Part shown: positions 1-64,000 of the stretch, piece after piece
How positions within the stretch are numbered: position 1 is the first letter of the stretch
How the letters are laid out: every line of letters begins with the position of its first letter
IMG/VR virus record: IMGVR_UViG_3300035703_002708
DNA length: 64,000 bases
Source: a virus
Taxonomy: Duplodnaviria; Caudoviricetes
Strand: one strand, 5' to 3'
Made by a program: the position numbers and the translations under genes
The notes under the pieces: model-generated
Told to the model about the DNA's origin: nothing
The model's input: only the letters and a program-made list of their open reading frames with translations
Databases searched by the model: none

Positions 1-222
1 TACCTCGTCAGTAGATTGCGGTTTTTTCTTTTTTGATAAAATTTTTGATATAAGAGATTTAACTTTTGGACTATCTTTTTTTTCGAAGTCTATTTTTCTG
101 TCTTTTTTTCTTGATTCTGTTAAAGTTTCTTCTACAGAATAATACAAAGAAATTTTGTCTCCCTTATCTTTTAGGTAGAAATAATATGGTGAACTATAAT
201 ATTCTTGATTATAATTTATCAT
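1..222 (-). CDS. Hypothetical phage protein, N-terminal part only (runs off the left edge)
   Basis: Not in ORF track. ATG at 222-220 opens a frame with no stop to base 1 (MINYNQEYYSSPYYFYLKDKGDKISLYYSVEETLTESRKKDRKIDFEKK...). A TATTTAT motif (240-234) lies 11 nt upstream on the same strand. Confidence 0.75.
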   Translation of the reverse strand, partial: MINYNQEYYSSPYYFYLKDKGDKISLYYSVEETLTESRKKDRKIDFEKKDSPKVKSLISKILSKKKKPQSTDEV

Positions 223-233
223 GGTTTTTTACA

Positions 234-260
234 ATAAATACTATGATATCGTGTATTTAT
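234..260. promoter_or_regulatory. Back-to-back TATTTAT motifs between divergent genes (candidate phage promoters)
   Basis: ATAAATA at 234-240 faces the minus-strand gene; TATTTAT at 254-260 faces the plus-strand gene at 276. Confidence 0.55.
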
Positions 261-275
261 CTATAAAAAAATAGA

Positions 276-3200
276 ATGGCTCAACAAAACATTAACCAAT
301 TTGTTTTTAAGAAGTTTTATGTAAGTCCCCATTTTTTGAGTTTGACCGATATCTCGTTAGCATCCGATGAATTGGACTTTAACGAGGAGGTGGTTTTTTC
401 ACCTTATTTGATTGCTCAGACCTACGGGAACCGTCTGCCATTCTATTTTGATTTAAGTTCGACAGGAACAACTCAACAACCGATTTTGACTTATGGTAAT
501 TATGACACCTCAAATGTTATAGTTTCTGAAAATTATTATAATCCCGAAAATTTAGATTTAAGTTGTTTTACGGCACAAACCGCATGTGATATAGGACTTA
601 CAGGTATAGACAATGGTCTTGTAACGGGAATGACTGGACAGTCCATCACATTTACAAATGGATTATTAGATGATTCACAAAAATTTGATAGATTAAGTTT
701 TGATAGAAGATTAAAACTTTTTCAAGTTACGGGATATACCTCACAAAATATTCAATTTTCAGGTATAACAGGTAGAACACTTTTTGAGATAGTTTCTAAA
801 ACAGGAACAACCGAAGGATATTACCAAGAACTATACGGAGGTTTTTATCAAGGTTTTTACAAATTATTTGGTTACGACTATGATATCTTTCCAAGTAGAA
901 TGAATAAAGGTTGGGCGGTTGAAATGGTATTGAAACCCCGACTTTCCAACGAATATGCTCCATCTTCAGGAGAAACAACACTTAACGAAATTTATCCTGA
1001 TAACAAAAATACATTTTTTTATTTTGGTACAAGGGCTGAAAATAAATTTGGTCATCACGCATCAGGAAGTCCCGCATCTGATAGTGGATATACAAGAGTA
1101 ACACAAGGATTAGAAACTTGTTTGAAAACTTGTGCGTGTGCTGATACAGGAGTAACAAATTCTAGATGTGTTGATGTTTATGAGCCATCAGGAGAAACAA
1201 TTGTTCATAACGTAAATTGTAATTGTGGTTGTAATAACGCAACTATCGAAAATACTCCTGACAAAGACCCACTTTTAGATTCAATCTCAAACGCAATTTC
1301 TTTTAGATTATGTGGTGATGATGAATCAAATCCAAAAATTGGTGTAAGAATACTCAGATATACAGGTGGATGTGAAACTACAGGAAGTTGTGATACATCT
1401 GGTATTACATACACAACAGGATATACTGTTGATGAATATTGTAGTGAAAATGGAATTTACGATTATTGTTTGACCAAAAATTCGGCTTACACAAATTCTG
1501 AACATTGGTTTTTGGTTGATATTGTGTGGGAACGTTATACATGGCTAGACACCTGTGATTTATTTTACAGAGGTGGGTTAGGCGACATATCAAAATTTGT
1601 CTATTTAGATTCGTTAGCGAATAATTCAGTTTACCTAATTGAACCTCCAGCAACTAAAAGCGGAGCAACTCCACCTGAACAAATAGAAATCGTAAGATTA
1701 AATGAGAAGTGGTTATTGGATAAACAGTACCGTATGGGTAGATTAAAAATCTACGTAAATGGTAAAATATTCTATACGGTAGAAGATGTTGAGGAGATTA
1801 TACCGAGAGCACTTGACACATATAAAGAAAGACAACTTGGTGTTCCTTTTAATATATCGTGGGGTGGTGGTACGATTGGTCTACGAGAAAATTTAACGTT
1901 TTCAGCATGTCCGACTGGAACTACCAATGTTTACATTCAAGACCCTGAATTATTTCCTAATAATGTTTTAAGTGCCACTTCATTATCATCACTTACTACA
2001 AACATTTTAATCGAACCTAATTTTGCAGGTACCTTTGATGGGGGTATCTCACAATTCAGAATGTATGTTTCTCCCTTATCGGCTCCGGAAGTAAAACATA
2101 ATTTTGAATTACTAAAAACAAAATTTAGTTTATTCAATCCTGATTGTCCTAATTGTAATATTACATGTTTGGAAGATGATTTTACGTACACAATCTTTCC
2201 AACACCAACGCCAACAAATACTCCGACAAACACTATAACACCAACCGAAACGGTAACACCTACAGCCACACCAACGCCCACTAAGACTTTAACACAAACA
2301 CCAACAAACACAGTAACACCATCGGTAACCAAAACAGTAACTCCATCTATAACTTTAACAAAATCGTTACCTGTAACACCAATTTCGACAAATACACCAA
2401 CAAAAACATCAACACCAACTAATACTGTCACTAAAACTTCTCAACCTACAGTTACTCCAACACCAACAATTTCTTTAACCTCAACTCCTGAACCAACCCC
2501 TATTCCTACCTCAACTACAACAAAATCACCGACCCCTACCAACACAATAACTAAAACTTCGATTGTTGAGGAAACTAATACGCCAACACCAACTATTTCT
2601 TTAACCTCAACTCCTGAATCAACACCTATTCCCACTTCAACTACAACCAAATCACCAACACCAACAAATACGATAACTAATACTACAACTATAACTAACA
2701 CACAAACAATCACATCGTTACCAACATCAACACCTGAAAGAACTCCTCTACCAACAAGCACTCCAACAAAAACACCAACAACTACCGTAACAATAACCCC
2801 TACGATAACTCAAACCAGTACAACAACAAAAACACCAACGGCTACAAATACTCAGACTCCTACAATTACAAAAACATTAAGTCAGACACCCACAATTACA
2901 AATACAGCAACTATAACATTATCTCAAACCCCTACCGAAACTCAAACTCCAACAGTTACAAAAACAAGCACTCAAACCCCGACAACAACTATAACTCAAA
3001 CAAGTACTCAAACACCAACCAAAACAGAAACACCAACAGTAACTCAAACTCCAACAGTAACTCAAACTCCAACAACAACGCCGACAGTTACTAAAACCCA
3101 AACAACAACACCGACAGTAACTAAAACCCAAACTCAAACACAAACCGTTACTAATACCGTAACCTCTTCAATCACGCCAACACGCACTCCCAAAAATACA

Positions 3201-5264
3201 TCTTTACCAACAAGTACCCCTACAAGAACTCAAACTCAGACGGCAACTGTTACCGCGACAAATACTGTTACTCCAACTGTAACAACCACAATTACAAAAA
3301 CCCCAACTCAAACTGTTACCACTACTAAGACACAAACTCAAACACCAACTGTAACAAAAACTCAAACTCAAACTCAGACGCCAACAAAAACTCAAACTCA
3401 AACACCGACAATAACAAAAACAAATACTCAAACACAAACACCTACCAAAACGGTTACATCAACACCAACTGTTACCTCAACTATTACACCATCTATAACT
3501 CAAACAAAAACACCTCCAAACACTCCTTTACCGACTAACACCCCGACTAAGACAACGACACAAACACCTACCACCACACAAACTCAAACTCAAACGTCAA
3601 CAGTAACTCAAACAGTTACTACGACACCAACTTTGACATCAACAGTAACCTCAACAGTAACACAAACAGTTACTAACACAGTTACACCGACACCAACAAA
3701 TACAGTTACACCAACGGTTACCACAACCCCAACGGTTACAAAAACCCCAACATCGACAGTTACTCAAACTATTACTAATACACAAACCGTAACATTAACT
3801 AAATCAAATACTCCGACATTAACATCAACATTCGGTAAAACTCCTTTACCGTCAAACACACCAACAAAAACTAGTACTCAAACGCCAACTGTGACCTCAA
3901 CTGTTACAACAACCCCTACAATAACTAAAACAACAACTCCAAGCCAATCTATTACTCCGACTAACACTCCTACAAGTACTTTAACTCCAACCGTAACCAA
4001 AACTGTTACTGTTTCACCAACAGTCACTATTACACCATCTATAACTCCAAGTCAAAGAGCGAGTATTTTAGCGGATGTATTGTGTAATTGTTCAGGTAAC
4101 ACAACTAGAAACATTTACGTATTCTATGATGGTTCAGGGTCTTACGAGGATTCACTATTGCAAGATGTATCTTTAAGTGTGAGGATGTGGTATTCAGGTC
4201 TTACAACAAATAGTGGTTGGACAGGTAACTTATATGAAATGGTAATTTGGGACGAGAGATGGATTTCATGGCCGATTTATCCAATAATTGGAAGTTTGTC
4301 GGGGGGTAGTGTTGGTGCCACCTATATAAGTAATGATTCTTTATTATATAGTGGTATAACAAATGATACTGTTGTTAAACAAACTATAAATAATGGATAT
4401 GAATTTGGAAATTTTGGTGTTAGCGACCCATACGGTTCTCAAGGTGTTCCATTCAATAAATCTGAACTTACAAACTTTAGTACTTCGGGTAATTTCACCC
4501 CTGAAACAGATAGTTTTATATCTATATGTGTAATTAATGAATCTTCACCTGTTTATACACAAACAGGTTCCACTTTGTCTAGTGGAAACACAGGTAATTT
4601 ACCCACAACATTCTATATAAATCAAACGGGTGTTCAGAAAGATTACAACAATTACTTGACGGCTTGGAGTTATTTCACAAATACATTAGGTAAAAACTTG
4701 AATAATTTATTATTCGTAAATCCTAACGGTAATTTGATTGAGGGATTCCAAACAATTGAAGCTCAATCATTCCAATTTATATTTGAATCTTTGGCAATAA
4801 TTGAAGGCCAAACAAGGTCGTCAAGTTATTTCTCAAATTATAACTTCAACGGAGGTGTATGGCCGAATATAAATTCTGAATTAGGTAATGATTGGACATT
4901 TGTCACATTACAAACAGTAAATCCTTTTAGTACATATACAAGTTTAACGGGATACACATCACTCAATGTGGTAAATCAGAATGGTGCGGGATTAATTAAC
5001 TTTGATTGGAGAATCGACCCAACAGTAACTGACTTCAGTTCTAACACAATTCAAAATTCATTTAATAGATTCTTCAGTGGTGATAGTAGTGAATGTTTAT
5101 ATACCGACTCACCTTTACCGCCTCTGTCTATTGGTAATGCGGTTAAATTATCGGGTATAACAGGTTGTTGGGAATATAGAGGGGTTCAAGAAAGTTCAGT
5201 AGTTAGGACACCAATTTCTGTAACGGGTTCAACATCTACCAATTGCTCTTCTTGTACTCCATGA
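276..5264 (+). CDS. Large mucin-like virion-type protein: LamG/ConA-like N-terminal region, Thr/Pro tract, vWA-like C-terminal domain
   Basis: 1662 aa. [22 protein letters not shown] resembles the LamG C-terminal motif. About 600 codons of TPT repeats (~2200-4050). [10 protein letters not shown] is a MIDAS-like motif. No signal peptide or TM segment seen. Confidence 0.7.
2200..4050 (+). repeat. Thr/Pro-rich low-complexity coding tract, including a ~126-nt-period direct duplication (~2454-2690)
   Basis: [13 protein letters not shown](P/S)[19 protein letters not shown] occurs twice; the rest is degenerate TPT/TQT/TKT repeats. Confidence 0.9.
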
Positions 5265-5290
5265 TATTTATATTGTAAAATATAATTATC

Positions 5291-8200
5291 ATGTTAACCC
5301 CTACTCCAACGACCCCACAAAATGTGTACATTCCATACGTGTTTCTTGATTGTCGTACATCAAGTTTCGAAAAAGTATTTAACATAATATACTCATCATT
5401 CAATACTGGCGATATAGTTTCCTATGACGATGGTGGTGGGTCAAAGTGTTATTTTTTGACTTCTTCAACAGGTTCTACTGTTGGTGTGCATAATTTTGAC
5501 AATCCTGAGTATACAAGTGGGGATTGTTCAACATGTATGTCAGCATATTGTGATTCGATGGCCGCATATGACTTTGTAAGTTGTTGTACAAATGATTTAG
5601 ATAACTTAATAACATACGGTATATATTTACCAAATTTTTCCGCAGGTACTGAAGTTATAGTTGACCCTGATTCGGGGGATTATTACCGTATTTATAGCGC
5701 ATCTTCAAAAGGATATTCGTATTGTTTCGAGACTCCTAATTATAATTCATGTGTTGACGCTTATATTGCAAATAATAGACTACCTGAATGTGATAGTGTA
5801 ATAGTAAGAAGAGCTTTTAATTGTTGTTCTGGTGAAACCACACAACAAATATTTGTGGCTACCAATTTGGAAAGTGGGGACACATTTTCTTTTTCGGGAC
5901 AGTGTTGGACTGTCGGTCTCACTGGTTCAACTACTCCGATAACATTAATAAGTAGTGGTGAAACCATATACTCATCTTGCACTGATTGTTTAAATCAAAC
6001 AAAATTTGTTTATAACATCTCTAATTGTAATACAAGTATTGGTTATAGACCTGTTTGTTTTAACGAAGAATTAACGGTTGGTCAGTCATATTTGATGGAT
6101 GTTTCCATTGGTACAGGGCAGACATTTTCATCAACTTGTTTTAATGTAATAGATAGAGAGGATGATTGTACTTCTTGTTTTGAGAACAATAATTATGGTC
6201 AAATTTTGTATGAGGGGTTTCCTAGTTGTAATATGTGTGTTAACGGACCTACACCTACACCAACACCAACCATAACTCAAACATCTATGGGTTATATTTT
6301 GAATCAATATTCTTTCCAAATTACAGGTTTAACCGCGAGTACTGGTTCTACTTTATTTTTGGATATTAACAATGAACCTATTTCATCAGTAACTAATAAT
6401 TCTGTGGTTATACGAATAAACTATTTGGATATTTACGGTAATAATAAAATATCTAATTATTCTTCTTTTACGGGTCTAACTGATTTATATATTAAAATCG
6501 AACAGGGGGATAGTTACGTGACATTTTTTTTATCTGACGGTAGTTTATTAGAAATCGACCCTGTTAATAATAATATTAAAATCGACGGTTATAATAACCC
6601 CACAGATGTGATATTGTTAGATTACAACCTTGGTAAATTTGACAATAGACAGTTTGTTGACATTTATTTTGGAAGTTCTGTACCAAGTGAAACCTGTTTT
6701 GGTGTAATCGACACAGTTCAGGCAACAATACCTAATGGATATGATAGAATATTAATGGATGTGGGAGATGGTGCTTTTTATGGGTTTGAACCGGCACAAT
6801 TTTTTTTGGAAAATTCTTATTTATTAAATGGTAATGGGGTTCCTGTTGCCACTTCCGAAACACCGGGTATTTGGATGGCAACTATGGGAAATCCTGGTCC
6901 TCTAAGTAGGGTTGGAGTTAAGCGGGATTTTACAGAAATCGAGGTTGTTGGTTGCAATTGGTGGGGGATTAGTAGATGTATTAATACACCCGTATCTAAA
7001 TATTATTTTATAGGTGTCAGTGGTGATAACAATTGGAGATTATATTTAGATAATCAAAAATTAGTTGACACATCATTACTTTCACCGTGCGGTCCATCAC
7101 AATCAGGCGTTGTGGGTTGTGCATCATCGTTCTCCCTACCGGATTATCCGTTCGAAAGGTGGAGGGTTTACCAAGTTTTTTTGGAGGCCGGTTTCCATGT
7201 TATACAGGTAGTTAATCAAGATTGTAACGGTACCACAAGTTTAGGGTTTGAAATATATGATAATACTCTTGAGGAGTTATTAGGTGCTCAACAGTTAACT
7301 GATTTGAATATATTATTCACAACTAAGTTTTATAGAGATTTAATTGAAACTGGGGCGACTTTGTTTTTTGATGTTGTTATAAACAGGCAAACTAATCAAT
7401 ACACACAGAACGGTTATGGTTGTCCAAGTGGTTATACATACGGTTGTGGAAATTGCTATACATTTGGTAACATACCTTGCCCGACAATTACCCCGACTAA
7501 CACCCCTACAATAACCCCGAGTCCGACTATTACCCCAACCCAAACACCCACTAAAACTCTGACACCAACAAGAACACCGACACCAACACCGACCAAGAGA
7601 CCGATGATGTGTTTTGAGGTTGGTACCGATTATGCACCCTTTACAGGTGCTTGCTCAGAATTTAGTTCTGGTTCTATAAATGGTAAACCATATTGGTATC
7701 TACCCACCATAACTTGTGTTCATAATCAAATTTATAGGGTCGTGTGGAGTATAGTTAATAATAGGTGGGAACTAATAGATGGTAGTAATGTTGTATATTT
7801 TTACTTAAACTCACAATCAGAATACCCGGTTAGTACTCTTGCTAATCCGTGGGTTCGGATTGCGCCATTAGTCCCTCAAATGACAACATTCCCTATATCG
7901 TCTTCAATAGGGTTATGTGGGGCACCATCATTCAATATTGAACTACAACTATCCGACCCTTGGAGTGCGGTTACAGGAACAACATCGATTCTTGATAATT
8001 TTGGTGAGACTATTTTAGATATAAATGGGACTGACCTTCAAATTATCGGTAGTACAGTTGATATAAAGTATACTGGAGGTACGGTCGCGGAATGGGATAG
8101 ATTCGATGATTTAGTCAAATATACAGGGTCCACAGGAAAATATTTTTCAATACAACAGGATTCGTCATATGTAGTTTTTTTCATATCAGGCAGTTCTATA

Positions 8201-9217
8201 TTCTCATTAGACAGTGTTTCTAGAACTTTTAGTATGGATGGTGTAACATATAAAGACCAAATTATTATAGTTGATTCTGGTAACACGTCATTCATAAGCG
8301 GAAAAACGGTCAACATTAGTTTCGATTCTTATTACCCTAATATTGTTTATCCAACACCAACCCCAACTAAAACCAATCCAAGACCACCACTACCAACCTC
8401 AACTCCGACTAAGACAATAAAACCAACAACAACACCAACTAAAACTATAACTCAGACTAAAACTCCAACTAAGACTATAAATGTAACAAAAACTCCTGAC
8501 TCTACAAATTTACCAACTTCTACACCAACTAAGACAATAAAACCAACATCTACACCAACCAAAACTGTAACGCAAACAAAAACACAAACAAGTACAATAA
8601 AACAAACTTCTACACCAAAATCAACCAATATACCGACTAACACACCAACCAAAACTGTTAGACCGTCTCAAACTCCAACTAAAACAAATACACCGACAAG
8701 AACTCAAACCTCAACACCAAAGTCAAGTAATACACCACAAAAAACTAACTTACCAACATCTACCCCTACAAAAACTAAAACATTAACTCCAAGTCGTACT
8801 TTTACCGGTGTCACAATAACACCAACGGTAACTAAAACCAAAACCCCAACCAAAAGTGTTGCTCAGACTCAGTTACCTTCTAACACTCCAACAAAAACGG
8901 TTACCCCGACCAAATGTTGTAGCGGATGGAATTTGTATGGTGGAACAATGTGTGACTTCGTAGCTTTCCAAGTGCAAGGATGTAATGGAACTACATACAT
9001 AAAAGACATGAAGAGATTTCAAACCGATGTTGTTTGTGCTTATAATGTGACAATTTTATCACAAGGATGTAGTGCGTCCGCTTATGTGTCAAGTCAATGC
9101 AGTTGTCCTTCACCTACACCAACAAATACGCAGACACCAACACCCACATTAACCAAAACCCCAAAATCAACTCCTTTACCAACAGGTACACCAACTAAAA
9201 CACCAACAAAATCTTAA
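5291..9217 (+). CDS. Cys-rich / Thr-Pro-rich protein with PA14-like domain
   Basis: 1308 aa. Four N-terminal Cys modules ending in CxxC-type motifs. PA14-like segment GVSGDNNWRLYLDNQKLVD...VFLEAGFHVIQV (~7000-7260). Internal duplicated domain (IEQGDSYVTFFLSDGS / IQQDSSYVVFFISGSS). PT tracts. Confidence 0.65.
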   Translation: MLTPTPTTPQNVYIPYVFLDCRTSSFEKVFNIIYSSFNTGDIVSYDDGGGSKCYFLTSSTGSTVGVHNFDNPEYTSGDCSTCMSAYCDSMAAYDFVSCCTNDLDNLITYGIYLPNFSAGTEVIVDPDSGDYYRIYSASSKGYSYCFETPNYNSCVDAYIANNRLPECDSVIVRRAFNCCSGETTQQIFVATNLESGDTFSFSGQCWTVGLTGSTTPITLISSGETIYSSCTDCLNQTKFVYNISNCNTSIGYRPVCFNEELTVGQSYLMDVSIGTGQTFSSTCFNVIDREDDCTSCFENNNYGQILYEGFPSCNMCVNGPTPTPTPTITQTSMGYILNQYSFQITGLTASTGSTLFLDINNEPISSVTNNSVVIRINYLDIYGNNKISNYSSFTGLTDLYIKIEQGDSYVTFFLSDGSLLEIDPVNNNIKIDGYNNPTDVILLDYNLGKFDNRQFVDIYFGSSVPSETCFGVIDTVQATIPNGYDRILMDVGDGAFYGFEPAQFFLENSYLLNGNGVPVATSETPGIWMATMGNPGPLSRVGVKRDFTEIEVVGCNWWGISRCINTPVSKYYFIGVSGDNNWRLYLDNQKLVDTSLLSPCGPSQSGVVGCASSFSLPDYPFERWRVYQVFLEAGFHVIQVVNQDCNGTTSLGFEIYDNTLEELLGAQQLTDLNILFTTKFYRDLIETGATLFFDVVINRQTNQYTQNGYGCPSGYTYGCGNCYTFGNIPCPTITPTNTPTITPSPTITPTQTPTKTLTPTRTPTPTPTKRPMMCFEVGTDYAPFTGACSEFSSGSINGKPYWYLPTITCVHNQIYRVVWSIVNNRWELIDGSNVVYFYLNSQSEYPVSTLANPWVRIAPLVPQMTTFPISSSIGLCGAPSFNIELQLSDPWSAVTGTTSILDNFGETILDINGTDLQIIGSTVDIKYTGGTVAEWDRFDDLVKYTGSTGKYFSIQQDSSYVVFFISGSSIFSLDSVSRTFSMDGVTYKDQIIIVDSGNTSFISGKTVNISFDSYYPNIVYPTPTPTKTNPRPPLPTSTPTKTIKPTTTPTKTITQTKTPTKTINVTKTPDSTNLPTSTPTKTIKPTSTPTKTVTQTKTQTSTIKQTSTPKSTNIPTNTPTKTVRPSQTPTKTNTPTRTQTSTPKSSNTPQKTNLPTSTPTKTKTLTPSRTFTGVTITPTVTKTKTPTKSVAQTQLPSNTPTKTVTPTKCCSGWNLYGGTMCDFVAFQVQGCNGTTYIKDMKRFQTDVVCAYNVTILSQGCSASAYVSSQCSCPSPTPTNTQTPTPTLTKTPKSTPLPTGTPTKTPTKS

Positions 9218-9220
9218 ATT

Positions 9221-9433
9221 ATGGCCGTAGTAGAAATATATAGTAATAACTTTAGTGGACAACAAGTAAACATAGTATTTACTCCAACTAACAGTGCTGA
9301 ATCATATGGATTAGGTACGCAAACTATACCCTTCTTATTTGATACGTCAAGTATTAATAATAATATTGATATATATGGCAAATATAGTATATCACCACTT
9401 AATTCTAATTGCTCTTATATATTAGTTATATAA
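9221..9433 (+). CDS. Small hypothetical beta-rich protein (70 aa)
   Basis: ATG 3 nt after the upstream stop; normal phage-like composition. Confidence 0.7.
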   Translation: MAVVEIYSNNFSGQQVNIVFTPTNSAESYGLGTQTIPFLFDTSSINNNIDIYGKYSISPLNSNCSYILVI

Positions 9434-9566
9434 TATTTTATATAAACTGGTTAACTAGTATGCAATTTATAAAATTTTTTTCTAGTAAAGTAAACAGAAA
9501 AATTTTTATACAGAATAAAAAATGATGACTTATAATTTAAATTAAAAAGGTGGTGTATTTATCGGT

Positions 9567-12500
9567 ATGTGTGAATTAATATTGACTGGTCTTACATATA
9601 GTTGTGGACCTTACACAATAGATTTATGTGATTGTCAAGGTGGTAATTGTATTAAGATTATTGTCACACCCGACGTTGGAAATCTAACGGGTACAATCAC
9701 ATATCCTGATGGTTCTTCAGAAACCTATGAAAATGGTATTATTGATATTAATATACCAGAGGGGTATTCTGAGGACGATTGTATTATATTCACAGTTTTC
9801 AATAGCGATGGTGAACCCGTTGTTGACAAACCTGAACCACCAAATTTTAGTCAAACACCAACGCCAGGTTTAACACCCACACCAACCAAAACAATCAACT
9901 ACGTAGAACCTCCTAGACCCGGTGGAGGTGGCCCTGGTATTGTATTGGATTTTCCTTCACAGACCCCAACACTAACCCCAACTCCTTCGCCGGCAACCCC
10001 AACCCCTACAGTAAGTCTAACTAACACCCCAACAGTTACAGTCACTACGACATTAACTCAGACTATGACTGTAACCCCGACCGTTACTCCAACACCTTTA
10101 ACCCCAAATTTAGGATTCAGTTCTTGTTGTGACAATAGTTTTTTTTCATTAAAAGAGGAAACTCAATTTATTTCCACTTTAGACCCAACAAAAACATATT
10201 ACATTCAAACCAATGAATTTGTAGGATGTGTTACAATAGTAAGTCAAAGACCGACAGATTTTTTTGAATTTATATCTATAAGTTCGGGATATGTTGATTG
10301 TGTCGATTGTTTATCGGCAACAACTGGAAACAATTTTTGTCCGACCCAAACTCCAACGCCAACAATAACAATCACACCAACGAGACCAATTAAGGCATTC
10401 AAAGATTGTTGTGAAAACATATACATAGGTTTAACTGAAGAGTCTGAATTATTATATTCTTTAGACCCAAATAAGTCTTATTATTTGGTCACTGATGGGT
10501 ATTCAGGTTGTACAACTATAGTTAATGAACAACCAACCTTATATTATAATTTTGTATCTATTTTAGAATACAATGATTGTGATTTATGTAGGATAGATAA
10601 AGTGGGGGTAATATGTCCTTCACCAACACCAACCGTAACTTCAACCCCTACTGTTACACCTACGGTAACACCTACTATAACATCAACCCCAACTATAACA
10701 CCGACAATTACTCCAACTTTTGTAGAAAAGTTTTGTTATGAGTTAAGTGCTTGTACCACAAACCTTGTTTATAGTGGTTGTTCTCCCTTATCTCTTAATT
10801 TAGATAAAACTTATCAAATACTTTTAGATATTGACGAGGGTAGTCGAAACACCAAACTACAAACAGGTACAGGATTTAATGGTTCTGTATTTACAGTTGA
10901 ATATCAAAACGATAACAAAATACTTGTTGGTGGTAACTTTAGCCAATATAACGGCCTGTCAACGTCAAATGAGATAATAAGACTAAACCAAGATGGTTCG
11001 ATTGACAATACATTTAACTATGCCGGCCCATCATATGTCTATATAAATGATATTGTCGAACAAAATGATGGTAAAATCCTTGTAGGGTTAGGTCAAGTTT
11101 TTGGTAATAGCGGTAATATACTACAAAGACTAAATTCAGACGGGTCACTCGATGGTACATTTACGCCACTGACGTGTCCGAACGGAGGTGCAATTTCAAA
11201 AATATTAATACTACCCGATAGTACAATTGTAATTGGAGGAACATTTAATAACCCAAACTCCACATTCTTCCATAAATTAATAAGACTTTTTCCTGATGGT
11301 AGTGTTGACCCATTTTTTGGGACTGGTGGTTTTTTACCTAATTTAGGTGTCGAATCTGTTTATGATGTTGATGTTTTGAGTGATGGTACACTGATATGTG
11401 TCGGTTCATTTTCTGAGTACAAATTTATATCAGCAAACAAAATTGTTCCGATTTTACCTAACGGAACTATAAATGTTGGTTTTTCATATGGGTCAGGATT
11501 TGATGACGATGTTTACGCTGTAAAAGTATTAAACGACGACTCAATTCTTGTGGGTGGTAAATTTACCCAATACAATGGAACATCATCAAGTTGTGTTATA
11601 AAATTACTTTCCGATGGTTCAATAGATACGTCTTTTGTTGTTGGTAGTGGTTTTTCTGGTGGAGTTGTTTATGACATAACAGTAGATACTTCAGGTGATT
11701 ACATATTCGTTGGAGATTTTACTGATTATAAAAATCAAACGGCTAATGGAATTATAAAATTAGATTCTAATGGAGATATTGTAACAACCTTTGTTACTGG
11801 AATTGGATTAGACAATACAGGATATAAAATTGATGTTAATTCTGACGGTTCTGAAATTATAGTTGGAGGTATATTCTCAAGTTACAATAATTGTGTTAAT
11901 AACAATTTAGTATCAATTATAAACTCGGTTACAAGTGTAACCGATTGTTTTACGATTATTAATAGTGGGTCATGTTCTTGTTGTCAAAACACTATAGTTA
12001 GTGCAAGTACCGAATACATAAATTGTAATGATTGTTTAGTATTAACACCAACACCGACACCAACACCGACAATAACACCAACAAATACTAAGACGCAGAC
12101 TATTACACCTACAATATCTGTAACCAAAACTGTAACAAGAACATTAAACCCAACAAGAACCCCAACACATACACCAACTCCTACCGTTACACCAACTAAT
12201 CTTATTCCAATATTCTCATCTTGTTGCGGAACCATTAATATCCAATTCACCGACCCTAACGTTGCGTTAGGTTTAACAATTGGTGAGTTTTATTTCGTTG
12301 AGGCCGATTCATACTCTGCCTGTACACTACTAACGTTGGGTTATCCTAACCTTATTTTGGATACTGCAACAGGTGTTACAACAGTTACTGATTGTGTAAC
12401 TTGTATTACCGATTATCTTCCAAGTGGTATTTGTCCGACCCCTACACAAACACCAACAAGTACACTAACTCCAACCCCAACTATATTACCAATCGTTTTG

Positions 12501-15500
12501 AGTTCTTGTTGTGGTAATTTTTTGATTGATGTCTCAGACCAAGTTGAATTACTTGAAACATTAAGCCAATATACTGAAACAACGTTTTTATTTACATCTG
12601 ATGACGGATTTAGTGCGTGTACAAGTTTGGCAAGAGCAGTACCTAACACATTATTTAATTTCACATCATTTAGGGTTTTTATAGATTGTGATGCTTGTAA
12701 TACATTTTTAAATGGTACAGTGGTTTGTCCGACGCAGACGCCAACCCCAACAGAAACTAAAACATCTACGCCAACTTTAACGCCGACAATTACTCCAACA
12801 ATAACTGTAACAAATACCAAAACACCTACAATTACACCAACAATAACAATAACAAGTTCAATTACACCCACTGAAACACCAACATCGACCGTAACTACAA
12901 CTCAAACACCAACAAACACTCAGACTCCAACCGTAACGAAAACCCCTTTGGCGTCACCTCAAGAAACAAGGACTCCTACCCCTACGCCTACTATAACCCC
13001 AACTGAAACACCAACTCAAACTGTAACACCTACTATCACAAATACTCAAACAGTAACAACAACAGAAACACCAACTCAGACTCCTACTATAACAGTTACC
13101 AAAACTGAAACTCCAACAAATACACCAACAGTAACCACAACTATTACCAATACCGCAACTCAAACACTAACCGTAACTAACACGATAACACCAACAGAGA
13201 CTGTCACACCAACAGTTTCACCAACTAACACACCATCAATTTCTGCTACATTGACACCTGGTGTTACCAAAACCCCAACAAGAACAGAAACACCAACTCA
13301 GACTCCTACCAATACAATAACACCAACCATCACACAAACCCCAACACAGACCAAAACCCCAACACAGACACAAACACCAACCAAAACAGAAACACCAACA
13401 GTAACCGCAACAAAAACCCCAACAAAAACACAGACGCCAACCATTACTCCCACAGTTACTCCAACTATTAGTGTAACGCCAACAATAACTCAAACACAAA
13501 TTCAATTTTGTCCTGATTGTGATATAACTGGTAACACTTATTTGGATGGTGTAACACTTACACCAACTGTGACAAGTACAATAACCCCGACAATAACACA
13601 AACATCGACTGTAACACCAACTGTAACACTAACGAACTCAGTAACACCGACTCAAACACAGACAAACACTCAAACGCCTACAATAACCCCAACCACTACT
13701 CTAACACCCACAATAACACCCACAATAACACAAACCCCAACAATAACTCAAACACAGATTCAATTCTGCCCTGACTGTGACATAAGTGGAAACACATACT
13801 TGGATGGAGTTACCCTAACACCAACAGTTACAGGTACTATAACACCTACTATAACTCCAACAAATACTCAAACACCATCAAAAACCCCTACTAAGACCCC
13901 AACTCAAACAAAAACACCTACTAAAACTCAAACACCAACAATAACCCCGACTAAGACCCCAACCCAAACAAAAACCCCTACTAAAACTCCAACCCAAACA
14001 AAAACCCCTACTAAAACTCCCACCCCAACAATAACTCCAACAAAAACAGAAACCCCCACGGTTACTCCCACAAAAACACCAACTAAATCTGTAACACCAA
14101 CAATAACCCCAACCCAAACCCAAACACCAACAGTAACGCCAACAATAACTCAAACACAAATTCAATTTTGTCCTGATTGTGATATAACAGGTAACACTTA
14201 TTTAGATGGGGTAACTTTAACACCTACCGTAACAAGTACTGTAACACCATCTATTTCTCCAACCGCAACAATAACACCGACTATAACTACGACAAAAACT
14301 GTTACACCAACTAGTACACCAACGACATCTGTATCACCATCACTTACTCCAACAACATCAGTATCACCTTCGTTAACACCAACTAATACACAGACTCCTA
14401 CTATAACACAAACACAAATTCAATTCTGTCCTGATTGTGATATAAGTGGTAATACATACTTGGATGGTGTGACGTTAACTCCTACAGTCACAAGTACTGT
14501 AACACCGTCAATTACACCAACAAATACTAAAACACCAACAATAACACCCACCAAAACCAAAACCCCTACCATAACCCCAACAAAAACGGTTACTAATAGT
14601 CAAACACCAACCAAGACCGTTACTAACACCCCAACACAAACCCCAACCCTGACAAGAACACCAAACGAGGCTTGTCCTGATTGTGATATAACCGGTAACA
14701 CATATTTAGATGGAGTAACACTCACTCCAACTGTTACTAGCACAATAACACCATCAATATCACCAACTAGTACAATAACACCATCAATATCACCAACTAG
14801 TACTATAACACCTACCGTAACCCCTACTACGTCAATATCTCCTTCATTAACACCAACAACATCTATATCGCCTTCCCTAACCCCTACACAAACTGTAACA
14901 CCAACCATCACCCAAACTCAAATTTCAACTTGCCCTGATTGTGACATTAGTGGTAACACGTATTTAGATGGAGTAACTTTAACACCTACGGTTACAAGTA
15001 CAATAACTCCATCCATTACCCCAACAACAAGTGTAACACCTACAATAACCCAAACTACTACTATAACACCAACAATTACACCTACAAAAACCCAAACACC
15101 AACAATAACCCCGACAATAACAAAAACACCTACTCAAATTGCGTCATGCCCTGATTGTGATATAACAGGTAACACTTATTTAGATGGTGTAACTTTAACT
15201 CCTACAGTTACATCAACCATAACACCATCGATATCGCCAACCCCAACAGTAACCCCATCAATATCACCAACGTCATCAGTTACTCCTACAGTAACTCCAA
15301 CAACATCAATTTCTCCTTCCTTAACTCCAACAACATCAATTTCTCCTTCCTTAACACCTACGAATACTCAAACACCTACAATAACCAAAACTCAAATTTC
15401 AACTTGCCCTGATTGTGACATTAGTGGCAATACATACTTAGATGGAGTAACTTTAACGCCTACCGTTACAAGTACAGTTACGCCATCGATAACACTAACT

Positions 15501-18500
15501 TCAACTATAACTCCGTCTATTTCTCCAACATCAACTAAAACTCCAACAATAACACCAACCAAAACTCAAACTCCTACTATAACTCCAACTATAACAAAAA
15601 CACCAACTCAAATTGCCGCTTGTCCTGATTGTGATATAACAGGTAACACTTATTTAGATGGAGTAACTTTAACTCCTACGGTTACTAGTACAGTGACTCC
15701 ATCAATCACGCCTACATCAAGTATAACACCTTCAATTTCTCCAACAAAAACTCAAACACCAACAATAACACCAACTACATCGGTATCTCCATCTTTAACA
15801 CCAACATTATCGGTTTCACCGTCATTGACACCTAATGTAACCGTGACACCAACAATTACTCAAACACAAATTCAATTTTGTCCCGATTGTGATATCAGTG
15901 GAAATACATATTTGGACGGAGTCACATTGACTCCAACTGTAACGAGCACAATCACACCATCTTTTACACCAACACAAAGCCAAACTCCAACTGTAACACC
16001 TACAGTTACTACCACAAAAACACCAACTCAAACACAAACACCAACTATAACTCCAACTATAACGCAAACTCCAACTATAACTCCAACTATAACTCAAACT
16101 CAAGTATCATCGTGTCCTGACTGCGATATAACAGGAAACACGTATCTGGATGGTGTAACATTAACCCCAACAGTTACAAGTTCATTAACCCCTTCAATAA
16201 CACCAACATCCTCGGTAACACCAACCAATACTCAAACACCAACAATTACGCCTACTATAACACCGACACAAACTATTACGCCTACTATAACACCGACAAC
16301 GTCAATATCACCATCTTTAACGCCAACTAATACACAAACACCAACAATAACCAAAACTCAAATACAGTTCTGTCCTGATTGTGACATAAGTGGTAATACT
16401 TATTTGGATGGTGTAACTCTGACACCAACAGTCACTTCGACTATTACACCAACAAAAACCCCAACACCAACTAGACCCCAATTAACTTTCAGCGGATGTG
16501 ATGATGTTTTTTCAGGGCAATCATTTAACTTTAGTGGTTTTGGAATGGATTTCACCACGATTTATGATTTAAACCCTTCACTAATATATTCTTTCTCCGC
16601 AAATGGTATTGTGGGATGTTTTAGAATTGTCGAAGGGTTCACTCAAACGTACTATTACCTGACTTCAAACACTGGACAAACTTTTTCAACATGTGGAATA
16701 TGTTCCGAAAATAACCCCATTGAGTCTCAATACCCTGTCATACAACTTTGTCAGTGTAGTGGTTTTACAAATTGTATTTGGTCTAACGGAGATTTTACCT
16801 TCAATACGACAATATTATTTGGGGTGTCTAATCAAATTGGTTGTTGGAAAATGATTTCTACCGCAACAACAACCACTACGGCGGGATATGATGTTCCGAC
16901 AGGACAAACCTACGATAACTGTGTTGAATGTGAAAGTGGTTCGATAAACAGAGTCTTCAGTTCGTGTTGTGGTAATTATGTATTTAATATCGCCGAACCA
17001 CTACAAGGTATTATAGATAATTTATTTTTCGAAAAAATATACGAAATCAATACAGAAGAATTTTCAGGGTGTGCTAGAGTTGTAAGCGGGTTTTCAGAAA
17101 ATAATTATAATTTGACTTCATTAGATACTAATGAATATTTTGATACATGTTTGGATTGTTTAACCGCAACAACAGGTTCTAACATTTGTCCGACATTAAC
17201 ACCAACACCGACAGAAACACCAACACAAACCCCAACTACAACAATAACACCGACCGAGACTGTAACACCAACAATAACACCGACCGAGACTGTAACGCCA
17301 ACACAAACTCCTACCATTACACCGACTAATACTCAAACACCTACAATAACTCAAACAGAAACACCTACTCAGACTCCCACACCTACAGAAACAAAAACAC
17401 CAACTCCAACTCAAACGCCAACAATAACACCAACAATCACTCAAACACCGACTCAAACACCGACTCAAACACCAACACCTACTATAACACCAACGAAAGA
17501 ACCTGATTACGAAGTTTGGGAATTTAGGGATTGTTGTACAGAAACCGATTCGAAATATTACAGAGTATACAATTATCCAAGTGTGGTTTTGGACTCAGTC
17601 GCCCTTTCGGGTGTTTCAGCGCTTTACGATTATGGACTCACATACGTTGATTATAATAATTCCATATATGTGATTGCATCTTTTAACTTAAACGTTGTGG
17701 ATACAAGTACAAACACTCTGACACAAGTTATAGACTTCGGGAATGCGGTTGTGTCACCAACCTATTCTCCTGAAAACCAAAAATTATATGTTAGTGAATA
17801 CGCAATAGATAGATTAGTAGTTGTTGACGTTACCACTAATACTACGGCTTCAACAATCAATGTCGGTACTTACCCTGCGGTGTTATACTACAATTCAACT
17901 TATGAAAAGTTATACACACTAAATTTAAATTCAAATGACGTAACTGTTGTTGATACTACATCAGACACTGTACTCATAAACGTTAGTGTTAGCGGTTCAC
18001 CTATTAGTTATGTTTATAACCAAGACAACGAGTACTTATATATCTTCCACACAAATAGTAATTACGTTTCTGTTATTGACACTTTTGACGACAGTATTGT
18101 AACAACCATTAATTTGGGAGCTCAATGTGACTCTGGTATATATGACCCTACAAATCAACGCATTTATTGTTGGGGTTGGGGTGATGGTAATTACGTTAAA
18201 GTTATCAATACAAATACAAACACATTTTCAAACACAATAACGACAACATTACTCCCTTACAATAGACAATCACAAATAGTCGGAAATTACTTGTATATTC
18301 CTTGTAATTTAGGGATTGAAGTAATTGAACTTTCAAGTCAAACGTCATATACCTCAATAGTTGTTCCAGTGGGTTCGGTCGAACAAATAATCCTAAACCC
18401 AACCAACGGATATTTGTATGTAACCTTTACAAACTTAGGAGTTGTTATTATAGACCCATCGTCAAACGAAATAATCCAAACAAACACTAGTTTTTTAACC

Positions 18501-21500
18501 TCAGGATATTACATACCACAAACAGGTTATATATATTATAACGGTACGAATCCAAGTCCACAATTACAAGTTGTGGGTGAAATTTTCAGGTCTTGGAATG
18601 TAGGAGATGTTGTGAACGACTTATCAAACGGACAATGTTATTCTGCGTACCAATTGGTTTCACCATCGACACCATACTCACAAAATGTTTCAATTACATC
18701 TTACACCGATTGCTGGTCTTGTGTCCAAGCGATAGGTTGTCCTTTCATTTTCGAGGATTGTCAATCAGGAACAACACAATTTACAATTAATGTGATACCA
18801 ACAGGTCAAACACCTCAGTACGGAACAAATTACTCTTATGAATTAGTTTCAGGGGACACAACAGTTACCGCATATGGTGGAGACTCAGGAAATGAGGCGT
18901 GTTTGTTTTTCACAGAAATACCAACTTTGGGAATAGTTTCTATATATCCAGTATCACCAATCCAAAACCCCCTAATTGGAGATTGTATAACTTGTGAAAC
19001 ATCCTACCCAAGTTACCCAACACGAGCCAAATTTACAGATTGTTGCACTCAAACTGAAGAAATATATTTTAATATAAATTACCCAAGTATTCAGTGGATG
19101 ATAGGAGATGTTGTGTTATACACCATACCAAACAGTGATACAAAAAAATGTTACGAATTAATTGAATTTGATACTTTTAATACGTTCCCTGCTGGTGTAT
19201 GGAATTTCAATGACCCCGACTATAAGGGCTCACCATACAACTGTGAAAAATGTTTTGCCTTTAACAAATGTGAATGTCAAGAAGTTTTCACACCATATGA
19301 CTTTTTAAGTTGTTGTGACAATTCTACAATACTTGTTATGGGTATTTTACCTGAAAACTTTGTTTTAGGAAATGTGGTTATGTATGAAGGAGTACCATAC
19401 TCGATGATTGGTCCTTCAGTAAATCCGATTGATGGTGGTTGTTTTGCAGTTTTTGATTACGTTGACTGTACTGCGGCAAATAATGAGGAGGTTAATCCTT
19501 GCGGATTTAGTTTAGGTCAGTACGAATATTGTTGTAACACTTCTGAGATTATTGAAGTGTGGGAACCAGGTTATACAAACTCAAGTTATACAAACTTTTT
19601 ATATAATAATAAATGTTGGAATAGACGTGGTAATGGAGCAGGAACAACAGGCGAAACTATTTTTTGGACAGGATACACTTCGTGTGAAGAGTGTTATCCA
19701 AATTCAATAGGATATGTTTTAAGTTCTTGTACAATAGACGGTTTGACAATCACAGCACAAACTTCTGATTACAGTACATTGAATGTTAATAGTTTTTACA
19801 ATTTCACATCAGGAATTACTGATACTTTTTATTACGATTCAACATTTGTTTATGGTACAGGTTTTGGTTATACAGGTTCCTCTGTTGGTCAAGTAAATGA
19901 TATAATTTATTATCCACCAAAAGATGACCTATTCTTCGGTGGTATTTTCAACTCATATGATGGCACATCTGTAAATAACTATGCAAGAATCGACAATCTT
20001 GGAAATTTTGTTGGACTATTTGATGCAACTGGTTTAAATACTGGAGATACTTCCTTTATAAGTCAAATCGGAATTCAATCCAATGAAAAACTTATTGTTG
20101 TTGGTAATTTTACATCCTACAGTAGTAATAATGTTGGAAGAATAGTTAGGACTAATTCTGAGGGTGCTTATGACAACACATTTTCAGGTGACACTGGTTT
20201 TAACAATTTAGTTATCGATATTGCAATAAACAATTCAGACCAAATATATTGTGCGGGGGTCTTTTCAACGTATAGAAGTTTTTCGGCCATAGGATTAGCG
20301 AGATTAGGTCCTGACGGTATTTTTGACACAGGATTTACTTCTCATTTCACTTCCGCCACAAACCTAAAAATCAGAGAAATAGAAGTCCAAACTGATAATA
20401 AATTGATAGTTGTGGGGGACATTCCTAATTTATATAGTGGAATTACTTTCGGACCAATTAGAAGATTGAATTCTGATGGTAGTATAGATTTTTCTTTCTC
20501 TGGAACTGTTAGTGGCTTTGGTGGTTCTATTGCTTCGGTAGAAATACAAAATGATGGAAAAATAGTGTGTGGTGGTAATTTTACGACGGCAAACGCACAA
20601 ACCTTGTCAGGTATGGTTAGGTTTACAAGTGGTGGCACTGTTGATAATACCTTTAATGCTCAATCATGGATTTCGACCTATAACATAGAATCCATTTCAA
20701 AAATTAAACTTTTAGAAGACGGTAAATTTTTGGTATATGGTGGGGACTTAAGTCTCAATCGGTATGTGTTTTATATCGGAACTAATGGAGAGTTATTACA
20801 AACAATACAAATCAATGGAGGTGGTGTCTCTGATATAGAAAATTTATTACCTGGCAGTGGAAGATACGTCTTAGGTGGTAACTTTACAGGAGTAACGATA
20901 AATAGTGTTTCATACAGCGCCAATAGTGTATTTGCAATTGAACGTGTGGTTGAAAATTGTTTTAAAGTCATTGATACCGTAACTGGTTGTACTGCATCTG
21001 AGGCAACAATAGTAGTTGCGGGTACTGAATATGCTTCATGTGCAAGTTGTTTGATACCTCCTACAATGACACCAACACCAACTCAGACACCGACAATAAC
21101 TCCAACTAAAACACCAAGTCCAACACCAACACAGACTAAAACTCCTACGCAAACCCCAACTCAGACTCCAACTCAGACCCCTACGCAGACACAAACACCT
21201 ACCGAAACGCCGACACAAACGCCAACACAGACCCCTACTCAAACTCCTACTCAAACTCCTACTCAAACACAGACACCAACACAAACACAGACACCAACAC
21301 CGAGTAGATTCCCTGACTGTGTTGATTGTGAATTATCAGGACTTTCATATTATTCTGGTTACAGTGATTGTACATGTTATTCAATAACTATGACCACTCT
21401 TGCCGCGGTATTTGCGTACAACTGTTACGGAGTGTATACAGTAATTCTAACATCAGGAACATATTGTTTAAGAGAAATAGTTGACTCAAATGGAAATACA

Positions 21501-22139
21501 GTGATATCTCAAGGGTCATGTGAATCAGGTGTATGTGCTTCACCTACACCAACGCCAACACAGACACCAACGCCAACAATGACACCTAGTAAAACTCCTC
21601 CAATTACACCAACACCAACAAAGTTATGTTGTGCACCAACAATAACTAATGTAGACTTCGGAACCAATACAATTAGAAACTTCGATTGGATGGATGTGTT
21701 TTACACACAAGGATGTGGGTTAGCGGACGGATATATAGTGACACTACAAACAGCAAACGCTAGTTACATTTACAATGTACCCACACCAAATCCTGAAGGT
21801 TATTTCAGAGTTAATTACGTGGCATCAAGAGGTGGAATAATCTCAATTACAAAAGTCTGCGATAACGGAGCACTTTTGGTTTCTAACCAATATTATGTCG
21901 GTAAACCAGGGTCATCATTCCTACTCGTAAGATGGACAAGGTGCCCAAGTTTCGGAACTTCTATACCTTTCTATACATACGTTTACTCTAATGTACAACA
22001 GTCCCCATCTCCTAGTTCGATATACACACCATCAGGTAACCCACTTAATGGTGTTTACACCAGTGCCACTACGTTAAACGAAGGACCTATTGATAGATAC
22101 CTAAATGGTACATACTGGCAATCAGGTTCGTGCCCATAA
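9567..22139 (+). CDS. Giant (4190 aa) mucin-like fibre/adhesin protein with two delta-60-repeat propellers, one YVTN-type propeller, many Cys modules and Thr/Pro tracts
   Basis: Delta-60 motifs (QNDNKILVGGNF, QNDGKILVG, QNDGKIVCGGNF) at ~10860-11925 and ~19850-20945. YVTN-like repeats (TINVGTYPAVLYYN...KLYTLNLNSNDVTVVD) at ~17585-18590. Twelve CPDCDI(T/S)GNTYLDG repeats. Confidence 0.8.
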   Translation: MCELILTGLTYSCGPYTIDLCDCQGGNCIKIIVTPDVGNLTGTITYPDGSSETYENGIIDINIPEGYSEDDCIIFTVFNSDGEPVVDKPEPPNFSQTPTPGLTPTPTKTINYVEPPRPGGGGPGIVLDFPSQTPTLTPTPSPATPTPTVSLTNTPTVTVTTTLTQTMTVTPTVTPTPLTPNLGFSSCCDNSFFSLKEETQFISTLDPTKTYYIQTNEFVGCVTIVSQRPTDFFEFISISSGYVDCVDCLSATTGNNFCPTQTPTPTITITPTRPIKAFKDCCENIYIGLTEESELLYSLDPNKSYYLVTDGYSGCTTIVNEQPTLYYNFVSILEYNDCDLCRIDKVGVICPSPTPTVTSTPTVTPTVTPTITSTPTITPTITPTFVEKFCYELSACTTNLVYSGCSPLSLNLDKTYQILLDIDEGSRNTKLQTGTGFNGSVFTVEYQNDNKILVGGNFSQYNGLSTSNEIIRLNQDGSIDNTFNYAGPSYVYINDIVEQNDGKILVGLGQVFGNSGNILQRLNSDGSLDGTFTPLTCPNGGAISKILILPDSTIVIGGTFNNPNSTFFHKLIRLFPDGSVDPFFGTGGFLPNLGVESVYDVDVLSDGTLICVGSFSEYKFISANKIVPILPNGTINVGFSYGSGFDDDVYAVKVLNDDSILVGGKFTQYNGTSSSCVIKLLSDGSIDTSFVVGSGFSGGVVYDITVDTSGDYIFVGDFTDYKNQTANGIIKLDSNGDIVTTFVTGIGLDNTGYKIDVNSDGSEIIVGGIFSSYNNCVNNNLVSIINSVTSVTDCFTIINSGSCSCCQNTIVSASTEYINCNDCLVLTPTPTPTPTITPTNTKTQTITPTISVTKTVTRTLNPTRTPTHTPTPTVTPTNLIPIFSSCCGTINIQFTDPNVALGLTIGEFYFVEADSYSACTLLTLGYPNLILDTATGVTTVTDCVTCITDYLPSGICPTPTQTPTSTLTPTPTILPIVLSSCCGNFLIDVSDQVELLETLSQYTETTFLFTSDDGFSACTSLARAVPNTLFNFTSFRVFIDCDACNTFLNGTVVCPTQTPTPTETKTSTPTLTPTITPTITVTNTKTPTITPTITITSSITPTETPTSTVTTTQTPTNTQTPTVTKTPLASPQETRTPTPTPTITPTETPTQTVTPTITNTQTVTTTETPTQTPTITVTKTETPTNTPTVTTTITNTATQTLTVTNTITPTETVTPTVSPTNTPSISATLTPGVTKTPTRTETPTQTPTNTITPTITQTPTQTKTPTQTQTPTKTETPTVTATKTPTKTQTPTITPTVTPTISVTPTITQTQIQFCPDCDITGNTYLDGVTLTPTVTSTITPTITQTSTVTPTVTLTNSVTPTQTQTNTQTPTITPTTTLTPTITPTITQTPTITQTQIQFCPDCDISGNTYLDGVTLTPTVTGTITPTITPTNTQTPSKTPTKTPTQTKTPTKTQTPTITPTKTPTQTKTPTKTPTQTKTPTKTPTPTITPTKTETPTVTPTKTPTKSVTPTITPTQTQTPTVTPTITQTQIQFCPDCDITGNTYLDGVTLTPTVTSTVTPSISPTATITPTITTTKTVTPTSTPTTSVSPSLTPTTSVSPSLTPTNTQTPTITQTQIQFCPDCDISGNTYLDGVTLTPTVTSTVTPSITPTNTKTPTITPTKTKTPTITPTKTVTNSQTPTKTVTNTPTQTPTLTRTPNEACPDCDITGNTYLDGVTLTPTVTSTITPSISPTSTITPSISPTSTITPTVTPTTSISPSLTPTTSISPSLTPTQTVTPTITQTQISTCPDCDISGNTYLDGVTLTPTVTSTITPSITPTTSVTPTITQTTTITPTITPTKTQTPTITPTITKTPTQIASCPDCDITGNTYLDGVTLTPTVTSTITPSISPTPTVTPSISPTSSVTPTVTPTTSISPSLTPTTSISPSLTPTNTQTPTITKTQISTCPDCDISGNTYLDGVTLTPTVTSTVTPSITLTSTITPSISPTSTKTPTITPTKTQTPTITPTITKTPTQIAACPDCDITGNTYLDGVTLTPTVTSTVTPSITPTSSITPSISPTKTQTPTITPTTSVSPSLTPTLSVSPSLTPNVTVTPTITQTQIQFCPDCDISGNTYLDGVTLTPTVTSTITPSFTPTQSQTPTVTPTVTTTKTPTQTQTPTITPTITQTPTITPTITQTQVSSCPDCDITGNTYLDGVTLTPTVTSSLTPSITPTSSVTPTNTQTPTITPTITPTQTITPTITPTTSISPSLTPTNTQTPTITKTQIQFCPDCDISGNTYLDGVTLTPTVTSTITPTKTPTPTRPQLTFSGCDDVFSGQSFNFSGFGMDFTTIYDLNPSLIYSFSANGIVGCFRIVEGFTQTYYYLTSNTGQTFSTCGICSENNPIESQYPVIQLCQCSGFTNCIWSNGDFTFNTTILFGVSNQIGCWKMISTATTTTTAGYDVPTGQTYDNCVECESGSINRVFSSCCGNYVFNIAEPLQGIIDNLFFEKIYEINTEEFSGCARVVSGFSENNYNLTSLDTNEYFDTCLDCLTATTGSNICPTLTPTPTETPTQTPTTTITPTETVTPTITPTETVTPTQTPTITPTNTQTPTITQTETPTQTPTPTETKTPTPTQTPTITPTITQTPTQTPTQTPTPTITPTKEPDYEVWEFRDCCTETDSKYYRVYNYPSVVLDSVALSGVSALYDYGLTYVDYNNSIYVIASFNLNVVDTSTNTLTQVIDFGNAVVSPTYSPENQKLYVSEYAIDRLVVVDVTTNTTASTINVGTYPAVLYYNSTYEKLYTLNLNSNDVTVVDTTSDTVLINVSVSGSPISYVYNQDNEYLYIFHTNSNYVSVIDTFDDSIVTTINLGAQCDSGIYDPTNQRIYCWGWGDGNYVKVINTNTNTFSNTITTTLLPYNRQSQIVGNYLYIPCNLGIEVIELSSQTSYTSIVVPVGSVEQIILNPTNGYLYVTFTNLGVVIIDPSSNEIIQTNTSFLTSGYYIPQTGYIYYNGTNPSPQLQVVGEIFRSWNVGDVVNDLSNGQCYSAYQLVSPSTPYSQNVSITSYTDCWSCVQAIGCPFIFEDCQSGTTQFTINVIPTGQTPQYGTNYSYELVSGDTTVTAYGGDSGNEACLFFTEIPTLGIVSIYPVSPIQNPLIGDCITCETSYPSYPTRAKFTDCCTQTEEIYFNINYPSIQWMIGDVVLYTIPNSDTKKCYELIEFDTFNTFPAGVWNFNDPDYKGSPYNCEKCFAFNKCECQEVFTPYDFLSCCDNSTILVMGILPENFVLGNVVMYEGVPYSMIGPSVNPIDGGCFAVFDYVDCTAANNEEVNPCGFSLGQYEYCCNTSEIIEVWEPGYTNSSYTNFLYNNKCWNRRGNGAGTTGETIFWTGYTSCEECYPNSIGYVLSSCTIDGLTITAQTSDYSTLNVNSFYNFTSGITDTFYYDSTFVYGTGFGYTGSSVGQVNDIIYYPPKDDLFFGGIFNSYDGTSVNNYARIDNLGNFVGLFDATGLNTGDTSFISQIGIQSNEKLIVVGNFTSYSSNNVGRIVRTNSEGAYDNTFSGDTGFNNLVIDIAINNSDQIYCAGVFSTYRSFSAIGLARLGPDGIFDTGFTSHFTSATNLKIREIEVQTDNKLIVVGDIPNLYSGITFGPIRRLNSDGSIDFSFSGTVSGFGGSIASVEIQNDGKIVCGGNFTTANAQTLSGMVRFTSGGTVDNTFNAQSWISTYNIESISKIKLLEDGKFLVYGGDLSLNRYVFYIGTNGELLQTIQINGGGVSDIENLLPGSGRYVLGGNFTGVTINSVSYSANSVFAIERVVENCFKVIDTVTGCTASEATIVVAGTEYASCASCLIPPTMTPTPTQTPTITPTKTPSPTPTQTKTPTQTPTQTPTQTPTQTQTPTETPTQTPTQTPTQTPTQTPTQTQTPTQTQTPTPSRFPDCVDCELSGLSYYSGYSDCTCYSITMTTLAAVFAYNCYGVYTVILTSGTYCLREIVDSNGNTVISQGSCESGVCASPTPTPTQTPTPTMTPSKTPPITPTPTKLCCAPTITNVDFGTNTIRNFDWMDVFYTQGCGLADGYIVTLQTANASYIYNVPTPNPEGYFRVNYVASRGGIISITKVCDNGALLVSNQYYVGKPGSSFLLVRWTRCPSFGTSIPFYTYVYSNVQQSPSPSSIYTPSGNPLNGVYTSATTLNEGPIDRYLNGTYWQSGSCP
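13509..16430 (+). repeat. Array of 12 CPDCDI(T/S)GNTYLDGVTLTPTVT motifs separated by Thr/Pro linkers; higher-order two-unit repeat
   Basis: First Cys codons at 13509, 13767, 14169, 14427, 14673, 14931, 15147, 15405, 15621, 15879, 16113 and 16371. Confidence 0.95.
13881..14040 (+). repeat. 30-nt tandem coding repeat (TPTKTPTQTK-like)
   Basis: Near-identical aaaacccctactaaaactccaacccaaaca units inside the giant ORF. Confidence 0.8.
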
Positions 22140-22184
22140 AAAAAGAAAAAAATGAAATAAACACATATTTATAAATAAAAAAAA

Positions 22185-24545
22185 ATGAACGCTTATATTT
22201 GCATTTCAAGTACTGGTAATACTCCTCTTACAGGATTTACCATTTTTCAAAACGTAGATAACTATCTTACACCGTTGGTTAGTAATGTACCATTGAGTAA
22301 TTTCTTATTACCAAATTGTCCATACGTAGTAACAAATGTTGACCCAAATACAACAATTATAAGATTATATGATTATGGTGCCGGTTGTTGTGTTGATATT
22401 CCATATACCGATGGATTTAACATATGTGACATATGTGTCCCACTAGGTTTCAGTGCCAATAGTTCGCCAAATGTCGGTTCGATATCTGTTGGACAACTAT
22501 CTGGTGGATGTGACCCGTCAATAGGTCAGTATTATTTGGAATGGTATGGTCCTGGTACAGGAAGTACTCAATTAGTATTCACTAGTGGATTCGGTGGACC
22601 AATACCGAATTTTAATTCATACCAAATGGAACATCCGCTTACAGGTACAAGTCAAGTTCCTCTTATTAGTGGGGCTTATAGACCTATAATTAGATATATC
22701 GATACTAATGGTATTATTTATTCTTGGGCTTTTGGTGCTTACGGGGATTGTTTTCAAAACAATCCTTTCATAGTTTTACCATACACGGCAACTAATGGTT
22801 CTGGAGTAGATTACGAACACGAATTAGTTTTCAGTGGAGACCCAAGACCAGGATTTACTCAATCAGGTACTATAGAGTTGTCAGGAACAACTAACTATGT
22901 ACCTTTCAGGTTCGATGGAAACCTAAGTAAAAAAATATTGAGAATCGAGTTTTCAGGAAGTGCTTATCCTGCACCACTACAATTAGAAAATGTATTACTA
23001 GGTTTTATACCTAACACAAACACATTAAATTTTGAAACAACACAATTTGCAAAAGATGGCGGCCCTAACGCCGATTTTTTCACTAGAGTATTATGTTTGA
23101 CAGGTCTAACAAGGAATGCTGGTGACACTCTTACATTTTATATTGATAGTCCCTATACTTCAGCAGAGAATTTTATTACAAATTGGAGTTTTTATTTTGA
23201 CCAATTACCTACCTTTGATTGTACTAGTTGTTTATTGGACACTCCTAAGTACCTTATAAGCGGTGGTTCGTTTAGTGCTTCAAGTGGTACTTGTTCTTCT
23301 ACAACTGTAACCTTTTCAGTGTCAGGATGCTCGTCAACCGTTGACCTCAATAAGGATTTATATAAATATATTTTCAAAAACAGTGGATTTGCATATCCTG
23401 GACCCTATGGGTATAGTGCTAACGCAAATGGTCTAATTCCTGTATCTGTTAATTTGGGTAACGGTATTTCAAAAGAATGTTATGTTGATTTATATTTACC
23501 TGAAAATGTACTTCCTAATGACTGTATTGATATGTCACTTAGCGCCGGTGCACAAGCTCTGGCCAAAATGTATGTTAATATATCAAACACAAGTCCTAAT
23601 ACAAAATTAATTGAATGGTTTTGGACTGATTTTGCAACTAACCCAGTTTCCGCTAATTTGTTCAATTACATCCAACAAAGTTGGACTGATGTGATAACTC
23701 AGTTTACACCTAACGACTATCCAAGTACCGATTATAGATATTATCGAGCTCTTTACTTCCAAGCACCAACAGGTACTGGTGGTTCTACTCAATGTAACGA
23801 TGAGGCCTACATAGGTTGTTTCTTAAATCAAAATACAACCACCGCAACTTTTACTGTGACACCTAGTACAGTACCTAATATCAATATTTATAAAATATCG
23901 ATACAGGGTTCGTTTTTCGCAAATCCACAATTACTTTTGAATTCCTATGGTCCTTGTGATGATGCAAACACTTGTAAATCAATCAATGGTGACCAATATC
24001 AAAACATCGCTAAAAAGGTACAGGATTTTATAAGTGCAACTACAGTTAATATTACTGATACTGGTCTGGTTGGTTTCACACCCAGCCCAATGCCTGGTAA
24101 ACCCATCTCACCAGACTTCTACACCAAAAACCCGTTTCAGGTTTATTATCCCATTTTTATAAACTCACCTGGTAACCCTCAAGGTTCTACCGCAAATACT
24201 AGCAATTTCGCAAGTGTTTACCAATATCAAATGAAGACGTATCCATCATCAGGTGCTTCACCTAATTCACAAACTGTGATTTCTGGTTTGACTGCTGATA
24301 CCTGTAGTTCATTGACAGGTAAGACTTACAATCCTTATAGTGCGGATTCAACTAACTATAGAAGTACTTATCAGAAATATCACTTCTATTATGATATAGT
24401 CGATAATCCAAATGTTACTTTAGGTTATAGTATTTATGCAAATGATATTTTATCAAACGGTCAACCTTCGGGTACTCAAACTTTGATTGCAACAGGTACC
24501 GGCTCAACATTAACAATTATAAATTCTTCCTACTTCACACCATAA
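22185..24545 (+). CDS. Hypothetical beta-rich virion-type protein, paralog of the next gene
   Basis: 786 aa. Shares CPYV...IRL...GCC.(D/E)IP, WYGP...FTSG.G, HPLTG and TF.C..C motifs with 24559..26742. Confidence 0.7.
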   Translation: MNAYICISSTGNTPLTGFTIFQNVDNYLTPLVSNVPLSNFLLPNCPYVVTNVDPNTTIIRLYDYGAGCCVDIPYTDGFNICDICVPLGFSANSSPNVGSISVGQLSGGCDPSIGQYYLEWYGPGTGSTQLVFTSGFGGPIPNFNSYQMEHPLTGTSQVPLISGAYRPIIRYIDTNGIIYSWAFGAYGDCFQNNPFIVLPYTATNGSGVDYEHELVFSGDPRPGFTQSGTIELSGTTNYVPFRFDGNLSKKILRIEFSGSAYPAPLQLENVLLGFIPNTNTLNFETTQFAKDGGPNADFFTRVLCLTGLTRNAGDTLTFYIDSPYTSAENFITNWSFYFDQLPTFDCTSCLLDTPKYLISGGSFSASSGTCSSTTVTFSVSGCSSTVDLNKDLYKYIFKNSGFAYPGPYGYSANANGLIPVSVNLGNGISKECYVDLYLPENVLPNDCIDMSLSAGAQALAKMYVNISNTSPNTKLIEWFWTDFATNPVSANLFNYIQQSWTDVITQFTPNDYPSTDYRYYRALYFQAPTGTGGSTQCNDEAYIGCFLNQNTTTATFTVTPSTVPNINIYKISIQGSFFANPQLLLNSYGPCDDANTCKSINGDQYQNIAKKVQDFISATTVNITDTGLVGFTPSPMPGKPISPDFYTKNPFQVYYPIFINSPGNPQGSTANTSNFASVYQYQMKTYPSSGASPNSQTVISGLTADTCSSLTGKTYNPYSADSTNYRSTYQKYHFYYDIVDNPNVTLGYSIYANDILSNGQPSGTQTLIATGTGSTLTIINSSYFTP

Positions 24546-24558
24546 AAATTAAAACTTT

Positions 24559-26742
24559 ATGCCATTTTCCATAGATTTATGTCTTACTAATACAGGAAAC
24601 ACGGTATTGGGTCCAACCTTTTTAGTTTTTTCTGATACGAATCCTAACGTACCTTTCACAACAATAAATTTATCAGATATTGTTCAGACTGAATGTCCTT
24701 ATGTTTTGAGTGGTGTGCCTGATAATGCAACATCTATAAGGTTATTAAATTTACCAACAGGGTGTTGTATTGAAATTCCGATAACCGGAAATTTGGATTT
24801 ATGTATAATGTGTGATTTAGGATTCAACGTTTATTCGGCAAATACCGTCAGTGTAATTACCGCAGGTAATTTGACTGGTAGTTGTGACGATAATATTACA
24901 GACTATGTCGTTAATTGGTATGGACCTGATAGTAGTACCAACATTCAGTTCACAAGTGGAAAAGGAAATACTTTTACTTATGATTGGATACATCCGTTAA
25001 CAGGAAACTCATCGGTTTTTGCACCAGCCGGCGTCTATACCCCAAAAATAGAATCCATAATACTAAATGGAGAACTTCTCCAAGAAGATTATGGAGTTTT
25101 ATCAAATTGTTTTTCTGCGGTTACTGTTGAAGCATTCAACTGTTCGAATGGAAATAATACCAATCCACCCTCACTTGCACTTACGGCTTATTCACATGTA
25201 ATTGAGTTTAGTCAACAATCACAAGGAAATGTACCACCAAATTTATCGGCGATATTCGAGTTATCTGCAAACACAAATTTCTTGGCCTTTGCTTTTAAGG
25301 GGGCAAGTGTACCAGATTCACTAAAAATTTCTTTTTCAGGTGCTAGCTACTCTACACCATTAGTTATGGAGTATATCACGGTTGGTGATAACCTGACGAC
25401 ATCAAATCTAAACCCAAATTCATTTCCAAAAAGTGCTGACACCCTATTCTTTTTTTCTAAGGTTCTTAATTTACAAGATACTGTAACGGTATTACCTGGC
25501 GATTATTTGATAATCGAGGTAGAACCAAATCCGACAAATCCAAATACTGAATGGACATTGTATTTAAAATGTTTAGAAACTTTCAATTGTGTCAAATGTA
25601 TAGACACAAACACACCACACAAAATATTACAAAGTTCCATAACAGGTATTACTGGCAGTTGCGGTCAGTTACAAATTCAATTTGTTTTGACGGGATGTTC
25701 AAACAGTCAAAATAATTCAGAGGATGTGTTCAAATACTTTTTGAATGATGGATTAACCCAATCCCCACTTGCAAACAATGGGATAACTGTTGGGTCTCAA
25801 TATACAACATTTAATTTATTTTATAGTGCGCTTACATGTAGTTTTAATCAAGCGCCAGGTTTCCCTTATCAAATTTCATGTTATATCTCAGGTTCCGACA
25901 ATATAAATTTTAGAACTTATAGACCAAACGTTAATACTAGAATTCTTGAATTTAAATTTGAAGGACTTTCGGACTTCAATGCTTACCTTTCCAACTTTTT
26001 AGATGCTATGCAGTATAGTGGTTCGTCAGACCCAACAAACATAACTTACTATAGTAGATTATTTCTAAGTGTACCGGCGCCTAGTGGTGGTACACTTTGT
26101 GGTGACAATACCACACGACTTGATTTTACATTACACCCACCTACGTTAGATTACGCAACAGGAACCACTATTGAATTTCCATATAATTATACTTTTTCAA
26201 TTACGTCAACAACCATATCAAACGGTGCCTCATATAATATTTGTGACCAAAATTGTTTGAGTTTTTTAGATGGTACAGTAAATACGGTAAATGCTAGTGT
26301 TACAGGTTCTAGTCTCGATATAACAGGGACAACGACAGTCTCGTCAAGATACCAATATCCATTTTATAATATTTGGAGATTTACAAGTAGCACAACTAAT
26401 CAAACGTCTACATTTTATAATTTCTCAATAAGGTTTCCGACATATTCAAATGCAACCTATGTGGCGTCAGGAACGCCATTACAAAACATTTCAACAATGT
26501 CCGCCACAACCTGTGATTTTTCATCATCCATGTATCAAGACATCTTTGCCGGGGTTACCGAATGGTATCAATATGTTGGTTCTTATTTGCTGCAAAGAAC
26601 AAATCCGAATAATCCTAATGATTTTAGAATCATGGCTTCGGTTATAACTAATGGCCAACCAAGTTTTTTATATGATGTTTTGGCTTACGGAATTTCAGGA
26701 GGCACCGTTTATGCTTCTAACCCAACCTACATTCAATCTTAG
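24559..26742 (+). CDS. Hypothetical beta-rich virion-type protein, paralog of the previous gene
   Basis: 727 aa; collinear motif matches with 22185..24545. Confidence 0.7.
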   Translation: MPFSIDLCLTNTGNTVLGPTFLVFSDTNPNVPFTTINLSDIVQTECPYVLSGVPDNATSIRLLNLPTGCCIEIPITGNLDLCIMCDLGFNVYSANTVSVITAGNLTGSCDDNITDYVVNWYGPDSSTNIQFTSGKGNTFTYDWIHPLTGNSSVFAPAGVYTPKIESIILNGELLQEDYGVLSNCFSAVTVEAFNCSNGNNTNPPSLALTAYSHVIEFSQQSQGNVPPNLSAIFELSANTNFLAFAFKGASVPDSLKISFSGASYSTPLVMEYITVGDNLTTSNLNPNSFPKSADTLFFFSKVLNLQDTVTVLPGDYLIIEVEPNPTNPNTEWTLYLKCLETFNCVKCIDTNTPHKILQSSITGITGSCGQLQIQFVLTGCSNSQNNSEDVFKYFLNDGLTQSPLANNGITVGSQYTTFNLFYSALTCSFNQAPGFPYQISCYISGSDNINFRTYRPNVNTRILEFKFEGLSDFNAYLSNFLDAMQYSGSSDPTNITYYSRLFLSVPAPSGGTLCGDNTTRLDFTLHPPTLDYATGTTIEFPYNYTFSITSTTISNGASYNICDQNCLSFLDGTVNTVNASVTGSSLDITGTTTVSSRYQYPFYNIWRFTSSTTNQTSTFYNFSIRFPTYSNATYVASGTPLQNISTMSATTCDFSSSMYQDIFAGVTEWYQYVGSYLLQRTNPNNPNDFRIMASVITNGQPSFLYDVLAYGISGGTVYASNPTYIQS

Positions 26743-26812
26743 AAAATTAATTTCCTTCTATTTATTTGTCCAACTCATCTCCTATTTTTCTATCAAAATA
26801 GAACAATAATTT

Positions 26813-28063
26813 ATGAAAATATTTATTCAAATTGCCTCTTACAGAGACCCCGAATTAGAAAAAACAGTTAAATCCGCAATTGAGAATGCAAAAAAACCGA
26901 AAAATTTAGTTTTCGGAATTGCTCGTCAATATCATCCTGATGACAAGTTCGACACTTTGGACGAATACAGAAAGGACAAAAGATTTAGAATTTTGGACAT
27001 TCCATATTTGGAATCACAAGGAACTTGTTGGGCAAGAAACCAAATCCAACAATTATATAAAGGTGAAGAATACACCTTACAAATTGATTCCCACATGAGA
27101 TTTGCACCAAATTGGGATGAAGAAATGATTGGTATGGTTAAGCAACTTCAGAAAAAAGGGCACAAAAAACCTTTACTGACAGGATACGTATCATCATTTA
27201 ATCCCGATAATGACCCACAAGAAAGAATTCAAGAACCTTGGAGAATGGTTTTTGATAGGTTTATACCTGAAGGGGCGGTTTTTTTCTTACCTGAAACAAT
27301 TCCTGGTTGGCAAACCCTTACTGAACCTATCACCGCAAGATTTTATTCCGCACACTTTGGTTTTTCACTTGGAAGTTTTGCCGTTGACGTACAGCATGAC
27401 CCCGATTATTACTTTCACGGTGAAGAAATCTCAATCGCGGCAAGAGCATATACTCACGGATATGATTTGTTCCACCCACACAAAGTATTGATTTGGCATG
27501 AATACACAAGAAAAGGAAGAACAAAACAGTGGGACGACGATACAGACTGGGTTACTAAAAACAACAGATGTCATTTAAAAAACAGGAAACTTTTTTCTAT
27601 GGACGGCGAAGTATATAATCCAGAAGAATTTGGTATCTATGGTTTCGGAACTGAACGTAGTTTAAGAGATTATGAAAAATATTCGGGTCTTCTTTTCGAA
27701 AGAAGGGCCATCCAACAATATACAATAGATAAAAACTATCCACCAAATCCATATAATTTTGATAACGAAGAAGATTGGAAAAATAGTTTCGCATCAATAT
27801 TCAAACATTGTATAGATATCGGTTATCATCAGGTACCTGAAACAGATTATGAGTTTTGGGTTGTTGCTTTCCATAATGAATCGGATGAAACAATATACAG
27901 AAAAGATGCCGACGCAGACGAAATTAGACGAATGAAGAACGACCCTGATGGTTACTGTAAAGTTTGGAGGGAATTCCAAACATCACATAAACCTAAGTAT
28001 TGGGTTGTTTGGCCATACTCAACAACCAAAGGTTGGTGTGAAAGAATAACAGGAACTTTATAA
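26813..28063 (+). CDS. GT60-like polypeptide alpha-N-acetylglucosaminyltransferase (Gnt1/OGNT-like, 'GlcNAc' family)
   Basis: KIFIQIASYRDPEL, LQIDSHMRFAPNWD and FHGEEISIAARAYTHGYDLFHP...IWHEY match the family signatures IFVSI.SYRD, QIDSHMRF and FFGEE...RL.THG. Confidence 0.85.
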   Translation: MKIFIQIASYRDPELEKTVKSAIENAKKPKNLVFGIARQYHPDDKFDTLDEYRKDKRFRILDIPYLESQGTCWARNQIQQLYKGEEYTLQIDSHMRFAPNWDEEMIGMVKQLQKKGHKKPLLTGYVSSFNPDNDPQERIQEPWRMVFDRFIPEGAVFFLPETIPGWQTLTEPITARFYSAHFGFSLGSFAVDVQHDPDYYFHGEEISIAARAYTHGYDLFHPHKVLIWHEYTRKGRTKQWDDDTDWVTKNNRCHLKNRKLFSMDGEVYNPEEFGIYGFGTERSLRDYEKYSGLLFERRAIQQYTIDKNYPPNPYNFDNEEDWKNSFASIFKHCIDIGYHQVPETDYEFWVVAFHNESDETIYRKDADADEIRRMKNDPDGYCKVWREFQTSHKPKYWVVWPYSTTKGWCERITGTL

Positions 28064-28065
28064 GT

Positions 28066-28905
28066 ATGATTGAGATACATAATGAATGGGACCCATTTGA
28101 CAATGGAGAGTGGTTCGCAACGGAAAGAAAAAATTTCGGACATAAGTTGTTTGCATATATTATCCCACGAATAATGTCGGAATTATTGAATTACAATTTA
28201 ATTGTTCCAGAAAATTCATACATTGGAAAAATAAACAAAGAAAATGGTAATGAATTTGAGAAAGTTTTATTTCCATATACTAGCATAACCGACAGATTGT
28301 CTTTCACTGACAATGTTGTGGAGCTCAATGACGAATCACTTAATGGTAGTGATATCGAGACATTTGTTAAAAATATAAATGGAAATAAAATATATTCTAA
28401 ATGTCACTGTTCTAATTACAACTACATAAAACCTCACAAGAGTTTGGTTAGAGAAATCCTAAAAGATTTGATAGTACCGAAATCTCACGAAAATGACATA
28501 TTACTTTTTTTGAGGAAAAGTAGAAGAGCACATACATATCGTCTACCTGATAGTTACTATTTGAATATTTTAGAAAACGAAAGTTTTGACAAGATGTACT
28601 TATCGGTGGATGATATTGACAGACACTACAACCTATATCAAAATTTAAAAAAGTATGACCCAATAATACTTGAGGGTGATATACTCGAAAATTTTAAAAA
28701 GGCCACATCATTCAACAAAATGATTTGTTCTCAGGGACAATTTGCGTTTTGGGCAGCTTGGCTGTCTGATGCGGACAAAATATATTGGCCAATAACAAAT
28801 GCAGGGCCTAATGCAGGACCCGAAGTACATCGTCACCACTTAAATTTAAAAGTCGACGACGAAGAAAGGTATACATTTATTAACATAGAAAACATTTATC
28901 ATTGA
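28066..28905 (+). CDS. GT11-like (alpha-1,2-fucosyltransferase-like) glycosyltransferase, divergent
   Basis: NFGHKLFAY (cf. GLGNQLFQY) and MICSQGQFAFWAAWLSDADKIYWP (cf. IIANSTFSWWAA.L...K.II.P). Confidence 0.65.
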   Translation: MIEIHNEWDPFDNGEWFATERKNFGHKLFAYIIPRIMSELLNYNLIVPENSYIGKINKENGNEFEKVLFPYTSITDRLSFTDNVVELNDESLNGSDIETFVKNINGNKIYSKCHCSNYNYIKPHKSLVREILKDLIVPKSHENDILLFLRKSRRAHTYRLPDSYYLNILENESFDKMYLSVDDIDRHYNLYQNLKKYDPIILEGDILENFKKATSFNKMICSQGQFAFWAAWLSDADKIYWPITNAGPNAGPEVHRHHLNLKVDDEERYTFINIENIYH

Positions 28906-29870
28906 TGAAAAAAAAAATTAAAATAACGAGAGGAAATTTTTGTAACAATTGTAGTTATTACTTGGTTAATTATTTAGTAAATTTACTCAAAAAAAATTAT
29001 GATGTAGAAATTTCTAACGACAACCCCGACATAGTTTTTTTCTCCAATCAATTCGTGAGTACAAGTAATTTGGACGAATACACCGGTGAAAATGCTAAAA
29101 CAGAATACGATTTTCCTAACGCAAAGAAAGTTTTCATAAGCGGTGAGGCGGTGGCCAATTACGATTATTATACGACAAAAAGTGACCAACACTTTACAAT
29201 TGGTAAACCTGGTGACTTGAATAACGAAAGGCATTTGAATATTTCATATTTTTCTATTGTTTCGGCATGGCAATTATGGGATGAATGTAAAATGTTCGAT
29301 AGTCCATTTGGTTGGTTAACGCAAAAGAAAAACTTGGGAGAAATTTTAAAAAATAAAAAATATTTTGCGGCAATAGTACAACAATCGACAAATGACTATA
29401 GAAGAGGTTTGTTTGATAACCTTTGTACCATAGAAAAGGTTAGGTCTTGTGGAGGTTTTGAAACTAATATACCTGATTGTTCTTTAGCGAACAGAGGTAG
29501 AACAGAAGCTGAAGCTTACGGCAACAAAGTAAAGTTTCTCTCAGAACATTTTTTTTCCTTACAGGTGCAATCAACGACTTTAGATTGGTTCACCCAAGAA
29601 AAAATAATCCAAGCATATGCCGCAAACACAATACCAATTTTTTGGGGTAACCCACAGATTTTAGATGATGGATTTAATCCTGAATCATTTATTAATTGTC
29701 ATAATTATTCTTCAATAGAAGAGGTTACAGAAAAAGTTAGAGAAATCTATTCTGATAAAAATAAGGTCTATAAAATGTTATTGGAACCTGTCTTTGTTGA
29801 TAACAAGTTACCGAAAGAGTTTGATGAAGATGTTTTGATTGAGTTTTTAGATAAAATTGTTAAACATTAA
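28905..29870 (+). CDS. GT10-like (alpha-1,3/4-fucosyltransferase-like) glycosyltransferase
   Basis: NPDIVFFS, KKVFISGE, KVKFLSEHFFSL...FTQEKIIQAYAANTIPIFWG...FNPESFINCHNY resemble Helicobacter-type FucT. ATG overlaps the upstream TGA (TGATG). Confidence 0.8.
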   Translation: MKKKIKITRGNFCNNCSYYLVNYLVNLLKKNYDVEISNDNPDIVFFSNQFVSTSNLDEYTGENAKTEYDFPNAKKVFISGEAVANYDYYTTKSDQHFTIGKPGDLNNERHLNISYFSIVSAWQLWDECKMFDSPFGWLTQKKNLGEILKNKKYFAAIVQQSTNDYRRGLFDNLCTIEKVRSCGGFETNIPDCSLANRGRTEAEAYGNKVKFLSEHFFSLQVQSTTLDWFTQEKIIQAYAANTIPIFWGNPQILDDGFNPESFINCHNYSSIEEVTEKVREIYSDKNKVYKMLLEPVFVDNKLPKEFDEDVLIEFLDKIVKH

Positions 29871-29875
29871 ATATT

Positions 29876-31312
29876 ATGGAGAATTACAAAAACGTTTCCG
29901 CAGAAAACATTTTGAAAAATTTGAGAGACAGAATAAATCAAGAAAATATAACTTTTTTACAGATAGGTGCAAACGACGGTTATACAAATGACATAGCTAG
30001 TCTAATTTTAAAACCATCAGATAAAGGAGTTTTCGTGGAACCCATAAAAGAAAGTTTCGAAAAGTTAATCTCGAACAAAAAAAACTTCTCGAACTCAAAG
30101 TTCGCTAACTTGGCAATATTACCAGATGAACTGCAAGATTACAACGAGATGAATTTGTTATCCGATTGCCCCTCTAATTTAGGTGCATCATTCAGTTTAT
30201 TTAATCGAGGTAGAATAATCAAAACAGAAAAAGTGGATGTGTCAACACCATTGGAATTTCTATACAGTTATAGAATAAACGATTTGGATTTTTTATTTTG
30301 TAACGCTTCGACATTGGACCATTTAATTGTTTTGGACACCGTGAAACGAATACAACCAAAAGTTTTATTCTTCAACACTTGTTATTGGTGTAACAATGAT
30401 TATGAGTTGGAATTAACAGATACTGTAAAGATAACCATTCCATCAAGAAAAAAAATGAAGGAATTTTTAAATAATTTAAATTATGAGGTTATCGATTTAT
30501 GGGAGAATTCGGAAAACAAAAGAGAAGACATATTGGCATTTAAAAAAGAATTGAATGGGGATTTCGTCGAGATAATAGAACCTAAAGTAATCGAAAAATT
30601 AGAACCAAAACAAGTTAGTATTAATCACAATTTAGAAAAGGTAATTTCATTCACACTTTTCGGTAACAACTTAAAATACTATGTTGGTGCGGAAAAAAAT
30701 ATTGAAATTAATAAAAAACTTCTACCTGATTGGACAAACGTAATATACTACCACAAAGACAGTATTTTACCAGGTTATGTAGAAAAATTGACAAACTTGG
30801 GGGCAAAACTAATCGATGTTAGTTCAATTATTATATCGGGAAAAGAAAGCATCCAATTCCAATATTTTTGGAGATTTTTCAGTTTTTTCGAAGAAGGGAT
30901 TTCTATTGTTAGAGATTTAGATAGTAGATTTTCAGAGAGAGAAGTTAAATACATAAACGAATGGTTGAAATCAAGTAAGAATTACTTTATCATACGAGAC
31001 CATCCTTGGCATTCACAAGTACCTAGTGGATTGTTCGGTATCAAAAATAAAGATGAAGAATTCAAAACACATTTCGAAGACTTTATAAAAAATTCAGAAA
31101 TCAGATGGGGAAGCGACCAAGATATACTATTCCAATTCATGGAAAGAAAAAACAAAAATGAAGTTTTTTATTGTGGATTTGATGATAATGAAAACTATAT
31201 TCCAAGAGACAATAAAAATTTCTTTATAGGTATGCAAATAGACGAAAATGAACAACCACTAAACCCAAGTGCGACTGTTGCATTGGAATTTCTAGAAAGT
31301 ATTAATTTATAA
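29876..31312 (+). CDS. FkbM-like methyltransferase fused to a putative GT-A-type domain
   Basis: N-terminal FLQIGANDG...GVFVEP. C-terminal KVISFTLFG...WRF...VRDLDSR...IIRDHPWH...DQDIL. Confidence 0.6.
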   Translation: MENYKNVSAENILKNLRDRINQENITFLQIGANDGYTNDIASLILKPSDKGVFVEPIKESFEKLISNKKNFSNSKFANLAILPDELQDYNEMNLLSDCPSNLGASFSLFNRGRIIKTEKVDVSTPLEFLYSYRINDLDFLFCNASTLDHLIVLDTVKRIQPKVLFFNTCYWCNNDYELELTDTVKITIPSRKKMKEFLNNLNYEVIDLWENSENKREDILAFKKELNGDFVEIIEPKVIEKLEPKQVSINHNLEKVISFTLFGNNLKYYVGAEKNIEINKKLLPDWTNVIYYHKDSILPGYVEKLTNLGAKLIDVSSIIISGKESIQFQYFWRFFSFFEEGISIVRDLDSRFSEREVKYINEWLKSSKNYFIIRDHPWHSQVPSGLFGIKNKDEEFKTHFEDFIKNSEIRWGSDQDILFQFMERKNKNEVFYCGFDDNENYIPRDNKNFFIGMQIDENEQPLNPSATVALEFLESINL

Positions 31313-31314
31313 TA

Positions 31315-32034
31315 ATGGCTTATTCTTATTGTTTCTGTACAGTTGCAGTCGGTCAACCCTACCTTGATTCTGCTTTGACTTTTGCTAAAGTGCTAAATGA
31401 AAAGTCAAAAGGACATCATATGATTATAGTCACTGATGAAACAGTGGAAGAAAAGATAGACAATACCACCATCACCCTATTACCCAACGACAAAAAAAAA
31501 TTTATAGGACCTTGGTTCAATTGGATGTTGAAATACTATCCAATTAAAGTGGCCAAAGATTTGGGTTTCGATTTCATCGTTTTTTTGGACGCTGATTGGA
31601 GACTAACATCATTTTATGACGAAAATGGATTGAGAAACGTTTTCAAATTTATGGTTGAGTCCGATGTCGACATATGTTTTGAAAGACCATACAGGATAGG
31701 TAGTGCGAAAAAAGATGGGCGACATTGTATTTTTTCACATAAAGTCGAATTTTATAATCTATTGGAAACTGAAGAGTACGATGACGGACACGCATGTAAT
31801 GAACAATTCTTGATTTTAAAAAAATCCGAAAAGTTGAACTTGTTCGTATCTAAGTTTGAAGAACTCCATGATAAAAGTTCCGAACACAATATTTGGCCAT
31901 TTTGTGAAGGATTAGAAATTGGAATGTCAATGTCATTCGCAAAAATGAATATGAATTGGGGTGGATGGGAACCACATTTGAGAAACATGTTTGAATTTAC
32001 ATGTAAAAATGGTGGAATAAATGTTAGATATTAA
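31315..32034 (+). CDS. Putative GT-A fold glycosyltransferase
   Basis: CTVAVGQPY N-terminal strand, WMLKYYPI and a DxD motif in IVFLDADW; located inside the GT cluster. Confidence 0.55.
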   Translation: MAYSYCFCTVAVGQPYLDSALTFAKVLNEKSKGHHMIIVTDETVEEKIDNTTITLLPNDKKKFIGPWFNWMLKYYPIKVAKDLGFDFIVFLDADWRLTSFYDENGLRNVFKFMVESDVDICFERPYRIGSAKKDGRHCIFSHKVEFYNLLETEEYDDGHACNEQFLILKKSEKLNLFVSKFEELHDKSSEHNIWPFCEGLEIGMSMSFAKMNMNWGGWEPHLRNMFEFTCKNGGINVRY

Positions 32035-32042
32035 TTTTATTG

Positions 32043-33671
32043 ATGGAAATAGAGATAAATAGAAAATGTGACATGGTTGAACATTTTGGATTATCAACCG
32101 TTAACGGACTAAGTGCACAACAACACCACGACGCTTTTGGTGTATTTAGAGATTTTGTAAACGAAGTCAAACCGAAAAGAATATTAGAAATAGGAACAGC
32201 ATTAGGCGGTTTCATAGAATTTATACACAGATGTACTGTCGAATCGGATTTAGGTACTGAAATATGGAGTTATGACATCCATAATGTTAGTTGGTACAGT
32301 GAACTCAATCGAAAGGGAATTCGGGTTAGAGTTGAAGATATATTTTCTAATGATTACTCAGCAGTTAAACAGGAAGTAATAGATTTCATCAAATCTGAAG
32401 GTGTCACGATAATAATGTGTGATGGTGGAAACAAAAAAAAGGAATTCGCTATATTATCTAACTACTTAAAAGATGGTGATTTCATATTAGCCCATGATTA
32501 TTGCGAAAATTCTGAAATTTTTCAAGAAAAAATAAATGGAAAAATTTGGAATTGGTGTGAAATATCAAATGACGATATTATCGACTCATGTAAACAAAAT
32601 AATCTAAATTATTTTAAGAAAGAAATATTCGAATCGGTTGTATGGACATGCAGGGTAAAAGATAGGGCTAAACTAATATCCACAGTTAATACAACAAAGA
32701 ATTATATCAAACCTATAAAAAGAAAAAAATTAATCATCCATCAACCGACAAACTTTTACAGTAAAAAAATAAGATATCACAGTATTTTTTGGGATGATTT
32801 GATATCAGAACTATCAATAAGGCATGATGTCATAGTCGACAGATATCACAAGGATTGTCATAAAGGAATTGGTAATGTAAAGTTGGAGTTAGACGTAAAC
32901 GATTCACCGTCTACTTTGAATGTTTTGGAATGTGAAATGATAATTGAGGATTATGAGACAGGTGAAACTAAGATTTTAAGTTGTGCTGACGATTTAACTC
33001 AAGCGGTCCTCAACCTTAAAGAAAATGATAAGGTAACTGAAATTTTTTATTCGCAGTTTATTCCCCAAAAAATATCATCCCACGTTGGGGAACAATTCAT
33101 TGACAAATACAAACCTTGGATTTATTTCCCATTCAATAAATTCGACTTAGATTTTTTCTATCAAAAAAGAAAAAATTTTGGTAAAAACTTAGTTGATAAA
33201 ATGTTTTTCAGCGGCGATTTAGGTTCTAGACCTTTTGTTAAAAATTTCGAAAAAAAATATTTAGACCATTATGGGTATTTAGGTCAATTTGAAACCTATG
33301 CAAACAGTTTGATAACCTATAAGGTCGCACTTTCTGTTGCGGGTAGAGGGGAGTTATGTTATAGAGATGTTGAGTGTATGGCAATGGGAGTTCCATTTAT
33401 AAGATTCGAATACTTCTCAAAATTGAATCCTAACCTAATTCCGAATTACCATTATATATCGGTTGATAGACCTGATAATTTTGACTCTTGGACCAAACTT
33501 GATAGGTTGGGCGAAAAAGAACAGGCGGACTTATTGATAAAAAGATTCTTGGAGGTTAAAGATGACCACGAATTTTTGAAATATATAAGTGACAATGCAA
33601 AAAAATATTACGAAGATTATTTGAGTCCCGAAAACTCAGTAAAACACACAATAAATTTATTAGGTCTTTAA
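32043..33671 (+). CDS. SAM-dependent methyltransferase (Methyltransf_24/CmcI-like) fused to a GT-B-like glycosyltransferase domain
   Basis: RILEIGTALGG and IMCDGG...LKDGDFILAHDY. C-terminal YKVALSVAGRGELCYRDVECMAMGVPFI resembles CgeB/exostosin-like C-domains. ATG is one codon after the track's TTG. Confidence 0.6.
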   Translation: MEIEINRKCDMVEHFGLSTVNGLSAQQHHDAFGVFRDFVNEVKPKRILEIGTALGGFIEFIHRCTVESDLGTEIWSYDIHNVSWYSELNRKGIRVRVEDIFSNDYSAVKQEVIDFIKSEGVTIIMCDGGNKKKEFAILSNYLKDGDFILAHDYCENSEIFQEKINGKIWNWCEISNDDIIDSCKQNNLNYFKKEIFESVVWTCRVKDRAKLISTVNTTKNYIKPIKRKKLIIHQPTNFYSKKIRYHSIFWDDLISELSIRHDVIVDRYHKDCHKGIGNVKLELDVNDSPSTLNVLECEMIIEDYETGETKILSCADDLTQAVLNLKENDKVTEIFYSQFIPQKISSHVGEQFIDKYKPWIYFPFNKFDLDFFYQKRKNFGKNLVDKMFFSGDLGSRPFVKNFEKKYLDHYGYLGQFETYANSLITYKVALSVAGRGELCYRDVECMAMGVPFIRFEYFSKLNPNLIPNYHYISVDRPDNFDSWTKLDRLGEKEQADLLIKRFLEVKDDHEFLKYISDNAKKYYEDYLSPENSVKHTINLLGL

Positions 33672-33674
33672 AAA

Positions 33675-36044
33675 ATGCCATTCAGTACAAACTACTTCAA
33701 AGAACAAACAAAACTTTACATTAACGAAAACTTCCCGAAAGAATCCAAAATTTTGGATGTAGGGGCGGGTTCAGCGACCTATTACAACATGCTGTCACCT
33801 TTAGGATATACCAATATAGATTGTGTAGAAATTTTTGAAAAGTACATAAAGGATTATGAACTTGAAAAAAAATATAACCAAGTATTTAACGGCAACATTT
33901 GTGAATTGGATATAGATTTCACAAAATATGACCTAATAATATTAGGTGACGTATTGGAACACATAGACAAAAAAAGTGCAAAAAAACTAATCCAAAAAAT
34001 CGGTGATGTGGCAACTATAATTGGTGTACCATTCGAATCTGAGCAAGGAGAGCATTATGGTAATATTTATGAAACACACTTACAGGCTGATTTGACATTG
34101 GATATTTTCTTAGAAAGATACGACGAATATCAACCACTTTGTTTGAGATTCGATTATGGTATTTTTGTAAATAAAAAAGTCGATATAATTTTTATTGAGA
34201 CCGGTGAAAAAGAACTACCTGAAAAATTTCAGAAAAAAGTAAAATCAGAATTTTCAGAAAAAAAAGTAGTAAATGTTGCAGAAATAACTGTCGAACAACC
34301 AGTAACAGAAAAAAAAAGTAGTGACACAACAATTGTAACAGGTTTGTGGAATTTAGGAAGGGACAAAATATCACAGTCATTTAACAGAAGATATGATGAA
34401 TATCTAACTAGTTTTTCTAAACTTTTGGAATCTGATGCTAACATGTATATATTTTGTGACCCATCCGACGAAGAATTCATTTGGAAACATAGGAAGAAAG
34501 AAAATACTGTTATTAATAAAATGACTCTTGATGAGTTACTGAAATGGTTCGAATTTACAAACATAACAAACGAAATAAGAACTAAAGAAAGTTGGTTATC
34601 CCAAGCTGGATGGTTAAGAGATTCACCTCAAGCTACTTTGGAGGGATATAACCCCTTAGTAATGAGTAAAATGTTTATGTTGAACAACGTAACAATATGG
34701 AACCCATTCAAGTCGGAATACTTTTTTTGGATTGACGCTGGGATAACAAATACTGTTAATTACGGGTATTTCACTCATGATAAAGTTTTTGATAATTTAC
34801 CCAATTTCATAAACTCCAATGGAGAATTCATGTTTATTTCTTATCCATATATAGGTGGTGGTGAGATTCATGGATTTGAGAGAGAGGCAATTGCTAAATA
34901 CTCAAACACTGACTATGTCGATTATGTGTGTAGAGGAGGATTTTTTGGTGGAATCAAAGAAAAAGTGAACGAAATTAATGGAAAATATTATTACTACCTG
35001 TCTAAAACCTTGAATGATGGATTCATGGGTACAGAGGAAAGTGTGTTTACCATAATTTCGAACTTGGAAAAAGATATTTACAGATTTGTAATTGAGGATA
35101 ACGGACTTATTTGGCCTTTTTTCGAAGAATTGAAAAATTATAAAAACCTGAAACCAAAACCAATAAAGGAATTTAATCCGAATTCGTTAATTGATAAAAT
35201 AAGTGAAAATACAAAACAAGAAAAAAATAAAAATCCTGAAGAAATTGCTTTATATGTAATTGGGTTCAATTCCCCAAATCAGTTCAAAACCTTGATTCAT
35301 TCTATGGTTTTTTATGACAAAGATTTTTTAGAAAAACCAAAGAAATATTTATTGGATAACTCAACAGACCTTTCTACAACAGAAGAGTACCAACATCTTT
35401 GTAGTGTTTATGGTTTCGAGCACATTAAAAAAGATAATATTGGTATAACCGGCGGAAGACAATGGATTGCGGAACATTTCGAGGCAAGCGGACACAAGTA
35501 TTATATGTTTTTTGAAGACGATATGTTTTTTTCTTCAGATAGGATTGGAGTGTGTAGAAACGGTTTCAACAGATATGTTCCAAATTTACTCTCAAAACTT
35601 TTAAAAATAATGAAATCCGAAAGATTCCATTATCTAAAATTCAACTTTTCTGAATTTTTTGGTGACAACGGTACTCAGTGGTCTTGGTATAACGTACCTC
35701 AAGTTGTCAGAGAAAAAGAATTTCCTGAAAAAACAAAATTACCTCAACAAGGATTAGACCCCGAGGCGCCAAGGACTATATTTAAGAATATAAAAAGTGT
35801 TGAAGGATTGTCTTATATTACAGGTGATGTGTACTATTCTAATTGGCCTCAGATTATGTCAAAAGAAGGAAATAGAAAATGTTTCATTGATACAAAGTTT
35901 CAGTTTCCTTACGAACAAACAATAATGTCATTTATTTTTCAAGAAACTAGAAAAGGAAATATCAAACCCGCACTATTGTTACTGACACCAACTGAACATA
36001 ATAGGTTTGACCACTATGACGCATCTTTGAGAAAAGAGTGTTAA
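33675..36044 (+). CDS. Three-domain protein: class I methyltransferase + HtrL/YibB(WlaTC)-like domain + GT2-like domain
   Basis: KILDVGAGS...DLIILGDVLEH; TTIVTGLWNLGR...SKMFML...NPFKSEYFFWIDAG...GGFFGG...GTEE; YYMFFEDDMF. Confidence 0.65.
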   Translation: MPFSTNYFKEQTKLYINENFPKESKILDVGAGSATYYNMLSPLGYTNIDCVEIFEKYIKDYELEKKYNQVFNGNICELDIDFTKYDLIILGDVLEHIDKKSAKKLIQKIGDVATIIGVPFESEQGEHYGNIYETHLQADLTLDIFLERYDEYQPLCLRFDYGIFVNKKVDIIFIETGEKELPEKFQKKVKSEFSEKKVVNVAEITVEQPVTEKKSSDTTIVTGLWNLGRDKISQSFNRRYDEYLTSFSKLLESDANMYIFCDPSDEEFIWKHRKKENTVINKMTLDELLKWFEFTNITNEIRTKESWLSQAGWLRDSPQATLEGYNPLVMSKMFMLNNVTIWNPFKSEYFFWIDAGITNTVNYGYFTHDKVFDNLPNFINSNGEFMFISYPYIGGGEIHGFEREAIAKYSNTDYVDYVCRGGFFGGIKEKVNEINGKYYYYLSKTLNDGFMGTEESVFTIISNLEKDIYRFVIEDNGLIWPFFEELKNYKNLKPKPIKEFNPNSLIDKISENTKQEKNKNPEEIALYVIGFNSPNQFKTLIHSMVFYDKDFLEKPKKYLLDNSTDLSTTEEYQHLCSVYGFEHIKKDNIGITGGRQWIAEHFEASGHKYYMFFEDDMFFSSDRIGVCRNGFNRYVPNLLSKLLKIMKSERFHYLKFNFSEFFGDNGTQWSWYNVPQVVREKEFPEKTKLPQQGLDPEAPRTIFKNIKSVEGLSYITGDVYYSNWPQIMSKEGNRKCFIDTKFQFPYEQTIMSFIFQETRKGNIKPALLLLTPTEHNRFDHYDASLRKEC

Positions 36045-36052
36045 TATGATTT

Positions 36053-36077
36053 AATGGGGGAATTTTCCCCCATTTTT
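36053..36077 (+). terminator. Rho-independent terminator after the glycosyltransferase cluster
   Basis: AATGGGGGAA-TT-TTCCCCCATT inverted repeat followed by TTT, 8 nt after the stop. Confidence 0.7.
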
Positions 36078-36100
36078 ACTATCTCATATATTTATTATGT

Positions 36101-39100
36101 ATGGAATTTAATATAAAGAAAAATGGAACATTACCACTACTAAAAATGCAAGTGGTAGATGACGGAAGAGGTGAATTTGATTCATTTATGAGTTTTATTG
36201 AAACCTCATCTTTATATTTTTCCATGATGGATGTTGAAACGGGTTCATATAAAATACATTTGGACCCTGCAGGATTTGTAGAAAAAACTCAAATCGACCC
36301 AAATGCCAAAACAGAATACTACATATATTATAAGTTTCCAAAAAAGTACACCAACAAAGTTGGAAGATATGAGGGTGAGTTCGTTCTAAAAAACACAGAT
36401 GGGACACTTGTATTACCAATAAGAGAAAAACTTTACATTAATATTCAAGAAAGTTATGGTATTGAAGATGCTGACGAATTAATCAACTTAAGTTTAAGTT
36501 CGGTAATCACTTCTGGGTCAACAATACTTAATTATGTATTAACATCTGATAAGCCTGTCAAGTATGTCACCACAGTAAACTTTACACATACCTTACAAAC
36601 ATTTACAGGTGACAGTATCGTTATAACAACAGGAGTAACAATCAATCGTGGTGAAAAAGCAGGTGCGGTAACAATCACACTTCCTGACGTTGATTACTTT
36701 AATCTAACTCAAGAAACTAGTTTCTCAAATATAAAAGTATTCCCAATAGGTTTGAGGTCTTACACAAACATCACAGAAAAAGTTGTGTTTGTTTTACCAC
36801 CTTCTCAAAATATAACGGATGCGATTTTAACAGGGGTTCAAGACGAATACATTTCAGTTGGTAACAATTTCTACTTACAATTTATTGACCCAATTATTAT
36901 TGAAGACGCAATCCTTGCCGACCCTGAAAACTATATTAAAGTTGGTGAGGGTGTTTATTTAAGATTTATTGATACACCATCAGTTACCCTGACACCAACA
37001 CAAACTCCTACTCAAACACCAACACTTACTCCAACACCGACAGAAACAACCACACCAACTCCGACTGTTACACCAAGTGAAACACCGGTACCATTAGTTC
37101 CTCTCACACTTTATATTCAACCATTAAGTGGAGGTCAAGCAATTATTTTTGATGGTGTTACTTATACTTCAGAAACAACTGTAAATATTGTTAAAAGCAC
37201 ACCTTATAATATTGAAGCAGTTCCTACACCTGGTTTTGAGTTTGTTGGTTGGAATATATTCGGTGGTTCATTTTCATCTACAGGTCAATCAACGACAGTT
37301 TCGGTATCATTAGATTCGGGGGCTAATCTTGCACCATCATACGCAGTTGACCCCAATTTTGACGCTTTAGAGTACCAGTTGACAACAAGTTTATCAAGTT
37401 ACCAAAATGCAACAGACAACGATTGGGTTATAATTACTCAAGAAGAATATAATAATATATTCGGTAATGTTGACGGTGTTGTCAAAATTGGTAACAGTGA
37501 TGAACAAGTTAATACAAGGGATGTTGCAACAGGATATGATACAACAACTTTTGGTACAATAGATGCTAATACACCTCTTACAATCCCATCAGGATATTAT
37601 GTTGTAGGTTTTGTTGCCGAGTCTTGGAACCAAAACGGACAAGTCCAATTAGGATATACAACCACGTTCCATGAGGGGACTCCAACCTATATGGGTAATA
37701 GTCCGAATGTAATTGGTGGTATGACAATGTTTTACGTAAGGAAAAGACCATCAAATGTTGAAGGAGCGCCAGCATCTACCAATTTGTATCCTGTATTGAA
37801 TTTCTTACCGCCAGCATATCCAAACGCAGTTTTTAACACTTTCGGATGGTACACACTTGATAATGGTGCAAATTGGGCAGAAACGGTTTCGGCATTCCAA
37901 ACCGCTAAAATACAAATATTACTAACTAATATTAAGTCATGGCCATCGGCACCTCTACCAAGTCAAACGCCAACAATAACACCTACACAAACGCCGACTA
38001 AGACATTAACGCCAACAAATACTCAGACACCAACAATAACGCCAACAATAACCCCGACACCTAATTATATTCCATTTATATCTAAGTGGAATGTAAGTTC
38101 TTCTTTGGAGTTACCATATAGTCCCACAGGATTTTATAACGGTACGATAGATTGGGGTGACGGTAATATTTCTGCCAACACCTATGAAAATAGAACACAC
38201 ACATATGACTCACCTGGCGAATATACAGTTACAATTACAGGTAGAATAGAAGGTTGGGATTTTAGATATTTTGGAATAAGTAGTTCTTTGTTATTGACCG
38301 AAGTTATACAGTTCGGTACGATAAGAGGTGAAAATAACACATTTGATGGGATGTTCTATAACTGTTATTCACTTAATATGAACAACTGTGTTGATACACC
38401 TGACTTAGGAGGTATAACATCAACAACATATATGTTTTACTTCTGTCTTGCGATGGATAATATCTCAAATATTAATTCTTGGAATGTCTCGAGTGTAAAA
38501 GATATGTCATTTATGTTTAGAGATTGTCAAACTTTTAACTCAAACATATCAAACTGGAACGTTTCTAATTTACTAAACGCTACAGCAATGTTCCAATATT
38601 GTTGGGCGTTCAATCAAAACATATCAACATGGAATGTGTCTAAAATTACTAGAGTCAATATGGTACAAATGCTCCAAGGTGCTACGTCCTTCAATCAAGA
38701 TTTAAGTTCTTGGTGTGTTCCTTTAATTTCATCAAAACCGCCGCTATTTGATTCAAATACACCGCAATGGGTGTTACCTAAACCAATATGGGGCACATGT
38801 CCAGCACCAACACCCACACCAACACCAACACAAACGGTTACCCCATCCCAAACTCCAATTGTTGGTCCTTTACCTTTTGTTAGTAGATGGACTGCTAATC
38901 CAACTATTGAACTTCCTTTATCACCCACAGGGATTTACTCAGGAACAATAGATTGGGGTGACGGAAATATATCAGATTTAATCTATGACAATAGAGAACA
39001 CACGTATGCCTTCTCAGGTGATTATACCGTAACAATCACAGGACAAATCGAAGGGTGGGACTTTTTAAATTACGCTTACACATACAGACCAAACATTAAG

Positions 39101-39913
39101 GAAATTATGCAGTGGGGAACCTTAAGAGGTGAAGGTAATTCTAATGCTAATTTATTAACAGGTTGTAACAATTTAATTCTTACAGGAGTTACCGATACCC
39201 CAAATTTATCAGGTATAACGTCACTTAATAATATGTTTTCTTTTTGTTCATCTATTTCAACTATATCAAACATGAATAGTTGGGATGTTTCTTGGGTTGA
39301 TGACATGTCAGAAATGTTCTCATATGCAACACTATTCAATCAAAATATAGGAAGTTGGGATGTTTCTAATGTAACTAATATGTCGGGTATGTTTGGTAAC
39401 ACAACTCAATTTAATCAAAACATTGGAAATTGGGATGTCTCAAGTGTTACAAATATGTCTAATATGTTCAATAGTACAAATGTATTTGACCAAAATATCA
39501 GTAATTGGAATGTATCGGGTGCTACAAATATGGACAATATGTTCTTTGGTGCTTTTGTATTCAATCAGGATTTGAGTACTTGGTGCTTACCTCTGATACC
39601 ATCAGAACCAACAGGATTTTCCACAGGTGCAAGTTCGTGGTCGTTACCACAACCATTATGGGGTGGTAGAACAATCTATGTCAATTCATTATGGAATGGT
39701 GCTACCACAATAAATTCAAATTTTTTACAACTTACGCAAACACCTGACACTTTACTCATTAGAGTTAACGACACAATTACTGATGATTTGGATGCAACAT
39801 CAGTTGTTGGTCTTGTAACTTCGGATGGAACTTACACCTACGTAGGCACAGGACCTGGTGGAACTATCGCATTTGATTGTCAATTCCCACTTACATTTAC
39901 GGGACCTTGTTAA
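36101..39913 (+). CDS. Tail fibre/adhesin-type protein: BppU-like N-terminus, InlB-B-repeat-like domain, PT linkers, two PKD-like + DUF285/BspA-type repeat modules
   Basis: MEFNIKKNGTLP N-terminal domain; EAVPTPGFEFVGW; GTIDWGDG...HTY...G.YTVTITG twice; W(N/D)VS.V..MS.MF repeats; LS(S/T)WC ends each module. Confidence 0.75.
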   Translation: MEFNIKKNGTLPLLKMQVVDDGRGEFDSFMSFIETSSLYFSMMDVETGSYKIHLDPAGFVEKTQIDPNAKTEYYIYYKFPKKYTNKVGRYEGEFVLKNTDGTLVLPIREKLYINIQESYGIEDADELINLSLSSVITSGSTILNYVLTSDKPVKYVTTVNFTHTLQTFTGDSIVITTGVTINRGEKAGAVTITLPDVDYFNLTQETSFSNIKVFPIGLRSYTNITEKVVFVLPPSQNITDAILTGVQDEYISVGNNFYLQFIDPIIIEDAILADPENYIKVGEGVYLRFIDTPSVTLTPTQTPTQTPTLTPTPTETTTPTPTVTPSETPVPLVPLTLYIQPLSGGQAIIFDGVTYTSETTVNIVKSTPYNIEAVPTPGFEFVGWNIFGGSFSSTGQSTTVSVSLDSGANLAPSYAVDPNFDALEYQLTTSLSSYQNATDNDWVIITQEEYNNIFGNVDGVVKIGNSDEQVNTRDVATGYDTTTFGTIDANTPLTIPSGYYVVGFVAESWNQNGQVQLGYTTTFHEGTPTYMGNSPNVIGGMTMFYVRKRPSNVEGAPASTNLYPVLNFLPPAYPNAVFNTFGWYTLDNGANWAETVSAFQTAKIQILLTNIKSWPSAPLPSQTPTITPTQTPTKTLTPTNTQTPTITPTITPTPNYIPFISKWNVSSSLELPYSPTGFYNGTIDWGDGNISANTYENRTHTYDSPGEYTVTITGRIEGWDFRYFGISSSLLLTEVIQFGTIRGENNTFDGMFYNCYSLNMNNCVDTPDLGGITSTTYMFYFCLAMDNISNINSWNVSSVKDMSFMFRDCQTFNSNISNWNVSNLLNATAMFQYCWAFNQNISTWNVSKITRVNMVQMLQGATSFNQDLSSWCVPLISSKPPLFDSNTPQWVLPKPIWGTCPAPTPTPTPTQTVTPSQTPIVGPLPFVSRWTANPTIELPLSPTGIYSGTIDWGDGNISDLIYDNREHTYAFSGDYTVTITGQIEGWDFLNYAYTYRPNIKEIMQWGTLRGEGNSNANLLTGCNNLILTGVTDTPNLSGITSLNNMFSFCSSISTISNMNSWDVSWVDDMSEMFSYATLFNQNIGSWDVSNVTNMSGMFGNTTQFNQNIGNWDVSSVTNMSNMFNSTNVFDQNISNWNVSGATNMDNMFFGAFVFNQDLSTWCLPLIPSEPTGFSTGASSWSLPQPLWGGRTIYVNSLWNGATTINSNFLQLTQTPDTLLIRVNDTITDDLDATSVVGLVTSDGTYTYVGTGPGGTIAFDCQFPLTFTGPC

Positions 39914-39982
39914 TTTCTATATAATTTGATTTTCTAAATCAAAATAGAAAATTAAAAGTATTTATATAGAAAATTAAAAACG

Positions 39983-42220
39983 ATGCTAACAGGAAAAACC
40001 ATTGGTCAACTAACATTTTTAGAAACACCGACATCAGATACTTTGATACCCGTAGAATTAAACGGAGAAACTTACCACATGGCATATTCTGCCATTACCA
40101 CAAATGAAGTCGATGTATTTGTTACAGGGGGAACATTTAATAATAACACATTAACTTTCACAAATAATACCGGCGGAACATTCACAGTTACCGGTCTTAC
40201 CTCAGGTGGCGCTGGCGGCGGAATTGTTGAAACTACATACTCAGAACTTGTTAATTCTATAACAGGAGAAACATTATCAGCAGGGACTTATTACCTTATA
40301 AGTGATTTCAAAACCTGTTATGACCAACCTGACTTTGATTATAATGGTAGTGAAATCACATCAGGTAATTATAAAGACGATACGGAAGTTCAACCAATTA
40401 TTGTATTGGCGATAAGTTCAAACACAATTAGTGATAATGCTTTCCAACCGGCATACCCAAACGATAAAATCAAATATGATTGGACATTTAATCAAACAGA
40501 AGTGACAAATGGTCCCGCTTTCGGTAGGATTACCGAAAGAATTGACGAGTTTAATAACAGAACGGATTATGACCATAGGCAAATAAAGTTCAAAAGATAT
40601 AGATATTGGGAAATAGAATTTAGTAATCCTTATAATGGAACGGTTCAAGTTAATACCACATCTCAAACTGAAATGACAGTCTTAGGTACAAATACGAATT
40701 TTTTAAGTTTGGGAGTTGGTACCAAGGTAGGCTTCGATAACACTAATTATAAAGTATTTGAAATAACAAATATAGTTGACGACTTTGAAATGACAGTTAC
40801 AGGATTGACCTCTCAAGGGGCTGGTCCTAACATAAGAATGTATAGTGCAAATTGGAGTGAATATAGTAGTTATCGTCAAAACAACATAGAAACCACAGAG
40901 TTTTCAGAATACTATACATTCGATTTGGGAAATAATCCTAATTTTAATAATTACATAGGAAATTTCTCTAACTTAAAAAATTCTGACAATAATCCATTCC
41001 TATTGGCAAATAATGTTTTCAGATTCGCATTTGTTAACAACAAATTTGGTGATGCTTGTTACAACAACTCCTTTTTTGATGATTGTGAAAATAATAATAT
41101 AGGAAACTATTTTTATAGTAATATAACTGATGATGATTTTGACGGCAATCTTATCGGAAATTATTTTAATAACAATAGAATAACTTCAAATTTCCAACGA
41201 AATAGAATAGGTGAATCTTTTGAGGATAATTATTTAGTTCAAAATGATTTTTATAGAAACAACATTATGAATGATTTCAGAAACAACCAAATCAGTAACG
41301 GTGATTTTCAAAATAACGAAATTGGAAGTCAATTTGCAAATAATAAAATATTTGCACAATTCTATAAAAATGATATAGGTAACGGTTATAATAATAACGA
41401 GCACTACTCAGATGTTTATGGTAATTTAGTTGGTAATGGATTTAATAATAACAATATTTATTGTCAATTTTATGAAAATAAAATTGGTGATATTTTCGAA
41501 GGTAATGATTTAGGTAATGAGAACAACTTTGGTTCATATAGTTTTTATAAAAACGATATTGGTTCTGATTTTAATAACAATGATTGTTTAGGTACCTTTG
41601 CATACAACAGAATCGGTTCACAATTCTATAATAACATTTTAGGGGATGGATTTGGATATGGAGTTAACGCAAGTCAAGGTAATACTATCGGAAATTATTT
41701 TTATGATAATACCATTGGTGAATATTTTTACAACAATACGATTGCCGACGGATTTTTCAATAACAATACATTCGACTTTTTTCAAAACAACAACGTTAAA
41801 ATTCCTTTTCTTAATGGTATTGATTTTACTTTTTATTATGGAAATATTTCAGCATTCACTTATGTTGCAAATGGAAATAGTGCAACAGAAGGTTTATACA
41901 CAAATCTAACAGGTACAACAAATGGGCAGGGTATAACTGCCGCCTTTGATGTTGAGGTTTCAGGTAGTACTGTTATTTCGGTAAATGGGGCTTCTGTCGG
42001 GAAATATTATTCAGTGAACGATACAATAACAATACTCGGTAGTCAAATCGGAGGGGTAAATGGGGTCGATGACGTTGTTATAACAATCACAGGGGTTAGT
42101 TCAACACCAACGGTTTATGAAAGTTATAATTGTGAATTATTCATAAATTCAAATAACACAAATAGACTTTCTTATTATGATGGTTCCGACACATTGATAA
42201 TTAAAAATATTAATGAATAA
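39983..42220 (+). CDS. Tail fibre-like protein with Asn-rich beta-solenoid (N.IG..F..N repeats)
   Basis: About 12 copies of the NxIGxxFxxN pattern in the C-terminal half; N-terminus MLTGKTIGQL..L.TP..DT.IPVE is typical of fibre attachment segments. Confidence 0.65.
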   Translation: MLTGKTIGQLTFLETPTSDTLIPVELNGETYHMAYSAITTNEVDVFVTGGTFNNNTLTFTNNTGGTFTVTGLTSGGAGGGIVETTYSELVNSITGETLSAGTYYLISDFKTCYDQPDFDYNGSEITSGNYKDDTEVQPIIVLAISSNTISDNAFQPAYPNDKIKYDWTFNQTEVTNGPAFGRITERIDEFNNRTDYDHRQIKFKRYRYWEIEFSNPYNGTVQVNTTSQTEMTVLGTNTNFLSLGVGTKVGFDNTNYKVFEITNIVDDFEMTVTGLTSQGAGPNIRMYSANWSEYSSYRQNNIETTEFSEYYTFDLGNNPNFNNYIGNFSNLKNSDNNPFLLANNVFRFAFVNNKFGDACYNNSFFDDCENNNIGNYFYSNITDDDFDGNLIGNYFNNNRITSNFQRNRIGESFEDNYLVQNDFYRNNIMNDFRNNQISNGDFQNNEIGSQFANNKIFAQFYKNDIGNGYNNNEHYSDVYGNLVGNGFNNNNIYCQFYENKIGDIFEGNDLGNENNFGSYSFYKNDIGSDFNNNDCLGTFAYNRIGSQFYNNILGDGFGYGVNASQGNTIGNYFYDNTIGEYFYNNTIADGFFNNNTFDFFQNNNVKIPFLNGIDFTFYYGNISAFTYVANGNSATEGLYTNLTGTTNGQGITAAFDVEVSGSTVISVNGASVGKYYSVNDTITILGSQIGGVNGVDDVVITITGVSSTPTVYESYNCELFINSNNTNRLSYYDGSDTLIIKNINE

Positions 42221-42230
42221 AAAATAAAAT

Positions 42231-43058
42231 ATGGAATGGTTCATTAAGAAAAACGCAACATTACCAGTTGTAAAAGTTAAACTATCACAAAATGGTAGAA
42301 GTGACTACATGAAAACTATGTCAAAACTTGGTGATTCAGTTGTGTATTTTTCTATGACCGATTCTGAAACAGGAATACCAAAAATTTCATCAACACCTGC
42401 AGTTGTTGAAACTGGACTCACAGATAGTGGAGAAATAGAATACTATACTTATTATCAGTTCAAAAAAAATCAAACAAAAAAAGTAGGGAGATTTTCTGCG
42501 GAGTTCATGGTGGCAAATACTGACGGAGTATTATTTTTACCTATAACAGAAAAAATTTATGTTAACATCATAGAAAGTTTTGCTATTGATGATGTTACAT
42601 TCACATCAAATTACGAAATAGAATTTCCATGTTGTAGTGATACCGTCGGTAGTCTCCAAACTAATAGTTTATCTCTTTATTCTTCTTACAGTCCGGGTTC
42701 AATTATTTGTGAATATACCGCAACAACACAATATTATGCAAATGAACCTCTGACAATAAATTTCACAAATGTTTTAGGAACCTTAATAGGAGAACCAATT
42801 ATTATAACCTCAGCAATCACTATAAATCAAGGTGAAAAGATTGGAACCATAACAGTAAATTTAGTTGAAGATTACAACAATCTTGACACAACATCAATAT
42901 TCTCTGCTGTAACAGTAAATTCATCAAACCCCATAAATTTCAAATATGAGATAAATTCTACCGAAGAATTTGCACCAAAACCAACACCAACTCCAATACC
43001 CGTATATACAGAGGGATTTAGTGGTATTGGTCTTGAATATCTGAATGATTTACTATAG
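42231..43058 (+). CDS. BppU-like baseplate/fibre attachment protein, paralog of the N-terminus of 36101..39913
   Basis: MEWFIKKNATLP / YFSMTDSETG / KVGRFSAEF / LPITEKIYVNI align with the first ~230 aa of the 1270-aa ORF. Confidence 0.7.
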   Translation: MEWFIKKNATLPVVKVKLSQNGRSDYMKTMSKLGDSVVYFSMTDSETGIPKISSTPAVVETGLTDSGEIEYYTYYQFKKNQTKKVGRFSAEFMVANTDGVLFLPITEKIYVNIIESFAIDDVTFTSNYEIEFPCCSDTVGSLQTNSLSLYSSYSPGSIICEYTATTQYYANEPLTINFTNVLGTLIGEPIIITSAITINQGEKIGTITVNLVEDYNNLDTTSIFSAVTVNSSNPINFKYEINSTEEFAPKPTPTPIPVYTEGFSGIGLEYLNDLL

Positions 43059-43061
43059 TTG

Positions 43062-43850
43062 ATGACAAAAAAATTAATACCTTATATGTCATACTGGTCA
43101 AAAGGGTATCAAGGAAATCCTTCAGACTTTGTTTTAAACTTACATAAGTTATGTTTTTATTTCCTAAAAAAAAATTTTGGAGAAGTTCACTTTATTACCG
43201 ATAGTGAAAGTTTTGATTATTTCAATTTTTTGCCTTGGACTTCAATTTCCAAAGATTTGGATGACTTAAATAGTGAATACAAAAATGTTTGGAGTATAAG
43301 TAAGTTATTTGTTTATCAAATTATTTCACAAAAAGGACATCCTTTTTTTCACGTTGATTATGATGTATTATTACCTGAAGGTTTAGAAGAACAAATTTTG
43401 AAATCGGATTTGTTTGCTCAATGTACCGAACATAATTCAATTCATCACTATAGGATAAATGATTTTTTGAAAAATTGTCCAAACCCATATGAAATAAAGA
43501 ATTTACAAGTGCAAGATGCGATTAACGTAGGTGTTTTAGGTGGTAATGATGTTGAGTTCATTAACAAGTATGCAACAAAGGCACTTCAAATGGTTTTCGA
43601 CCCCTTGAATAAAAATTATTGGTTAAATTATGATGATAGTACAAGTTGGTTAAAGGCGGTAACCGCAGAGCAATATTACTTGTCGGTTTTAGTAAAAAAA
43701 TATAAAAAAAATATAGAATATATTTTTCCTAATGGATGGCCAACCGAACAAGAGGCAAAAGAAAAAAAATTCATACATTTGATGGGAATTAAGGAAAATA
43801 GACAAATATATCCTATCATTGAACAATTAACGAAAAAATATATTGTGTGA
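43062..43850 (+). CDS. DUF6734-like protein, putative GT-A fold enzyme
   Basis: MSYWSK...FGEVHFITDS...WSISKLFVY...PFFHVDYDVLL (DxD)...AINVGVLGGND...AEQYYL. Confidence 0.5.
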   Translation: MTKKLIPYMSYWSKGYQGNPSDFVLNLHKLCFYFLKKNFGEVHFITDSESFDYFNFLPWTSISKDLDDLNSEYKNVWSISKLFVYQIISQKGHPFFHVDYDVLLPEGLEEQILKSDLFAQCTEHNSIHHYRINDFLKNCPNPYEIKNLQVQDAINVGVLGGNDVEFINKYATKALQMVFDPLNKNYWLNYDDSTSWLKAVTAEQYYLSVLVKKYKKNIEYIFPNGWPTEQEAKEKKFIHLMGIKENRQIYPIIEQLTKKYIV

Positions 43851-43949
43851 GTTTTATAAATTTGACTTAACCTCTCTCAATATTTATCATTACACACATT
43901 AAGGTAAATGTCGACCTTGTTCGGCAGCAAATAAACCAAAATATATAAT

Positions 43950-46739
43950 ATGTTATCACAAGAAGAGATTAAATCCTTTTTAGAAGGAAATGACCCCGAG
44001 CAATATATTGTAGCAGTAGAATTTGATTATGCATCAGACTCAATATTCAAAATCAAAGAAGACCCAATTAAAGGTAAAACAATTCAAAAAGAAAGTTTTA
44101 CCCCTTTCGCATGGGTTGGTGACTTAAAAGACCAAAACTTCTACAAATCCTCCAAAGCATTACAAAAAGAAGCGATGTCAAAATATGGTATCGTTATCGA
44201 GAAATTGGAAACAAAAGGTAATGAAAGGTTAGAACGAGGATTAAAATATATGGTAAAATCCTTAAAGGGTTACCGCTCATTAATCAGTTTTTTCAGAGAT
44301 GGTGGATTAGACCCTTGGGGAGAAAAAACAAAAGACCTCATATTAATTTTGCCACCCGTAGAACAATTTCTCATATCAAAAGAAAAAAGATTGTTCAAAG
44401 GGTTTGAAGAATATAACGATATTACAAGGTTTGTATTCGACTTGGAGACGACCTCTTTGGAACCTAAAGACGGTCGTATCTTTATGATTGGAATCAAAAC
44501 AAATAAAGGATTCCAACAAGTTATCGAATGTGCAACTCCCGAACAAGAAAGAGAAGGGTTAATATCTTTTTTCAAATTAATCGATGCATTAAAACCCTCA
44601 ATTATCGGTGGATATAACTCATTTAACTTCGACTGGTTTTGGATATTTGAAAGATGTAAAGTACTAAACATCGACGTAAAGAAAACTTGTAAAACCCTGA
44701 ACCCCAACTATAACATTTCCCAAAAAGAGAACTTACTAAAATTGGCAAACGAAGTTGAGAAGTATAACCAAATTGGAATGTGGGGTTATAATATTATTGA
44801 TATATTACACTCCGTAAGAAGAGCTCAAGCGATTAACTCAAACATCAAGTCGGCAGGACTTAAATACATTACCCAATATATCGATGCTGAAGCTGAAGAC
44901 CGAGTATATATTGACCACGATAAGATTGGTCCTATGTATGCGAAAAAAGAAGAGTTTTGGCTAAACATTAAAAATGGTAAATATAAAAGAGCCGACAATC
45001 CCGCATTTGAAAACTTGGACACCCGTTTTCCTGGTACATACATTAAAGTCACAGGTGATGAATTGGTAGAAAGATATCTTGACGACGACTTGGAAGAAAC
45101 CCTTTTGGTGGACGAAGAGTTCAATCAAGGAACATTCTTACTTGCATCAATGGTACCAACAACATACGAAAGGGTATCGACGATGGGGACAGCAACTTTA
45201 TGGAAAATGTTGATGTTGGCTTGGTCTTATAAATACAAATTAGCGGTTCCTGAAAAACAATCAAAACAGGACTTCGTTGGTGGACTATCTCGTCTATTGA
45301 GAGTTGGTTATTCAAAAGATGTTCTCAAACTCGACTTTTCATCTCTATACCCATCGATACAACTTGTTCACGATGTATTTCCTGAGTGTGATGTATTACA
45401 AGGAATGAAAGCGATGTTAAAGTATTTCAGAGATACTCGTATCTTGTATAAGAACTTAGCCGGTGAATATGAAAAAACCGATAAAAAAAAGTCATTATCT
45501 TACGACCGAAAACAATTACCTATTAAGATTTTTATCAACTCGATGTTCGGTGCCCTTTCAGCACCACAGGTGTTTCATTGGGGGGATATGTATATGGGAG
45601 AACAAATCACTTGTACAGGAAGACAATATCTTCGTATGATGATTAAGTTCTTTATGAAACGAGGTTATATGCCACTTGTAATGGATACAGACGGTGTTAA
45701 CTTCTCAAAACCTGAGGGGTGTGACGATAGAATTTATATCGGTAAAGGAAACAATTGGAAAGTTAAAAAGGGTAAGGAGTATAAAGGTGCTGACGCTGAT
45801 GTTGCTGAATTTAACGATATGTTTATGAAAGGTGAAATGGCGTTAGATACAGACGGAACTTGGCCTTCGTGTATTAATTTGGCAAGAAAAAACTACGCCT
45901 TGATGACAGACAAGGGTAAAATAAAACTTACAGGAAACACCATCAAGTCAAAGAAACTACCCCTATATATTGAGGACTTTTTGGATAAGGGAATTAAAAT
46001 GTTATTGGAGGGTAAAGGACAAGAGTTTGTTGAATGGTATTACGAATATATACAACAGATATTTGACCAACAGATTCCACTTATGAAAATTGCTCAAAGG
46101 GCTAAGGTAAAACTATCTTTGAGTGACTACGAAAAAAGATGTAATGAAAAAACAAAGGCGGGAAATGCTATGTCAAGGATGGCACATATGGAACTCGCAA
46201 TCAAAAATAAAATCAAGGTAAATCTTGGTGATGTTATCTATTACGTTAACAACGGTGTGAAGGCTTCTCACGGAGATGTTCAAAAGGTAAACAAACCAAA
46301 AAAGGGTTGGACACAAGAGGACTTGGATAATCTGATGGAGAGTTACAGTAAAACTCAATTGGAAATGTTGGATTCATATGTTAAACTTAATTGTTATATG
46401 TTAGACCAACAGGAGTTAGAAAACAACCCCGATTTGAAAGGAGAATATAACGTCCCAAGAGCAATCAGTGTATTTAACAAACGAATCGAACCATTACTTG
46501 TCGTTTTTAAACAAGAAGTTAGAGAAGGTCTTTTGATTACTGACCCTGAAAATCGTGGGTTATTTACAAAAGAGCAGTGTGATTTGGTTAATGGTATTCC
46601 ATTTGAACCTGAAGACCAAGATTCATTAGAGGAAGTTCTGACGATTTCTGAACCCGAAGTTAAGTATTGGGAAAAAAGAGGACTCGAACCCAACTACATG
46701 TATGAGTTAGCCGAACAGGGGTGGGAAGAATTTATTTAA
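43950..46739 (+). CDS. polB: DNA polymerase family B with 3'-5' exonuclease
   Basis: Exo motifs FDLETT, YNSFNFD and YLDDDLEET; polymerase motifs DFSSLYPSI, KIFINSMFG and MDTDG. No intein seen. Confidence 0.97.
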   Translation: MLSQEEIKSFLEGNDPEQYIVAVEFDYASDSIFKIKEDPIKGKTIQKESFTPFAWVGDLKDQNFYKSSKALQKEAMSKYGIVIEKLETKGNERLERGLKYMVKSLKGYRSLISFFRDGGLDPWGEKTKDLILILPPVEQFLISKEKRLFKGFEEYNDITRFVFDLETTSLEPKDGRIFMIGIKTNKGFQQVIECATPEQEREGLISFFKLIDALKPSIIGGYNSFNFDWFWIFERCKVLNIDVKKTCKTLNPNYNISQKENLLKLANEVEKYNQIGMWGYNIIDILHSVRRAQAINSNIKSAGLKYITQYIDAEAEDRVYIDHDKIGPMYAKKEEFWLNIKNGKYKRADNPAFENLDTRFPGTYIKVTGDELVERYLDDDLEETLLVDEEFNQGTFLLASMVPTTYERVSTMGTATLWKMLMLAWSYKYKLAVPEKQSKQDFVGGLSRLLRVGYSKDVLKLDFSSLYPSIQLVHDVFPECDVLQGMKAMLKYFRDTRILYKNLAGEYEKTDKKKSLSYDRKQLPIKIFINSMFGALSAPQVFHWGDMYMGEQITCTGRQYLRMMIKFFMKRGYMPLVMDTDGVNFSKPEGCDDRIYIGKGNNWKVKKGKEYKGADADVAEFNDMFMKGEMALDTDGTWPSCINLARKNYALMTDKGKIKLTGNTIKSKKLPLYIEDFLDKGIKMLLEGKGQEFVEWYYEYIQQIFDQQIPLMKIAQRAKVKLSLSDYEKRCNEKTKAGNAMSRMAHMELAIKNKIKVNLGDVIYYVNNGVKASHGDVQKVNKPKKGWTQEDLDNLMESYSKTQLEMLDSYVKLNCYMLDQQELENNPDLKGEYNVPRAISVFNKRIEPLLVVFKQEVREGLLITDPENRGLFTKEQCDLVNGIPFEPEDQDSLEEVLTISEPEVKYWEKRGLEPNYMYELAEQGWEEFI

Positions 46740-47071
46740 GATAACTTCAACCCATCACTTGATGTGATGTACCAATGACCTTGTGCGAAGTAAAACTCAA
46801 CACAAGATTCAGAATTGATTGATAATTCGTCGTACTTTTCATCAAACAAACCAATGTCGGGAATTATAAGTGTGTTAGTCAAAGATTTTACCCTAACATG
46901 GTCTGTTGCCATATGACTTAACTTTAATTTACAAAAGGGAACATCTTTTACTATTATCAAACCCTCACCATTTGAGGTATATTCAGGTTCGGATACAATT
47001 ACAATTTCTGATGATTTTATAATTCTACCACCAATAACTTTTTCAGATGGAATTGAACGAATAATTGCCAT
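46736..47071 (-). CDS. Hypothetical protein (111 aa), probably structural
   Basis: ATG 1 nt after the neck gene stop; beta-rich; stop overlaps the polB stop in TTAA. Confidence 0.7.
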   Translation of the reverse strand: MAIIRSIPSEKVIGGRIIKSSEIVIVSEPEYTSNGEGLIIVKDVPFCKLKLSHMATDHVRVKSLTNTLIIPDIGLFDEKYDELSINSESCVEFYFAQGHWYITSSDGLKLS

Positions 47072-47072
47072 A

Positions 47073-48197
47073 TTATATTACATATATTTGTCTTGGAAAT
47101 GCTCTAAACTTCATTTGTTTGTTTAGATTTTCAGCGATTAATGCTTCTCTTTCCATTACTTTTTCAGGTTTCAATCTGGTTAATCTACCTTCGGCACCAA
47201 TTAACTCCTCAATCAACTTTGTTTTTTCGTCTTTTGCCTCAGTAGCCAAAGATGTGTAATCCATAGTTAATTCAGAATCAGGTGTTTTAAGATTACCACT
47301 ATATTTACCTCTCACTCTTGATAAGGTTTCTTTTACATAAGCAACAAACCATCTTCTTATCCATTGTTTTGCAGGATTGTTTAAGTCAACCCAATTTAAC
47401 TCATCAAACGGAACATCTGATGGTAATTTTATAATGTCAGGATTGTCTTTTAAACATGAATCTCTATCAGCACCTTCTGTGTCGTAATACCAATACCATA
47501 CCTGACCCCTCATTAAAGTGGCATTACCAAAGTCAAATTTACCACCTGGTGTTTGCATTAAATGTACCGCTTTTTTTCCATCCGGTAACGCGGTCACACG
47601 ATAAGTCAAATCTCCTGCTATAATTCTTCTTTGAATATTGACCTCTTGCATACGAAGTAACATATCAAACGCCGGCATCATAAAATATGAACCAACTGTA
47701 TTACCCATCTGAGCGAAACCACCAGGTCCGCCCAAACCACCTGAACCAATACCTCCGAAAGACCAAGGGTCAAAAAAGATGTTGTTAAGTGTAGATGGGG
47801 TAAACCAAAGTAATTCGTTTATTTCTCTACCTGCTGGTATTTCATAAATCTGTTTACCCATTTCAAGTTGGATAAAATCTTTTTTCAATACCCAATCTCC
47901 ACTATTTTGTAAACCAACAATTTTAGAGTAAGCGTATGAATATCTAGTTTCCCAATCCAAACTTTTAGTTATAAATGCTCTAGATAAGGATTGTGTGTCC
48001 AAGTTAAGATTATATAAAGAAGTCCATTGTGATTCAATTAACCAGTCTTGAACATACTGTGCATAATCTTGTATGGAAAACTCCAATAAAGTATCCATTT
48101 GTTCATCTACTATTTCAATAGAACGAAGTGGAGCACCTAACAAGTGTTTTACTTGGGTGTATAATTTACTTCTATCAGGTTCGGGTATGACAGCCAT
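47073..48197 (-). CDS. Neck / head-tail adaptor protein (T4 gp13-like)
   Basis: LLGAP...IEI.DEQMD...(S)IQDY N-terminal signature and KQWIRRWFVAYVKETLSRVRGKY C-terminal helix. Confidence 0.8.
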   Translation of the reverse strand: MAVIPEPDRSKLYTQVKHLLGAPLRSIEIVDEQMDTLLEFSIQDYAQYVQDWLIESQWTSLYNLNLDTQSLSRAFITKSLDWETRYSYAYSKIVGLQNSGDWVLKKDFIQLEMGKQIYEIPAGREINELLWFTPSTLNNIFFDPWSFGGIGSGGLGGPGGFAQMGNTVGSYFMMPAFDMLLRMQEVNIQRRIIAGDLTYRVTALPDGKKAVHLMQTPGGKFDFGNATLMRGQVWYWYYDTEGADRDSCLKDNPDIIKLPSDVPFDELNWVDLNNPAKQWIRRWFVAYVKETLSRVRGKYSGNLKTPDSELTMDYTSLATEAKDEKTKLIEELIGAEGRLTRLKPEKVMEREALIAENLNKQMKFRAFPRQIYVI

Positions 48198-48223
48198 AGC
48201 GATTGTTTATTAATAAATATCAA

Positions 48224-49762
48224 TTAACCCACCTTTTTTATCAGGGAGTCATTAGGAAATGTATAATTGCCACCGACTATTTTGGTATCAGAATTTTTAA
48301 AAATTAACATCTCACCATTTTTATTGGTAAAAATAATCCAATCCGTTTTGTATGGCTTGACATTTGCGGTACCATAGATTTCATATTTATCATCTGATTT
48401 ATCATAACCAGTAAAAGGTTTGATTTGTGCGGTATGTTTTTTTTCATTGATAACAATCTCGGCATCTATTCCACCCATCATATCATCAGTACTACCAAGT
48501 TTACCTACCTTCAAAACATTTTCATCACCAAACACTTTCTTTAATAAGACTATTGATTGATTTTCGGTTTTCTCACCAAACATACTTGTTCTACTTAAAT
48601 TCGAAATTAGATTTTGAAATGTTTTGGACTTTGTCGAAAAAATTCTGAATTTGAATTGGTCCATAATATGAACCATTCTTCTAACTTCTTCTACTTGTTT
48701 TTTTGGTGATTGACCTATTAATTGTAATGTTGGTTTATTTTGAGACCTTAACAATTTGTTGATATCATTAACCAAAATACAAAAACCGCTATAGTTTGTA
48801 TTAAGATAGTTTATAACTGACCTACCTTCTGATTCTAAATTATAGATACCAGATTGCTCTCCTTCTGTGTATTCATTTTCTTCGTAATACCTGTCAGAAA
48901 AAACATCTTTTAGTATTGATTGAACACCTTTTTTGTAAATTTGTTTTACTGTAGGATTGGTGTTAAAAATAAACCTATAGGCTTCTTTATCCTGTCTTGA
49001 ACACGACTCACTAACACCTTCAGATATTATTCTTTTTGTGTTAACTGACTCATCAAGTTTCGTTTTGACTTTCATGGTGTACATTTTATTTACGAATTTC
49101 CAATTAATTGCTTTGAAAAAGTTTCTGACGTAATCGTCTCTTTTATTTTTGTATCGTAAATAATATGCGTGTTCCCACAAATCAAGACCCAATAACGGAT
49201 ATCCACCATTTCTAACGATGTTCATAAGTGGATTATCTTGGTTTGGTGTAGTCATAATCTTCAAACTACCAGACTTGGTTAATACCAACCAAATCCATCC
49301 TGACCCGAAATTCTTTTTTGCCTTTTCGGTAAATTCTTGTTTGAACCCTAAAAAATTATGGAAGTCCTTTTTAATTCTGTCGTAAATCTGACCACCACAT
49401 TTCTGTTCCGTCGGAGATAACATTTTCCAAAATAAGGCATGATTAAAAGCACCACCAGCGTTATTTCTAATTGTTTTGTTATACTTACCAATTGATTTAA
49501 TTATTTCCTCTAACTCAACATCACCGTAATCTTTTTTACTTAATGCGTCATTTAATTTGTCTACATAAGTTTTGTAATGTCCGTTGTAATGGTAAGACAT
49601 CGTCTCAGGGTCAATAAATTGTTTTAAAGCAGAATAGGAATATGGTAGTTTCTCAATTCCTATTTTTTTCATTTCGTTTATAAACAATTTTTCATTTTCC
49701 TTTGTGTCTATTTCTTTTATTTGATTGGCTATTTGTTCTACTTTCTCTTGAAGTTTTTTCAT
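48224..49762 (-). CDS. sodA: Fe/Mn superoxide dismutase (Mn-type signatures) fused to a C-terminal domain of unknown function
   Basis: LPYSYSALKQFI, HYNGHYKTY, NNAGGAFNHALFW, FGSGWIWL, TPNQDNP and LGLDLWEHAYY cover all four metal ligands. About 270 extra C-terminal residues. Confidence 0.9.
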   Translation of the reverse strand: MKKLQEKVEQIANQIKEIDTKENEKLFINEMKKIGIEKLPYSYSALKQFIDPETMSYHYNGHYKTYVDKLNDALSKKDYGDVELEEIIKSIGKYNKTIRNNAGGAFNHALFWKMLSPTEQKCGGQIYDRIKKDFHNFLGFKQEFTEKAKKNFGSGWIWLVLTKSGSLKIMTTPNQDNPLMNIVRNGGYPLLGLDLWEHAYYLRYKNKRDDYVRNFFKAINWKFVNKMYTMKVKTKLDESVNTKRIISEGVSESCSRQDKEAYRFIFNTNPTVKQIYKKGVQSILKDVFSDRYYEENEYTEGEQSGIYNLESEGRSVINYLNTNYSGFCILVNDINKLLRSQNKPTLQLIGQSPKKQVEEVRRMVHIMDQFKFRIFSTKSKTFQNLISNLSRTSMFGEKTENQSIVLLKKVFGDENVLKVGKLGSTDDMMGGIDAEIVINEKKHTAQIKPFTGYDKSDDKYEIYGTANVKPYKTDWIIFTNKNGEMLIFKNSDTKIVGGNYTFPNDSLIKKVG

Positions 49763-49807
49763 TATAAAATTATATGTTCGTTATCATAAATATCCTTTGA
49801 ATTTGAA

Positions 49808-51562
49808 TTATTCGTGATTATTGATTGAATTGAGTATTAGTTCGGCTACACTACCCTTGTCTAAGTTGTCTCCCATTACAGTTTCAAATATCCCTTTTTT
49901 CCTAATTAAGATGTCATATATCGCACCTTCTATTGTATTTTCAAATAGGGGATAATAAACCAAAACACTATTTTTTTGACCATATCTATAAGCCCTATCC
50001 TCAGCCTGTGAGTGGTCAGATGGAACAAATGATAAATCATTAAATATTACAACCTCAGCGGATGTAAGTGTGATACCAACACCTGCCGCTTTTATGTTTC
50101 CACAAAAAACTTTAACCTTGTCGTTATCTTGAAAATCATCCACAGCCTTTTGTCTCGCGGGTTTAGTGGTGGAACCATCCAAATAGACCGACATCTTCCC
50201 GAAGTGTTCGTGAATCCGTTTGAGTGGCTCAGTAAAGTTTGAAAAAATAATAACTTTCTTACCTTGTTCTAAAATGTTTTCAGCAATTTCTATAGTCTGA
50301 GAAACCTTTTCTTCAGCAATCACCTGTCTTACTTTCATCAGTTTTGAAAATTGAATTGTAAGTGAGGATGATTCCTCTCTATTGTTTCTAAACCAATCAA
50401 AATACTCACCCATCAGATTTTCATACTCCCGTGATTTTAATCTCAAATAAACAGGATTTATAATCTTTTCAGGTAAATCTAACACATCTGTTTTTAATCT
50501 ACGAAGTATTTGTTTTGAGGTTCTCTCACGAAGTTCATCCAAATTAGACGCTCCGTTTACGTTCCACACTTTTCTTTGACCTGCTCTAAACTGATAACCC
50601 TCACAAAAACGAATTACATACGCCATCCAATTTTGAGCCACAGGGGACTCAACCAAAGATAATAAATTATAATAATCAATAGGACGAGATGTAATTGGTG
50701 TTCCAGTCAATAACCACAATCTATTAACATTTTTAACAAAATGATTTATAAGTTTTGTTCTTTGTGCCTGAGAATTTTTAATGTAATGGGCCTCGTCAAT
50801 TATAATCAAATCAAACTTAGCATTTAATATCTGTGAGTTTTCTTTGTCTTTAATGTCGTGAAAGTTTTTGATGATATCGTAATTTATAATAACAAAATCG
50901 TGGTCTGATGAGAAATTCTTACCTTCACATATATAAATTGATTGGTCGGTATAGTTCTCGATTTCTCTTGCCCAATTTATTTTAAGCGATGCGGGACAAA
51001 TAATTAATACCTTTTTCGCTCCTGACTCTAACGCTGCGATAATAGTTGAGGTTGTTTTACCCAAACCCATATCATCTGCTAATATAAATCTTTTACTTCC
51101 CGCCAATTTCTCAATCGCTTCTTTTTGATGCGAAAGAGGTGGTCTATGACTATACTTTGAGTAATCAATATCAACTTTTTCTACGGTGTGTGTTTTAATC
51201 AGAGCTCCTTTGGGGACCCAAAAGTCACTTAAATGTTCTGACTCGAAAAACTTACCCCAAATATGATAAGATTTTTCTTTTTCTACTAATAGTTTTTCTA
51301 CATAGATTTTATCAGGAACCTCACGAAACAATTTTTCATCCGCAAATTTTCTTGCAAAATATGGGTCCAAATCAACCCACTTTTTGGCAACCTTTGGTTT
51401 TTCGTTATGGTATGTAATTATATAATCAGATTGTGTTCTTGTTGGAAAGAACTTTTTATTAACCAAATGTTGTTGCTTTAATCTCAATATAAAATTATTA
51501 CCGCCCTCGTAAGAAGATAAAATATCAATCGCCTTTTGTTCTATTGAGATTAGGTTTTCCAA
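49808..51562 (-). CDS. SNF2-family (SMARCAL1/HARP-like) helicase
   Basis: ILADDMGLGKT, IIDEAHYIK, LLTGTP, AAGVGITLT and QAEDRAYRYGQ. TTG at 51562 is a more plausible start than the track's 51610. Confidence 0.92.
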   Translation of the reverse strand: MENLISIEQKAIDILSSYEGGNNFILRLKQQHLVNKKFFPTRTQSDYIITYHNEKPKVAKKWVDLDPYFARKFADEKLFREVPDKIYVEKLLVEKEKSYHIWGKFFESEHLSDFWVPKGALIKTHTVEKVDIDYSKYSHRPPLSHQKEAIEKLAGSKRFILADDMGLGKTTSTIIAALESGAKKVLIICPASLKINWAREIENYTDQSIYICEGKNFSSDHDFVIINYDIIKNFHDIKDKENSQILNAKFDLIIIDEAHYIKNSQAQRTKLINHFVKNVNRLWLLTGTPITSRPIDYYNLLSLVESPVAQNWMAYVIRFCEGYQFRAGQRKVWNVNGASNLDELRERTSKQILRRLKTDVLDLPEKIINPVYLRLKSREYENLMGEYFDWFRNNREESSSLTIQFSKLMKVRQVIAEEKVSQTIEIAENILEQGKKVIIFSNFTEPLKRIHEHFGKMSVYLDGSTTKPARQKAVDDFQDNDKVKVFCGNIKAAGVGITLTSAEVVIFNDLSFVPSDHSQAEDRAYRYGQKNSVLVYYPLFENTIEGAIYDILIRKKGIFETVMGDNLDKGSVAELILNSINNHE

Positions 51563-51614
51563 AAAAATAGTTTTATAACTAAAAATAAGAAATGAGTAAA
51601 TATTTATCAATATT

Positions 51615-52127
51615 ATGGCTAAGAAAGTCCCAATTACAAGATTAGGTAAATTTTTTGGAGCCGAAGACTACGATTTGGACATCGATATGGGTTCAGAGTG
51701 GTTGGAGGGGGATATGAATTTTACTTTGGTATTATATCGTGTCAACAGACTCAAAACAAAAAAAGACGATGTCTATGGCGAAACTCTTAAAGACGGTGTG
51801 CAGTTTGACCCACCTGTAGAGTTTAAGGGTTATGTCCAAGTTGCAGCCCCAACGACCAAGGCTTATGGTAATTCAAAAATAGAACAAACCGAACCTGGTA
51901 ATTTAAAAGTATCTGTTTATACAAAACATCTACAAGAGTTAGGTGTTGATATTGCATTTGGTGATTATATCGGATATTATGAATCAGAAACAAGAGTTAG
52001 ATATTATTCCGTAATAGATGATGGTCGTGTTGTTTCAGATAACAAACATACATATGGTGGATACAAACCCTTTTACAGAACAATAACTGCTGCTCCTGTA
52101 ACGGATAACGAATTTAGAGGATTATAA
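51615..52127 (+). CDS. Neck / head-closure protein (gp14-like)
   Basis: LYRV...T..DDVYGE...F.PPVE.KG pattern, GD(Y)IGY, and position before the tail terminator and sheath. Confidence 0.6.
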   Translation: MAKKVPITRLGKFFGAEDYDLDIDMGSEWLEGDMNFTLVLYRVNRLKTKKDDVYGETLKDGVQFDPPVEFKGYVQVAAPTTKAYGNSKIEQTEPGNLKVSVYTKHLQELGVDIAFGDYIGYYESETRVRYYSVIDDGRVVSDNKHTYGGYKPFYRTITAAPVTDNEFRGL

Positions 52128-52128
52128 G

Positions 52129-64000: not shown

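Follow-up and report, generated by a model that had tools for sequence, protein, structure and literature searches.

Organization of the locus

The window, i.e., the whole 64-kb stretch of DNA that was analyzed, encodes a sheath, a tube, a T4-type baseplate protein, and PolB, which identifies the tailed phage of the original prediction as a myovirus. Three giant Thr/Pro-rich genes (PT1 to PT3), two paralogous genes, and a glycosyltransferase (GT) operon that also holds methyltransferase (MT) domains are arranged as follows:

276–5264 (+), PT1, 1662 aa, candidate glycan acceptor
5291–9217 (+), PT2, 1308 aa, Cys-rich, 267 residues in four PT/TK tracts, candidate acceptor
9567–22139 (+), PT3, 4190 aa, 22 tract segments (1610 residues), candidate acceptor
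22185–24545 (+), paralog A, 786 aa, Cys-containing and tract-free
24559–26742 (+), paralog B, 727 aa
26759–26765 (+), promoter-like TATTTAT motif, the sole intergenic copy for the seven-gene GT block
26813–28063 (+), GT60 glycosyltransferase, 416 aa, putative initiating polypeptide HexNAc transferase
28066–28905 (+), weakly GT11-like protein, 279 aa, possible alpha-1,2-fucosyltransferase (lead only)
28905–29870 (+), GT10-family glycosyltransferase (fucosyltransferase-like), ~321 aa
29876–31312 (+), fusion of an N-terminal FkbM-type methyltransferase and a GT-A-like domain (aa ~252–478), 478 aa
31315–32034 (+), stand-alone GT-A (nucleotide-diphospho-sugar transferase fold), 239 aa
32043–33671 (+), fusion of a CmcI/rhamnosyl-O-methyltransferase-like domain (aa 2–209) and a GT-like domain (aa 228–543), ~542 aa
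33675–36044 (+), three-domain enzyme (class I methyltransferase, HtrL/YibB GT-A, second GT-A), 789 aa
36053–36074 (+), intrinsic-terminator-like hairpin (9-bp stem with 5 GC pairs, 4-nt loop) and T-run
36101–39913 (+), 1270-aa fibre-like protein with three PT linkers (132 residues), further candidate acceptor

The three consecutive PT genes had been described as carrying more than 2,000 codons of TPT tract with Thr at about every second residue, and both points hold: strict (Thr-X)n tracts of PT1, PT2, and PT3 sum to ~2,500 residues, Thr makes up 37–46% of tract residues, and the probability of Thr at position i+2 given Thr at i is 0.70–0.95, against 0–0.11 at odd offsets. In PT1, two globular regions flank a near-continuous (Thr-X)n tract (aa 632–1258; 626 residues, 46% Thr, 14% Pro) with strict period-2 spacing. 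Besides its tracts, PT3 includes DUF5122 beta-propeller repeats (PF17164, E = 2.8e-59), Cys-rich modules, a higher-order CPDC repeat array, and tandem repeats (13475–16426; periods 258 and 474). The TPTxTPT codon pattern was matched 96 times in the window versus 0 times in 100 shuffles. Because the DNA repeats underlying the tracts are degenerate and Thr codon usage resembles that of the rest of the genome, the tracts are kept as a protein feature. Pfam searches returned no family for PT1 and PT2, and family searches gave PT1 to PT3 no recognizable homology to virion proteins; we consider virion components or fibres a candidate role for them. Unglycosylated PT linkers are common spacers in many proteins.

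The two genes that follow are indeed paralogs (33% identity, E = 8e-53), with no Pfam, PHROG, or NCBIfam match for either. Next come the seven closely packed same-strand genes that had been predicted (26813–36044, spacing of −4 to +5 nt), closed by the expected terminator. The placement of this operon after the PT genes was only part of the picture: the 1270-aa protein, a fourth PT-linker protein, lies directly 3′ of the terminator, and the operon is thus embedded among PT proteins. This downstream protein combines DUF285 (PF03382, E = 5.8e-67) and PKD modules, a 275-aa gene at 42231–43058 carries a second copy of its N-terminal 227-aa module (E = 2e-45), and its synteny with GT60 is retained in most close relatives. 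Overall, 13 of the 25 TATTTAT copies are intergenic (intergenic DNA totals 1,884 bases in the window), and each of these 13 precedes the start of a + strand gene by 11–69 nt (22 nt for PT1, 26 nt for PT2). The GT cluster belongs to a structural/fibre module, with strand and motif common to the PT, sheath, tube, and baseplate genes. Since the motif is also found upstream of PolB, 8 kb downstream of the cluster, it is no proof of late expression.

Enzymes of the operon

The lead gene was confirmed as a GT60 (PF11397, E = 6.4e-67; phrog_24687, E = 1e-169), with a metal-binding-type DSH motif (D92-S93-H94) invariant in 25 sequences. Its predicted model (pLDDT 89.8) consists of a GT-A catalytic domain (~1–312) and an extra C-terminal beta domain (~320–416), and the closest folds are initiators of protein O-glycosylation: Dictyostelium Gnt1 (Q8T1C6, E = 5.8e-25, 26% identity) is the best structural match, followed by dozens of mucin-initiating polypeptide GalNAc-transferases (GT27) and then by the teichoic-acid enzymes TarS and RmlT. 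Characterized GT60 enzymes of T. cruzi and Dictyostelium transfer alpha-GlcNAc onto Thr of Thr-rich mucin domains, some of the resulting glycans are fucose-capped, and protein is the substrate of every characterized member (PMC8724618, PMC3769586). A Gnt1-type hydroxyproline route is unlikely here, as prolyl 4-hydroxylase was detected in only one of five complete or near-complete GT60 genomes.

The original count of eight GT-like and three methyltransferase domains is reasonable, with GT60, GT10, and HtrL being the GT/MT calls that exceed the Pfam cut-off, and the GT11 assignment a weak lead. The GT10 product passed the PF00852 cut-off (32.7 versus 23.9 bits; E = 7.6e-8). The 279-aa GT11-like protein fell under the cut-off (PF01531, E = 0.008) and had no PDB match by sequence; the same motif region was matched in all three homologs. 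The fold of the 239-aa GT-A and the domain architectures of the 478-aa (FkbM + GT-A) and ~542-aa (CmcI-MT + GT-like) fusions are read entirely from Atlas models and features. For the 478-aa fusion, feature scores reached 0.95 to Methyltransf_21 clusters, alongside a weak TIGR01444 match, and the model aligned to viral hexosyltransferase-like clusters (TM 0.85–0.88, by hit). The 239-aa protein, for which no Pfam match was found, aligned to nucleotide-diphospho-sugar transferase, GT6, and GT8-like clusters (TM 0.69–0.86). The architecture of the ~542-aa fusion, obtained by structure search with the Atlas model and accompanied by a weak Methyltransf_23 match, is a lead only because Atlas feature scores were <0.9. 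The true starts of the GT10 gene and of this fusion are probably ATG 28905 and ATG 32043, rather than the TTG one codon upstream.

In the 789-aa enzyme, a class I methyltransferase (aa ~10–135) precedes an HtrL domain (PF09612, E = 1.2e-16, in addition to MT families) and a second GT-A with an invariant E-D-D, the latter based on a predicted model made in the present analysis (pLDDT 85, two domains; match to HtrL P25666, E = 3e-14). Structural matches of the tandem GT-A include LH3, Mimivirus R699, LARGE1, K4CP, and PgtA. Consistent with the methylation functions originally proposed, the three methyltransferase domains resemble sugar O-methyltransferases (CmcI and FkbM; TylF in a relative). 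None of the seven proteins contains a 19-residue window with TM-helix hydrophobicity or a signal-peptide-like N-terminus, so that all are predicted to be soluble, as anticipated.

Conservation of the enzyme core and co-occurrence with Thr tracts

We identified 170 GT60 loci in IMG/VR and examined 80 of them. Nearly all of these 80, as well as XacN1 and RAS14, pair GT60 with an HtrL-type tandem GT-A (residues ~217–789 of the 789-aa enzyme), and the two genes are adjacent even when their order is swapped. The remaining GT/MT genes display lineage-specific gain and loss across the same loci. The cluster lies among fibre genes in many phages of evidently different hosts; in L016, for instance, it sits between a tail-fibre-like 2184-aa protein and a DUF285 fibre, and the neighboring fibre protein lacks a PT tract. 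A GDP-mannose-dehydratase-family gene (E ~1e-117) was found in four of five complete or near-complete GT60 genomes; we interpret it as sugar supply and count it in favor of glycosylation.

Co-occurrence of GT60 with PT-rich proteins, a check proposed with the original prediction, was largely borne out. Among the matches listed, 11 of 17 large contigs picked on TPT tracts alone encoded GT60, compared with none of 10 control contigs free of tracts. Among the 11 control contigs listed, the sole GT60-positive one was also the sole tract-positive one, with tracts flanking GT60. Fisher tests of GT60 versus tracts gave p = 0.001 and p = 0.004, uncorrected for phylogeny; these samples are small, drawn from the matches listed, contain fragments, and lack phylogenetic independence. 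When restricted to genomes ≥90% complete, GT60 was found in 3 of 6 with tracts versus 0 of 6 (p = 0.18). Both features also coincide in three genomes (G003, G005, and G020) in which no homolog of the sheath encoded in the window was detectable, and in Xanthomonas and Stenotrophomonas phages of high GC content.

Exceptions occurred in both directions. In some relatives, the 10 kb around the GT60/HtrL core contain no PT gene, which counts in part against the original prediction. Four of five large GT60 contigs of this type have tracts elsewhere, and in distant GT60 lineages the tract genes are tens of kilobases away. One genome (G002, 88% complete) encodes GT60 and HtrL but has neither a TPT tract nor a giant ORF. 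At the cut end of the G002 contig, we observed another hydroxyl-rich repeat, (Gly-Ser-Ser)n. Conversely, three genomes 94–100% complete (G006, G010, and G017) contain tracts and neither a GT60 nor a GT2-family gene, including 170 tract pattern matches in G010. The link between GT60 and tracts is far above the background rate and spans several phage lineages, yet is not absolute.

A candidate pathway for virion glycosylation

Taken together, mucin-like giant proteins and an operon led by kin of protein-sugar-initiating enzymes suggest that this phage probably glycosylates its own particle. The operon would decorate particle proteins in the cytoplasm, during assembly. Soluble GT60 would add a first HexNAc to Thr hydroxyls, most likely alpha-GlcNAc from UDP-GlcNAc, preferentially on the (Thr-X)n tracts of PT1 to PT3 and on the PT linkers in the 1270-aa fibre. 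The tandem GT-A, as conserved GT60 partner, may then attach one or two further sugars. Extension of the glycan could fall to GT10, the GT11-like protein, the stand-alone GT-A, and the GT parts of the MT fusions, and the three methyltransferase domains would O-methylate it, in this presumed order. We regard phage-encoded O-glycosylation of virion proteins as likely. That the Thr tracts are its main acceptor is plausible, with the chances about balanced, and we judge similarly evenly the reading as a whole, i.e., the seven-gene operon as a cytoplasmic O-glycosylation pathway acting on the phage's own particle proteins. If so, the fibres may be protease-resistant, stiffened, or masked, with a presumed benefit to the phage.

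It is possible, if rather doubtful, that the cluster glycosylates virion proteins at non-tract sites, such as the termini of capsid, sheath, or tube or the folded domains of fibres, comparable to mycobacteriophages, and that the PT tracts are plain extended linkers whose lineage is shared with GT60. G002, the near-complete tract-rich genomes without GT60 and GT2 genes, the tract-free fibre neighbor in L016, and the mycobacteriophage glycans on capsid and tail-tube C-termini (Freeman 2023, cited in PMC12619734) would all fit, but the genome-level association holds across lineages, the acceptors known for GT60 enzymes are mucin domains rich in Thr (PMC8724618, PMC3769586), and G002 does carry its hydroxyl-rich repeat. 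Remodeling of host glycoconjugates in the infected cell (lipid-linked LPS, capsule, or cell-wall glycans), either to exclude superinfecting phages or to spare progeny from entrapment on debris, is unlikely: although the best-known relatives of HtrL/YibB, GT10, GT11, FkbM, TylF, and CmcI belong to bacterial LPS/polysaccharide loci, and TarS and RmlT are among the GT60 structural neighbors, family searches detected no initiating phosphoglycosyltransferase, flippase, or polymerase in the cluster, which also lacks TM segments. The exclusive action of characterized GT60 enzymes on protein, the recurrence of the cluster among fibre genes across evidently different hosts, and the glycoproteins of XacN1 virions (PMC5852040) likewise argue against host glycans as substrate.

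Multi-GT phage clusters can also build DNA glycans (bioRxiv 10.1101/2023.12.21.572611), and hypermodification of phage DNA with a methylated glycan against restriction, comparable to T-even phages and 5hmC-glycan pathways, would be compatible with the nearby PolB, a ThyA-like gene in three of five complete or near-complete relatives, and a weak match to phrog_842 (beta-glucosyl-HMC alpha-glucosyltransferase; E = 1.5e-5). We nevertheless consider it very unlikely, as no hydroxymethylase, C5-MT, 5mYOX, or other DNA-base-modification gene was found around the cluster, although such pathway genes are typically clustered (same preprint), two complete GT60-positive genomes (G003 and G005) lack PF00303, and the structure search with GT60 matched protein-modifying enzymes and not T4 BGT/AGT or JGT. 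Finally, GT60 might modify a host cytoplasmic protein for takeover or anti-defence, in which case neither the other operon genes nor the PT proteins would be related to it; Gnt1, its closest characterized relative, acts on a single cytoplasmic regulatory protein. This appears highly improbable given that the seven GT/MT genes form one operon within structural genes, with a gain and loss pattern typical of surface-glycan loci, and that four of the five genomes lack prolyl hydroxylase.

Comparison with known systems

The proposed glycosylation of the phage's own particle has a parallel in Xanthomonas phage XacN1, whose ORF334 is a GT60 homolog (47% identity), and which encodes many TPT-tract proteins (tracts of 60–230 residues), some beside sheath genes. 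At least two Schiff-stained glycoproteins are reported for its virions, as bands that the accessible text does not assign to proteins, and that report does not link them, the GT60, and the TPT-tract proteins to one another (PMC5852040).

Genomic context of the cluster

The window (~34% GC) derives from a contractile-tailed phage that encodes, along with a tail sheath and a family B DNA polymerase (PolB), a T4 gp19-like tube protein, a T4-type baseplate protein, and an SNF2 helicase. Since the best PolB matches were Salinibacter phages at just 23% identity, no close cultured relative exists, and a megablast of the glycosyltransferase (GT) cluster against 50,697 phage records returned no match. 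The window itself spans 64 kb, and genome-wide statements rest on the genomes of relatives.

The layout described in the original prediction was recovered throughout: three giant genes (PT1, PT2, and PT3) carry >2,000 codons of Thr/Pro tracts in which Thr occupies about every second position, and are followed by two paralogous genes (A and B), seven tightly packed genes, and a terminator at 36053. Likewise, no TM-like segment or signal-like N-terminus was seen in a sequence scan of the PT, paralog, or cluster proteins.

Features of the window
276-5264: PT1, giant (Thr-X)n-tract protein, 626 Thr/Pro tract residues
5291-9217: PT2, giant (Thr-X)n-tract protein, 267 Thr/Pro tract residues
9567-22139: PT3, giant (Thr-X)n-tract protein, 1610 Thr/Pro tract residues
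26813-28063 (+): GT60 gene, first gene of the GT cluster
33675-36044 (+): gene for the 789-aa protein, last gene of the GT cluster
Directly after the terminator: start of a 1270-aa PKD/DUF285 fibre-like protein with PT linkers, the fourth PT protein
43950-46739: PolB
53455-56667: tail sheath
254, 5265, 9556, 22166, 26759, 36089, 39959, 43881, 53412, 57645, 58237, 59190, 61990: intergenic TATTTAT sites (span 254-61996)

Downstream of the terminator, the first ~227 aa of the 1270-aa fibre-like protein (36101-36790) are duplicated as a stand-alone 275-aa gene at 42231-43058 (39% identity, E = 2e-45), which suggests a shared attachment module. The fibre block ends with a DUF6734 protein (43062-43850, E = 1.3e-31) immediately ahead of PolB. 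Separately, a 512-aa protein on the minus strand (48224-49762) contains a complete Fe/Mn superoxide dismutase with both Pfam domains (aa 36-226), unusual in a phage, and a C-terminal extension of ~280 aa.

Transcription units across the window are marked by a promoter-like motif, TATTTAT, with 13 of its 25 copies being intergenic although intergenic DNA makes up 2.9% of the window (~35-fold enrichment). The motif lies 11-69 nt upstream of almost every plus-strand transcription unit, including PT1, PT2, PT3, paralog A, the fibre genes, sheath, tube, and baseplate, and also PolB, with a single copy for the GT60 operon. Its reverse complement is found at 48213 and 49786, upstream of two minus-strand genes.

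Giant proteins with strictly alternating threonine tracts

In PT1-PT3, Thr represents 37-46% of tract residues, and the tracts are strictly alternating (Thr-X)n sequences in which X is mostly Pro, followed by Val, Gln, Ile, Lys, or Ser. A Thr is followed by another Thr two residues later with a probability of 0.70-0.95, compared to ≤0.11 at odd offsets, while Gly and aromatic residues are nearly absent and charged residues are few. This strict alternation sets the tracts apart from ordinary PT linkers. In the window, the codon pattern for TPTxTPT had 96 matches, compared to none in 100 shuffles. The DNA repeats underlying the tracts are degenerate (65-88% matches) and tract Thr codon usage resembles that of the rest of the genome, so that the pattern is maintained at the protein level, and recent slippage was set aside as an origin for the tracts.

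Within PT3, a higher-order repeat at 13475-16426 (TRF periods 258 and 474) is built from small CPDC modules that contain Cys, with PT tracts of conserved length between them. Paralogs A and B are related to each other (E = 8e-53). A PHROG and Pfam search with the globular parts of PT1-PT3 and both paralogs identified no informative family, and these proteins are therefore placed in the virion by inference. Altogether, the 27 kb around GT60 contain ~2,500 tract residues, and dense Thr/Pro-rich domains, the candidate acceptors, are encoded together with a candidate initiating transferase.

A GT60-led operon of predicted glycan assembly enzymes

The seven cluster genes are separated by gaps of -4 to +5 nt, and the run ends at the strong hairpin at 36053. 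The first gene matched PF11397 with 226.9 bits (cut-off 21, E = 6.4e-67), a family also detected in relatives, and its D92-S93-H94 motif was invariant across 25 sequences, DxH being the metal-binding-type motif of GT27/GT60 enzymes. The top match of its AlphaFold model (pLDDT 89.8) was Dictyostelium Gnt1 (E = 5.8e-25, residues 2-312), followed by many polypeptide GalNAc-transferases (GT27), which initiate mucin O-glycans in animals. Pfam detected no ricin-like lectin domain of the GT27 kind, but the catalytic domain is followed by an extra C-terminal beta domain (~320-416) that falls outside the Gnt1 alignment. From sequence and predicted structure, we firmly assign this protein to GT60, with a predicted GT-A fold, a DxH-type motif, and a relationship to GT27.

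The other cluster proteins resemble enzymes of glycan extension and methylation. A GT10-family gene scored above the PF00852 cut-off (32.7 vs. 23.9 bits), while a GT11-like protein scored below its cut-off (15.9 vs. 23.9 bits), the same C-terminal motif region being weakly matched in 3 of 3 homologs. A 239-aa protein displays a GT-A fold (Atlas's own model), and a 478-aa protein is an FkbM methyltransferase fused to a GT-A-like domain (Atlas's own model and features). As a lead only, modelling hints that a 543-aa protein may combine a CmcI/rhamnosyl-O-methyltransferase-like domain with a GT-like domain. Finally, the 789-aa protein consists of a class I methyltransferase followed by two GT-A domains (residues ~217-789), the second with an invariant E-D-D. 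The first of these matched PF09612 (HtrL/YibB; 61.6 bits, cut-off 24.1), and the protein matched TIGR02192 below the equivalog cut-off (E = 8e-18). Its model aligned to E. coli HtrL (P25666; E = 3e-14, TM 0.67 by hit), and the two-domain part resembles the tandem GT-A enzymes LH3, Mimivirus R699, LARGE1, K4 chondroitin polymerase, and Dictyostelium PgtA. PDB sequence searches with GT60, the 478-, 239-, 543-, and 789-aa proteins, and a GT11-like profile yielded nothing useful. The original count of about eight GT and three methyltransferase domains is thus fair, with uneven support across the set (firm for GT60, GT10, and HtrL, weak for GT11).

Conservation of the cluster in related phages

At least 170 relatives of the GT60 gene were found in IMG/VR (63-90% identity), on contigs of up to 322 kb, and four cultured jumbo phages of Xanthomonas and Stenotrophomonas carry relatives with 44-47% identity. 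Across the 80 loci examined from these ≥170, a tandem GT-A protein of ~555 aa (HtrL domain plus second GT-A domain) accompanies GT60 in nearly all cases; it is methyltransferase-fused in some loci, and in others is encoded directly upstream of GT60 rather than downstream. The remaining cluster genes are variably present among close relatives, and one locus (L016) carries instead a GT25-like/methyltransferase protein and a TylF-type sugar O-methyltransferase. The cluster nevertheless stays among fibre-type genes: at L016, its neighbors include a 2184-aa tail-fibre-like protein without PT tract, three proteins with Gly-rich domains, and a DUF285 fibre. A gene of the GDP-mannose-dehydratase family was detected in 4 of 5 complete or near-complete relatives, which shows that these phages invest in the supply of activated deoxy-sugars, consistent with any glycan-building reading. 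Two relatives also encode thymidylate-synthase-family ORFs of 430-436 aa (G001:C1:60011-61096 and G018:C1:102906-103946), whose match to the family comes in two separate stretches, as an insertion would produce.

Among cultured phages, Xanthomonas phage XacN1 encodes a GT60 homolog (ORF334, 47% identity) and an HtrL-type partner (ORF330-like, 40% identity). Its Thr/Pro tracts are found in a paralog array (ORF232-ORF237), in ORF369, ORF370, and ORF372 beside the sheath genes, and in the giant ORF325 and ORF384. The paralog array (L419 549-9605) comprises six proteins of ~400-750 aa annotated only as hypothetical, each with a TPT tract of 60-100 residues at aa ~200-300. After GT60, both XacN1 (ORF333, L001 21409-23706) and phage RAS14 encode an annotated carbamoyltransferase (765 aa), which suggests a carbamoylated glycan in the Xanthomonas/Stenotrophomonas phage lineage as opposed to the methylated glycan suggested for the window.

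XacN1 virions contain at least two Schiff-stained glycoproteins, with ORF328 and ORF334 suggested as their makers; in its accessible sections, this report leaves the glycoprotein bands unnamed and mentions neither tracts nor GT60 (PMC5852040). The literature searched contained no account of phages with GT60/Gnt1-like genes or mucin-like acceptors.

Association between GT60 and threonine tracts

Close relatives had abundant tracts within 10 kb of GT60, and most distant relatives had none there. However, 4 of 5 large GT60 contigs without such a nearby tract displayed 30-120 TPTxTPT matches elsewhere, compared to 0 for a reversed-pattern control. Conversely, PF11397 was detected in 11 of 17 contigs ≥94 kb selected by a long TPT pattern alone. 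Among 11 large control contigs, drawn by an arbitrary AT-rich 14-mer since a sheath-based clade-matched search gave mostly short contigs, one had both GT60 and tracts, with the tracts flanking GT60, and the other ten had neither. These contrasts yielded Fisher p = 0.001 and p = 0.004 for small samples that are not phylogenetically independent, taken among the matches listed and including fragments; when restricted to near-complete genomes, the contrast was 3/6 vs. 0/6 (p = 0.18). The association extends beyond a single lineage: complete genomes G003, G005, and G020 combine GT60 and tracts without a detectable homolog of the window's sheath, and XacN1 and RAS14 also have both features (51 and 22 TPTxTPT matches, respectively).

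The co-occurrence expected across jumbo phages from the original prediction was therefore observed as an association relative to controls, with real exceptions. Three large contigs (G006, G010, and G017) carry tracts with neither GT60 nor a GT2-family gene, and one (G002) carries GT60 and HtrL without a TPT tract. G002 is the only GT60-positive large contig without TPT tracts. It also contains an ORF that starts with a long, collagen-like (Gly-Ser-Ser/Thr)n repeat and is cut by the contig end (L418, G002:C1:218111-219475, minus strand); this hydroxyl-rich repeat could be an alternative acceptor.

Interpretation

Overall, the cluster is likely a phage-encoded protein O-glycosylation system for virion proteins. 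The alternating-Thr tracts are the best single hypothesis for its main acceptor, with about an even chance of being correct. The original reading, i.e., mucin-type O-glycosylation by the phage of its own Thr/Pro-rich proteins, is thus partly supported: O-glycosylation of virion proteins is likely, while the Thr tracts are retained as a hypothetical acceptor. The strongest rival is that the cluster glycosylates other virion proteins and the tracts are mere linkers, which is favoured by the exceptions G002, G006, G010, and G017 but is opposed by the co-occurrence data and by the type of acceptor known for this enzyme family: in T. cruzi and Dictyostelium, GT60 polypeptide alpha-GlcNAc transferases initiate mucin-type O-glycans on Thr (PMC8724618, PMC3769586).

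Other targets can be considered for these enzymes. Pathways of DNA hypermodification cluster with base-modifying enzymes, yet none was found in or beside the GT operon, and the complete GT60 genomes G003 and G005 lack a PF00303 (thymidylate-synthase family) gene; a TET/JBP family search, which had no positive control, gave no match anywhere, control genomes included. Remodelling of host glycans is compatible with the LPS-type relatives of several domains. However, the cluster includes no initiating phosphoglycosyltransferase, flippase, or membrane anchor, and this alternative leaves its position within the fibre module unexplained.

Within the protein O-glycosylation reading, a bolder possibility is that GT60 and the tandem GT-A partner form one machine building a polymer glycocalyx on the PT proteins, a conjunction we regard as improbable. 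GT60 would place a seed on alternate residues of the (Thr-X)n tracts, and each seed would be extended into a polymer of repeating disaccharides by the two-domain partner, which shares its tandem GT-A architecture with LARGE1, K4 chondroitin polymerase, and heparosan synthase. This would make genuine proteoglycan-like fibres of the giant PT proteins, and an entire, widespread group of aquatic and plant-pathogen jumbo phages would carry a self-made, methyl-capped glycocalyx, i.e., a eukaryote-style mucin or proteoglycan system in the bacterial cytoplasm.

To date, mycobacteriophages are the demonstrated case of phages glycosylating their own particles, and XacN1 offers a hint of it. If the preferred reading of O-glycosylation on Thr tracts is true, a different, eukaryotic mucin-like chemistry is used by a large group of jumbo phages that is common in the environment, the gene being carried by at least 170 IMG/VR contigs plus cultured Xanthomonas and Stenotrophomonas phages. 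In the bacterial cytoplasm, a GT60 initiator would act on giant alternating-Thr proteins, and the glycans would then be variably extended and O-methylated. This would provide a new picture of virion surfaces, with effects on adsorption, resistance to proteases or grazing, and antigenicity when phages are used as therapy against plant pathogens. GT60 and HtrL, both poorly understood families, would gain soluble, easily expressed members with a defined candidate substrate, and bacterial production of mucin-like glycoproteins a compact toolkit. The question is directly testable, since XacN1 is cultured and already shows stained virion glycoproteins.

Comparison with known systems

The phage GT60 belongs to the same family as protist T. 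cruzi OGNT-2 and Dictyostelium Gnt2 (PF11397, DxH-type motif, GT-A fold), and the acceptors, presumed for the phage, are in both cases Thr-rich, Pro-containing low-complexity tracts. Some GT60-initiated glycans of Dictyostelium carry alpha-Fuc caps (PMC8724618), for which the phage GT10 and GT11-like proteins offer a possible parallel. However, the protist enzymes reside in the Golgi membrane and modify secreted proteins, whereas the phage GT60 is predicted to be soluble, must act in the bacterial cytoplasm, and has the extra C-terminal beta domain; the phage tracts are also strictly alternating.

Gnt1 of the Skp1 pathway (Dictyostelium/Toxoplasma), the closest characterised relative of the phage GT60, is itself cytoplasmic and soluble, and in both systems an initiator is followed by a two-domain GT, PgtA being among the matches of the tandem GT-A partner. 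Unlike the phage, for which the candidate acceptor is thousands of Thr, the Skp1 pathway requires a prolyl 4-hydroxylase (PhyA) and modifies one hydroxyproline of one protein, Skp1, which the phage lacks. A prolyl 4-hydroxylase (PF13640) was detected in 1 of 5 complete or near-complete GT60 genomes and not in the window, and a hydroxyproline route as in Gnt1 was set aside because the hydroxylase is missing from the other four.

Giant viruses (chlorovirus PBCV-1 for its capsid, Mimivirus for its fibrils) build methylated glycans on virion proteins with their own GT and methyltransferase fusions, independently of the host machinery, and the tandem GT-A partner has the Mimivirus glycosyltransferase R699 among its best structural matches. 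These viruses however infect eukaryotes and use N-linked or fibril polysaccharide chemistry, and the literature consulted describes no GT60-led mucin-type initiation in them. For mycobacteriophages (Che8 and others), virion glycosylation is established, with their own GTs modifying their own structural proteins in the host cytoplasm, as proposed here; as cited, these glycans are on the C-termini of capsid and tail-tube subunits, and the citing text mentions neither GT60 nor giant mucin-like acceptors (Freeman et al. 2023, via PMC12619734).

XacN1 differs from the window in host, GC content, and shorter tracts, in a cluster with a carbamoyltransferase in place of the fucosyltransferase-like and methyltransferase-fusion genes, and in a PolB with no relationship to that of the window detectable at E ≤ 1e-20. 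Both nevertheless share GT60, the HtrL-type partner, and multiple TPT-tract proteins, to which XacN1 adds its Schiff-stained virion glycoproteins. Taken together, what is new here within phage virion glycosylation is a mucin-type initiator from a family so far characterised in eukaryotes, in a system that also has giant candidate acceptors and a tandem GT-A partner conserved alongside GT60, and that is widely distributed in the environment.

Follow-up and report, generated by a model that had tools for sequence, protein, structure and literature searches.

A soluble PF11397-family glycosyltransferase in a freshwater jumbo phage, encoded near Thr/Pro-tract proteins that it probably modifies

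Mucin-type O-glycosylation, in which a polypeptide HexNAc-transferase adds the first sugar, is considered eukaryotic. Trypanosoma cruzi OGNT and Dictyostelium pp-alpha-GlcNAcT2/GntB are GT60 polypeptide alpha-GlcNAc-transferases that act on Thr in mucin-like repeats, and both are Golgi membrane proteins of the secretory pathway. Dictyostelium discoideum Gnt1 (Q8T1C6), which we take to be a CAZy GT60 enzyme and a member of PF11397, is soluble and cytoplasmic and has a DxH-type metal motif, as does the phage enzyme described here. The GT27 enzymes, which are polypeptide GalNAc-transferases, carry a C-terminal ricin-type lectin domain of ~130 aa. Among phages, virions of Xanthomonas phage XacN1 contain periodic-acid-Schiff-positive glycoproteins, which its authors suggest are made by the phage's own transferases, and that paper names neither a GT60 family nor an acceptor nor a linkage (Yoshikawa et al. 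2018, PMC5852040). In mycobacteriophages, structural proteins of the phage are glycosylated in the cytoplasm by transferases that the phage itself encodes (Freeman et al. 2023, cited in PMC12619734). We found nothing relevant in the literature on GT60 in phages or on PF11397.

The window, that is, the whole 64,000-nucleotide stretch of DNA that was analysed, derives from a jumbo myovirus known from freshwater metagenomes. An earlier note on this DNA had described a tailed phage, in agreement with the tail sheath (53455-56667), the T4-type baseplate hub (58280-59038), and the weakly matched gp19-like tail tube (57690-58178) found here. The ORF at 26813-28063 (plus strand) has an ATG start and a 416-aa product, which the same note had called a GT60-type enzyme on the assumption that PF11397 equates to CAZy GT60. 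That assignment stood up to the HMM comparison: PF11397 ("GlcNAc") matched the protein with 226.9 bits (E 6.4e-67), far over its cut-off of 21, and a generic GT2 family, which the note had named as the competing outcome, was not the best match, PF00535 scoring 19.8 and thus under its cut-off of 23.3. The PF11397 match stops at residue 295, and the protein lacks ~50 positions of the model. PHROG 24687 matched the protein over its full length (E 1e-169), and NCBIfam gave sub-threshold matches only, both for this enzyme and for most genes of the cassette described below.

Every signature motif that had been quoted is intact in the translation: IASYRD (residues 7-12), QIDSHMRF (90-97), FHGEE (201-205), and THG (214-216). 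The sites of interest in the GT-A domain (~residues 1-310) are DSH at 92-94, HGEE at 202-205, and H229. In an alignment of 40 sequences, with identity down to 35%, D92, H94, E204, E205, and H229 were invariant, and I7, A8, Y10, R11, D12, Q90, S93, R96, F201, G203, and G216 were at least 90% conserved. Such conservation indicates that the motif residues form the conserved core of the family and are not a chance match. The DxH-type metal motif (D92, S93, H94) and the distal H229 were invariant or nearly so in the 40 sequences, and by analogy with the family D92, H94, and H229 would be expected to bind metal. No membrane segment is present in the enzyme (top 19-residue hydropathy 0.88). The gene at 26813-28063 encodes a soluble, cytoplasmic GT-A glycosyltransferase of PF11397.

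The AlphaFold model of the enzyme had a pLDDT of 95.6. Its nearest reviewed fold was that of Dictyostelium Gnt1 (Q8T1C6; E 2.3e-25, TM 0.66, 26% identity, residues 2-312), with the next family trailing by 14 orders of magnitude, a result that also favours the GT60-type assignment. All other top reviewed rows were polypeptide GalNAc-transferases (E about 1e-10, probability 1.0), and the top solved structures were ppGalNAc-T2, -T4, and -T1 and Toxoplasma GalNAc-T3, with wall-polymer GT2 enzymes ranking lower than the polypeptide transferases. A sequence search of solved structures, with the single protein and then with the 40-sequence profile, returned no GT27 or GT60 chain, so that the likeness to GT27 is one of fold and does not extend to sequence-level membership. 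Protists do not account for most of the family, which is very common in bacteria and phages. A quick, midpoint-rooted tree of PF11397 enzymes was built from viral and bacterial rows only, and we draw no direction of transfer from it.

The earlier note had also pointed to an extra C-terminal domain of ~85 aa, and the strings on which this was based (FKHCIDI, DYEFWVVAFH, and YWVVWPYS..KGW) are present in that part of the protein. In agreement with that size, AlphaFold places a separate all-beta domain at ~residues 327-416, which when modelled alone reached a pLDDT of 92. Its best matches were FN3-type sandwiches (Z 7.6, rmsd 2.7 over 78 residues) and lectins were absent from the fold rows shown, at Z values (<8) that are not decisive; an Atlas search with the C-terminal part alone gave no usable match. 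It is tempting to speculate that this FN3/Ig-like domain docks the enzyme on its substrate.

Four large neighbouring ORFs, all on the plus strand, contain (TPTxT)n tracts that total ~2,560 residues and are composed of ~45% Thr and ~15-20% Pro. We consider their products candidate acceptors. The first (276..5264, 1662 aa) has a Thr/Pro tract of ~630 aa (residues 630-1260), and no signal peptide or membrane segment was detected in it. The second (5291..9217, 1308 aa) has five tracts totalling 269 aa, and the third (9567..22139, 4190 aa) has DUF5122 beta-propeller repeats and 19 tracts totalling 1507 aa. The fourth (36101..39913, 1270 aa) is probably an appendage protein, in which three Thr/Pro linkers (152 aa) lie between PKD and DUF285 domains; over its first 200 aa it shares 40% identity with the ORF at 42231-43058, and it is present in 41 of 80 related loci. 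Of the tract-bearing ORFs, the nearest on the upstream side ends 4.7 kb before the PF11397 gene, and the nearest on the downstream side begins 8 kb after it. Directly upstream of the gene are two paralogous ORFs (22185..26742, plus strand; 786 and 727 aa) that are hypervariable and rich in Ser, Thr, and Asn; they have no Thr/Pro tracts, and homologues were found in only 2/80 related loci. The earlier note had preferred Thr acceptors, and the tracts, which it did not mention, give that preference added support.

As the enzyme gene lies in the neighbourhood of phage proteins with Thr/Pro tracts, it probably sugar-coats those proteins. Our best reading, to which we give a probability of about 0.55, is that the enzyme initiates O-HexNAc addition in the cytoplasm on Thr of phage proteins, probably those of the particle. 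From what is known of the family, D92 and H94 of the DSH motif and H229 would hold a Mn2+-UDP-sugar, the donor would be UDP-GlcNAc or another UDP-HexNAc, and transfer would retain the configuration of the sugar. Genomic context suggests that the acceptors would be Thr hydroxyls in the (TPTxT)n tracts of the large proteins encoded nearby. As these large proteins lack a signal peptide, they would be modified within the cytoplasm of the infected cell, before assembly or release.

The PF11397 gene is the first of a block of soluble sugar-modifying genes, all on the plus strand. The second (28066..28905, 279 aa) has a weak GT11 match (alpha-1,2-fucosyltransferase-like; E 0.008, under the Pfam cut-off) and a homologue in only 3/80 related loci. 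The third (28902..29870, 322 aa), found in ten of the 80, has a GT10-type fucosyltransferase C-terminal domain (PF00852, 32.7 bits; cut-off 23.9). The fourth (29876..31312, 478 aa) may combine an FkbM-type methyltransferase with a hexosyltransferase-like C-terminal half (Atlas feature score 0.95; the NCBIfam FkbM match is weak), and the fifth (31315..32034, 239 aa), a weak homologue of XacN1 ORF331, may have a GT-A nucleotide-sugar transferase fold of GT6/GT8-like type. A weak class I methyltransferase match marks the sixth (32040..33671, 543 aa). The last gene (33675..36044, 789 aa) encodes an N-terminal SAM methyltransferase and then an HtrL_YibB domain (PF09612, E 1e-16); this gene was found in 70/80 related phage loci and 26/80 bacterial loci, was single-copy and adjoined the PF11397 gene in all five large relatives, and is fused to a PF11397 domain in the protein P0175. 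Both ends of the cassette (the PF11397 and HtrL_YibB genes) are conserved, and the genes between them are swapped from one close relative to another. At the DNA level, homology to the closest relatives is confined to 26757-28061 and 35238-36445. The cassette's other soluble enzymes—the GT10- and GT11-like enzymes, further GT-A proteins, the methyltransferases, and the always-present HtrL_YibB protein—would extend and methylate the first sugar. Since close relatives exchange the middle genes, one and the same kind of stalk would bear different glycans in related phages.

A swapped middle also resembles the variation of O-antigen loci, and one may ask whether the cassette instead remodels the surface polysaccharide of the host (O-antigen, capsule, or LPS core), for example to block competing phages, with a glycan or lipid-linked acceptor. 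The HtrL/YibB namesake family is encoded beside LPS core genes in E. coli, and some bacteria make Lewis-type O-antigens with GT10 and GT11 enzymes, both of which fit such a role. Polymorphic glycosyltransferase clusters of jumbo phages have been read in this way (Iyer et al. 2021, PMC7824862). We nevertheless think it unlikely for this locus. The cassette proteins are all soluble, membrane-like segments are absent from all 28 ORFs of the window, and the window has no membrane protein, flippase, polymerase, transporter, or initiating phosphoglycosyltransferase. The nearest folds of the enzyme are those of polypeptide transferases, above the wall-polymer GT2 enzymes, and host-surface remodelling leaves unexplained the bacterial loci described below.

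Some phages are also known to have sets of glycosyltransferases for building glycans on 5hmC (10.1101/2023.12.21.572611; Pyle et al. 2024, cited in PMC12619734), and the cassette could in principle hypermodify phage DNA with glycans and so evade restriction. This we consider extremely unlikely: the window showed no cytosine methyltransferase, TET-like oxygenase, or hydroxymethylase, the enzyme's fold matches that of transferases acting on proteins, and DNA modification does not fit homologues that sit on bacterial chromosomes beside Thr/Pro genes. A search of five relatives for the TET/JBP oxygenase PF12851 gave no match, but is uninformative, since control genomes were unmatched too.

Beyond the window, Thr/Pro proteins are encoded beside PF11397 homologues both in other phages and in several bacterial phyla. 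A Thr/Pro-rich ORF was found within 10 kb in 49 of 79 related phage loci, and in 35 of those 49 it was the co-directional gene immediately upstream. The TPTxTPT coding pattern was present in 46/51 PF11397-bearing viral records, compared with 0-2 hits for a reversed control pattern. In the converse test, 47 viral records were selected solely on Thr/Pro repeat DNA, and 11 of them encoded a PF11397 protein, the comparison rate being 4 matches to the 416-aa protein among 50,697 cultured phage records; five of the six complete phage genomes in the Thr/Pro-chosen set had the repeats and no enzyme. We gauged the association with these Thr/Pro-chosen viral records and with whole bacterial genomes rather than with enzyme-less jumbo phage controls, because fragmentary contigs lose the enzyme and the tracts together and an enzyme-less set would inflate the association. 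As many of the viral records come from one abundant freshwater lineage, the counts do not represent independent events. In bacteria, a Thr/Pro-rich ORF lay within 8 kb in 14/80 loci and was absent from the flanks of the other 66. In Ralstonia, Achromobacter, and Gemmatimonadaceae genomes (4-6 Mb), the only or dominant (TP)4-coding locus was a few kb from the homologue, and it is these genome-unique loci that surface remodelling does not account for.

No Thr/Pro ORF was seen in the flanks of 30 of the 79 related phage loci, and in the window itself the enzyme gene does not directly adjoin a Thr/Pro gene. This, like the soluble and cytoplasmic nature of the enzyme, would suit a role in host takeover or counter-defence, in which the targets are host proteins or else other soluble proteins of the phage and the Thr/Pro proteins are mere neighbours. 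However, the gene sits within a multi-enzyme glycan-building block, and a single modifying effector needs no variable set of extenders. It also lies among large appendage-like genes, and its bacterial homologues pair with Thr/Pro proteins; we therefore regard the takeover explanation as very unlikely.

Whether proline, rather than threonine, is the acceptor was judged from the distribution of prolyl hydroxylases. Since the tracts also contain Pro, a host prolyl hydroxylase could supply hydroxyproline acceptors, and the enzyme could act as Gnt1 does on Skp1, adding GlcNAc after hydroxylation by a host enzyme or by the product of a phage gene outside the window. The closest characterised fold is a Skp1-hydroxyproline GlcNAc-transferase, and oxygenases do occur in the wider family. 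In more distant phage relatives a prolyl-hydroxylase-like oxygenase is encoded at a distance of 4-11 kb from the enzyme, and in the bacterial proteins P0122-P0124 up to four PF11397 domains are fused to prolyl-hydroxylase-type 2OG-Fe(II) oxygenase and peroxiredoxin domains. Two oxygenase-bearing records, G005 and G045, are without Thr/Pro repeat DNA. Closer to the window the picture is different. The statement in the earlier note that no prolyl hydroxylase is visible holds for the window, which makes up only about a fifth of the genome: none of its 28 major ORFs is a 2OG oxygenase. A PF13640 search of relatives with an enzyme at least 74% identical, among them a complete 322-kb genome and 200-kb contigs, gave no match. 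The dedicated prolyl 4-hydroxylase partner of a Skp1-type pathway was thus absent from the window and from its close relatives. Given also that the tracts hold ~45% Thr against ~15-20% Pro, a hydroxyproline-directed enzyme seems to us a decidedly improbable explanation, and Thr remains the preferred acceptor.

We propose more tentatively, at somewhat less than even odds, a wider model built on O-HexNAc initiation on Thr. Lake jumbo phages would have their own cytoplasmic mucin-type pathway, in which a GT60-type enzyme places HexNAc on Thr of hundreds to thousands of (TPTxT)n stalk residues in giant particle appendages, and HtrL_YibB and exchangeable fucosyl- and hexosyltransferases and methyltransferases extend it to give glycan "serotypes". 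The two-enzyme core would serve Thr/Pro proteins in many bacterial phyla, and a sister branch would be coupled to prolyl hydroxylases. If this is true, a soluble phage and bacterial version of mucin-type initiation works on very long Thr/Pro stalks, and heavily glycosylated, mucin-like fibres exist on phage particles. It would explain the cargo of the common Thr/Pro "linkers" in large phage and bacterial surface proteins, would mean that the swappable sugar-gene blocks of jumbo phages serve particle decoration and not host-surface remodelling, and would offer a source of simple soluble enzymes for glycoengineering.

Among known systems, Gnt1, the [Skp1-protein]-hydroxyproline N-acetylglucosaminyltransferase, is the closest reviewed fold to the phage enzyme. 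However, the substrate of Gnt1 is a single hydroxyproline of Skp1 that a dedicated prolyl hydroxylase has formed beforehand, whereas the window has neither a hydroxylase nor Skp1 and the likely phage acceptors are long Thr/Pro tracts; the fold alignment with Gnt1 also stops at residue 312 of the phage enzyme, ahead of its FN3/Ig-like domain. The proposed chemistry, HexNAc on Thr of Thr/Pro-rich repeats, is that of OGNT and GntB, which belong to the same family. They are Golgi-bound, while the phage enzyme is soluble and would work in the bacterial cytoplasm. The GT27 enzymes (human GalNAc-T2 and T4, Toxoplasma GalNAc-T3), which follow Gnt1 in the fold matches, have Thr/Ser/Pro-rich mucin tracts as substrates and resemble the phage enzyme in layout, with a beta-rich domain on the C-terminal side of the GT-A catalytic domain, although this C-terminal domain is an FN3-resembling sandwich of ~90 aa in the phage enzyme rather than a ricin-type lectin. 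The mycobacteriophage transferases, in contrast, modify capsid and tail-tube subunits at their C-termini instead of Thr/Pro tracts (PMC12619734).

Phage XacN1 offers a parallel in a cultured phage. Its ORF334 is 47% identical to the phage enzyme over the full length, and the HtrL_YibB partner is its ORF330, with 41% identity over 576 aa. This PF11397...HtrL module lies beside baseplate-wedge genes and a gene for a 3313-aa protein with a Thr/Pro linker, and together with the periodic-acid-Schiff-positive virions it provides an experimental hint from a cultured relative. The middle genes differ from those of the window, with a carbamoyltransferase in XacN1, and the Thr/Pro linkers of XacN1 are short, compared with the ~2,560 tract residues encoded in the window.

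The ORF at 26813-28063 (+) begins with ATG and encodes a 416-aa glycosyltransferase, a new phage enzyme in an already known family. All of the motif strings listed in the earlier note were found intact in its translation, and an HMM search confirmed the proposed GT60-type family: PF11397 (“Glycosyltransferase (GlcNAc)”, equated with CAZy GT60 in that note) scored 226.9 bits (E 6.4e-67; Pfam cut-off 21 bits), while the generic GT2 Pfam model scored below its own cut-off. PHROG 24687 (“glycosyltransferase”) covers residues 2-413 (E 1e-169), which indicates that the protein is established as a phage family in its full two-domain form. Among 40 full-length relatives, aligned down to 35% identity, D92, H94, E204, E205, and H229 were invariant and most of IASYRD, QxDSHxRF, and FxGEE was at least 90% conserved. 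The metal site and donor are putative, following from knowledge of the family. The enzyme is soluble, as no hydrophobic segment was found in it.

An AlphaFold model built from the alignment was of very high confidence (pLDDT 95.6, pTM 0.90), and with it the fold is shown as well as the family. Its best match among reviewed UniProt models was Dictyostelium Gnt1 (E 2.3e-25, TM 0.66, 26% identity, residues 2-312), and all remaining top matches were polypeptide GalNAc-transferases at ~1e-10. Among solved structures, no chain was matched at the sequence level; by fold, GalNAc-T2, -T4, -T1, and Toxoplasma GalNAc-T3 ranked highest, with wall-polymer GT2 enzymes below them. The extra C-terminal domain described from the sequence (residues ~327-416) was borne out as a separately folding, seven-stranded sandwich when modelled by itself (pLDDT 92). 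It best matches FN3 domains at a level rated middling (Z 7.6, rmsd 2.7 Å, 78 residues), and its sole clear match among AlphaFold clusters is the C-terminus of another glycosyltransferase. Based on these models, the domain is genuine and travels with the enzyme.

PF11397 is a large family (4,616 representative clusters at E <= 1e-3), with full-length homologues in Bacteroidota, Gemmatimonadota, Verrucomicrobiota, Acidobacteriota, Pseudomonadota, and others, including on complete chromosomes. In a quick tree the window enzyme fell inside a purely viral clade, with neighboring branches labelled Bacteroidota, and there is a hint that this group contains the host. The nearest non-viral relatives (58-68% identical; loci L213-L219) belong to assemblies of Bacteroidota, among them Saprospiraceae and Lewinellaceae, although some of these contigs are short and may be phage DNA binned with the host. 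The tailed-phage setting was upheld by a 1070-aa tail sheath, a T4-type baseplate hub, and a weak gp19-like tube, all encoded in the window together with a family B DNA polymerase and SNF2 helicase. Related IMG/VR records reach 322 kb, some with terminal repeats, and their CheckV completeness implies a genome of ~300 kb. At least 13 other studies sampled freshwater metagenomes containing the same DNA. Just ahead of the DNA polymerase gene lies a DUF6734 protein (43059-43850, +; E 1e-31) that had no homologue in 80 related loci. A 512-aa ORF (48224-49762, -) carries a complete Fe/Mn superoxide dismutase at residues 35-225, followed by ~290 aa that match no family.

The PF11397 gene heads seven close-packed, co-directional genes (26813-36044), all with soluble products. 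It is followed by a weak GT11-like profile match (28066-28905, +), a GT10 fucosyltransferase domain, also a profile match (28902-29870, +), a candidate FkbM-type methyltransferase with a hexosyltransferase-like half (29876-31312, +) and a candidate small GT-A protein (31315-32034, +), both leads only, a methyltransferase-like protein (32040-33671, +), and a methyltransferase fused to an HtrL_YibB domain (33675-36044, +). The ends of this cassette are retained in related loci (PF11397 gene in 79 of 80, HtrL_YibB gene in 70 of 80), and each gene between them occurs in just 3 to 28 of the 80. Other relatives have GT25, TylF-type methyltransferases, or a nucleotidyltransferase-HAD enzyme in the middle. 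When the region is compared with its nearest relatives (90% protein identity), the DNA is similar at 26757-28061 and 35238-36445 only, and the ~7 kb between these segments has been replaced. The HtrL_YibB protein is likely a pathway partner of the enzyme, as its gene is single-copy and adjoins the enzyme gene in all five large relatives, in 26 of 80 bacterial loci lies beside a PF11397 homologue, and in the protein P0175 is joined to a PF11397 domain.

Four large ORFs in the window contain (TPTxT)n tracts of ~45% Thr: 276-5264 (630 aa of tract), 5291-9217 (269 aa), 9567-22139 (+; 1507 aa in 19 segments), and 36101-39913 (152 aa in three linkers). All four lack a signal peptide and any membrane segment. 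A strongly negative GC skew at 2-4 kb and 12-17 kb (reaching -0.63 in 2001-4000 and about -0.5 in 12001-16000) is caused by the tracts' ACN/CCN codons, rather than by a replication feature. The 4,190-aa product of 9567-22139 combines DUF5122 beta-propeller repeats with its 19 tracts; a DGVTLTPTVTS unit recurs ahead of many of these tracts, which end close to an ACPDC motif. ORFs 36101-39913 and 42231-43058 (+) have a common N-terminal module of ~200 aa (40% identity; 36101-36700 in the first ORF), and we infer that they may be a family attached via this module to the same particle site. The two genes directly upstream of the enzyme gene (22185-24545 and 24559-26742, +) are without Thr/Pro tracts. 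They are adjacent Cys-rich paralogues (33% identity over the first 400 aa), hypervariable, with homologues in just 2 of 80 related loci, and are possibly receptor-binding proteins.

A Thr/Pro-rich ORF was found within 10 kb of the enzyme gene at 49 of 79 related phage loci, and in 35 of those 49 it was co-directional and ended 43-300 nt before the enzyme gene. The TPTxTPT coding pattern occurred in 46 of 51 enzyme-bearing viral records, many viral records being of one abundant lineage, and was always far in excess of a reversed-pattern control. Conversely, a PF11397 protein was encoded by 11 of 47 viral records picked solely for Thr/Pro repeat DNA (6 of the 9 longer than 100 kb), as compared with enzyme matches in 4 of 50,697 cultured phage records. 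The association is not universal: such a neighbor was absent at 30 of 79 phage loci (10 kb) and 66 of 80 bacterial loci (8 kb), and complete phage genomes with the repeats but without the enzyme occur. At 14 of 80 bacterial loci a Thr/Pro-rich ORF was found within 8 kb. One locus of a Ralstonia chromosome, ~1 kb from the homologue, holds 54 of its 58 (TP)4 matches; all 37 of those in an Achromobacter genome lie ~4 kb from the homologue; and a Gemmatimonadaceae genome has only one, directly upstream. From these counts we estimate a chance of <1% that a random 17-kb window would hold such a locus. At L294:6016-11591, a bacterial PF11397-HtrL_YibB fusion (1,196 aa) directly follows a gene for a CBM96/fn3 protein, in which a Thr/Ser/Pro linker spans 193 aa. 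The N-terminus of this protein has an RRGF motif resembling a twin-arginine export signal, which would fit glycosylation in the cytoplasm preceding export.

The likeliest mechanism, to which we give a probability of roughly 55%, is that the predicted cytoplasmic enzyme would start a glycan by adding HexNAc onto Thr in Thr/Pro stalk proteins that the phage itself encodes, and that the swappable cassette enzymes would then extend it. The acceptor is a candidate that follows from genomic context. In the cultured Xanthomonas phage XacN1, the enzyme homologue ORF334 (47% identical) and HtrL partner ORF330 have as neighbors the baseplate-wedge genes and the gene for a protein of 3313 aa that contains a Thr/Pro linker. 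XacN1 virions contain Schiff-positive glycoproteins, which its authors proposed are made by the phage's own transferases (PMC5852040). A comparative study interpreted variable transferase clusters in jumbo phages as remodelling the host surface (PMC7824862). Our literature search found no paper tying GT60/PF11397 to phages.

The earlier note had also favored Thr over hydroxyproline as the acceptor, as it saw no prolyl hydroxylase in the window. Its observation is confirmed, and its interpretation is supported. There is no 2OG oxygenase among the 28 major ORFs, PF13640 is absent from every relative whose enzyme shares 74% identity or more (among them a complete genome of 322 kb and contigs of ~200 kb), and these absences together with the ~45% Thr tracts favor Thr. 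More distant phage relatives (locus L045 of record G005, and records G045, G047, G049, and G002) have prolyl-hydroxylase-type oxygenase genes 4-11 kb from the enzyme gene (~20 kb in G002), and Thr/Pro repeat DNA is entirely absent from G005 and G045. These records hint that phages have a sister branch directed at hydroxyproline.

Elsewhere in the PF11397 family the hydroxyproline route appears to be real. Three bacterial proteins of 1,641-2,461 aa (P0122, P0123, and P0124) have up to four tandem PF11397 domains together with prolyl-hydroxylase-type 2OG-Fe(II) oxygenase domains, and two of them (P0122 and P0124) also have a peroxiredoxin (AhpC/TSA) domain. One fusion gene (L293:10001-17386) lies in an ordinary chromosomal context with housekeeping neighbors (tRNA synthetases, TatABC). 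Gnt1, the Skp1-hydroxyproline GlcNAc-transferase of Dictyostelium, is the closest reviewed fold to the window enzyme, and the three bacterial fusions resemble a one-polypeptide analogue of the hydroxylase-plus-Gnt1 pathway.
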